A stretch of 63,878 nucleotides of DNA, filler included, from Collodictyon triciliatum (GCA_043381765.1; 8 parts of 8 records of this genome joined end to end with filler, not necessarily neighbours in it); one strand, 5' to 3'. Positions 1-63,878 are shown, counted from the first letter of the whole stretch. Notes: generated from the letters alone by a model not told the origin. Translations and numbers: made by a program.

Positions 1-13
1 TTCTTTCTTTTTT

Positions 14-76
<63 letters not shown>

Positions 77-366
77 GTTCCTTTTTTTTTTTTGCCCATA
101 GACATTGAGAAAGCCATTCCTCTCCATATATCCCTTTTCATAATGCGCCATGATAAATTATTTCACTGGCAACCATACATCTTTTTCCCTTGAAAACTTC
201 TATTGTGTTTTTAGTATATTTGGGGGAGAAAAGAAAAAAGTTCATTGCTTTTTTTTTTTATTATAATGATTATTTTGAAAAAATAATCAAGTGAAAATGT
301 ATATTGCTTTCATTACCTCAGTAACGATATTCATATGTACATACATTCCTACTCATGATTGTGTAG

Positions 367-864
367 GAGACAAGGATCGAGGGACGTCAGGTTGTCTGGG
401 AAACACTTAAGGCAGCTATAGAAGAGCAGGACACGAGCATGAAGGTCTAACAGAATACACACACTTTGATATCATTAGTCGGCCATATTAAATTTTGGGG
501 ATATATCGATTGATTCAACCATCAATAGTGTTTCTAATGATTCTTCACCTCATTTATCTTTCAAATTTACCCGAGACTCTTATTGCATTAGGCATTGATT
601 CTCCAATCCGCAGGGATTATTGTCATAAACGCAGACCTGTCGGAGGTTTATGACGAGCTGGGTGCCAAGTAAATCCTACTCAATCCCCCTTATTCAGATT
701 GAAGCAATATTCATTTTCAATGCACTCGACCTCCAATATGAGACTGAAGCTCATGCTTTTTACAACAAAAATTGTTTTTGGTTTAGACTAAGCGCATAAA
801 ATCGTGCAGGTACGAAATACCGAATTACATACTGTCAGACCCATCCAACCTTATCGTATCATAG
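367..864 (+). CDS. UBTD1/2 (DC-UbP) ubiquitin-binding domain protein, 3' exons only (367-444, 592-668, 810-864)
   Basis: Spliced translation ETRIEGRQVVWETLKAAIEEQDTSMK/ALILQSAGIIVINADLSEVYDELGAK/YEIPNYILSDPSNLIVS* matches the DC-UbP N-domain pattern (G.x.x.W..L.AA ... YDELG..Y..P.Y..S.P.N); GT-AG introns keep frame. Confidence 0.8.
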
Positions 865-975
865 AGTTCACTCACTGGTGTGGAGAAAACAGTCGATACT
901 GTGCATGATTATAAGTCACAAATGACTAGCTCATAGTCTAAACGCAGCCCCCTTTATCCACTCATAAAGCAACTT

Positions 976-1090
976 CATACATACATACATACATACATAC
1001 ATACATACATACATACATACATACATACATACATACATACATACATACATACATACATACATACATACATACATACATACATACATACAT
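976..1090. repeat. (CATA)n microsatellite; others: (TTTC)n 1-76 and 54597-54712, (AAT)n 4907-4993 and 10580-10674, (ATGAAA)n 13838-13886, (TTG/TTA)n 32098-32203, (CATA)n 40035-40151, (AAAC)n 42872-42970, (AAAAC)n 43075-43166, (TCTA)n 57229-57328, (AAAAG)n 61668-61766
   Basis: Read directly; most scaffold ends coincide with such tracts. Confidence 0.95.
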
Positions 1091-2200
1091 AATGATTCTT
1101 TATATACTCCACAAAAAGAAAAACTGGATTAATGTGTTCTGCAATGTGAGTTTAATTTCCGTTGCACACGAGCTACGGCAGAAATGGGAAAAAGTCAGCA
1201 TCAAGTGATGAAAATACTGAGCCTTTTTAAGTGTAATTGAAAACCCCCAACTGCAAATGAAAAGAACAAGAATATAAAATAATCACAAACAAAAAAAGAA
1301 AAGAAAATAAAAAAAAACAAACAAAAAAACAACAAAATAAAATGACGGCAATAAACACGAAAAGTCTATCAAAGTTTGAAGGCTGCAAGATCGAATCCAC
1401 AGCAATGACCTTTCCGTTTGACTCTCCTCGACACCTCTTGATTAACCCAGAAAGTGAGGCTTTCTAGTTGCGCACAAAACAGCAGCCAAGCCTATGCCCG
1501 GTATCGAATGTTGCTATATATTTCTCAACTATGAAACCCGATTTCACAGGCACCGCGCCGAGCGATCTCATTCCTTGTCAGCCTCTTTGCCTCGTTTCTG
1601 TCCTTCTTTACTCTTTTTTTTTTTGTTTTGTTCAAAATCCCTCGGAATCGCTGGTAAACGGCAAAAGTTGTCGGGATCAGCGCGGTGAAGAGTGTAAGAG
1701 ACCACCAAGGACTTATTAAGCGTCTGCCCAACTTGTAAGAACGTCAGCTTTAATAAAAGAATATCAAGAATTTCAGGTATATTCACATATTCAAAATTCG
1801 TTATTTGGGATGCTATGCTATCAAGAAATATATCAGTCTCACTCGCTCCTTTTATGAGCCCTCAATAATTTCCCAGTATCAGTTCATCAATTTTGATATG
1901 ATTGTGCCTTACTATCATAATTTTATTTATTGTTTTCATTTCTCTGTTACGCTAGTTTCACAAACACTAGAAAAACCAAAAAAAAAAAAAAGCCAAAAAA
2001 CATTTAATCTTCCCTTATATATGATATCCAAATACATTTATGCGAAATGAATGAAAGATCATGAAAAAAAACAATTGTGAATTATGCGTAGAACGCCAGA
2101 TGTTGTGTTTACAAGAGCATTATTTTATGCTTATGTTATAATCCGAACTAAAAAAAAAAGCGCAATACAACTCACTAAACATCGCCCTTCACTACCAGAC

Positions 2201-4904
2201 ATGAGCATATTCGACCGAAGCCACCGACCAGGACACATCCCAACTGCATCGATACCGCCCAATCTCGCGATGAAAACGTCTTCAGACTCAATCAAACCAA
2301 TGGGAGGCTCATCCACCCTACTGCAGCCTTCTCCGATGGCGTTATTTTCCGACGAGTTAATTCTGATTCTCTTTCGTATTTTACCCTTATCAGAGAGCCT
2401 TACACTTGCGCGTGTGTGCCGGCGGTGGAGACAGCTTGTTTGGACCCATTTGCGAACACAACTGGAGACCCGTTTCATCACAAACTCACAACTTCACAAC
2501 ATCACTTTCCAAGAAACAGACGACCTCTTCCATCTTTTGAGACTTCGCCATCGTGAACTCCTTCCTCTGATTGCAAGCTGCTTGCGGAGCATCACGTCCA
2601 TCCCGCATACCCGCTCTTATCTCCAGCAAAAGAAGGCCACCGACCATTTTCTTCGCATGGTGGTCGGCTCCAGTAGCCTCCCCATATGTCGCGATGCCAT
2701 AGTTTCGTTATCTATGCTGTGTTGCCACGGCGAACTCCCATCGAAGCAGGCGGTGTGGCAGAAAATCATGGCAGATCCAAATGCAAAACACCTAGTTCAG
2801 CACATTCATTCTCCAGAAAGCGAGATTGAGATGCACATGCTCGGTATCATCGGCAACATAGCATCGGATCTTCAGCTCCAAAACATCCTCGTCAAGTGGG
2901 GCGCAATCCCGCCCATTCTGCGCGTGCTAAAGAAAGGATTCGATCTCAGTAGTGAACATGCTGTTCGCGTAGTCCTCAACTTCTGCGAAGGAGAACGAGA
3001 GACAAAAGAGGTCCTGATTATTAACGGCGCCGTGGGAGCGTTAATGCGCCACTTTGGCTCGGATGAATACGAGATGGACATATGGAGATGTCTATATCGA
3101 TTGGCCGAAGGAGCAATCAGCAGTGAAGGAGTTGTTTCGGCTATATTTCAGGCTGATTTACTTCGCAACGGCGTGCTTGAATATCTTCGCATGTCCACCA
3201 ACGACTGGGCCTTTGAACTGCGCTCGATGTTAGATGTGCATCCGTTTCTCGTGGACATTGCTCGCTTTGAAGACCTGGACGAACTTGTGCAACAGGCCGA
3301 GAATTCGAATGACCCGATTATTTCTAGCCAGTCATCCATGATTATTTGCGGTATTACATCTGTTTCCGGATTTCGGTCGAGAATCTGCAGGGAAAAGAAA
3401 ATTCCTTCTCTCATTCGTTTGTTGGCCACGCCGGAATTCTTCTATGTAGAGGCTCCAGGAAGTAGCGCTCCTTCATCCTCAGCAAGTTTTGTTGGTATCG
3501 ACACAATTACTCCAGAACTCTTTCCAACTGCAATCCCTTCAACAGAGCCAATCAGTGAGCTTCACCAGTCAGTTTCTGTCCTTGGTCAAACGCCTCCGTC
3601 TGTCATCTCACAAACAAGACCAAGTTCGGCTCTTGAATATCCTGGGTTCCAAGTGAAGGAAAACATATCATTTGCGCTGGCGAACTTTACTGACGATGAG
3701 CAGTTGGCTGAGATATGCGCTGTTCCTGGATTTCTTCCTGTGCTGATTTCACTTCTGGAATCGCGGTCGGGATTCATTCAAGAGGCAGCCTGCTTATTGG
3801 TATCGACTGTTGTGCAGTACGGGAACACCAGTCACAAATTTAGGCAGATAGGCGGAATCGACTCTCTTGCTATGCTTTTTCAGCAAACTAAAAATGAGAG
3901 AGTCTTGGCCCAAATCATGAAATCGTATGCATTTATAATTCCATTAATACTCTATACTGAAATACCGCATATACCATTTATATGTAAATTTGACTGGATA
4001 ATGTAACATCATACCCTTTTTTATTTTAATTTTTTTTTTGACATTCTCTAGAATGACGAATTTATCGCTCGACTTTAATGACCGGAACGTAGAAGCGATG
4101 CACAAGTCATCTATGCTGTGCCATTTATTTGATTACATTCAATCAGATAACTACGATTTATTACATAATCTGACAGGTTTCGTTTTATGATGTAGAAATG
4201 TAATCTTTTAAATATATTGCATTTTTTTTTTATTCCTGCTAGCCAAGCTATCTTTCAGCGGTAAGAAACTAATCTAGAAAGCTCATGTTATAATTTTACA
4301 CTCTACACACTCATATAGAGTGCCTTTGGTGTCTCAGTATATCTGACGATACCCGCATGTTTCTGAGAGAACATGCTATGTTTCCGTCGGTCATGAAGCT
4401 TTTGGATTCGAAGGACTTTGAGATTCGATGCAATGTGTCTGGGATGCTAGGTAATCTGATGACTATGGAGAGTGCAGCTTTTTGGAAGGGACAAGTGAGT
4501 ATCAAAATACATGTTTCTTTTTTTTTTCTTTTTTAAAAAAAAACCCCGAAAAATTTCTCAATGTCACCATCATTAAATCTTACTATTTTTTTTTTTGTGG
4601 ACGTGTTTTCTGTTCTCTTTGTGACCTCCCATTAATTATATACGCCGATAGAAAATCACAATAATGTTGTATCGGCATTTGAGAGACTTTGCCCAAATGG
4701 TTTGTGAGCACGTGTTACAAATGCTCGCTGGGCTTTGTCATGATTGTTTATATGACCCTCAGTTGCATAGAGACTACCTTGAGGATGTACTGGAATTATT
4801 CGAACAAGGTTTGTATCCATAGTTCAAAACGGGGTATTTAGACACTGTTGGTGCTGAATAAATTACATCATAATTTTATTATGTTTCTTATTGTAATATT
4901 CTTT

Positions 4905-4998
<94 letters not shown>

Positions 4999-7900
4999 TG
5001 TTGATACATACATTTCATAATCGTTGCGATTGGACATTCTAAAAGGGGATGAAGACGTGAGCGAGCATGCAGCCGGAACTCTGACTCCATTAACATGTTA
5101 CTCCGATATATGTTCAGCAGGTATATTTTCGTCGAGAAAGAAACGAACAGAAATAAGAAATGAAACGAACAGAAATAAGAAATGAAACGAACAGAAATAA
5201 GAAATGAAAAGAAAATATTGGAACATTTCCAACACTAGGGTAAACTAAGCGCCCATATCATCAAAAGGAGGCATTCGTGACGGGCTTTATAAATTCTTAA
5301 TTCTGTCAAATAAATTCCACTTTATGATTCTAACATCTATTATGATGTAATTGTTGCATACAGATTTGGCTGAGCTAGGTTTTTTGTCAACAATGGCTAG
5401 CCTACTGAGGCTAGATAGAATTAAAACATTTCTTCCGTTGGCTGTCTTATACAACGTGATAAAATCAACTCATGAAGCCACAACCTTTGTTCATTTACGT
5501 GGGCTTCATCATCTCACTAAATTATTGTGCTCTACTCAAGACCACGATGTAACATGGGTTACCACAGCATGTTTTTCAATGATTATAGAAGTTCATGGTG
5601 ACTTTGTTAAGAATATTATGTTAAACAACAAAGAATTCCTCGAACAAATGCAAAAAGTAAATTCCATTACATTACATTCTACGTTTATTTCTCTATTTCA
5701 TAGTTGATTTTTAAATTTTTCTCCCATTTCGATATCCGAGTTAAGCGCATCACATTTGGGATTGGAGAGTTAATTGCTTCAACTCTAATTTTTCTTCCTT
5801 TTTTTCTTCTTCTTTTTCTTCAATGTATGCAGTGGCTATCAGAGACGGACAATCCCTTGCATCAAAGTTGTGCATCTTGGTTGCTTATGTTCCTCGCTCT
5901 CGACCAGCCAAGCTCAGACCTTCTCCTGCAGGTTCGAAAAGCATCTGCCAATCTGTTGCGGTTTATCAGCAAGGAAGAGCACGCAGAGCATGTTCTCAGA
6001 GTTATGGCACGGTATGTAACCGCTAATAATAGTATTTTCCCTCAGTACTCTTGTAATTCCTTTATTTTCTAACGAGAAATTTACTCAACATCGACTAGAT
6101 TATGCACCCTTGATTCGCAATATCTTGAGATTATACAAAAGGCTGGGGCCATGCAGGCCTTTATGAAGGCAATTGATTATGAGGAAACTTCATTCCAATC
6201 GCAGGCATGGCTTTATTTGTCTCTATTTTCATTTCATCTATCGTTCATTAATTTTGATAATTTAAAAGAAAATTATGGTATACATATCCTTCATTGTTAT
6301 CACTTCAGGAATTTATTCATATTTAAAAAGTTGCTTATATTTTCAGACTCTGACATTTTATTGCGGAACCATTACCTAACATGGAACCACAATCATGTGA
6401 TTTAGAACATAAATACTGCCATTCTTTGGGCATTGGCTAACATGCTGGAAGAAAACGAAGAGGGAGTGGAATCGTTTATTCGACTCGGAGGAATTTCCTG
6501 TGCCCTTAGGTTTGTTATAATTTAAGTCGTGATTGAAAGTATATACTACCACACATGCTTTTCTATTTTCTCATTTACACATCATTTCACAATTTTAGAC
6601 AGAATTATTCCTGTTACAATACTTCAATATCTATCTTATATTCTATGCTTAATAATTATCGCATCCTAATACCACTCATTCTATTAGATTTTTGAAGAAA
6701 AGTGCTTCTGATTGGGCGAAAGTCCCAGCTGCAGCACTAATTACGATTTGCTTTAGCAAGCATAATTCCAACGGAAGCATGAGGTTTTTGTTTTGTTTCG
6801 TTTTATTTTGATCCATTAAAAGAAACTTAAGGAAGGAAGCATTTTAAAGCGTAGTTTCGTCATACTCTTTTCGCTCAATGGAGTTTATCGTGCAGTAAGG
6901 ATAACAAAAAAAAACATTGTATATTCGATAAAAATAAAATAAAAACATAGTCAATCTGCCAATGTGGAAGAGCTATATACTGTGCTGTGCGATTTAATCC
7001 AATCGACAAGAGACCCTGCTTTGAAATGTTATGCCGCATCCGCTCTTGCAGCTGTTCAGCAATACAGCGCTCTCACAGCCACACCAAACTATACGGCTCC
7101 CATTTCCGCCACATTCACCCAAAACAAGCGCATTGATAGCATCCTTACGGGCGAAAATGGACTTGTATTTTTGTTCAAGATTCTGAAGTAACTTTTCTAT
7201 AATTATTATATAGGCGACATTATTCAAACATTTAATAGTGCACTCATTTTTTTCTTAAAAAAGAGATTCCTAGGGTTTCCGTATCACAATCCTCTTCGCT
7301 TTCATATATTTTTCTCACTTGTTTTTTTGTGGTATATGACAAGGTCAAAGTCCAACCACTTGAGACGGATTGCGATTCAGTCTCTCGGAACACTGGCATC
7401 AACAAGTCGTATCTGCCTGAAAGCAGTCAAGGATGAAAATGCACTTGACATTGTCTTTCAATCTCTGCAGCGAAGCAATTACTACGACATGCTTTGGACT
7501 TGTTTGGACACAATCACCACTCTCGCCGCATGCGACACAGAGTTACAAGTCCAAATATGCGACAAGTTTGTCTTCCCTTTCAAAGAGGGACAGTGGCAAA
7601 ATACTCGGCTGCGGGACAAGGTGACTCGCTTACAGGGTTTCCTTTCCTTACGCCAAAATCTGCGGATGGGACTTTTGAGCGCCACATCTGGATTTGGCCT
7701 GGCATCGCTTAGCAAGCCACCGCAACCCAAAGACGCACCCGTCAGCCCAGGCCCATCAAGAAACCTGAAAACAGCAGACAAGCAACGCAAGCCGCTTCCA
7801 GGATTACAATCTGTTCCATCAAATCCCGTTGTATCGGTGGAAAACAATAATCTCGTTCGCACCTCGGAAAAGCGCCTTCCAAAAGCCCGGAAGAGAACGG

Positions 7901-8784
7901 TTCTTGTGGGCAGCGTAGACTTTGATGATGTCCACCGCAGCGATGAAAAGCTACCGATGCATCCAGCATCGCGATTGACCCCAACTCGCCCGATAACTGT
8001 GCGACCGACTGCATCGTCCCCACCAGCCAATAACCGCACCAGAAGGATACTGCATGACGAAGTACGTAATACTGGCCAACTCCTACTCTTAAGTCACTTT
8101 CGTCACTCTCATCACTCTCATCACTCTCATCACTCTCATCACTCTCATCACTCTTTTTGCCTTCTAGTCTGCATCCCGAGCTGGACGACCAACCACGAAC
8201 CAAGGACACGAGCGCGCACCCACAAAGTCGCGAGACGGGGCATCACTTCCACCACTGCGCTCGGACATGCAAAGTTCCCACCGACCCCGCACATCAAACC
8301 AGCCCGGACAGACTCTGCCATCTTCCACCTCGAATGGCGAGGCGGTCTGTGGACATCATCTGCATCCAACAAGCTTCCATTGCTGGACAACGAGTTTGGG
8401 CCTTTCCCATCCGACCCGAGTGCCTTTCTTCCAGCCGCCCGCCCTTACACAACGGCTGAGAGAATGCGGGGGACGGTGGTGGCCCAGGCCGACCTCTTTG
8501 TTATCGGGCATCAGCACAGTTCCCCGTCCAATCCGTCGCTCCGTCCACCAACCCAAGAGCAAGTGGGCCGTATATTGCCTCCGCATTCACATCTGCACCC
8601 AACAAGAGCCCGCAACATCGTCGCAGACACAACACCGCCATCCACCGCGCTGCATCATTCGGGCGGGGCGCGAAGACATGCGAGCACAGGCAGCGAGAAT
8701 ACGCGAGGCCAAAGCAGACTGCAGCAGAAGATTCATGAGGTTGCATTGTCGTACTTTGGGCGGTCGACGATATCCACGTCATAG
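2201..8784 (+). CDS. F-box + armadillo-repeat protein with low-complexity C-tail (multi-exon)
   Basis: F-box motif LFSDELILILFRILPLSESLTLARVCRRWRQLV; ARM motifs (GAIPPILRVL, GAVGALMRHF, ALANFT, GGIDSL, WALANML); about 13 exons join in frame, one via a GC donor at 6205. Confidence 0.8.
5141..5208. repeat. Intronic 22-bp tandem repeat x3 (aaacgaacagaaataagaaatg)
   Basis: Read directly. Confidence 0.85.
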
Positions 8785-9566
8785 TAGTCTGGATTTTCAT
8801 TCTACTTTCTTTTTCATATGTATCTTGATTATATGTGGGGGGCGTGCACAAATTGTCCCATGTGCTTCTGTACCGACTTCGGGACCTCTTCTGGGGGTCT
8901 GTGGTTGTTTGGAAGTTGAATCAGCGTGTATCATTAACATGCTACCGGAGGGAAAAAGAGACGCACAAACGAATAAGGGATATGTGGGCAAAATGCATGA
9001 GCGTTTTTTTCTCTTCCTTGTGTTAATTATCATTGCTTTCATGCACTTTTGCTCCCAAGGAAGCAGATGTGTTGGTTCGATATTATTCTCTCGCCTGGAA
9101 GAACTCGACAGCGTGCCAAGAAGTCCCTTGCTTTTTTTTTTTCTTTTCTCCCCTTTTCTTCCTTTTCCATTTTCAGCCGGGTGTATTATAATAAAGCTAT
9201 CTTCCTTTTCCTCTTCATCTTTGCATATGTAGTCAGTGTTGCAGCACCATAAGCAAGGCAGCTAGGGAAAGAGCATACTGCGGATATTGCGATAGTGATG
9301 GTTTTTATAGAGGCCAGCCGGAACAGGTTGGCTGTATGAAATATTGTAGCGTGTGGCAGACAGGACGGACGATGTGTGAGGTTTTTATACGTATAGATAA
9401 AGTTGAAGACGGAGATGGTAGCAGAAACCGGACGCGGATAATCACCGCGATTCGGAGGAAACAGGGACAAGTGCACAATGGAGCAGATGGAGGGCGAATA
9501 ATAAAGAGAGCAAACGACGCAGGCCGAGCACAAGCGGCCCGCTAGAGAGTAAACCCAACCAGCATC

Positions 9567-10502
9567 AATCAGTGCCTCTTAGAGACTCGGCTACGTCTTC
9601 CTCTTCAAAAATCTCGTCAATCAGACCCTCCGGATCCAATGGCCTTCGGCTTTCTTTGACTGGCTCCATGGCCTTGTCACTAGGTGCGCCCTCTGGCTTT
9701 TCCTATCAGCCAAGGATATGTCAGCCATCTCAATAAGTTTTTTTTTTNNNNNNNNNNNNNNNNNNNNNNNNNNNNNNNNNNNNNNNNNNNNNNNNNNNNN
9801 NNNNNNNNNNNNNNNNNNNNNNNNNNNNNNNNNNNNNNNNNNNNNNNNNNNNNNNNNNNNNNNNNNNNNNNNNNNNNNNNNNNNNNNNNNNNNNNNNNNN
9901 NNNNNNNNNNNNNNNNNNNNNNNNNNNNNNNNNNNNNNNNNNNNNNNNNNNNNNNNNNNNNNNNNNNNNNNNNNNNNNNNNNNNNNNNNNNNNNNNNNNN
10001 NNNNNNNNNNNNNNNNNNNNNNNNNNNNNNNNNNNNNNNNNNNNNNNNNNNNNNNNNNTTTTTTTTTTTTTTTTTTTTTGCTTCAAGTTAACGCTTTGAA
10101 GCTCATGCAGTGTAAGAATTATTCTTCGTCTAATTTTTTTTCATTTTTTCATGCTGTTTGATTATCTCAATAACTTTCCTAATTATACGTAATAGCATAA
10201 TTCTGTATCAACTCTGTATTTACTACCTTATTGCCCCACTTTCGCTGATAGTATCTTCATGGTAGTCATCCACTGGTGATAAACTATGCGCTGATTTGTT
10301 TGAATTCCCAGGTCTATGAAATCGACACCCAGAGAATTTTTTTAAAAAAAACAAGTGAGAACAGATAGAAATGAAGAAAAAAAGAAAACAATATCCTTTA
10401 GAGAAAAAAACCTAGGGTAGTGCATCATAAGTGTCTGATTTTGGGGTGAAAAATACATACGAGTCCACAGAATCCTTCCTCCTCGTCACGAGAAGCTTCA
10501 CC
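9567..10502 (-). CDS. 3' exons of an unidentified gene convergent with the ARM gene (partial, interrupted by an N gap)
   Basis: Minus-strand exons with AG/GT borders: VKLLVTRRKDSVDS, PGNSNKSAHSLSPVDDYHEDTISESGAI, EKPEGAPSDK...EEEDVAESLRGTD*; no recognisable domain. Confidence 0.45.
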
Positions 10503-10578
10503 TGTGATATGAAAGGTATTGCATATTCAGTATAAAAGATATGTAAGGGAGCCTCAACACAAACGAAAAAACGAGACC

Positions 10579-10674
<96 letters not shown>

Positions 10675-10774
10675 NNNNNNNNNNNNNNNNNNNNNNNNNN
10701 NNNNNNNNNNNNNNNNNNTTAATTAATTAANNNNNNNNNNNNNNNNNNNNNNNNNNNNNNNNNNNNNNNNNNNN
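10675..10774. other. Artificial scaffold linker 44N-TTAATTAATTAA-44N; also at 21435-21534, 32204-32303, 42971-43070, 53727-53826, 58772-58871 and 62512-62611
   Basis: Identical 100-nt structure seven times, with stops in all six frames; genes are truncated at these points. Confidence 0.97.
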
Positions 10775-10854
10775 TTTTTTTTGGTTTTTTTTTTTTTTTT
10801 GGTTTTTGTCACAAACGAGGGGGCTTCATGTAGCATGCAAGGAACACATCTTAC

Positions 10855-13800
10855 CACCCACGAATGCTCTCCACAAAATGCTTGACACATAGTGTTTTCG
10901 CGCTTTGAGCCGCGCCAGTAAAGCATTCTCAAGTGTGTGAGTTTCCCGCAATAAACGTGGAAATGGTTGTCGCAACCCGAAAAAGCACAAGGAAGACAAT
11001 AGCCCCCTACTTCGCCACAAACAGAGCAAGGCTGTTGGATTAACATAAGATAGTATGTATATATAAGTCGTTGGCTCTAGTTGATTAAGTACAAATCGTT
11101 CATTTTAAAATTAACTCACTAGACAGCGTGAATTAGTAGCGCATTATCCTCAAATATATTGGCGTCGGATAAATGGGGCTGTTTACAATTAGGAGTGATT
11201 GTATGTTATCCTTACCTTGTCGCTTTTTCGATTCGAAAGGGCACCTTCAACCCCAACAATTGGCTGAAAAGCAACTTCGCTGCCAAAGCGAACGCCAGAC
11301 GTCCACAGGGCACATGTGAGATGTACCCAACTTGACTCGGATTTTTTGAATGCACCTTTTACGATTGGGCACAGCATGCAGGCTTCCTCAGGCTTCTTGA
11401 ATAATTTAAATAGATATCAGATGAAATAGAGGGAATAATCTTATGAGAGAATAAAAACTGGAGGGAGAAAACGAAAATGATTTTTTCCCTTTATTTGATT
11501 CAAAGAAAATGAAAAATGAATAATGAAAAATGAATAATGAAAATGAAAAGAAAATGAAAGAGTGAGAAAATAAAGTGGTATACCTCTTGCTGGGCGAATT
11601 GGCATCGGTCGCATTTCCACGTCAGTGATGGATATTGGTTTGGATATCCATAGCAAATTGAATGAACAAGTATATGACATTGACAGCATTTCAAAACAAC
11701 AACTTTGGAATCAACCCTGGAGAAGCAAACGCAGCATTGACCAAATAAATCCACTACACTGAGCGGCATGCGTTTCTCAGCTTCAGGCTTCTTTTCAGTT
11801 TTCGGTCTAGAAATTATAACCTCTTTGTCAACTGGCAGGCTCAGGGCTTGCTGTTGGGGCTTTGAATGAATCTCTCGGAGAAGCTCTTCAGTGGCAGGAA
11901 ATGTTGTGAGGTATGTTTTTGAATTTGCGCGAACAAACTGAACGATACTAACTTTGGACATGTCAACTTTGACCTGAGAATTTTAACAAACAAAAAAAAT
12001 ATAATATTATTAGATAAAAAGGTCGACCAGTGAAAAAATCTAAATTGAATCATGATGCAAATTGTCTAGCAAAATATACCTGGTTGGCTCTACATATCTC
12101 CTTTTTTTTTCTTTTTGAAAAAATATAAACAGCAAGGCAAGATATAGAAAAAAAATTACTTTTCCGACAACTTTGGAATGGTGCAGGCAAAATGGTCGCA
12201 AGCTGACGGTGCCGTCTGGCTCGATGACATGGCGAGTTTCATATCCATTCATTTTTGCGCATGTGATATGGAATGTTTGGCTACATCCTGGTTCGGAGCA
12301 TTTCACACATCCGCCGCCTCTGTTTCTACAAAAGCCACATTCCTGTATGGATTTGTCGAGCATTTAAAAATATCCTCAGTCATGGATTTCTTCACATGTC
12401 AATGTTGTCCATGGAATATATAGAAAGCAATAAACAATTGAAATATTGTGGAATACAAACTGTAAGCTTTTGATTCCTCGAAAGTAACATAGGAGACATT
12501 ATATCAGACATGAATTCCATGTTTTTTACAACCATTTCTGGGTTCCAAATTACACACGTCATGTGGCACCATCTTCCATCTTCTGATCTTCTCATGGCAC
12601 CACCACTCATGTGACATAAGACACATTTCTGTGAATAAAAATATCAGTAACAAAGGAGAGAAAAACATAAGATAAATTTAAACAAAAAAGTGAGGAAAAT
12701 GAAAATGACAGTAGAAAGGAAGAAAATATTATTGGTTGGCACTCAGAGTTTCTTGGGAAAAAAACTCATTCAGATGAGATTGCAAGGTTATGGGAACTCC
12801 CAACAATCTTGGGTGAATATGCATCTAACCAAAACCAAGACAAACCGCTGTTGCTGCGCCATTAATTCTGCACCGATCGCAAAACCATTGTCCATCCGGT
12901 ATCTTCCGCACTCCATAGCACGATTGGTGCACTGCAACATTGCACCGGTCACAGAAGAGGATTTCATCCTCCTCATATGATTCTGGATTGAAGCACACAT
13001 TGCATGCTGTGTCTTGTTCGTCTAATCCATCATGAGGATTAAATACTAACCCACGCAAAACAGAGCGAGGCTTAATCTCTCCAGGTTTTGGAAATTCCTG
13101 TGTCGGTTTTTGTGAATCTGAAATGGACTTTGTAACTGCTTTTGAAGGTTCAGATGGAACCAACGAGAGTGCCTTAGAGACCAAAGATTTTGCAGAGCTT
13201 GACCGCTTCTTTGGGGCGGGTGATGACACCAGGACAGATGATTTCGGTGACCTGACTCCTGATAAAGTTTGCGGTTCTTGATTGATTGAATTGCTTGTCC
13301 TTGATTTGGTTGTCATTCGTGTGATGGATGGGTCAAAACGGGAAATCGAAGGAGTTATATTGCGGGTGCGGGTGGGTCGAATCTGATACTCGTAAATTCC
13401 AAACTCATTAATATCAGTATCTTGTTGACTTGGTTCATCTTTAATAGCTATTTGTGTTTTTGGTTTCTTGGGCCTTGCTTGGGATGGCTGGGCACTAGGG
13501 GATTTTGTAGACACCGTGGATGAATTTGATCGCTTCCGCCCTGTGCTTGTTCGTTTCTTGCTACTGTTTTTTCGATGTCTACGAGAGGATGAAGATGTGG
13601 GTGCCTCGTCAGGAGAGTCTAGGTCGCGAAAGCGTTGCTGTTCATAAAAAAAAAAAGTAGTTATTTATGTGTATCTATAAACTTTGAATCGAATAAGGAG
13701 AGTAATTATTTATTGTCATGCCTGTTAATATACTATTTTGAGAATGAGAATGAGAAAATAAAGTATTAAAAAAATCTACATGCCCAACGACAAACAAAAA

Positions 13801-16800
13801 CAACTAGAAATAAAAATAGAGGTAACCCCTTTGAAGGAAATGAAAATGAAAATGAAAATGAAAATGAAAATGAAAATGAAAATGAAAGATGAGAAAAATG
13901 AAAGAAACCTCGTCATGTTCAGGACATCGCATAATTGCGCGAGGAATACGTTTTCCAAAGACTGACCGAACCATGATGTTGTCCTTAATCGCGCATGTGA
14001 CATGGTATTTTATTGGGCACGTATATTTTGTGCACTCAAATTTGACTCCCATTCGCAGGTGACAGGATTGACACGACTAGAAGTAGGTTATTGGAAGTTA
14101 CATATACTAACTCCTTTCAGCCCATAAATATATACAAAACAAGCTAATCTAGGTTTTCTTTTTATTTTAGGATTCCTTGTTGTTTAAGTACTGTGTATCG
14201 TTTAGCTTTAACAAATCAAAACCATTGTAAATAAAGAGGAACGAAACATAAGAAAATACCTGGAAGTCATCGGTCATTGTGAGCTGGAGCGGCTTCATTG
14301 TACTCAAATCTTTAGCCGACCCGATTCCGTTCCAAAAAGCGCATAAAATATGAGCGTAGTTTTCACCGGTGGGGATGCTTTCCTGAGAAACGGGCTGCAG
14401 AAACCCGCCCTTATGGGGACACAATACACAATTCTGAACGATAAAATCAATAAAAGAAATTACATCAATTAGCAATAAGCTGAAACGATAGAGTTTCTTC
14501 AAAGGCCCTGAAATCGAATAATGAGTGACAAAGTGGCACTTTACTCCGGCAATTAGAGTGAATAAATGCATAAATATTTTTACAGTGAATAATATGTTTC
14601 ACTTTTTTTAATGGAAGAGGCCCTTTTTGCCATGATTTTTTTGTTCTTTTGTTCTTTTGTTTTTGCTTTTGCTTTTGCTTTTGTTTTCATATTGGTTAGC
14701 AAATTTTACATTCGGCTTATTCTCAGAGGCAAGAATACATCCAAGGCATCTCCAACCCGGGCTAAACTGATGAGGCTTTACACCATAGCATATCCCATGT
14801 GCCATACCACCACAAACACTGCATGTGATTCGAATATCCCCAGGGTACGTCCTCATCGACAGGCAAATCGCGCACTTGAAGTTTGGTACGATTGTGTTTC
14901 GTGGGGATTGTCTGTGCTTATATAGAAACGTAAAGGCAATCATATTAGGTCGGCCGAAGCGACCAACCAACGGGGCCACTGGAATCATACGCGACAATGC
15001 CTGTGCCTTCTCCTCTGAATCAACTCTCGGTCGACCGTGCCGTGGGCATGAGAATTGAACTCTGCCATTAAGACATACAGTCTTTTCATCTCGGTAGAGT
15101 CCCTGTTGTTGTGCGCACATAAGATGAAAAGAAATCGAGCAGTTTTTGAATGAGCAGCACACGGCTCCAATCCCTCCTTGGGAACAAAGGAAGCATTCCT
15201 AATGCGTAGGGATAAATAAGATTTTAAAAAATTGGTTCTTCAACTTTAATTTTTGAAAATATGCGACTAATTTGAACTTCGTTTTTTTTTTATGGGTATT
15301 ATAATTAGCTATAATTAATTATATGTATCGATGTGTATTTGAATTCAAGTGAAAATATTACAGTATCATGACTATCTCGAATCAAGTTTTTCAAGTCTCG
15401 GATTGGACCCATATTCTCTTTGTTAACTACACCCACATCAGGATGGTTAAAAGCACAGAAAACATGACACCATTTGTTGTCGACCGATTTCTTGAAAACT
15501 CCCTTCGTGCGCAAGCATAGGATGCATAACTACATATTTGGCGATTTGATTTGATTGCGATGAACTGTAGTGTATTGACGTATGAGCAAATTGATTAGGG
15601 ACAAAATTAAGTGACAAAAATGAAAGTAAGAGGAGAGGAGAGGGAAAGTGGGCTCTTAGGTCTTGTAAATACATTGTTGATGTGACTACAATCATAAATT
15701 TTACCACTTTCTGCTCGTTTGACTGGCATTTCATACACACCCAGCCCTTTGCGTTCGCAGAGCTAACTCCGTAACATTTTTGATGTGTTGTGCATCCGCA
15801 CACACGACACTTGATAATTCTGTTGTTTTGCATCTGATATTTCTTCCAACAAACTTGACATTCAGACGTCTCACCGTCACATTCCTCGACTTTCTCTTCT
15901 CCATCTTCAAACTTTTCGATTTTGTTTTCCAAATGCACTGAAAATGATTCTTTATTGACATTCAAAGCAGACTCCTCCGACTCTATGAGTAACTGATCAG
16001 ATCTAGTACTTCTTGAGGGATGATTCTCCATTTCTTTTGCACTAAATAAAGATGCAGTATCTAGCTGCTCAATCAGTCTCCTACATGAACGGGTGCTTCG
16101 ACGAAGTGTAAAAGATGTTGTAATCTCTGGGATTATTGTTTCCACATTTGCTCCAGGAATCTCTATATAAGAGTTTTCGATTTCGATATGGGTAGTGTGC
16201 GTATTTTCCTGGTTTGGCTCATCTGTTTCAGCCACAGGAGAGGACGGCGATAGGGATGCAGATGAGGATTCAGAGTCAGAGTTAGAATCAGAAACAGAGT
16301 CAGAATCAGAATCAGAATCAGAATCAGAATCAGGGCCAGGATATGTTTGATTAAAATCATTTTCTTTGACAATAACGATGGCCTGTGTACATTCATCTTC
16401 GAGGGGCGACAGCGCGGCAGCTTCGATATGCTCTTCGTGTTCCAGTACCAATTCTTCGACTTCGTCATCCTCGTTGAAAGATATCGTACTTTGATTGCTA
16501 CTACTATCAGACAGAGCAGGTTCGACTCCAGCGTTGTGGTGGTCGTTGATGACAGTGGACTGAAAAATGGACCAGTCTATTGAATCTGCCTCCGCTGCGA
16601 CTATCTGGTCATCAGCCGGTATATTTTTCTCAACAACAGCCGCGTCGCCTGCCTGTGATATGCTTTCAATATCCATGGTAGATTCTTCGGTAAGTGCCTC
16701 ACCTTGATGTATGGCGATTTCACTGGAGGGAAGCGACATTATAACTGATTGTGCTTCAGTGAAAGAATCTTGGCAAAATATATCTGCGTATGTATTGATA

Positions 16801-19380
16801 TCGTTTGTGGTTATCAAAGGGACTGGTGCACATGCTTCTTCGTTTGTCGCTTTCTTTCCGTCCGCTTGACTGGGTCGATTTTCTGCCATGTCAAAAAAGT
16901 CGGGGGGGGGGGGGGGGGTTATTTCACCATCTCAGGAATCGGTTTAAAGGAAATAAAGAAAAGAAAATGTATACACTACAGGTAATGCGTTAATATGTAT
17001 TGATTTTTAAAAGTGAAAAAAAAAACCTTCCGTAAGCCCATCAAGGGTCTCTGCCTCCGGTAATTCGCTATCCATTGGGTTTATATTCATGGAATCTGTT
17101 GTGAAAGAGCTTTTTGCTTTTGAATGTGTGGTATAATCTTCTTCCTTTCTTGAGTGGACCTCTCCGACGTCAAATCTAGGTTGTGAGGTTTGATTTTCTG
17201 ACACGCTCTCAGAATCTGGAACCTCGTCTTTTTGTTGTGTAACAGGGATCTGTTTTTGCTCGACCGGGACAGATTCTGTCTCTATTTTTGGATCGACCCC
17301 TTCATCAGATACAGAAAATCTTTGCGACCTAGTTCTCATCGTCTTTTGAGGAGGTGTTGTCTCAGGTGCTTTAATGAGCCTCCTCCTTTCGACAGATTTT
17401 GGCTTAGTGTCCGACCCAGGTTCTGTTTCGAGCTTCTTTGGTCTGGATGGCGTCCTTTTTTTCGGGGTCTTGGATTTTTCTGACCCTTTAGATAGAGTGG
17501 NNNNNNNNNNNNNNNNNNNNNNNNNNNNNNNNNNNNNNNNNNNNNNNNNNNNNNNNNNNNNNNNNNNNNNNNNNNNNNNNNNNNNNNNNNNNNNNNNNNN
17601 NNNNNNNNNNNNNNNNNNNNNNNNNNNNNNNNNNNNNNNNNNNNNNNNNNNNNNNNNNNNNNNNNNNNNNNNNNNNNNNNNNNNNNNNNNNNNNNNNNNN
17701 NNNNNNNNNNNNNNNNNNNNNNNNNNNNNNNNNNNNNNNNNNNNNNNNNNNNNNNNNNNNNNNNNNNNNNNNNNNNNNNNNNNNNNNNNNNNNNNNNNNN
17801 NNNNNNNNNNNNNNNNNNNNNNNNNNNNNNNNNNNNNNNNNNNNNNNNNNNNNNNNNNNNNNNNNNNNNNNNNNNNNNNNNNNNNNNNNNNNNNNNNNNN
17901 NNNNNNNNNNNNNNNNNNNNNNNNNNNNNNNNNNNNNNNNNNNNNNNNNNNNNNNNNNNNNNNNNNNNNNNNNNNNNNNNNNNNNNNNNNNNNNNNNNNN
18001 NNNNNNNNNNNNNNNNNNNNNNNNNNNNNNNNNNNNNNNNNNNNNNNNNNNNNNNNNNNNNNNNNNNNNNNNNNNNNNNNNNNNNNNNNNNNNNNNNNNN
18101 NNNNNNNNNNNNNNNNNNNNNNNNNNNNNNNNNNNNNNNNNNNTGAGGTATATATGAATTATAAATTGCGACAAAGTAGACCATTTGATATGTGACATTT
18201 GTAATATATAATGAATATACCAGCTTGACTTACCTTTCCATGTTATAAATGACTCGGGGAGCGAAAAGACATGAGCAGAAACATCGTCCTCTAAATTCAT
18301 ATAGCGAGAACCTCGAAACAAAGGCACATCCACATTCGACCATGAGACAGCTTCGTCCACTTCTTCCGCATTTGGCCCATTCGAGAATTCAGATATGACC
18401 TCTTGAATCACTTCCGGGTACAAGTGTGAACTGGCTGTTATTTCTCGCCCAATATATATGATTGGAATACGTCTTTCTGGTTCCAAAGGTCTTCGTCGTA
18501 TGTTATGAAAGTCGATCAATTTCTTCTGGGCATTTTCATGGTCGTTTTGTAGACTACTATGAGGTGCGTTAAGCCTATCTTCGAAATTGTCAATCTCATC
18601 CATGATCCCATCGTCAGGGTCTTCGATATCGTCATTTTCTGTATTGCCATCAACGATCTCTTTCTGCTCCATTATCTTGTTGGGTCGATTGAACCTTCGA
18701 GGCCTTGATGATGAAAGTCTTTTTGTCTTTGGTCGAACTCTCGGTCTTCTCTGGAGCACATCGGCGGGTGGGTACGGATTTGATTGCTAAAAGAGAAAGA
18801 GGATGGCGTATATGTGTAAATCTTTAGAAAAGGTCTTGCACATGGTTTTTTATTCAGTATTTATCAAACTCACTTCATGGCCAGAATGTGAAATTAGTTC
18901 AGAAGTTTCGAGTTTGTTGGACTCGAGTTCTTTCCAGTCAGAGCTTGTGCCCGGATTGGCATCGTGCATATTTGGTAAGTTTGCTTCTCGTGCGGGGGAG
19001 ATATGTGAACTGGCTGATTGGGACGCTCTCCTTGTAATACGTGGCTGTGGTGGGCTCATAGGGGTCTTTTAATTGGGTGGTCTCGTAATTAGGAAAGTAA
19101 GATATAAAGAAAACATTGTGAAATAATCATATATATTGTACCTTTGGATCGAGTAAAGACCAATTTTTATATATGTGTTGACTCTCAATATATAAAGCGT
19201 GTGTATGTCTCGTAGTATTTGGAGTCATACATGACGTGATTTTCTCCGAAGCCTCTCGCCTAACGGAGGATCTTCCCCAGAAACAGACGGAATCAAAACA
19301 AAAGTTTCAGTCATGTTGTCGGGCTTTGATCCGGCGATTGTTTCTGCATCAACGGCATCAAGCCTCTCACAAAGATCCAT
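10855..19380 (-). CDS. Chromatin reader of the BRPF/JADE/Nto1/AF10 type with four tandem PZP modules; 3' end truncated at scaffold edge
   Basis: Four sets of PHD1 (e.g. CNVC...[31 protein letters not shown]), knuckle (CVLC...GAMRR...WCHMTC) and PHD2 (CGFC...CVKC...C...FHITCA...FCLHH); possible EPC/EPL1-like segment near 18230-18500; GT-AG introns in frame. Confidence 0.85.
11481..11503 (-). mobile_element. Ultra-short A-tailed insert, copy 1 (TTGAATCAAATAAAGGG-A6)
   Basis: Flanked by agaaaacgaaaatga (11466-11480) and agaaaatgaaaaatga (11504-11519); intronic; flanks are low complexity. Confidence 0.5.
13683..13698 (+). mobile_element. Ultra-short insert, copy 2 (TTTGAATCGAATAAGG)
   Basis: Core match; degenerate flanking repeat agtagttatttat (13656-13668) / agtaattatttat (13701-13713); intronic. 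Confidence 0.5.
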
Positions 19381-20063
19381 CAAACAAGTACACCGCTCTC
19401 CTTCAACGATAAGGTGAAATGCTAGGGCAAAGAAAAAAAAAAGCAAACCATAATAGACGAAAAAACAGATAAATCACAGAATAGAAACATGTAGGTACAT
19501 AAGCGCATGAGATAAGGCCGATAGAGTCTTAGTTCAAAAAATGGGCAAAGTGTGAACGTTGAGCAGAGAAGAAGAAAAGGAGAAAGAGAGAAGAAAAAAC
19601 TGTGTTCTTCAAAGACAAACGCGGCTACTGTCTTCGAAGAACCAGATTCCAAGCCGATAGCTTGTTGATAAACAGTTACTGCGGTGTATTTCCATCATTT
19701 GAGTTGACGGATCAACTGGGCCGAGAAAAGTTCACGTTGTTAACTGGCAGTGGAAAAGATTGCGCTTTGCTCTTGGAAAGGTGGCAAGAAAGAGCACAGA
19801 TCCAGGGAGACAAAGCTTCTCCTGATTGATCTGTTGTTCATTGATATATATTATTATATATATACATTTTGATGTTGATAATATTATATTGTGGAGCAAA
19901 GTAGCATATAATATCGATAAATCATCATAATAAATATATTCCGCATTTGGTATTCTTAATTAGTATCAATTCTCACTTTTAATCCATTTGCTTGCCACCG
20001 GGTCCTTTGAGCCCTGGTTTGCTCTTGGTGACGCACACCCGGCTATTGATGGGCCGATCTTCG

Positions 20064-20105
20064 TAAACCTAAACCTAAACCTAAACCTTAACCTAAGCCT
20101 AAGCC
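20064..20105. repeat. Telomere-like hexamer tract (TAAACC)4 TTAACC (TAAGCC)2
   Basis: Read directly; lies between the divergent PZP and EF-hand genes. Confidence 0.8.
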
Positions 20106-20336
20106 AACAAAGTGCTATGAGCACCACGGTTCGGAGTTTGTCCGCCCAACTCCCGCCAAGGCCGAATAGGCAAGAATTGCAACCCATCTCCGACCGGAAT
20201 CCCTAATCTGGACGGGTGGTTGCGGCGCGGCTGCGGCGTGATTGCGCCGTTGTCTTTTTTAAAAGAAGAATATTTCGTTAGATCCGCTCGCGTCTGTATA
20301 TCCCATCTAACAGTTGCAATTTCATTAAATAATGGC

Positions 20337-20375
20337 GTGGAATTTGTAACTCCATAATATAGTTACAAATTCCAC
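20337..20375. repeat. Perfect 15-bp inverted repeat with 9-nt loop
   Basis: gtggaatttgtaact-ccataatat-agttacaaattccac. Confidence 0.9.
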
Positions 20376-20465
20376 AAATGGCTGGGCGTTTATATACTAA
20401 CATCGCAAGGCGAAACGTACATAATCCAGCAGAGGGGGCTGCACGTAGGAGGGCACTTGAGTTCA

Positions 20466-21207
20466 ATGCCTCGTACCAAACAGATCAGAGAACACAAAAG
20501 AAAGAAGAAGGAGAAGGAGGCACCGGAGCATCACGACGGCCTATTCTCTGCAGCTGAGACGGACTTTCACTCAAACAAAATGAATGCTACGCAGATGAGA
20601 GAGAATGATATGTTTGTCTGCTTTTAACCACTTGACAAACATAGCACCCAACAAACTTTATAGCATAGAAACCATGGAGATCGCAGGATTGATCAAATTT
20701 GGGATCTACCTGTCCCGTTCATCATCGCTGGTGGACAAAGTAAATGCCTCCGTGAAGGAGCTGCTCAAGTTTGACACGGACGGGGATCGGACGCTGAGCG
20801 AGGAAGAGATCAACGCGGTATTGCTAGGGCTCAAGGGCAAGGATGACAAGGATAGTGTCAATCTGCGGTGCATGCTGTTCTTCGTCGCACACTGCCACAA
20901 GCAGTGGGAGAAGGACCCCGCAAAGACGGACAAGCTGCTGTCCCAATCTAAGCCTTTCCTTTCATCCTGGGATAGAGACCCCAAGATAGCAAAGCTGGAG
21001 AAGATGCTTTGCACGTACTTTCGCTCAAACATTGAGGGTAAGATAAAGACTCGTGTCGAAACGGCCTTCTCAAAGATAAGCGAAGACATCAGCGGTCGCA
21101 TCCAGGAGAAAATCTTTGAAGAGACTATCGGCCCTGTCATAGAGGAGGTTATGACAGAGCTCTTTGGTGAGCTACTCACTGAGATCTTGCTTAACGTCCT
21201 CTTTTGA
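20466..21207 (+). CDS. Orphan alpha-helical protein with one EF-hand-like loop; either intronless from ATG 20674 or with upstream exon 20466-20611 joined by a 52-nt intron (20612-20663)
   Basis: Open frame 20605-21207 with DTDGDRTLSEEE loop; the upstream ORF MPRTKQIREHKRKKK... joins in frame via GTTTGT...TATAG. Confidence 0.65.
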
Positions 21208-21249
21208 TGATATTTATTTATTCTATATATATAGAATAAATAAATATCA
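21208..21249. repeat. Perfect 42-bp palindrome starting at the first base after the TGA stop
   Basis: tgatatttatttattctatat|atatagaataaataaatatca is its own reverse complement. Confidence 0.92.
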
Positions 21250-21995
21250 GATTATTTCATCCACAATTGTTTTGTGCGTTTATATACCCAATTCACGACC
21301 ATATATGGTATGAACGCGCGCCATCCTCGCCAAAAACAAAAATTGATTTGGGTTTATAATTTGCCGGGCCGATTTCAAAATGAACAAGTACACGCTGCAC
21401 GAAAGATTTATCCTCGGTCTTAAAAATAAATATGNNNNNNNNNNNNNNNNNNNNNNNNNNNNNNNNNNNNNNNNNNNNTTAATTAATTAANNNNNNNNNN
21501 NNNNNNNNNNNNNNNNNNNNNNNNNNNNNNNNNNAAAAAAAAAAAAAAAAAACAGAAAAAAGAAAAGAAACGAAAACAGCAAGGCAAAAGGCGAAAAACA
21601 AAACACTTTTACCAAGCAGTCGACAGACCAGGGCGTTTCTCTCTCACCTCTCCTTTGTCAAAGGGAAAATGAAAAAAAAAATATGACAAATAATATAAAA
21701 CAGAATGAAGGCCAAAAGACGCTGTCCGGACGCGACACAGGAAGAAAATACATGTGCACCGACCAACTCGCCCACAACCAACCAAGCGTTTCAAAGCGGA
21801 GGAAAATTATGCCAACAAAAGCAACAAAAGAGAAAAGGAAAATACACATGAATTATAAAACTTCCAGCAAGAATGTCAATGAGGGAGGACGATATAGCAT
21901 TCCAATGCCGCACCATCTTGCACGCGTATTTTAATTCTTATTTTTTTATATAGATTTTTATTAAGATGGTGACTTGCGTAAGGATATATCAGAGA

Positions 21996-24900
21996 CTATA
22001 GTAAACTGCACATACTCGACCTTTTCTGCCGCGCAAGCGCCTTCCCTGGGCTTCCGGGACTCGGGTCGCTTCTTTGAGACGGAGGGGCGCTCGCAGCTGC
22101 TTTAGCGGGACTCGATGGCTGAGAGGCAATGTTGACAGAGACATTATGATTGGAGCCAGTTTTCGCAGCAGATTCCGAGCCGGTAGCTTCGGACTTTGTT
22201 TGTAACACAGAGGCCTCCGTTTCACCAGGAGCCTTTGCCTTTGCCTTTGCCTTTGTCATTTCCTCCTGGGCAGCTGCGGCCTCTTTCTTCTTTCGCAACT
22301 CTGCTTCACATTGCCGCAGGTCGTTTTGTTGTCGGATGTCCATCCATGTCCATTTGTGTGTGCACTTTGGTGCAGGCTTCGTTTCTGGGTTTGTTGATGG
22401 CGATGCATCTGACTTTGGATTGGCTTCGGCGTTGATGGCGGACGTCAGAGAATTATCCTTTAGAAAAAGCACAATGGCAGATACATTGTCCCCAACGTCA
22501 AAGTCGTCGCTCCAACCTCGGACGCACTCGTCCACCAGGGCATTTGTAGCCTTTAAATGAAGGAGGACGACATAAAGGATTTTGAGCTTATCCTTTTCCT
22601 TTTTTTATATATCATACAGTACGATATCCTCGGAAAAAATAAGGCAAATATATGACCATACTCCATAATATAAAAACAAAAATACAGAAAGAGCCAAGTA
22701 AAGCGAACTTACTGATTCCGGGTCCTTGTGTCTCATCACCAAATCAACAGCCTCCTGAGTATGAATTAGTATTTGATTGTACGATTGGCTTCAGAGGGAC
22801 ACAAGTAGTTCTTTGTGGGGGTGGATAATATAATATGAGATTAATTTTGAATGTGCATATATTAACCTGGTTGGAAAGGATATCCCATACACCATCACTG
22901 CCTATGATTATCACCTGGTCATATTCATCGATTCTCTTGAAACTTACATCGGGATTAGATATAACCCCCAAAGTGTGGCCCAGAGTATCGCCTATCGCAT
23001 GTGCACATAAAAGATTAGTATGTATTTTAAAAGGAGATAACGGTGAAAATGGAAGAAGAAGGCCATCAGATACATGACAAAAAAAAATAGTGTACTCAAG
23101 TCAAAAAAAAAAAATAATCAGCCAACTATTGGCAATAGAAAGATTTAAACTCAAAGCGTATGGATTACCAAGAGTGCGGCTTGTCACCAAGCCTGGATAT
23201 CGTTGTTCCGGTGCATATATTCTCATTTCATCGAAAGCATTAGAAGGAAGCTTTGGGTCAAGCTTCACCTGTCCGCCCGCCTTGAATCCACCGAAATTGA
23301 ACACGAAGATATTTTTTTTAAAAAAAAATACAGTGTGCATTAATCAAGAGCAAAAGAATTGGCAATAAAAAAATTATCGAATATTGAGAAGGGTCTTCAC
23401 AACAGATTTATGTATATAATGATTTTATAAAAATGATAAAAATTAGCAAATGCTACCTTTAAAACTCTCTCCTTTTCCTCTGCTATTTCACCAACACGAT
23501 GGTCAACACTGACAGGGAGTGCAATTATATGCGCTCGTTGGTTTCTTGTGTCAGGGTTTGTTGAGTCCACAGCGGTCAATTTCTTGCAGCAAACACACTC
23601 TCTGAAAAGAAAAAGGAATTATAAGAAAGAAACCAATGTTTGGATTTGATCGATGCCTTTTTCTTTCTTTTTGAAATCTGCGACGATGAGGGTTGTTCTA
23701 TTACCTTCCCAAGACGATTCGCGAATCACCAACATTTGCAAAGAAAGCCATCTGGTTCTGAAAAAATACAATAGATGCTGTTGTACCAGCTAAGTAAAAC
23801 TGGTCTTTCTCTTCCTCCATTTCTGCCTAATTTTTTTTAAGTGTGAAAGACAAACATGTTTGCGGATAATGAACGTGTGATAGTGTCATTTTGGGTGCCC
23901 CTTGTTAACATTGATTGCTTGGGATTCATATTTAATAATTGCTCTGAACCTGGGTCGAAAGAAAGCTTGAAATCATTATCTCTACAATCTCTTCTGTTGG
24001 CAAATTACTTCCACTTCGATTATACTTTGCAAGGAATGATTTATACAGAAGATCCTTGGCAAAGTTTGCAACCTTACGAGAGACTGGTTAATATTCGGTA
24101 ATAATTACATTGAATATGTTCTCCTTTTTTTTTTATCTCTTTCTTTTGAAAAAGGAAAAGGCAAAGAAATGCTGCTAACTTCATCTCCATGATTTCCATG
24201 GCCATCAAATACGCCAAACATTGCAGTATGAGGGACATTCCCCACTCCATTTATGTGGAGCATGGCATCCTGAAAATATGCGAGGAAGTTATGAAACTTA
24301 CATCTCACCTATAAATAATCAAGAAACTCCAGCTATCCTTAAGAGGAAACAAATTAGAAATTGAAGGTAATAACTTGATTGTATGACGCATTATATCCTT
24401 CATCAGAGAGAGCGCCAAACGCATGAAATCCGGGTTTGTCAGTGCCTTCTTCAGGCTGCACTCCCAAATCGATTATTGAATTCATTCTCCTTTGTTTACT
24501 CGGCATTTTATCAGGATATTTCTGCATATTTACATATTTTCTTCCTCCATGGGATTCGGTTTCGCTGTCGGCCTTGATAGATTTTTTTTTAAAAAATTTT
24601 TAATTAATTTGAAATACTATTCACTTTTTTTTAAATAACTTGACAGTATTTTCTTTCCACAATATTTGTCTGTGAAGGAAAGAATGATAGGGGGAGGAAA
24701 TAATTAATTAATTATTTAATTATATCCAATTCAAAGTCACTTTGAATGCGAAGAGGGACAAAGACACCAAAAGAAAAGCAAACAAAAAGGAATTATAACA
24801 ATAAATAATAATAATGATTATTACTGACAAATTAACAAAGACAAAGAGAATATCAAAGACAAAATCAGAGACAAAACAAAGACAAAAACAAACACAAACG

Positions 24901-25438
24901 CAAAGACAAACACAAACACAAAGAGAATAACAGAGAAAGGAAAGCGTTACATGGTCATCCAGCCCGCTGTAACCTCCGCTGTCCTTCGAGCTCTATTTCC
25001 AACACAATTTAGAGAATGAAAAGGGCTCCGACACACTCTGGTAAACAAATCCAGTGCCTCGAATCCGCACGGCCCGTAGAGACATGTCTGCCTTCCATCA
25101 GCACAATCATAGGACAAGTGTCCACCAGGCATCAAAGAAAAGAAAGAAAAGAAAGAAAAGAAAGAAAAGAAAGAAAAGAAAGATAGAATAATAGAATAGA
25201 AGACTCCAGAAGCGCAAGCATAAGCACAAACCATGGAAACCTGAGACATTCGCTCGCTCCTTCTCCGGGCGGACTCTGTGACCGAGCCGTGGAAGCTTCC
25301 GTACCGAATCGACGAGACAGAGCCGCTCTCGTTCGGAGTATCTTCCGAAACCAGCGACAGACAAGGGATGGCCAAGGAGTGGACCGAGCTGGGCTCCGAG
25401 TCCTTCCCCGTCCACGCTCGCGTCGGCGTTCTGGCCAT
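21996..25438 (-). CDS. PP2C/PPM-family protein phosphatase (multi-exon)
   Basis: Motifs NQD, FGVFDGHG, GTTA, ANVGDSR, SVDH, GLVTSRTLGD, GSDGVWD, GDNVSAIV in the expected order; canonical introns. Confidence 0.92.
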
Positions 25439-25648
25439 CCTCTCGCACCTTCCCGGCCGCTACGGAACGAGTCAGCCTCACGTAAGAGTTCTCGGCCCCC
25501 TCTCCTCACCCGGATTGACTCGGTTGTGTCTGCGCCGCCTTCTCTCTGAATCAGGGCTGCGAGACATTTGACAGCCGCCCGGCCGATAAGGTGCACGCAT
25601 GAGGCATCAGCGACTCGAGGAGTGCTTTTATCAAGACATCGGATTTAT

Positions 25649-26202
25649 TTAGTTCTTCTTGAGCTGCTCCAGAACGCGGGTGAGGGCGTCGGTCTTCTCG
25701 CCGAAGTTGGTGATGACAACGGAGCGGCAGTTGAGAACCTTGCGGGCGGTTCCGTCGCGGTCGAACTTGCAGAGGCCAGCCCACTCGCCGAGCTGCTTTC
25801 CCTCAGGGACCTTGACAAGGGGAACGCGACGGTCAGCGCAGAGGGCAGTGATCAGCCTGCGAGGTTGTAAGGGTTAGCGCCAATGAAGTGTGCCGCAGGA
25901 GGGCCGGCAAAAGGCTTGGTTCGGGGTGGCCTCACTTGGCGTAGTTGGCCTCGTCGAGGTCTTCAGAGATAATGGCCAGAAGGCCTGCGCCGCGGTCGAT
26001 GGCGCGCACAGCTTCGTGGAGTCCGCGGGCCAGTCCGTCGGCGATGAGAGCCTTCTTGAGGATCTCTTGGATGTCGTTGAGCTGGTTATATTCCACGGTC
26101 TCACCAGTGGCCATTTCCCTGCACAATAGTGATTGAGCTGGGAAACTCGACAAAGTTTGCCATTCGCAATGAATGAGCTTACTCAGTGCCTTCTTGGGTC
26201 AT
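25649..26202 (-). CDS. RPS12: 40S ribosomal protein S12 (eS12), 3 exons
   Basis: [22 protein letters not shown]...LITALCA...[28 protein letters not shown]; two GT-AG introns. Confidence 0.95.
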
Positions 26203-27025
26203 CGTTGCCGGGATAATAACGGGTGTGGGCGAAAGGGGGCTTTCGGGTGCCTGGTGGATACGGCTCTTAGGATTCGTGTGGGGGAGGTGTGGGGCAAGAG
26301 AGTAGTGAAAGGAAGGCGGTGGCTCGGGTGTGGCTGGGCCCGAGGCATCCCTCCCTCTGATCAGGTGGCATGATTTGGCGAGATGTCGTGTTCGAGATTT
26401 GGGGGTTGAGTGGTAATGCAGTTATCTGCCATGGGCGCGATAGACACGATACTCCAAACTTCCGTCAATTCTCACCTCGAGATGAGGGTGTTGTGAAGAG
26501 GGGCTATTCCAATGTGTCATCGTGCTTCCTCATCGCGTCCTGCCCATCCCCCAACTCACTCGCCAAATTCATGGACATATCTCGGGCTACTGGGAGCCAC
26601 ACAGGATGAATGGGAGGGATGCAGAGGCTTCCAGGCCGATTCCAAGACCACACGTTACAGGGGTTTTGGCGTGCTTGTTTGTGAGCGGGGGCGTAGCTAA
26701 TTGAATGAACTACTTACTTGTGCTGCGTGCGTGTAGAGGATTTGTGGTTGAGTGGGATGGAAAATTGGGAAAAATATAAAGGCCACTCCATGTGCAGATC
26801 TGGACATATGGTATATTATATACCATGAGTAGGTGGTGTTTTCTCTCATCTGTTCTTTCCTCCTGCTTCCTCAAGTACGATGCGGTTGTCCAGGATGCCG
26901 AGAGGCCTTTGATGCTGCAGGCTGCTCGATCGCAACAAGAATAAGCCGCCGTCGCAAAGTCCCAGTCGTAGTATCGTCTGCGGTTGAGCTGTATTGGACA
27001 GAAGCTGATCTGTTTACTTCACAGG

Positions 27026-30000
27026 ATGAGCTTTGTGTACGGATTTCCTCGATCGGTCGATGCCACGTTGGCCCAGAGTCGCTCGACATGCGGATCTGCG
27101 CAGGGGCCGACTTTTTCGTTCGAACGGTCTTTTGCTGCTGAGACGGATGGGCGAGTCGTCGATGTGTGCGCTGCTCCGCGCGGTCGCATGGTTGCTGTTA
27201 TTACGGCACACTCGCTGTACATCTGGTCGGTGACGCAGGTAGACAATGATCATTGGAATGCTTCCAGGTCGTAGTTATGTTTTTAACGTATTTTATTTAT
27301 ATTTTCTATTTGGGAGAAAGAAACAGAAGAAAACAAAAGAATCCAGAAAAAAAAAAAACAGATATATCACAGCGGTTTTTTATTTTATTTTTTTTACTTC
27401 TGTTGATAGGAGCGGTATCATTTTGCTTTTATTCGTGTCCAAAAATCAAAACGACATGAATTGAATTTTTTTTCATGTTGAGTCATATATTTGATAAATA
27501 TCTTCTTAATTTATCTTTTGTAATTTAAAATATTACACATGTAGCATAATATTCTTCTGGCAAAATACGGAAGACTCAAAACTAGCATCCAAGAGTTGGG
27601 GATCAATTCGAAAGTTGTCTGGAAATACGATGAGAGCAGTCTTGTTATATCGGTTTGTGCCAAAGACACTCATTGAAGCAAAGTTTCCAGATATTGGGAT
27701 TTGCTAAATAGTACATAAAGGATAAACTAAGTCCTCTTGCTTTCTGTATAACCTTAGCTAATATCTTGTCACAAAATAACCTAATCATCAAGACACAATA
27801 ATAATTGAAATATTGATAACTGATGGTTTTTTTTTAAAAAATAAAAATAAAAATAAAGACGAGCGCAGGTGGACTTGTTTATGTTGGACTATCATCTGTT
27901 GGTAAATATGATGTCCACCTTGGAATCACCCACGCCTCAATATACGACCTTACTCAGCTCACTAAGTTGAAAAATCATCAGCTTAATTGTAGACTTATTC
28001 TAGAAATACATCCGCAAGAATTCCAAGTTGCCTGGTAACATATCTTTCTTTGGCATAAATAAGTCAGATTTTAAGAAATAGAAAACAAATCATCATCAAT
28101 AACAATATACAATAAAAACGACGGGACACTGTTCAAACATAATTCAATAATCCCAAAAACCTTCATGATTCCATTATAATCAACATGTTATTAGATTTGT
28201 GGTCTGTTTTCGGCATTTATAAGCTCATACCTATCATCATTATGTTTTTGCAATTGTTATTTCATATCGCTCTATCTTAATTCTTATTTCTTTTCCCTTT
28301 TCTATCCTTATTTCTGTATAACACGATATCTCATGCATATCCGAGGCAGACCACTTTCACAATTTCATATTCACATAAGCAGAAGGTACATCATTCAAGT
28401 CTTTCAATGCTTATGGAAACATTTATGCAGTATGCTCCGAGTTCGACAATCACTTATTATTGCTACAAAATGCGGGTCATTAAAAGTACTATCCTGGATT
28501 GACCTTGCTGTTCTTCAAGAGTCTCGACTCAGCGACCAATTATCTTACACTGGTTTTTTTTTTAAAAAAAAAAAAAGAAGAAAAATAAATTGCCATTATT
28601 GATTCTCCCTTTTGAAATTTAAACTGCGATAATGGTGTGTTCTGCGTGAATTAAAATAAGTGTATTATTTTCAAAGGTCTTGTGTTAATACGCTTTTATC
28701 CGAATTACTTCTAAACTTGCCTTTATACCCAGCTACGATTGAAGTATCCTCTATGTCCTATGACAGAAAGATAGGCATATTGGCTGTTATCTTCAACGAC
28801 GGAAAAGTCGCACTTTTTCAGCTGAAAACTGATTCTGTAAGTTCGAAATGATAACCCTGTCATTTTTTCCAAAAAAATGAGAGAGAGAGAGAGAAGAAAA
28901 TGGATTATCCATCCAATATCAGAACTCTTCTTTTACATTTGCACTAGCAGAGCCTTTCAGCATCTGAATATTTAAATGGGATATCGGCCGTCTCTGTGCA
29001 ACACGAAGGCTTCGCCACGTCTATCTCAATTAATTCACGTTACATGATTGTCTCGATTGGAAATAAAGAGTATGAATTATTTTTATCAAAAAATCAATCA
29101 TACGGTTGAATAACATCAAAAACTAAGGCAATAATGAATAAACGAAAAAATACAGCGATTATATAAACATCTTCCATCGCCTTATTTCTATATCTGTTCA
29201 AACGTTTTAGTGGATCCGTTGATTGCATAACAGTACCAAAAGGGACTATTCGGGCTCCCTTATCTATAAAGAAACTTCCCATATCTTACGAGATTATGGC
29301 TTCTGGTAAACGATAGTCTTTTTAAATAAGATTCGTGGCTGGACTCCTGTAAGATGTGGCGATTTTTTTTAATGATAATAAAAATAAAAAATAAAAAACA
29401 TATCAGACCCTGGGGAAGTGGTTGACCTCTCATGGAATACGGATCTCAGTTGTCTTGCTGTGGCCTGGAAGAGGGGCGGATTTGCTACTTTCACAAATAG
29501 TGGATGTCGAACATCATCTTCATTTTCACAATCTTACACAAGGTTAAATTGACCCTTCTCGGGCTGTTGAAAATACTTTGAATATGTACAAAAAATAAAT
29601 TCAAGATGGACATGTACCACCATGTTAGATAATGCAACATATTCTTTTAGTTCAATCGAGAGTGATTCATTCAAAAACGGGTCCTGCTGTTTGGTTTGTC
29701 AGACTTTTATACGCATGTATTCTGAAATCATCAATAGTATTTAAATTTTGTAAGCTTAGGACTCTTTCCGAAAGAAATTTAATCAACGATGCATAATTCT
29801 TTTTTTTTCTTTTGTATTTACTCGTGATCTCTTGGATTTTACACGGCCAACCAAATACTAACGAAAATTGGAATATTAGAGTAGTAACATTTCACATATT
29901 AGACGTGGGCGGCATATGGACATAAGCTAGTTATTGTCCCTGAACAAACACAGACTCCAGGAACGATGTTAATATATTCCTTCCTGAAAGTACACCACCA

Positions 30001-32089
30001 GGTATTTTATTTAAACTTTTTTTAATGGCCGCCTTCTTTCGATCGATCACGTGTGTAAGGAATACTTTGTCGATTCCACCAGTCTACTGCTTAATCTCTA
30101 CCTAATTGCTGTTATATTAGCCCGAGGCAGCTCACATATTTTTGTATGGAGACTCTGAGATTTATTTTGTTCAGCCAAATGGAATCCAAACAGGAAACCT
30201 CACACTACAACACATTCAAGTAATTATTTAATGTTCAGATTTAGCTACCCAAAGATTTCCTGGAATCTGCTACTAATGCACACCATAACGAGAAACTTTA
30301 CTTAATTAGTGTATTTTAAAAAAAAACATATATAGGTACCTGACGAATATATCGATATGAATTGGCCAATAAGGGTTCAATTAAATTTTTCGATACATCC
30401 TTAATATTATTTTGAATTTAGAAGGTCTCAATATGATTCATCGAATATAATTTTTTAAAAGATACATCAGGTAGTCATTTTCATTTTGTACTTTTTTTTT
30501 TTTTTTTACCCTCCAATCTTCATTATACAGAATGTGTCTCTCAGCCCCGATGGCTCGATGTTGGCTGTATTCGGTGTTAAAGGCCTTGCTGTCTATTTGG
30601 TTCATCGCCGAAAGTGGAGATTGTTCGGAAATGAAAATCAGGTAAAAAATTATATTTTTTTTTATTAAAATACATATCTATCTAAATGGCCAATAAACTA
30701 TAATGATATAAAATGCATTCCAAGTGAGATTTTTAATGTTCAAAAAGTCACCAAGGATGCGCCTAATTGTAGGAAAAATCAATATCAGCAATCAATATCT
30801 ATTGGTGCAAGAAAATACTATGTGTATTTCATCACAACGGAACGAGAGGCTCATACGAGGCAAATATTCTATGCAAAGCACCATTTCAATATTCAAAATA
30901 TGATTCATTTACGTGAATACCACCATAGTACAATAACAAGACAAAAACTTAATCTTCGATTACCTAGATGATTTTTCTTTCTTCAGATCAGCTCGATTTA
31001 AGTCATCCTTTTGGGAAAATATCGTTTGAAAGGAGGCCTAGTGCGATGTGCTTTGAAAAGGATTATTTGATAGCATTCATGCCAGATAATTGGATATACT
31101 TTTATCATGTCAACATTGAAGCATTTGAAGGGTTATGTAATACCAGATGTTTTTTAATGCGAAACATAAAATGTCACTTTTATTTTTATAATAAATACGC
31201 TGACCGATTTCATATCAGACGATCATTCATATTCATCTTTGCTTCATCACAGCGTCGCCAAAGTTTTCAGTCGATATGATATATGAAGTAAAACTTGATA
31301 CCGAGCTACCTCTTCCATCTGTTATTGTACCACTACCTTTCTCCTTGGATGACTCACAACTGTCGCCACGCGAAAAATGCTGTCCAAAAGAAAATTTTTC
31401 GGAGAAAAGGACCTCAATTCCTATGTGCTGTACTTTTTCAAAAGATTGGCTTATTCGACTTTATTTTCCTCTTTCAATCCTGCAAAATAATAGTAATAAT
31501 CAATGTCTTACTCAACTATCAAAACTATGTGGTTTAATTTCATTATGATTTATAGATCTATCGCTTGTAATCTCCTTTTGATTCGCCCCGGTTCGAATAT
31601 TTACATCGTCGATCTTCGAAACATGAAAGAGGTCCGTCATAATGATATCCTTTTCATTAAAATTCAGATAGCTTTTTATTTGCCCTGAATTCATACATAT
31701 TTTCTGGATCAATATTTTCCATTAAAATTGTATGTCGTCGTTAAAAATGAAACCATTAATGTAGACTTTGTTGATGGAGTCTTTCGAATCAATTTTAATT
31801 CCTTCCCAAAAATGGAGAGATAAAACTACACATAGTTTCTGGATCCACACATCTGAGGGTTGCCAAGTTTGTCCATAAATACCGCAAAATAATCATACAA
31901 GGCATTACCATTGTGGTTTTTTTTTGTTTTTTTCGACTGAATCAATTTGATATCCTTACATTCATCATGTGTTCAGATAATAATTATTATAATCTTAGAA
32001 CATATTTTCTTGTCCAACCTTCCAAGAGGATGCGTTTCCTTTACCACGCGGCAGTATCCTTCCATTCGAACCCGAGGTTTATCCAGCGG
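27026..32089 (+). CDS. RIC1: RIC1 (Rab6/Ypt6 GEF complex subunit), 5' part; truncated at scaffold edge
   Basis: N-terminus MSFVYGFPR, WD40-like exons, hallmark VPDEYIDMNWPIR/NVSLSPDG.MLAV.G.KGLAVY....KWRLFGNENQE and LPFEPEVYP; about 17 exons in frame, one GC donor at 30860. Confidence 0.85.
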
Positions 32090-32422
32090 GTGATCCAATT
32101 ATTATTGTTATTATTGTTATTGTTATTATTGTTATTGTTATTATTGTTATTGTTATTATTGTTATTGTTATTATTGTTATTGTTATTATTGTTATTGTTA
32201 TTGNNNNNNNNNNNNNNNNNNNNNNNNNNNNNNNNNNNNNNNNNNNNTTAATTAATTAANNNNNNNNNNNNNNNNNNNNNNNNNNNNNNNNNNNNNNNNN
32301 NNNCTCTTTTTTTCTCTCTTTTTTCTCTCTTTTTTCTTCTTTTTTCGTTACTATACTATACGATATTTATGCGCTTTATGTCGTAATAGTTTTATTATTA
32401 TGATTACCATAAGTGCTATCTT

Positions 32423-32490
<68 letters not shown>

Positions 32491-32583
32491 GTTTTTTTTT
32501 GGTTTTTTTTATCTTTTATTTACTTCTTCATATGCCGATGATCAAAAAAAAATGCTTAAAAATATTTTATTTATTTCAATCAG

Positions 32584-35321
32584 GAGCTGTTTGGAATGTA
32601 CGCCAGAAGAGCTAAATTGGGCCATGATGTTGACGATTTACGTTCGTGTTTTTACCGTTTGGTTGAGTATAGTCAGAGGCGGATTGCACAGTAATTTCTA
32701 TCTATAATTTACCACATCGAAACCTTCCCCCACGAATAAGAGTATGATATCGACCAATCACGTAATGCGAATGTTTGAGTTTTACACTTATCAATAATCA
32801 CAAAATTGAAGGAGAAGAATTGTGCATTTGATTGTGTCCCGGAGAATATGGAGAGTTTTTCATCAAGCATTTATCTTTTGGAAGTTCAAGGTTTAAAAAA
32901 ATGGATGATTACATTTGTCATTAAGCAAATTACGTAAATTGAAATGAAAATACAGATGCAAAATGGATGATATATTAAATCGTCCTATTTTGGTGCAACT
33001 ATACTCAGGGCCCTAGAATAGTGGACCCGCTTCCCGAAGAAGATCAGATATCTGCTGATTTGTGGCTATGGGCAGATTATTTTGGAAAAAGATGCACGTA
33101 CCGTGACCAGATGATTGGAACAACGAAAGAAAGAAAAGTTGAAGTGAATATTTCCCCTCTTTTACATTTTTTTTAAAAAAAAAAAAATTGTCAGTAATTT
33201 CAAATACAGGATCATATTTTCATCACTTTATCGTACCTTTTTGCAAACAAAAAAAAAAAGGTTACTGAGGCCATGCTAGGATTGCCAAAGTATCGGTATA
33301 GAAAGAAGTGTGAGGAATTCGAATCCGAATTAGATAGCAGAATCAGATATGAACAATCACTTTTGCTGTTGTATTTTGAGGTTGGTGATATCTGTATTAT
33401 TATGAAGGGAATAAAATACTATCAAAACCAAGAAAGTCTCGCAAAGAAGCATCCATTTTAAATTAGGATTCTCGTATATTGTGGAAATATATATATATAT
33501 ATTATTGGCTAGTGAGGATGTCAAAAATATTTAAAAGAACATTTCTTTTTTCTTCTTTTTTTTTTTTTGATTTATTGCTTTAACAATTTTGACTAATACA
33601 GATTTTTTTATTTCAACAAATTTCATTTTTTTTATATATTTTCGTGGGATAGACACATCCATCTTTGCTTGCCCCTAGCAAACACATCGAGCTGGTGCGG
33701 CTTCGAAACGTAGAGCTTCGCATGATATTTGATTATTGCAGAGTAAGTAGTATAGAATGAAAGGAAATTATACTCTATTTTATGTACTAAATGTTATTGA
33801 ATCACGCTGTAAATTTTATTCACGTTTGCTTTAGGCTCTATTGTACTCTCTATACGTCCCTATTTTCAATCCTTCCTGTCATTACTGTTTATGGATTTGA
33901 TGTTAAAAGGGAACATCTCATATGTCTGATGTGTAAAAGAGGGCTTATTGTCATTTCTAATTTTGATGGTTTGCGAAATTTTCCATTTTACTTCCTAGGA
34001 ATTTGGCTCTTATCTAATGCGGGATACGTTGGCGCACGATGTTTGTCCGCAAGTCAAAAAATACACAATGGCTTTTGGGGTATGTAATTGGTTTTTTTAA
34101 AAAAAAATTATTCTCCCTTTCAATTTGTGCAAGATGATGGGGATTTTCACTTATGGGGTTTGCACTTTCCTGACTTTGATGTATGATGAAAGGGAAGAAA
34201 AGAAATCAAATCAAAAGAATAGAATAATATGTTTCATGTGTATATGCTTTCATAAATTTACGACATGAAAGGGGGAGAAAAAAGTTACTTGCACATGCCT
34301 ATATTTTGAAATTGTTTCTTTGTTTATTTCTCCGCTTATTTTTTTTNNNNNNNNNNNNNNNNNNNNNNNNNNNNNNNNNNNNNNNNNNNNNNNNNNNNNN
34401 NNNNNNNNNNNNNNNNNNNNNNNNNNNNNNNNNNNNNNNNNNNNNNNNNNNNNNNNNNNNNNNNNNNNNNNNNNNNNNNNNNNNNNNNNNNNNNNNNNNN
34501 NNNNNNNNNNNNNNNNNNNNNNNNNNNNNNNNNNNNNNNNNNNNNNNNNNNNNNNNNNNNNNNNNNNNNNNNNNNNNNNNNNNNNNNNNNNNNNNNNNNN
34601 NNNNNNNNNNNNNNNNNNNNNNNNNNNNNNNNNNNNNNNNNNNNNNNNNNNNNNNNNNNNNNNNNNNNNNNNNNNNNNNNNNNNNNNNNNNNNNNNNNNN
34701 NNNNNNNNNNNNNNNNNNNNNNNNNNNNNNNNNNNNNNNNNNNNNNNNNNNNNNNNNNNNNNNNNNNNNNNNNNNNNNNNNNNNNNNNNNNNNNNNNNNN
34801 NNNNNNNNNNNNNNNNNNNNNNNNTCTCTCTTTTTTTCTCTCTCTTTTTTTCTCTCTCTTTTTTTCTCTCTCTTTTTTTCTCTACATACAATCCTAGAGC
34901 GCATTGGTGCAAGAGACCTTTAAAATCAACATCATTCTGAAACAAAACAAAAAAAGCTGTAGACCCGGAGCTTCCTGTGACAAAGACTTATTGGCGGCAC
35001 ATACAGCACCTTATTTCACTAGTCTCTCATCCCGAGTATCCCGACAACATCGCCAACATGAACATCCATACGTTTCAGCACATAGGAAAATATCATGTAT
35101 TGCAACGCGAGCAAACAACTGGATCTATGCATTTATCTCTTTCTCCCGAAGGGAACCGTACAAAGTATTCTCGAAAATCGAGCTTCCTGAACTCGTCTGG
35201 TAGAGGCTCGCCTTATCATTCGCACTCAGCATCCTTCAATGCCAATATGAGCACACTTCTGTACACACCAGCATCATCAGAGAACGCAGCAGAGAAGGTA
35301 GAGTCCTTTGTCTTGATGTGA
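32584..35321 (+). CDS. Hypothetical protein, multi-exon, 5'-partial and interrupted by an N gap
   Basis: Successive AG/GT-bounded open exons (ELFGMYARRAKLG..., GPRIVDPLPEEDQISADLWLWADYFG..., LPKYRYRKKCEEF..., EFGSYLMRDTLAHDVCP...) ending at stop 35321; no family recognised. Confidence 0.55.
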
Positions 35322-36680
35322 CCATGTCTCCATCCATAAATGTTTATAACCAAAGTACTGGATGATAGCAACACGACCTAGATTGCAGATAGGAGCGAAA
35401 TGGGAGACAAGTAAGAAAAGGGAGATAGAAGAATGACGGATTTGAATTGTGTTTTTTTATATATATACATATATTGATTGGCGTTGTGGTTGTGTCTGTA
35501 GATAACACCGTCTCTGCCCCTTTTAGATTTTTCCAGATATGCACATGAAAAGGGTTGAATACTGCCCGCTTTATTTCTATTTGTAGGTTTCATATGTTTG
35601 TTGACATTTATATACCTTTTATAGAAATTACGTTCGCTACTCGTGGCGTGCTACTACGAACAGATTCAGTGAAGTTGCTTCGATGTTTTTTGTGTTTCTT
35701 TAATTGGTCTTTCGCAAGTGGTCGAATTTAAGTTTGTTCCAAAAAAGTAGCCGCGTTCGACAACAAGGTATATAAAATGCCAGCATATTTGTACTTTTTG
35801 TCAAGTAACATTGTGTGGGGTATGTGTGCGTGGATTGAGCAAAGTCCAGAATCGTGGGATAGCGTACAATAGCATGATGAGAAGACAAGCTAGCTGGACT
35901 GCGCTAACTCTTTGCTACATGATAGCCAAAGTCGCTATGTTTGTGTGCAGTTAAAACTTCTAAAAGAAAATGAAAGAATCGATTTGTAAAGTCCTTGCGT
36001 TTCATGGCGATTTCGTGATTTGGTGTTAGATTATTTTTTTTTGGAAAACCGAAAAAAACAAAAAAGAGAATGAAAGAGAAGTTGGGCGCAATCTTGAAAG
36101 ATTGGTAGAACGCCAAAAAGGTGCAAACTCTGGCCCATACCATCCATTCAACAAGATAAGCCTTTTTGTTTCCTCTTCAAAAAAAAAAACACGGGGAAAG
36201 AAAGAAAAAGAACGAAAGCATGAATCACCAGCAACAAAAAAAATTTTTTTTTTTTAAAAAAAAAAAAAGAAAATAAATTCAACAGCAGAATAAACCACGA
36301 CAACCACCACAGTATCGGACAAATTTGCAGTTGTGGAAACCAAGCACAAAAAAAAAAAAAGAAGGAAAAAGAAAGCGAATAAAGGCCGGTTTCACTGAAT
36401 AGTCTCATTGCCAAGCGAGCCAGACACGGGTATTTATTGCCAAAGCACCGCCAGCCCGCCGTCAGTGAGCTTTTCGATCTGGGCAGCCATGCGGTAGCAA
36501 TATCCTGGCCTCGCAGGCACCACCGCCTCGGCCCCCCATCCGACTACCGGGTCAGCCCCAGCTGCTCGCACCGCATCTGCACACGCACTACTCTCCTACT
36601 CCCCCTACTCTTCCCTACTCTCCCTACTCTCCCTCTCCCCTACTCTCCAACCGCCCGTGCACCGAGCAACACAACCGCCA

Positions 36681-37543
36681 ATGCTGGGCAGCAGCGACTC
36701 GGACCCGCCCCCGCCCCCGCATCTGCATCCGCCCCCGCATCCGCCCCCGCATCTCCAACCGCAACCGCATCCGCACGCGGCGGATCCGCTGCCACTCAAG
36801 CCGCACGGACGCAAGCAGCCGACGCGGTGGACGCCGGAGGAGGACGACCTGCTGCGACAGGCGCACGCCAAGGACAAGTGCTGGGCCGAGATTGCACGGT
36901 GCGCCGCCTCATCTTTTCTCAATCCCATCCCATCTTCTCTCATCCTCATCTTCCCTCATCCTCATCTTCTCTCGATCCCATCCCCATCCTCATCTTCTCT
37001 CGATCCCATCCCCATCTTCTCTCATCCCCATCTTCTCTCGATCCTCATCTTCTCTCGATCCTCATCCCTTCTCCGCGCAGGGCCCTGCACGCGCTGTCGG
37101 GCGGGCGGTTCGTGCGGTCGGCGGAGCAGTGCTCGCAGCGGTGGGGGCGGGTGATCGGGCCGGGGATCCGCAAGGGCGCGTGGACGGGCGAGGAGGACGC
37201 GCAGCTGGCGGAGGCGGTGGGCCGGTGGGGCGTGCGGGCGTGGGCGCGCATCTCGGCAGGCATCCCCGGCCGCACGGACATCCAGTGCCGCACCCGCTGG
37301 CTGCAGACCCGCCACCGCCAGCTCCTCGCCTCCCGCCTGCGCCACGACCCCGCCCTCCACCCCATGCACCGCATGCAGTCCGTCGACTTTGAGTTCCGCC
37401 CCGACCTCCTCTGCCGCCGGCCCCGCAGCACCCCCGCGCACCAGCCGCACGCGCACCGGCCACACGCGCAGCCACACACGCAGCCACAGCACCCCGCCAC
37501 CCGGCCGCCGGACCGCCTCTCCCTCAGCTTCATCCTCAACTGA
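36681..37543 (+). CDS. Two-repeat (R2R3-like) Myb transcription factor; intron 36899-37080
   Basis: RWTPEEDDLL...WAEIAR/...RSAEQCSQRW and KGAWTGEEDAQL...WARISAGIPGRTDIQCRTRW; P/H-rich flanks; C-terminal LSLSFILN. Confidence 0.88.
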
Positions 37544-37598
37544 CCACATACACACCCCCACCCCACCCCCACCCGCCTGTCGTCTCCGTCCCCTCCGT

Positions 37599-40500
37599 TT
37601 ATTTGTGCGCCGCTGCGGCCGTGCGGACGGCGTCTTCGATCTGCGCGGATGCGTGAGTGTGGCTGCAGAGGGAAAGGGAAGCAAAGGGAGGGAAAGAAGA
37701 GGACGGCGTGTCCCTCTCACCTGCGACAGGCGCGTGTGCAGCTCCAGCGTGCTGTCGGTGATGTGCTGCAGCTCCGTGCGGATCGCGTCCAGCAGCGGGT
37801 CCTTCTGTTTGTTTGTGTTTGTTTGTTTGTTTGTGTGCGGTTATTTGTGTGTTTGTGTGTGTGCGAACCTGCAGGGCGATTTCGCTCCGGTCGACAAAGT
37901 ACTGGTAGTGCCTCCTCACCTTCCGCCATTTGTACAGGGCTGTGATGGCCTGTGGGGTGTCGCCTGCGTTCAGTGTCGTTCTCTCCTTCTCCCCTTCTTT
38001 TTCGCCATTACGGTGCAGGGCGGGAGGAAGGGAGAGCCTGGGAGATGAGAGGAGGGAAAACGTAAAGGTGTTTGTTATGAAAGGAAACCTCCAGTCTCAT
38101 CTTCATGGTCTTCTCAGGTGACCGCCGCAGGCGCCAAATCCGCTGCACGGCCACGGCTGCTGCGTGCTTCATTTTCTTGCTCCATATTTCCTGCGAGTGG
38201 GATGTCATATTCGTAACTACATTAATGTTGGCTCCTCTTCTTTTTTTTTCTTCTTTTTTCTTCTTTTTTCTTCTTTTTTCTTCTTTTTTCTTCTTTTTTC
38301 TTCTTTTTTGACTGTGACAGAAAACTTGATGCGTCGAAGCTTGAGTTTCGTTAATTAATTAAATAAAATGTGAAAAGGCATTCTCCCGTGGTGAAACAAA
38401 GAAAGAAAATGAGTGATAGTCTGAAAACTATCCATTTTAAAATATTGCATTCCTGTGCTAGTTTTTTTTGGTTATTGTTTTTTGTTTTTTTTTAAGAAAA
38501 AAAAAACATACATCAGCAAGCAGATTTACGACCCGCATTTGAGGGAATGACAACTTCAAGCTCTGGTCTACAATACTAATCAATAATGCTGTTGCTACAA
38601 GCCCCCATGCACTTGCTAGAAAGTATATTGTTAGTATATAATTATATATATATATAAAAGTGGATACGACTTATATTTTTCTTTCATGACATCGTTACGC
38701 TTGATTGTCCTTAGAATAACCTATGTTGATAAAAAAAAAGATAAGCATCCCTCATGTGAAATGAAATCCATACCTAATATCACTACCATCCTGGCACAAT
38801 ACGTTTTCACGCTGATGTCTCCATATCCGATTGTTGCAATGGTCACGTACATATACCAAATGGTCTCAACATAGTCTTCGTTTTGAGTTCCAGGAGTGTT
38901 GCATTCACATAATCTCACCGCGTATCCAAATACAAAGATATTGATCAAAAGGGACTAAAATTGTTGAATTATCGTTTGTCAGGCTCGTAGTAATTAAGAA
39001 ATAGGAAAGGGAGAGAGATAAGAGGAGGAGGAAGGAGGAAGGAAAAAAAAATGATTCCAAAGAGAATTTAATCTTGTTTCACTCAAACATGACCACCTTT
39101 TTTTTTTTAAAAAAAAAAAAAAAAAAGTAAATGCTGCATGCATATTTACTCTATGATGATATAACACCACTAAAAGTATTACTCTCAAAAACTTACTGTG
39201 AGTAAGAAAATGTAAGGTTGACTATGAAGAAAGGCCTTCATTGAAAAAGATGATGTTATATTGACGTGATTGAATTTCCCCAAGAGCTCAACTTTCTTGC
39301 TGTAATATCCAGTGAGATACTTCATCATTCGATCTTATTGAATGTAGAAGAAACCAAATTAAAGGCTTAGTATCCGCACATGCTTAGACACGTGGGTATA
39401 TTAATATTCATTACTTGTTTATTTAATGGTATTATTGATATTATAATCATTGATATCATAATTGTTGATATTGCTGTTTGGTTTGATGGAGATAGTCCTA
39501 AATTAAATAGAAAGATGTCGCGAATTTCTTGATTTCATCGATATTTTTTCATTAAAATATTGATCAAATCAGATGGATAAGTAACAACGTACATAACAAA
39601 TATATTCTAAATAGCATTATTATTCCAAAAAGAGCATCCCAGTTGTAAGTTACAGTGTCTCCCGTTACTGTTTTGTTATTAAGCATAATGATCAATTGGT
39701 TTATTCAATATTACTCATATGAATCATAAATGTATTTCATCATTTAAAAATTATTTTCTTGAATGACCTTGTCGTTTTCTTCAATTAGTATTATCAATTG
39801 ACAAAACCGCACTCACTTCCATGGAAAGTAATGGAAGAGTCCAACCCTGGTATTGGATGAATGAAAATGATGAAAGCTTCGATTAAGTACTGTACCACTA
39901 ATTGATGCGGAAGTATCATCGCTACATGAAAAGGGAAATGGTTTCTAATCAGATTCGCTCCTTTTTTCTAAAAAAATATATATTAAAGATATGTATTTCG
40001 AGAGGATTGGTTGACTGGTTTAAATCAAGATTCTGATACATACATACATACATACATACATACATACATACATACATACATACATACATACATACATACA
40101 TACATACATACATACATACATACATACATACATACATACATACATACATACACATCACATACATATACAAAAAAGGTATACTTTCGACAATTGGGCCACG
40201 ATGAAAGATAACATCATCAAACTTGGCCTTGTAGTACTTGTAAAGAGCATATTCTATTTTCATTTCATTGGAATGGCTGGTATTAGTCATTCAAAATTAA
40301 TTCAAGTACCCAACCATCTAAAATTTTCTTTTTTTAAAAAAAAAACCAACTGATTTTAGTAATTTTTTTTGTTCCAGGTACCTGACACCATTGTGCTTAT
40401 ACTTATTGCAACTTTTAAGCAAGTAGTGATCACGCTTCCTTCTCCATCCTGGTGAATCAGTACTTCATTCTTGTATGAAAAAAATATCAATTTAGGATAC

Positions 40501-40974
40501 TTAAAGTTCTCATCTTAAAAAGGTATACCTATTTTGCTAGCATGGGTGATTACATGAAAAATACCATTTGGTAAGAATAAAAAAAAATTAGGCTATACCT
40601 CAATAACCATTAAAGCAACCCCGATTCCAGCGGATATAAATAATAAGACCATGTTGTTATAGAATCTACCAGATATATTCTTTCTCTGATTCAATATGGC
40701 AAACGTGTCCCCTTTTCTAAAGTTTTCTCTTATATCGATGAATTAAGTTAGCATCGATTTTTATATTTTTGAAAAGAAAAAAGACAGTTAACCCAGTGGG
40801 TCTCTTCATTAATATCAGAAACCTAATAAGGCACATTCATTTTTTGTGCTTGTTTTCTTTAGTTTTGTACTTAATCTCCGATGATCTTTTTAATTGTTTT
40901 CAGATCTGTATATCATGAATAAAATATAAAAAAGTAGACCCAATTATACCTCCTACTTCCTGGTAATTTTCCAT
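37599..40974 (-). CDS. Small-conductance Ca2+-activated K+ channel (SK/KCa2-like); start codon uncertain
   Basis: Pore TIATIGYGDI, S3 IHPIPG, S4 MLFRIYL, S6 GLVATALLISIV, CaM-binding-like KMKHAAAVAVQRIWR, C-terminal coiled coil; canonical introns. Confidence 0.85.
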
Positions 40975-42050
40975 TTCGTGATGACCTATGATACAATAAA
41001 AAAAAAACGCTACGGATTGGCATTTGAAGGAAAGTAGATATTGATGAATTATGGGCAATGACGTTTACTTCTCACTCAAAACAGTTTAACAAGGGAAAAT
41101 ATTATGGTTGGTCAATTCGAAAAGTATGTACTCCATGACTGTAACACTCCTTAATTATATTTTGATATTGAATCATATTTTGAATAATTAAATATCAAAT
41201 TTCATTTAGAGTTTCAAAGTAACTCTGCGCTTCAATAAAGAGCGGTGAAGATGGTATGGATAAATCTATAAATTGATCCTCACCCCGGGCTTGCAGCTTG
41301 CACCGAGAGTTCTTTATGTCCTACAGAAGACAGTTGTCAGTAGTATCTCTATGAGCTCCTTCGCATTTTTTTTTTTAAGGAACGCCCTTTTTTTCATTCA
41401 TTGCAGGTGATTGCGTATAAAGTCCAAACAATAGAAAAGTTTGGTAGGAAGCCCACCTTGATAATCAGTTTTGCAGATAAGAGAATTATCAAAAAGGAAA
41501 AAATTGAAGTCGAAGTGAAGCTGAAGAATGAAAAAGTTGAAAGGCAGCGCTGGTTAACCTGTGTTATCGGCTGCCAAGTCTAGCATCTCCGTTGGCTTAG
41601 CCCCAGTTTTGCTGTGCTCATCGTGTCGAGGAAGCTGCATGACCTTCCTGAAGCCTTTTGGAGCACGGCGAATGTATTCCTTTTCTTTCCTTCTTTTGTT
41701 TCTCTTTTTTTTTGTTCCCCTCCTCCGTGCGTCGGTAAGTCTCGGGTTGGAAAAGAGCCCTGGTACGAAGAAGGGATATGTGATCTGGCACTTTTTGCCT
41801 AAACAAAGCTGGTATCCTCCGTCAAACCCCCCACAGAAAACAAAAACAAACAATAAAAAAAAAAGAAGTGAAAGCAGGCTCTGCAGATCTGTTTGGTTGT
41901 GTTTGCACTTTTTCACATCTCCGAAATCAAGCAAAGAAACAAGCGAACACTTTGGCACAAATCATATCGACTACATGTTTGGTTCTGTGGGGGTGCAGTA
42001 CGATGACATAAGGGATCTGTCGGACTTGACAAGAGGGCGGGCCCAATCGA

Positions 42051-42375
42051 ATGGTGGGTTCTCTCCCATCCGCCAAATATCCCCCACAGCCTTGGCGACC
42101 TCCGAGTATCCGCAGCCCTTGTAATCGATCTGTGACAGCCGTTTGTGATGGTTGTGGTGAGAGTGTCTGCATCACTTGTAATTTCGAGCGGGTCTGCGCG
42201 TTTTCTTTGTTGGTGGAATCTAACCCGAATCTACATTGAGATAAACACGCTCTGTCTGAAACAAAAGAGGCTTTATTGCGCAGCATGTCAGAAAGCCTGG
42301 TTCCGAAACCAAACCATCACCGAGATAAGCACACGGCAGCGCCACTCGTCGCTTAGAGATATGGAGTCCGTTTAA
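42051..42375 (+). CDS. Small Cys-rich (CxxC) putative zinc-binding protein; probable intron 42192-42240; start uncertain
   Basis: PCNRSVTAVCDGCGESVCITCNFER joins INTLCLKQKRLYCAACQKAW in frame via a 49-nt GT...GAG intron containing CTAAC. Confidence 0.4.
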
Positions 42376-43072
42376 TGGCAGCCCTCCCAACAATCCCTAA
42401 ACAAAACAGATACTGACTCGTCATTCACCCCGCTGGTGACCCTTCTAATTCTTTGGCCCTCTGCATTCGTGTAGAGCTGAGATATATCACACAACTTTCG
42501 AGCACTCACCAAGCGAGTGTTTTCGGACGCCAAAATAGTGAACAAATTATATGTACGTCGAAGAAATGTACCGCCATCTTTAATAAGATACCATTCATGA
42601 AGATTTATATACAGCTATAAGCTACTAGCCATCATATTATTGTATTATTGTGGCGCATTTTGTTTATTATTGGCTTAAAATAGAATAATATTAATATTCC
42701 AGATATAATTCAACGGAAATCCGTTACCACTCCAATTATATTAAATTTCATTGAATATTCCAAGAATATCTTCGCTTGATGCGATTGGTGCAGTCCCAAG
42801 CAAAGGCCAATTTGTTTCAAGCCGCGAGGTATCCCCAGATCGGCCCCGTGTGCTGGTGGTCCGATGCCAAAAAACAAACAAACAAACAAACAAACAAACA
42901 AACAAACAAACAAACAAACAAACAAACAAACAAACAAACAAACAAACAAACAAACAAACAAACAAACAAANNNNNNNNNNNNNNNNNNNNNNNNNNNNNN
43001 NNNNNNNNNNNNNNTTAATTAATTAANNNNNNNNNNNNNNNNNNNNNNNNNNNNNNNNNNNNNNNNNNNNAA

Positions 43073-43103
<31 letters not shown>

Positions 43104-43660
43104 CAAAACAAAACAAAACAAAACAAAACAAAACAAAACAAAACAAAACAAAACAAAACAAAACAAAAAACAACAAAAATGTAAATCATAAAAAATGAAA
43201 CATTAACATAAATAACAAGTAAAATAATACAATACCTAAATACTCAAGTATTTAATTATGTAAAACAACCAAAGCATAAAAAGAAAGAGTGCTCCCCTTC
43301 TACATAAAGAAAAGTGACTAAATATCATACCAATTCTCTTGGAAGCGGCCTTATTTTCTGCCAATAAACTATTGCGATGAACCAATAAGATCATACCAAT
43401 TAGCACGACTATGCTAAAAATGAAATAAAATGAAATATGAAATATGAAAACGAAATGAAAGAAGAAAGAAGAAAGAAGAAAGAAGAATAAAAGAAAAGAA
43501 AATAAAATAAAAGAAAAGAAAAGAAGAAAAAGAAAAAGAAAAAGAGAAGAGAAGAAAAGAAAAAATAAATTTAAGAAATGAATAATGAAAAAATATTAGC
43601 GCCTCTTCTGACTGACTCTCGATTTTTACTCTCGCCCTCCCTCCATTTTTCCTCTTTAAG

Positions 43661-46600
43661 CTGCGCAACCCGGACAAAGATTTCCGTTTCATGGGGCTAT
43701 CTGATCTGTTAAATGCTCTGAATGATCGACCAAGCCTCAAGATTGACGGAGAAAACGAGACTAGGATTGTCTCTCATATTGTTCATATCTTACAAAACGA
43801 TTCATCTGGAGATGTGAAAGGAATCGCTCTGAAAAGGTGGGTAATTGATTATGATTCTACCAATGCGGTATGTTAATTATAATGGTCACTACTTAATAGA
43901 AATAATCGCACAAATGACGAATGAAACAAAAATGAAGATAAATAAAAAGCAGAAGCAAAAGTATATATGAGAGATAATTGGCATCAAGAAGCAGATTTTA
44001 ACCGCGAAAAAAAATCATACAAAAGCGACTTTTTTCATGGCGTGAAATGTGCGTCAAGTTATATATTACCTTTTTGTATCACATCGATGTAATTTAGTAC
44101 ATTCACACATATACACACTACACAAAAAATATACGAAATATATTTACCGAGTTAAAAGTTGAACCATTTTGATTCTCGTTCGATATTTTTAGCACACGCC
44201 ATTACAATATAATTGTTGATGCTAAGGTCATCCACTTATTATTCACCACGACCAGAGCTTGGCATCTCGCTTTTGAACAAAATCATTTTCTTTACTCGAT
44301 TTACTAAGTTGTCTCAATATATTCACTTTCTCATCGATACAGCTTACCTGTCCTTGTTTCTCGCATATCCGAAGCTAACCTGAACACTCTGACCGATGCT
44401 CTGGTCAACGGAATTTCTGACAAGCGTGATGAAGCCAGGGACATTTGCAATATTGGATTAAAGTCCATATTGTCCTCAATTTCTAGCGAGCAGCACACGC
44501 CTTTTGTTTTGGTCGCCAGAAAACTTTGTACCAAGTTCCTACATAATATTCAGGGGGTAAAAAAAAACAATTCCATAATACAAATTCTTTTGAAACCCTC
44601 TGCTTTGAATTTATCACTTCAAAATATTACCGATTAATAGCATCGTATACGATTCTGATAATTTTTCTTAATAAAACATATGTATCTAATTCCAATCTCG
44701 GAGATATAAAGTAAGAAAGTTATTACAATTCCAATCAATATAGCAAGAGGCTTCCAATGAAGCAAAACAGGAATCCTTAGATGTTCTCGGGGATGTTCTG
44801 AAGTACTTTGGTGGAAATCTAGCGCTAGATCACGAACGGGTCTTAACTGCTCTCATTGCTTCTCTCTATTCCCCTCGCGCCAACATCCGAAAGAGATCTA
44901 TTGCGCCAATCAGTTTGTTTATTACACAGATAAAGATTTTCAACATTGTGACTCCATGAGCCATATTTTAATATCAATTTTTTTTAAAAGGAAACCTGAA
45001 TCATGCCGTATACGAGAAATCAACTTAATGACATGTTAAATAGGCAATATTGTCCCTTTTCTGATTGATTCGCACTTATCTACTCTGATGGACAGCATCC
45101 TCGACAGCCTCACGAAGAATTCGAATAAGGAAATACAAAAGGCAGTTATTCAGCTCATTGCATCGATCAGGTTTCCTCACATACTGTTTGACAATTCACT
45201 ATAATGACATCCACAGTGGTCAATCTATAGACTATTGCCGTGGGCCAATTAAAGACATGTGAAAATGTCATGGAATAAAAAGAGCTACAATTTCTTTTGA
45301 AGACGAAATATTCCCCTCATTTTTTTAACACAAAAATTAATAAATAAAATCGACACAGTCGTACCTCGGGTTCAAAGCTCAGTCGCTTCCTCCCCAAAGT
45401 CATTCCACTACTCGAGCAATCTATGAATACATCTGATGATGACGAAGTCAAGGAGTTTGTCTTACAGGTTATCATCAGTAACAATTTTTTTCCTTTACGC
45501 GTCAACTTAATTAGATTGTTCGACCCCTCGCCAACTGATTGCCTACACAGGCCTTCGAATCAATTGTTCTTCGATGCGCCCGCGATGTGACCCCTTTCAT
45601 CGATGGATTGATTTCAATTGCCGTGGCTAATATAAAATACGACCCAAACTATGTCATGGTATGTTTTGATACCCTACACAGATATATCTTATCCCTACGT
45701 ACCTTGAATCGAATAAAAGGAAAGATGTTATTCCATACCCACGTTCTTCTCAACAGGATGACGGAGACGAAGATGAAGAACTTGAGTCTGACGACGAATT
45801 AGATGGGTAATTGCTTATCTCCTAAAACACCTATTACTGAATGATATTATCATATGCACATTATTTTTACTCCATAAAGTAGACCCTTCATACATGTAAA
45901 GTTTTATAGTTTAATTATGAATGATTATGTCATGTAAATTTTAAGCCATTATCCTTTCGCAGGGACGATGGAGACTATAGCGATGACGAAGATATTAGCT
46001 GGAAAGTCCGACGCTTTTCAACAAAGCTGCTTTCTTGTATTTGCTCCAGTCGCTCAGATATTCTTGGGTCCATTTTTGAGAGAGTAAGTTTTCTTTTAAT
46101 TACGATTATTTCGAAAAATAATACCAGAAGTATAGACATACATATATGATAGCTAAATACAATCGCCTCTGTTCGTTTCGGGTCACATCCACTAAGAAAT
46201 TTATACACTTTGAATCGAATAAAGGAAAAAAAAAGAAGAAATTCATACACTTTAGGAAGAATAAAAAAGAAGGAAGAAATTCATACACTTTCTGATTATT
46301 TCAAAGCCTTCGTGTCCATCACAATATTTCATTTATTTGATTTTATCAGAAAGAAAAATAAAATGTAAAATTGATTAGGTTTTCTCTATCCTGGTGAGTC
46401 GTCTTCTTGAAAGAGAAGAATCTGTCAGGGTGAGTGTCTCGTTTATACATAGCTTTTTATTACTTGACACTTACAGGGTTAACCACCTTCTGCTGGCCCC
46501 TTTAAACGTTCAAGTACAAATATCCATAATAGCTAAATTCATTAATTGATATTTTCAATTGAAATACTGAGTTTCTCTCTTTCTGCCATTCTTTCTTTGT

Positions 46601-49600
46601 GGAATACATAGGTGGAGGTGTTAACCACACTCACGAAGCTGACTCACTTGGCCAATATGATAGGAAAATCTGATTCCAATACATCCTCAAAGTTTGCAAC
46701 ACTTTCATCACAAAACAAAAACAAAAAAAAAACAATATAATGAATTTGTAATTATTACAGCCATGTTTGATATATGTGTCACTTTGATAAACTCACCATG
46801 GTTCTACTGTAGTAAAATGTTCTAAACATGCTAAACTAATTTAACGTAACTGAAGATTGGTCTCTGCTGTTCATGAACATATTGGAAGCATCGTGAAATG
46901 TGAGTTAGTAAAGCACTTTACATTCACTTAAATGGTGACAAACAACAAATAAGAATATCCGAATTCTATCCGATTTAATCTGGTTGATGGCCATCAATCT
47001 GACCGCATCGTATCAAACTAGCTGTTGTTAAGACGGTTAAGAGTGGATTGCAGAAGACAAAACCCTTAGGATTTATTTTGTTACGAGGACTCTCATCGGT
47101 ATAATATCAACTTTTACTGGCAGTTTCTTATTTACTTCATTATTTTTTTCAGCATCTATACCTTCAACCTGTTGACTTGACATTCTCCTTGCAACATATT
47201 CATGACGATATGACCAGCCCTTTTACTCATGGAAAATTATCTCAGGTTGTCCCAGGATGTCTGAACCAGTACCTCTCACAATTGATTTCGTTAGCATCAA
47301 GTGTAGCCGTTGTATGTACCTGAATACCGCACCATCCAATACTTTCTTTTTTTTTTTTAAAAAAAAAAAAACAGACAGAAACACGCACACCTATATATCA
47401 TAGATATGAACTCATGTTTCACAAATCGAAAGGTCGAATATATAAAGAAACAAGCTAACTCAGTATGGTGTTGTATATGAATCAGGAGCGATCAACCAAC
47501 GCACATGTGAAGCTAGAAATAATCGGATTTGCTCAGTCTGTTCTACCTGCCTCATTCAATCAGTCACTCCTTCCTGCTTTACCCGATCTTCTCTCGCTCA
47601 TCGTCTTTGCTTCAAAGGTAATTAACTTATATACAAGTGAGGGTTTCAGGTCGATACACGATTTTCGGTTACATAAATACCTCACAATTTGATTCCATGA
47701 CACAAAAAATTGCATCTAGGACACATATTACAAGGTTGTTGCAGATTCCATTCGATGCGGAGCTTCTGTTATTCGACTGTTAGGAACCCAGCAAGTAATA
47801 TATCTATGGTCAACATTATCTTTCTTTATCTATCTATAGCCATTTTGTGGGGTGATTATTTTTTTCCTTTATTCGATTCAAAAATTTTGTGGGTTGATTA
47901 TATACTACGAGGTAAATTAAGCTTTATCTACAGTCTAATATTCATGAATTATCCTTTTATTAGGGTATAGACCATTCAACAATCTTACCTCAACTGCAAG
48001 AATTCTTCACAAATGTTTTTGAAAAGGCAAAATCCCAAGACGCTGACCAAGTGATTTCTTTTCAACAGATAATTTTTTTCAATTTTCTACTTTCTTTCCT
48101 TCCAGCTCTACTTTACATAACTGTATCATCTTAATCCTTCGAGGTATGAACTTTGTTCCGATTCGAAAAGTTGTTTATGAAAATGTCTTTAACCTCTTGC
48201 ATTATGATAACTACAGGAAGTCAAGGATGCAGCGATTACAGGTCTTAGTTTGCTATTAACTAATACACAAGGCGTCTTCTCTGGGCGGGTAAGTTCTATT
48301 TCGAATTCCAATATCTATATATTTGTCTCAAATCACAGTATTCCCTTTCACTCTGACGTATTCTACTACATATTTGTATTCTATTTCGTGCATCATACCA
48401 CATCAAGCGTCCATACTGTATATATTTGAATAAATGATAGTATTCATTTCATATTTGCATGGTGGTAATGTCTTCCATTTTGTATGGCACGTAGGTTGAT
48501 ACGAGTATCCCCCTCTTTGTGGAGCGCTTGAAAAACGAAGTCACCAGAGTTTCATCCCTTAAAGTGACACCCAAATCTTTAAATTTCAGCTCTAGTCTTG
48601 GCTTATTCTTCTTTTTTCCCCTCCTATTCCTCATATGATTTTTTAAAATCCTGAAATGAAAAAGTATCGGTATATTCATTTCAGATAACGACCATTTTAA
48701 TATAGGCGATTGATTTGATTGGAAAATCATCTCTCAATATTTCACCATTTGTCCCCGCGATTATCGACGAGGCCACATCTTTCTTGCGCAAAGTAAAAGC
48801 CTAAAGACCCACAATATAATTTCATATGAACAGAATCTAACATGGAGTAAAAGGCTATGATAAAGACTATCATTTCTGATACTTTTACTTGTGACCACCA
48901 GAGCAATCGAACTTTGCGTCACGTGACTCTCCAAGTCCTTGACACCCTGAGTCGTGTCTACGGTTCCCAAATTACTCCAAACCAGTATTTACAGCTTATG
49001 ACTGATATATCCATGTCAATCAGGTAACACAAATATGAATCCTTGCATAGAAACATAACAACAATTTTTTTGGTTTCTTTTCAACAGTTTATTGAGAAAA
49101 AACAAAGCCGAGGAAACCGCCTTCGCAAAACAAAAAACAAAAAACAAAAAACAAAAAACAAAAAACAAAAAACAAAAAACAAAAAACAAGAACAATAAAA
49201 TAATAAAAGTATAAATAGTAATTCAGATTCTCACTGTATACCACAATGTATTGGAATTATATTGCTTAAAGCTCCTAGATAGTTTATAACACAAATTCCA
49301 TTTACCATCTGAAATCTAGCGAGAGTGACCTTCAAATCACGTATCTGTCAGCCCAACTACTCACAACTGTTTCCCTCACGAACAAATCTATCATTCCAAT
49401 TATTTACGACAAAGTCATGCCTGTTGTATTTACAGTATCGCAAAGTTCTCTTCTCCAAGGACATGCATTAGATGTAAGAACATCATATAGTGTATTAGGG
49501 TGTACTTTTTTCAAAAAAAAAAAAAAGCTCTTGAGTAGCATTTTGAACAAAAGCCTTTCATTCTTCCTTATTATTCTCCTTTCCTATCTTTTTGGTGCAA

Positions 49601-52480
49601 TATGAAATACTTGATGTTGCATTTGAAATATAGGGTATTCTCCACTTGCTCGAAGTACTTGTCAAATCCAATGACCCTAAGGCAAACTTCGTTGTACTAC
49701 TGGCTAATTTTTTGAGCATCCTAAACTCATCGACACAGCCACTGACAAAGCCAGCCATCAGTAACATTGCGCAGGTGATATTGAATCGAATAAAGTGAAA
49801 AAACACTGCGCAAGTGGCAAATCACATATTGAATATATGGTCTGATGAACATGTCATCCATCTTTTTTTTTAATCATTTTTCTTCCCATTTTGCCACATT
49901 AATATCAGTGCATCGCTGTTTTATGCATGAGTGCCACTGGGGTTCAGGCCCAGGAGACTATCGCTAAGCTCATATCGGGACTTAATGAAGCGCAGACGGT
50001 ATTTTCCACTATTTTCGAATAAGGGTACTCTATCACTTTTTTTTTTTTTTAACTTTCACTGCATTGTAGCCGAAGCTATCATATCTTATGAGCCTTGGGG
50101 AGATTGGTCGACGGATGGATTTGTCTGCCTACGGAACCATTTATGTATATATTTTCATATTTACATACATGCTCCGGTGATTGGATGTCATGTTCACATC
50201 CACAAATCATTTTTCCTTCTTTGACAAATATGTATTTTATCTTTCTTGGTGGTTATGGCCCTAAAATGTTTTAGAGTGCTGTTGGCGCATTTCTGGATGA
50301 TAGCTCAGATGATCTGAGGCTTGCTTCCTCTTTATCACTTGGACATATCGCCATCGGGAACCTGCCATTCTTCCTTCCAATTCTGATTCAAGAAATACAA
50401 TCCCGTCCAAAGAACCAATACATGCTTATGCATTCTGTGCGTGAGGTCCTGGTTCGATTCGCCTCGGTTGCCGAAGGTCCAAATGTAAGAAAAAGAGCTT
50501 GGCCTCTTCAAAATGAATCAACTATTTCTTTATTTTATTTTTATCATTGAACATCTTTTGTATTTCATCTGAAGACCTTACATTAACATACATATTTTAA
50601 CAATAACAGCTGGTGGAGCCTCATATCGAACAAATTATCAATCTTCTGGGTCGTTTCTATGATGTCTCTGAAGAAGGAACAAAAACTATTGTGTCTGAAT
50701 GTCTAGGAAAACTCATTCTGCTGAAATATGAACGTATCCTTCCTTACCTTCAGGTTAGCTGTTCCGTAAATTACTATTCAATATTGATTTATTTACGCAT
50801 GCCACAAACGCAAACATGTGGCGAAAAAGTGCAAAATACATCGATTTACACCATTGTTCATAAAACCTTTTGTTTTGTTTTGTTTTGGTTTGTTTTGTTT
50901 TGTTTTGGTTTGGTTTGGTTTGTTTTGTTTGTAAGACAACTATTCATACATTAATGCACCACCTCGCATACTAGCAACTACTTGGAAGTTCGTCCAGCAG
51001 CACTAAGGGCGTGATAGTATCATCTATCAAGTTTGCAATCCTGGAAAAACCTCACGCTGTTGACTCTAGTTTGGAGCAAGTTTTACCCCAATTTCTTGGG
51101 TTGTTGGAGGATTCTGATTTAGTGGGTTATTTATTTTATGTATAAAAAAATTATAAAATTGGGTTGGCGATTTGCCTCAACATATAACACTTGACAATAT
51201 ATGTATAGTAAGTCTCTTATTTTTTTCTTTTCTTGGGCTTCTTCCATACTGTCAGAATGTCCAAAAATCGTCACTTCAAACTCTCAATTACGTTGTTCAC
51301 TACAAACCGACACTCGTTCGCCCCATTCTACGCAATATTATCCCCATAGTCTACAGATATACTGCAGTCAATGTTAGTTGCATTCAATTGACATAACCTA
51401 AAATCAATCCACGGACAAATATCATGTCCACATATCAATCTTGCAATGTGCGTTTCTTTACAGATACTCATTTGCCCATTATCCAACCACCAGAAATCAC
51501 TGATTCGATTCGTAGACCTGGGCCCCTTCAAACACGAAATTGACGACGGACTGGATACCCGCAAAGCAGCCTTCACGTGCATGTAAGCAACTACCTTAGG
51601 GCAACATAAAACTAGCTATTGAAGTACGCATCCTCTCTCATTTAAGCTTATATCTCCCTCCCAATCATCTCCCTTATTACCTTTTTTTTTTAATCCCACT
51701 TGTTACTAACGAATATTCACGCCCTAGCTCAACAATGCTCGACCGCGTGATTGACCAGCTGGTGATGGGGGAGTACATCCCAATCGTGGTTGCGGGGCTG
51801 AAGGACAAGCCTGACATCCAAACACTCAACCATGTGGTTACTACTAAGCTGTGCTCCTATGTTCCCTCTGCAGTCGTCGTTGGTAGGGCTTATTTAAACC
51901 TCGTTCTTACAGCAACCGCACTGGCACTCTTGGTTGCCCTGTTTTCCACCAAATTACTCCGGTAGCCTTTGCAGCATCAAGGCCATTGTTGTAAATGATT
52001 TCGAATACCTCTTCGTCCGTCTTAGCTGCTGACTCATTTGTCGAGAACCTCTCGGCCACAATCCAAACACGTCCCAAGGAGAATGCCGTCAAGCAAGAAA
52101 TCGAACGCATCGAAGAGATGAAGCGCAGCGCGCTTCGGTTGCTATGAAAATACATTCTTAAAGAAGGAAAAAGAAGGAAAAAGAAGGAAAAAGAAGGAAA
52201 AAGAAGGAAAAAGAAGGAAAAAAGAAAAGAAAGTCTAATAATCCTTTCTAATGGCTATCAGGGCGGTGGATGCTATCATCCGGGCTTCGGAAGGTGATCA
52301 GCTGCCACCTGCGTTTGCGACATTTGTGGAGAAGGTCGTCAAGAGCAAGGAAATCGCGCCACTCTACGGTGAAGACCAATCTGCCCGCAGACACGATACA
52401 CACAATAACAAAACACGCAATAACACAAGACTATCATAGAACAAGTCCGCACCGACCGGGAAAGACTGGGCTCCGACTAA
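43661..52480 (+). CDS. CAND1: Cullin-associated NEDD8-dissociated protein 1 (TIP120), about 30 exons, first exon not seen
   Basis: [84 protein letters not shown]; all introns GT-AG in frame. Confidence 0.96.
45704..45720 (+). mobile_element. Ultra-short insert, copy 3 (TTGAATCGAATAAAAGG)
   Basis: Core match in a CAND1 intron; degenerate flanks agatatatcttatccctacgtacc / agatgttattccatacccacgttct. Confidence 0.5.
46209..46235 (+). mobile_element. Ultra-short A-tailed insert, copy 4
   Basis: TTTGAATCGAATAAAGG-A9 between 18-bp repeats aagaaatttatacacttt (46194-46211, overlapping the core by TTT) and aagaaattcatacacttt (46236-46253). Confidence 0.68.
47860..47883 (-). mobile_element. Ultra-short A-tailed insert, copy 5
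   Basis: Reverse-strand TTTTGAATCGAATAAAGG-A6 between attttgtggggtgattat (47842-47859) and attttgtgggttgattat (47884-47901), 17/18 identical. Confidence 0.72.
49781..49801 (+). mobile_element. Ultra-short A-tailed insert, copy 6
   Basis: TTGAATCGAATAAAGTG-An between aacattgcgcaggtg (49763-49777) and aacactgcgcaagtg (49802-49816), 13/15 identical. Confidence 0.65.
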
Positions 52481-52705
52481 AGCCCCAAAGGGAAGCAGCA
52501 TCAGTGCACGCCCGACAGTCGCCCGCTCGTCAGGCAGATTCGCATGGCTCTCCGCACAGACACACACACACACACACTCTCTCTCTCCCTCACCCTCCAG
52601 CACAGGAATAAACGGAATCGGCACACGGCACCAACATGCTATGACCCACACTTGCTAACAAACTCGTCACTGGCGCGGCGCTTGTTTCTAGAGTTGGGCG
52701 CAGCT

Positions 52706-53467
52706 TTATTTCGGCTTTGGCTTGAACTCAAATCCCAGCAGCGGGTTGGACTTTGACTTTTTGTGAGGCTTTGTCCCCGCAGCAATACGAGCATGTGTTT
52801 AGTGGAAACGACCGCGATGGCAATACATGCATTCAGAACAGATTGGCATTTGGTATTGATGAAAAAGAGGGAGGATGAGATAGATAAATACATAAATAAA
52901 TAAATACATAAATAAATAAATCAGTCAAGGGGATGAAAGGCTTACCTGTCTGGCGTTTCTGTCCCTGGCAATTTGTCGCTTGACACTGGCAGGCAAATAC
53001 CTTTTCTCGCCTGCACTTATATTTGTCTTCATGTACCTGAGCGAAGATATTCAAAATCAGCAGAGAACGACAACCCCTTCGATTACAGAGTGTTTGGCTT
53101 GAAAAGAGACAGGCATCTGAGGAGTGCACTCACGACGGGATTATCTTGAGACTCGGATTCAGCTCCTGCGGAAGAAGAGGGCCGTCGTGTCGCAGCGCTT
53201 CAAGGTCTGTGGGGTTCTCGCGAAAATGAACCTGGGCAGTCACGGAAGGCAACTCAGTTCTCCGATTTGTGATGGATGGTTGCCCTATTCGTTATATGGC
53301 GTGGCCTACCTTTAGTTTCTCAGAGTTGATGACCTCGGCCTTAATCTCGCGAAGGCGCGCTTCGCGGATGGAGTTTCTGGTGATTGAGCGCAACACATCC
53401 TCACAACGATAGCGGAAAGAATCAACCTTGTCCCGAGTTAGATTGAAAGCCTTCAATTTCTGTTCAT
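52706..53467 (-). CDS. DDX56: DEAD-box helicase DDX56/Dbp9, C-terminal exons
   Basis: VDSFRYRCEDVLRSITRNSIREARLREIKAEVINSEKLK/VHFRENPTDLEALRHD...NPL, the Dbp9-specific C-terminal region. Confidence 0.88.
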
Positions 53468-53528
53468 CTGCGTTTTCAGAAGGATGACGCGATAAGAAAT
53501 CGAGCTTCACAAAATATAAACGAATTAA

Positions 53529-53566
<38 letters not shown>

Positions 53567-53579
53567 AAGAAAAAGAAAG

Positions 53580-53652
<73 letters not shown>

Positions 53653-53826
53653 AAAAGAAAGAAAAAAAAAAAAAAAAAAAGAAAAAGAAAGAAAAAGAAA
53701 GAAAAAAGAAAGAAAAAAGAAAGAAANNNNNNNNNNNNNNNNNNNNNNNNNNNNNNNNNNNNNNNNNNNNTTAATTAATTAANNNNNNNNNNNNNNNNNN
53801 NNNNNNNNNNNNNNNNNNNNNNNNNN

Positions 53827-54007
53827 GTGTGGTGAACTTTGAGCAGAATCCTCGCTTTTGTAGGATGATTTCTAGGGCTTCATTGTTCACATAGTCATAT
53901 GCTTTCTCAAGGTCGTAGAATATCATGATGCGTGGGTCTTTGGATACTTGATATTCCATGTATTCCTTGTTCACGAGCCATATGTTTGTGTCGATGTTCC
54001 TGCCACC
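53827..54007 (-). mobile_element. Non-LTR retrotransposon (L1/Tx1-like) reverse transcriptase fragment, 5'-truncated, running into the scaffold edge
   Basis: GRNIDTNI...IFYDLEKAYDYVN..AL...L...GF matches the LINE RT GR.I.DNI / D..KAFD.V / GF pattern; in-frame stop just upstream. Confidence 0.82.
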
Positions 54008-54239
54008 CTCCTTACTCTCTTATTTTCTTCCTTCGGTTCGTTAAATCTCTTCGAGAAAAAAAAAACAATTAAAAAATAAAACTTTTGACTTGACCTCCAG
54101 CTTTCGTCACAGCGCCGTGTGTAGACTACGCCGAAAACAAAGCAAAACAGAGAGGAACAGAAGACAAGCGGGCCAAGTCCGTATTTTTTTGCAGGAGGCC
54201 ACCAGCACAGGAAAAGAGAAAGTTTTCTCACGCAAGGAA

Positions 54240-58673
<4,434 letters not shown>

Positions 58674-59454
58674 GTATTCTCCTTTTTTTTTTTTTTTTTT
58701 TTTTTTATATGAAATAACCTATTTTTTTTAATTTGGAATATTGTTTTTAAAATTTTAAATAAAAAAAGAAANNNNNNNNNNNNNNNNNNNNNNNNNNNNN
58801 NNNNNNNNNNNNNNNTTAATTAATTAANNNNNNNNNNNNNNNNNNNNNNNNNNNNNNNNNNNNNNNNNNNNAAAAAAAATATATATATATATAATAATAA
58901 TAATAAAAAAAAAAATTTAAACCCCCCCCCCCCCCCCCCCCTTTTTTTTTTTTTTTTTTTGATTCTACGCCGTTCAGGGACTGTGATAATACGCGCACAT
59001 CGTACACAAGATGAAAAGCAATAAAATGGCGATTGTGGATAAGAGTTCCTTTTCATTCAAAAACCTTGACACAATCCTTTTTTTTTCCCATCAAGAGTTG
59101 GGCTAATGCATTCTATCCAAGAAATACAGTCGATTTCATGGTCAAAGAGAGCACCGACATGCCCTGCCTTGCCTTGCCCTTAAAAGCCTTACCAGCTTAT
59201 CCAGCATACTAATCGGTGTTGATTTCCTCACCACCTTGCTTGGCCTCTTTATATTGCGAGATTCATACAATTGAATATTACAGTTTTATTATGTTCAATG
59301 CAGCGTCCATGCTTAATTACATTAGAAAATCACTTTTTTTTGAAATAAAATAAAATAAAATAAAGAATTGTAAAGTGAAAAAAAGGAGCGAGGATAATAA
59401 ATTGGTCATTGAAATCCAAGGCCGAGGCTCTTTCTCTTTGATACAGGAGGCGAG

Positions 59455-62379
59455 CTAGCCCAGTCTCTTTAGGCCTCGAATGGCACGTTGATTTCCAGCT
59501 TTTGCGAGGGGTTCATACAACCGCCGCGCCTCCTCGATGTTTCTCATAACTCCATGCCCATGCTGGAAACAAAAGGCAAGCTGAAGTTGTGCCGGAATAT
59601 AGCCTTGTTCAAATGCACGCTGGTACCACTTACAGGCTTCTTCGTAAGTCGCAGTCGTACCCCACCCATTAAAAAAGCAGTTTCCATACTCGTATTGAGC
59701 CTCCGCCAAGCCGTGCTCTGCTGAACGTCCGTACCATTTGAAAGCTTCAGCCGGGTCTTTTGAGACTGCATATCCGCTTTGGTAGCAATGGCCGATGTAG
59801 TACTCTGCTCGTGCATCTCCTTTGTCAGCCGCCTTCCGAAACCACTTTAAAGCCTCCACGTAGTCGACATGGGTTCCAAGGCCTGTGAAGCAACAAGTCC
59901 CCAGACTTGATTGAGCCAAGGTATGGTCCTGCTCGGCCGCTCTGCGATACCACTTTACAGCCTCTGTCGGGTCTTTTTTAGTGCCTTGGGCTGTGGCAAA
60001 ACAGACCGCAACATTGTACTGAGCAGCCGCATGATTCTGGTCTGCTGCCTTCCGAAAGAGCCGAAACGCCTCCACAATGTCCTGAGACATCCCTTGGCCG
60101 TTCTTTTTAGCCAAGGCCAACTGGAATAAGGCATGTGCATTGGTGACGTCAGGGTCCTTCTTTTCACGCATATTTGTTGGGCTTCCAGGTGGGGGTTCTG
60201 CTGGAATGGAAGAGGGCCGCTGCAAACGGAGGTTGATTACTTTAGGAGATGATGAAGGCTGCTCGTTTCTCAGGCGACGCAGCTTTGTGTCCGGAGTGTC
60301 TACCACGGGAGGTTTCCAAGTATGGTTAGAACTATTTGCAATTACATCAATTTTGTGAGAGAAGTAAGTTAGCGAGCTTTGTAAAAGTTGGAATGATTTA
60401 AATACCAAGTTCGACATGAGGCAGCGGGGATGGAAGAACAGATTGAGACAGGATATCCCTAGTCATATGCATTTTTTTTTATTTATGGTGCATTTATTAT
60501 AATAAGAGCGAACAATAGTACAACATGAGTATTTACATGATTTGTGGATCAGGAATAGGTACCTTTTCATCAGTTCTGGAGAACGGACGAATAATTAATT
60601 TTTTTAATTTTTTAATTTTATTCCTTGTTAAAAAAATTAGGGACCTGAAATGATGTAAGGGATAAGACGAAAACAAACTGTTTGCAGAATTGTAAGCAGC
60701 CAGTATTCTATTCAGCTCTTTAGATACATAGTCGAACGATGGGCGTTGAATAGGGTCGTGAGCCCAACATTGTGTCATCAAAGACATCCATCCGTCAGGC
60801 GACTCTGCAGTTGCCGGCATGGGCGGCCGCTTTCCCACTTGAACACTCTGGATGATGACTTGAGGATGTACTCCGGCGAATGGCTCCTTCACATATAAAC
60901 CAAAAAATGATAATAATTCAAGACAATACTATCACCGCAAAAATGAGGCGGTAAAATTCAACTATGTTTATTATCTCCTTTTATTCAGTCCGAAGAAAAA
61001 GTGTTAAAATTGATTGAGTGCATAACATAAGAGTGCAAATTAGAATTATTTTTACGCTCAAAGGTTTACTAGATACATATCATATCTAGTAAGCCAAGTC
61101 TATGAAAGATTAAAACATTGGAATATTGAAGGAAAGAAATAAGGAGGAAAAAAAAATGCTTACAAGACAAGTCAAAAGCTCCCAAAGAACAATACCGAAA
61201 CCATAAACATCGCTTTGGACTGATGGCGAGTTCCCAACAATATCGAGCAGTTCGGGTGCCATCCATTGAATGGTTCCACCTCTTATCTGCGAGCCCGAAT
61301 AAACAAGAGATTCGGTCTCGTACCGTGCAATTGACATACCAAAATCGCATATTTTAGCCTATGAATGAATCATAAACGCATATTCTTTTAAGGATGGACA
61401 ATACATAATTAACTTCAATATATAAATGCATGTATGCAGTCATTTTTAATACTCTTATTTACCTGCCATGAGTCGTCTACAAGGATGTTGTGACTTTTCA
61501 AGTCTTGGTGTATTATCGGAGGGAAAGAATTGTGTAACTTGTTCATCCCCAACGATGCGTGGTAAGCAATTTCTATCCGGCGGTTCCAAGATGGAGGCTC
61601 CAATTTTGTAAAGGGAATCAGACAATTTCATCACAATAATGGGGGTAAATATTAAGAAATTACACGAAAAAAGAAAAGAAAAGAAAAGAAAAGAAAAGAA
61701 AAGAAAAGAAAAGAAAAGAAAAGAAAAGAAAAGAAAAGAAAAGAAAAGAAAAGAAAAGAAAAGAAAAAAAGCTATTGTTGAGATGTAATATCATTTAAGT
61801 TACTTCGTCTGAGTGGAGCATTTGGAACAGACTGCCGCGCTCCATCCATTCCAACACAAGACAGACATTTGGAGTTTCGGTGCAAACACCTAGTATCTGG
61901 ACCACATACTTGCTCCGTGTCCGTAGGTGGAGCTTTATAAATAAATATATTGTAGATATTGTTAATGTACATAACGACAACACGCAAGCAAAAAAAAAAA
62001 AATGTCTAGAAGTACCAAAAGAGGTATCACTATTCGCACTGTAACAAGTATGCATACAAATTGTTTTGGACTGATATTGTTATTACAGGCTCAATCTGAA
62101 AACGATTTTAAGCATTACATCGGCCTCCCTCAGAAGTTCGTTCATCGCTTTTGGACTGAGAATTCCCCCATGGACTTTCTTGATGGCCACTGTTTCGCCG
62201 CTGTACAATCCTTTGAAAACAGAACCAAAACCTCCTTCTCCAACCTTCTCCAAGAAAGTCAGCTGGTGATAGGGCACTTTGATCAGATCCACAGCGGAGG
62301 CGGTGCCTGCTGGACGACGCATCCCTTGAGCGGTTTGTGCGTCATTGTTTCGCATTATGAGCATCATCATTTCGCGCAT
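59455..62379 (-). CDS. TKL-group protein kinase fused to six C-terminal Sel1-like repeats; 5'-partial
   Basis: GEGGFG, VAIKK, IIHQDLKSHNIL, DFG, GTIQWMAPE, DVYGFG, CW..DP..RPSF; two linker exons join in frame to an exon with six 36-aa Sel1 repeats. Confidence 0.9.
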
Positions 62380-62624
62380 CTGCATAGAAGAGAAATAAAA
62401 ATGATTTCTTACGCTTGCTACAGGTCAATTTTGGATATCTATATATTTGGTCGAATGCAAAAAAAAAAAAAAAAAAAAAAAAAGAAAAACAAAAAGGACC
62501 CCCCCTTCAACNNNNNNNNNNNNNNNNNNNNNNNNNNNNNNNNNNNNNNNNNNNNTTAATTAATTAANNNNNNNNNNNNNNNNNNNNNNNNNNNNNNNNN
62601 NNNNNNNNNNNACTAAAAACTAAA

Positions 62625-62655
<31 letters not shown>

Positions 62656-62664
62656 TTAAAAGGC

Positions 62665-62695
<31 letters not shown>

Positions 62696-63878
62696 AAGTA
62701 TTTTTTTAGTACTTTACCTACTTCTGGTATACTTGTGCGCAAACGAAAAAAAATAGAGCTAATAATTTTATATGCCTTCAATAGAGCTATAAGGGTTAAA
62801 AAGAAAAATTTTGACTAGAATTTTTGAAAATAATATAATATTTTCCTGTTAATTAATTCAATATAGAAGGATTTTGGTGTTATTAAAGTAAAATGATATT
62901 TCTTGAAAAAACCTCACCTTTAAAACATAGACAATTGATATAATTCCATAAACTTTGATAAATAACGAAGATGAATCGATGGAACCAACAACTTATAACT
63001 ATACAATTATACTATATAATCTATTAAATCATTAATTAATAATTAAATCATAACTATGTCGAGATATGTCAATTTTATGTAGCAAAAATTGAAATGACTA
63101 AAGGAAATTTTCAACATGAAATATATTTGATAATTTTTTAATTTTCAAAAAAAATTGGTCCGTGTAAATTAATATAAACTAATTTGAAATAATTGTAGTA
63201 GATATTTTATCTCAGAGAATCAAACACCTATTAGCAGGCTATTGATCAGTCGTCTGGTTCTAGAAAAATTACTTTACAGACCAGTATTGGAAACAATCCT
63301 AACCCACCAAACATCAGGAAATAAAAAACAAAGAAAAAATATAGTATTGACTTTTCTAAATAGTATCATTATTAAAAATATAAAGAAAAATAAATAATCA
63401 TTCTAATTAGTGATACATTTCCTAAAAAAGGGTTTCCAAAAAATGCTTTTGATCGATGTAATTTATGAAAATAATATCATTTGTAACCATGTAATATATA
63501 TTAGAGAAATATGTATTTTTTTATTTATCTATAATATTTGTTTCTTGATATAATTAGCATGAAAATAGAATGTATCAATAAATAATTTTAATGAAAAAAT
63601 AACATGTAGAAGGCCCCCATCAATTACCTTTCGAAGGAATTTAATGAAGTATGAATATTTTTTTTTACTGATACACATACTGTGATAAATAAGAATAAGT
63701 TTTTCTTCTGCTTGACAGGACTGAAGAAAAATCAATCGTAGAAACAGGAAAAGAAAAGAAAAGAAAAGAAAAGAAAAGAAAAGAAAAGAAAAGAAAGAAA
63801 AGAAAGAAAAGAAAGAAAAGAAAGAAAAGAAAGAAAAGAAAGAAAAGAAAGAAAAGAAAGAAAAGAAAGAAAAGAAAG

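Follow-up and report, generated by a model that had tools for sequence, protein, structure and literature searches.

The window analysed here is the whole stretch of 63,878 nucleotides (filler included) from Collodictyon triciliatum (GCA_043381765.1), in which eight contigs are separated by linkers of the form N44-TTAATTAATTAA-N44. The assembly is fragmented, with contigs of no more than 10.7 kb that end in repeats; long young LINE copies would therefore be missing from it, and the picture of element length is biased at the long end. Within the window we identified six matches to a 16-base core (TTGAATCGAATAAAGG) at up to two mismatches, where base composition predicts 0.076:

11488-11503, minus strand, core with one mismatch
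13684-13699, plus strand, core with two mismatches
45704-45719, plus strand, core with one mismatch
46210-46225, plus strand, core with no mismatch
47866-47881, minus strand, core with no mismatch
49781-49796, plus strand, core with one mismatch

The copies are located on contig 2 (10775-21434) and contig 5 (43071-53726), two of the eight joined contigs. The initial annotation had described a shared core at six positions, in both orientations and on two unlinked scaffolds, and this description proved right. Allowing up to three mismatches yielded eight matches in the window, a number reached by none of 100 dinucleotide shuffles; the 3-mismatch matches at 19144 and 63089 have neither an A-run nor a flanking repeat and were set aside as chance. 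AATAAA is present in 5/6 copies and is then followed by a run of at least six A in 4/6, in line with the earlier remark that most copies combine the two.

Judged from the flanking coding ORFs and from homology, the copies appear to be intronic, within one CAND1-like and one PHD-finger gene, in agreement with the earlier assignment of all copies to introns. A word-indexed protein search found no CAND1 orthologue for exon mapping. The introns holding all six copies reach well past the insert.

Target-site duplications and insert length

The boundaries of the inserts and of their flanking repeats are as follows (TSD, target-site duplication):

46194-46253, plus strand, copy 46210: 18-nt TSD 46194-46211, 24-nt insert 46212-46235, 18-nt TSD 46236-46253
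46232-46291, plus strand, nested second duplication beside copy 46210: 22-nt repeat (21/22) around a 16-nt filler, AGGAAGAATAAAAAAG
47842-47901, minus strand, copy 47866: 18-nt TSD 47884-47901, 24-nt insert 47860-47883, 18-nt TSD 47842-47859
49763-49816, plus strand, copy 49781: 15-nt TSD 49763-49777, 24-nt insert 49778-49801, 15-nt TSD 49802-49816
11466-11515, minus strand, copy 11488: T-rich repeats 11504-11515 and 11466-11477, insert of 23-26 nt
13656-13713, plus strand, copy 13684, older and longer: repeats 13656-13668 and 13701-13713, insert of 28-32 nt
45704-45724, plus strand, copy 45704: core with one mismatch, degenerate tail GAAAG, no recognisable TSD

The insert of copy 46210 is composed of 14 nt of LINE tail and A9G between TSDs that agree at 17/18 positions (period 42), and an 8-nt microhomology (TACACTTT) links the end of the TSD to LINE sequence. 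The nested repeat beside it includes four tail nucleotides of the first insert. Copy 47866, which is antisense to its host gene, carries 18 nt followed by A6, again with TSDs of 17/18 and a period of 42. The insert of copy 49781 reads ATA, core and GAAAA, with TSDs of 13/15 (period 39). Its upstream TSD probably spans an exon end (49774) together with the GT (49775) of the 5' splice site, in a gene model built from reading frames, GT...AG boundaries and a predicted junction that keeps the frame into the following exon at 49909. The two small exons flanking this copy were also compared with PDB and gave no significant match.

Copy 11488, located between PHD-finger exons, contains the core with a CG>CA change and the tail GAAAAAA; its repeat matches at 11/12 positions (period 38), and we consider it weaker evidence because its flanks are of low complexity. 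The insert of copy 13684 includes 11-15 nt on the 5' side of the core and has no A tail. Its repeat matches at 12/13 positions when ungapped and at 16/17 when a single gap is allowed, and the upstream repeat lies 15 nt from the core; 7/11 bases upstream of the core agree with the tail of the metagenome contig L025 described below. Copy 45704 occupies a 98-nt intron (45659-45756), for which a candidate TSD starting at the third base of the intron (13/16, two gaps) was dropped, its score of 13 not being significant.

The flanking repeats were compared with 4000 random places of matching geometry, in which the first repeat ends at the motif and the second starts no more than 12 nt beyond it. Abutting direct repeats were found at 4/6 copies, with p between 0.005 and 0.014 each against this control. 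The individual values for the six copies were 0.005, 0.005, 0.014, 0.014, 0.57 and 0.89; copy 13684 fails here because its core and repeat do not abut. The locus-specific direct repeats reported earlier (17/18 at 46194/46236, 17/18 at 47842/47884 and 13/15 at 49763/49802) were recovered, and as a control the random places showed that flanking repeats are commoner at core copies (Fisher combined p 9e-5 over all six). The duplications measure 18, 18, 15 and 12-15 nt, whereas one copy has a 13-17-nt repeat off the core and another none. They open with A (AAGAAA, ATAATC, AACA), as expected if a T-rich end primes. Divergence between duplicates amounts to 4/51 positions and is similar to that of the inserts, as expected of genuine old insertions. 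In 4/6 copies an A-rich tail of 10, 6, 5 or 7 nt abuts the downstream duplication; copies 45704 and 13684 have a degenerate tail or none.

Insert length is exactly 24 nt in 3/3 well-bounded window copies, each between duplications of 15-18 bp, and within this total the tail and the unique part trade off (10+14, 6+18 and 5+19). What is constant is therefore the total length of 24 nt including the tail and not the LINE 5' coordinate, contrary to the initial claim that the copies share nearly the same 5' start position: the LINE coordinate of the insert 5' end ranges from +2 to -3, and is about -11 to -15 in the older copy. A further case was recognised at the protein level in P0014, which comes from a different assembly and represents another copy of this LINE. 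Its 14-residue insertion consists of a duplicated EREINI and the eight codons FFSFIQFK, one residue off FFSFIRFK, the reverse-frame reading of a window copy. This insertion is missing from 4/4 other aligned LINE copies, which gives filled and empty paralogous sites; the case is visible only since the insertion is in frame.

The sample accordingly comprises six window copies and the P0014 case, with sharp bounds in four only; the inserts of the older copies are 23-26 and 28-32 nt long, and at one copy no TSD is recognisable. In this small sample the truncation points are not scattered along the element, being 24 nt in 3/3 sharp window copies and in P0014. No fragment of a size from about 32 nt to 1 kb was seen in 62 kb, and with no intermediate lengths in the window the inserts are, as had been noted, much more uniform than ordinary truncation would leave them. 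A search of the window for copies with 6-15 nt of tail, which recovers 2/6 known copies, gave none but one unflanked match. A generic scan for repeat, filler and A-run identified no other family (mirror control 0).

The source LINE

The core corresponds to the 3' end of a LINE. Contig L025, from a metagenome, ends in ...CTACACT, the core and A10, followed by an AT-rich flank, and is identical to window positions 46204-46234 at 31/31 bases. Its ORF ends approximately 77 nt upstream of the core and encodes a zf-RVT domain (32.4 bits against a cut-off of 27.5). The order of zf-RVT ORF, 3' UTR, core and A10 bears out the suggestion, checked here, that the core is a LINE 3' terminus. The rest of L025 has no further match anywhere in the window. 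L025 derives from another sample, and the identity of 22-31 nt suggests that its LINE family is also present in the C. triciliatum genome.

An exhaustive HMMER search identified 14 relatives, including seven close fragments and four distant proteins of 1226-1275 aa. A word-indexed protein search for longer relatives of the L025 ORF gave none. All four distant full-length relatives (4/4) contain both Exo_endo_phos and RVT_1; a full-length element of the L025 family itself was not seen. We also searched L025 for a ribozyme or processing signal, and Rfam gave none (best E 0.12, far below gathering). The 3' UTR fold of the LINE is no more stable than that of shuffled sequences (z = 0.40).

The window contains a single stretch of LINE coding sequence:

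53828-54019, minus strand, reverse-transcriptase fragment of an L1-like LINE, truncated by the start of contig 6

This fragment matches P0010, a protein with APE and RT domains, at 36% over 53 aa (BLASTP, E 1e-7), and tblastn gave P0012 (4e-6) and P0011 (1.5e-4); the 64 aa alone have no Pfam match. The L1-like RT fragment noted earlier is thus real. Because it does not overlap L025, it is not assignable to the L025 family.

A pattern scan of the metagenome for the core returned 55 loci, among which only L025 was relevant. The other 54 appear to be chance matches in unrelated, mostly coding DNA without an abutting repeat. A period-57 repeat common to nine near-identical metagenome contigs belongs to coding sequence and has no A-tail junction. 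Scans of genome contigs (10 matches, all bacterial) and of viral contigs (one match) gave chance matches only.

Origin of the inserts

We propose, with a probability of roughly three in four, that each insert is a retro-copy of the very 3' end of an autonomous L1-like non-LTR retrotransposon (APE endonuclease, RT and zf-RVT), made through target-primed reverse transcription by the machinery that the element itself encodes. The duplications, the A tails and the LINE 3' terminus together support the APE-type non-LTR signature recognised in the initial annotation. Two of its further suggestions found no support: the inserts contain nothing but LINE tail, which speaks against an independent micro-SINE, and a hard RT stop finds no stable 3' UTR fold to cause it.

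In the proposed mechanism, a T-rich 3' end would prime on the poly(A) tail and yield a cDNA of approximately 24 nt (5-10 nt of tail and 14-19 nt of 3' UTR), after which synthesis would be handed to the top strand. At 46210 this switch would use 8 nt of microhomology, and at 47866 and 49781 it would leave one to three extra bases; the product would be a 24-nt insert flanked by 15-18-bp duplications. Ghanim et al, 2025 (PMC7617806) describe human ORF2p as nicking the top strand right after initiation and place its EN domain approximately 20 nt from the first nick; premature second-strand synthesis is proposed there as the cause of 5' truncation. We infer the nick order, as well as a premature switch at fixed cDNA length, imposed by a protein ruler, as the cause of the constancy. 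With n = 4-7, the constant length points to a ruler acting on cDNA length or to a 24-nt template, and not to random 5' truncation. That the LINE produces a fixed 24-nt “tag” as its main genomic output, is a tentative extension that we regard as improbable, at about one chance in five. A 3'-measured terminal small RNA of LINE transcripts would then be reverse-transcribed and inserted, amounting to small-RNA retroposition, or a ruler built into ORF2 would pass synthesis to the top strand at about 24 nt.

Somewhat less probable still is that a discrete RNA of approximately 24 nt is the template and is copied to its 5' end by the LINE machinery, which would make the inserts a true tiny retroposon. 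Such an RNA could be a Dicer-like, 3'-end-measured cut of the polyadenylated LINE transcript or a stretch protected by ORF2. The constant total with a varying split between tail and unique part is what a 3'-end ruler would give, the extra 5'-junction bases (T; ATA) in 2/3 young copies fit run-off at an RNA end, and intermediate lengths are absent from the window. However, L025 gave no Rfam match to a ribozyme or a processing signal, and the microhomology at 46210 continues into LINE bases that lie 5' of what a 24-nt template would contain, so that a longer template fits better. The older copy 13684 also has 11-15 extra LINE-like bases, and a ruler from the priming site accounts for identical numbers.

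Ordinary, random 5' truncation due to low RT processivity, with compact-genome selection retaining the shortest inserts, appears unlikely. All copies would lie in short introns of conserved genes, the older copy is longer (28-32 nt) and the sample is small, all of which this explanation accommodates. Surveys of truncated L1 usually ignore inserts below 50 bp, as in the criteria given in Kojima, 2010 (PMC2912911), so very short copies may be common yet unseen. Selection for shortness sets an upper bound and not a lower one, however, and three of three inserts at exactly 24 nt are unlikely if truncation is memoryless. Neither copies with 6-15 nt of tail, for which search sensitivity is low (2/6 known copies recovered), nor a flood of A-run-only inserts with TSDs accompany them.

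An origin without retrotransposition (templated double-strand-break repair filler, tandem duplication at the locus or a motif conserved in introns) is very improbable. In its favour, copy 46210 is adjoined by a second filler and by the 18-mer for a third time, and the flanks at 11488 are of low complexity. Against it, one filler recurs in both orientations at six sites that are unrelated and differ in their flanking repeat, this filler is a LINE terminus with poly(A) whose tail always abuts the downstream repeat, and end-joining filler is not known for duplications of 15-18 bp.

Significance and relation to known elements

If the 24-nt mode holds genome-wide, it would offer a natural read-out of the handover from LINE reverse transcription to second-strand synthesis, a step to which structural work has come only recently (PMC7617806). 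LINEs would then pepper gene-dense genomes with inserts too short for RepeatMasker-type surveys or those with a 50-bp floor. Each insertion would add approximately 40 nt to an intron and occasionally duplicate an exon end and splice site, as predicted at 49763-49816. The 62 kb contain six copies, of which a single gene has four; if typical, this density would amount to thousands per genome. Should the 24-nt “tag” reading be true, compact genomes would gain a class of micro-insertions below 50 bp.

Introner-type elements bring splice sites with the insertion and create a new intron in an exon. The inserts were not assigned to this type, since the introns of all six copies extend well beyond them; at 49781 the duplicated exon end and GT would keep an existing intron spliceable.

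SINEs comprise a head bearing a Pol III promoter (tRNA, 7SL or 5S derived) and a body, and are typically 80-600 bp long. Here head and body are absent, and 24 nt of LINE tail and A-run lie between the duplications; the LINE-shared 3' end is present. The inserts thereby share the 3' end of the partner LINE with LINE-tail SINEs, which are mobilised by its RT. Unlike these, they have no head, promoter or body and are four times shorter, taking as scale Platy-1, an element of about 100 bp termed the shortest primate SINE in PMC4864456.

Short retropseudogenes, as described in Terai et al, 2010 (PMC2831318), are likewise 3'-end-only retrocopies with poly(A) and TSDs, for which template loss or truncation during reverse transcription is invoked. 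They derive from many mRNAs, in trans, and are of any length up to 300 bp, whereas here one template, the LINE tail, gives one length. In our search of the literature, supplementary tables aside, we found neither tail-only LINE insertions of one fixed length nor SINEs below about 100 bp described.

A close likeness is with human 5'-truncated L1 (PMC2912911, PMC7617806), which shares the 3' end with an A tail, TSDs of 7-20 bp, a T-rich/A nick site, and a 5' junction with microhomology or added nucleotides. Human L1 truncation points are spread over kilobases, in contrast to 24 nt in 4/4 sharp cases here. The insert length is the new aspect, in an unusually sharp form of an ordinary process.

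Core copies and their flanking repeats

We identified six copies of the core TTGAATCGAATAAAGG in the window at no more than two mismatches, where 0.076 would be expected. Two lie within 2.2 kb on contig 2 and four within 4.1 kb on contig 5, and the six other contigs contain none.

Core copies by core start (strand): tail after the core in element orientation; flanking direct repeat; insert
46210 (+): tail A9G; repeat 18 nt, 17/18; insert 24 nt, GAATCGAATAAAGG + A9G
47866 (-): tail A6; repeat 18 nt, 17/18; insert 24 nt, TTTTGAATCGAATAAAGG + A6
49781 (+): tail GA6; repeat 15 nt, 13/15; insert 24 nt, ATA + core + GAAAA
11488 (-): tail GA6; repeat 12 nt, 11/12, T-rich; insert 23–26 nt
13684 (+): no tail; repeat 13 nt, 12/13, 15 nt upstream of the core; insert 28–32 nt
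45704 (+): tail GAAAG; no direct repeat found in the flanks

Against 4000 random places with geometry matched to the copies, the four abutting repeats gave p values of 0.005, 0.005, 0.014 and 0.014, and the repeats over all six copies combined gave a Fisher value of 9e-5. These figures confirm the core family with locus-specific direct repeats described in the initial annotation. The A tail abuts the downstream duplication, and the 15–18-bp duplications start with A.

The source element

When metagenome contigs were scanned for an A-run preceded by the core, 55 loci were returned, 54 of which were unrelated chance matches. The exception was L025, a 1157-bp contig with a 202-aa open frame in which a zf-RVT domain scores 32.4 bits (cut-off 27.5) and, after one frameshift, a 133-aa frame. 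Its 3′ end consists of ~77 untranslated nt ending ...CTACACT, then the core, A10 and an abrupt AT-rich flank. Used as the query in an exhaustive HMMER search, the 202-aa sequence retrieved 14 relatives, including fragments at 59–98% identity. Four distant relatives of 1226–1275 aa, aligned via the C-terminal region, all contain Exo_endo_phos and RVT_1, and three of them a sub-threshold zf-RVT. Based on the structure of L025 and the APE and RT domains of these distant relatives, core + poly(A) is the 3′ end of an L1-like LINE of the APE type. The frameshift in L025 falls at 549–606, a region that the LINE proteins P0002 and P0016 read through, so this LINE copy is either dead or affected by an assembly error.

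The match between the window and L025, which like P0014 (below) derives from another sample, is confined to the tail (31/31 at 46204–46234, shorter at the other five copies). With 15 LINE proteins as tblastn queries, the sole match in the window was an RT fragment at 53828–54001(-), at the edge of contig 6, which aligned to the RT domain of the APE+RT protein P0010 (36% over 53 aa, E 1e-7). The L1/Tx1-like RT previously noted at 53827–54007 is thereby upheld; the fragment does not overlap L025 and so is not assignable to its family.

The window contigs (1–10674, 10775–21434, 21535–32203, 32304–42970, 43071–53726, 53827–58771, 58872–62511 and 62612–63878) are joined by six-frame-stop linkers, N44-TTAATTAATTAA-N44. 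Nearly all contig ends (joins at 10675, 21435, 32204, 42971, 53727, 58772 and 62512) carry a homopolymer or microsatellite, and contig 6 starts inside a LINE RT, indicating that repeats break this assembly. Because of this fragmentation, long LINE copies are under-represented. The GC content of the window is mostly 29–46%. A 59% GC island at 36001–38000, on a contig with 29–34% GC elsewhere, includes a 386-aa open frame with a Myb DNA-binding domain (36383–37543).

Insert length, age and host genes

Measured between the duplications, each of the three window copies with sharp bounds has an insert of exactly 24 nt, giving periods of 42, 42 and 39. The initial annotation had placed the copies' start at a nearly fixed TTGAATC position. 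Instead, the 5′ end in LINE coordinates varies: +2 at 46210, reaching as far as -6 with the 8-nt microhomology TACACTTT counted; roughly -1 at 47866, where one base is unmatched in L025; and 0 at 49781, plus three bases, one of which matches. The 5′ junctions show microhomology or extra bases, and the constant is the sum of tail and unique sequence (10+14, 6+18 and 5+19). The older copies, 11488 and 13684, have less sharp bounds; in 13684, 7/11 bases preceding the core agree with the LINE.

P0014, a 136-aa predicted protein from a 561-bp ENA contig, represents a copy of an L025-type LINE. It contains an insertion of 14 residues, made up of a second EREINI and FFSFIQFK, that is missing from all four aligned LINE copies (P0002, P0016, L025 and P0003). 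The reverse-strand translation of window copy 46210 (ORF 45975–46280) reads FFSFIRFK, which indicates that P0014 holds an 8-codon (24-nt) tail insert in reverse orientation between 18-nt duplications, likewise a period of 42 (18 + 24). As judged from these alignments, P0014 shows the filled site and its paralogues the empty state; the case is visible only because its 42 nt preserve the reading frame and contain no stop.

Searching the window for shorter copies (6–14 nt of tail + AAAA) returned only known copies and one unflanked match, at 45488; the power of this search is low, as it recovers just 2/6 known copies. We also scanned for repeats of at least 12 nt (at most one mismatch) around 8–70-nt filler ending in an A-run. 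Among 35 non-simple repeat pairs, six rows had the A-run at the filler 3′ end: 46210 and 47866 (18-nt duplications), 47866 again on the other strand, the nested 46232, and the doubtful 24854 and 9155. No rows came from the mirror control. Memoryless truncation, with an excess of 0–3 nt over the minimum, predicts many more inserts <16 nt, which were not seen; the length distribution is therefore peaked, on a small sample of n = 4 to 7.

Two further arrangements were identified.
46232–46291: nested duplication beside copy 46210; 22-nt repeat (21/22) reaching 4 nt into the tail of the first insert
9114–9198(-): 29-nt filler ending GAAAAT between 14-nt purine-rich direct repeats (13/14)
The nested repeat encloses a 16-nt A-rich filler, AGGAAGAATAAAAAAG, which has only GAATAAA in common with the LINE tail; the arrangement looks like a later event nicking inside the first tail. 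The 9114–9198 filler could be a further tiny retro-insert, or chance.

Duplications of the sharp copies differ at 4/51 positions and the inserts show comparable divergence from L025; the insertions are therefore not recent. The core's single CpG has become CA at 11488 and, as implied by R>Q, TG in P0014; both are transitions, which hints at methylation-driven decay.

Window genes are interrupted by numerous short introns; a 641-aa F-box/armadillo ORF has one database relative only (67% identical, EukProt transcriptome), which marks the source as a poorly sampled eukaryote. All six cores are situated between coding ORF segments; four share the orientation of the host gene and two are antisense to it. 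The contig-5 host gene (+ strand) is CAND1/TIP120-like, with two exon ORFs matching chain 1u6g_C at residues 335–383 (E 7e-8) and 866–930 (E 1.8e-13); that on contig 2 (- strand) codes for multiple PHD and PHD-like fingers. At 49781, the upstream duplication copy (49763–49777) takes in the final 12 nt of a CAND1-like exon followed by GTG, the first three intron nt. Our splice model, based on reading frames and GT...AG only, places GT at 49775, AG at 49907–49908 and an in-frame join to the coding segment at 49909, so that duplication of the exon end and of the splice donor would have kept the gene spliceable. The upstream copy (GTGATA) would be the present donor and the downstream copy intronic, with an in-frame TGA ahead of it. 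Copy 49781 (49763–49816) would then be an insertion that duplicated an exon end and splice site. A PDB search with the two small exons around it returned nothing significant.

Class and proposed mechanism of the inserts

The inserts belong to a known class, 5′-truncated LINE copies, and the "micro-SINE" label of the initial annotation is unjustified. Their extreme, nearly invariant shortness is unusual. Searches of article full texts turned up no account of LINE inserts that are tail-only and of fixed length, and a standard survey of L1 junctions left out inserts <50 bp (PMC2912911).

The inserts probably arose through target-primed reverse transcription carried out by the ORF2 protein of the LINE itself, which would have switched to the top strand once ~24 nt of cDNA had been made. 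The main rival is a discrete ~24-nt template (a small RNA from the transcript terminus, or else a 3′ fragment protected by protein), which accounts for the same length figures and for the extra 5′ bases but is a poorer fit to the 8-nt microhomology at 46210 and to the longer old copy 13684. Two possible sources of a hard RT stop, an option also raised initially, are unsupported, as Rfam identified no ribozyme in L025 and the LINE 3′ UTR has no stable structure upstream of the core (fold z = 0.40).

For short mRNA retrocopies, Terai et al. proposed that the template is lost during reverse transcription (PMC2831318). For human L1, premature second-strand synthesis has been put forward to explain 5′ truncation; its ORF2p was observed to nick the top strand as soon as initiation had taken place, with the EN domain ~20 nt from the first nick (PMC7617806). 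By analogy, this work on human L1 makes an early top-strand switch plausible for the LINE described here.
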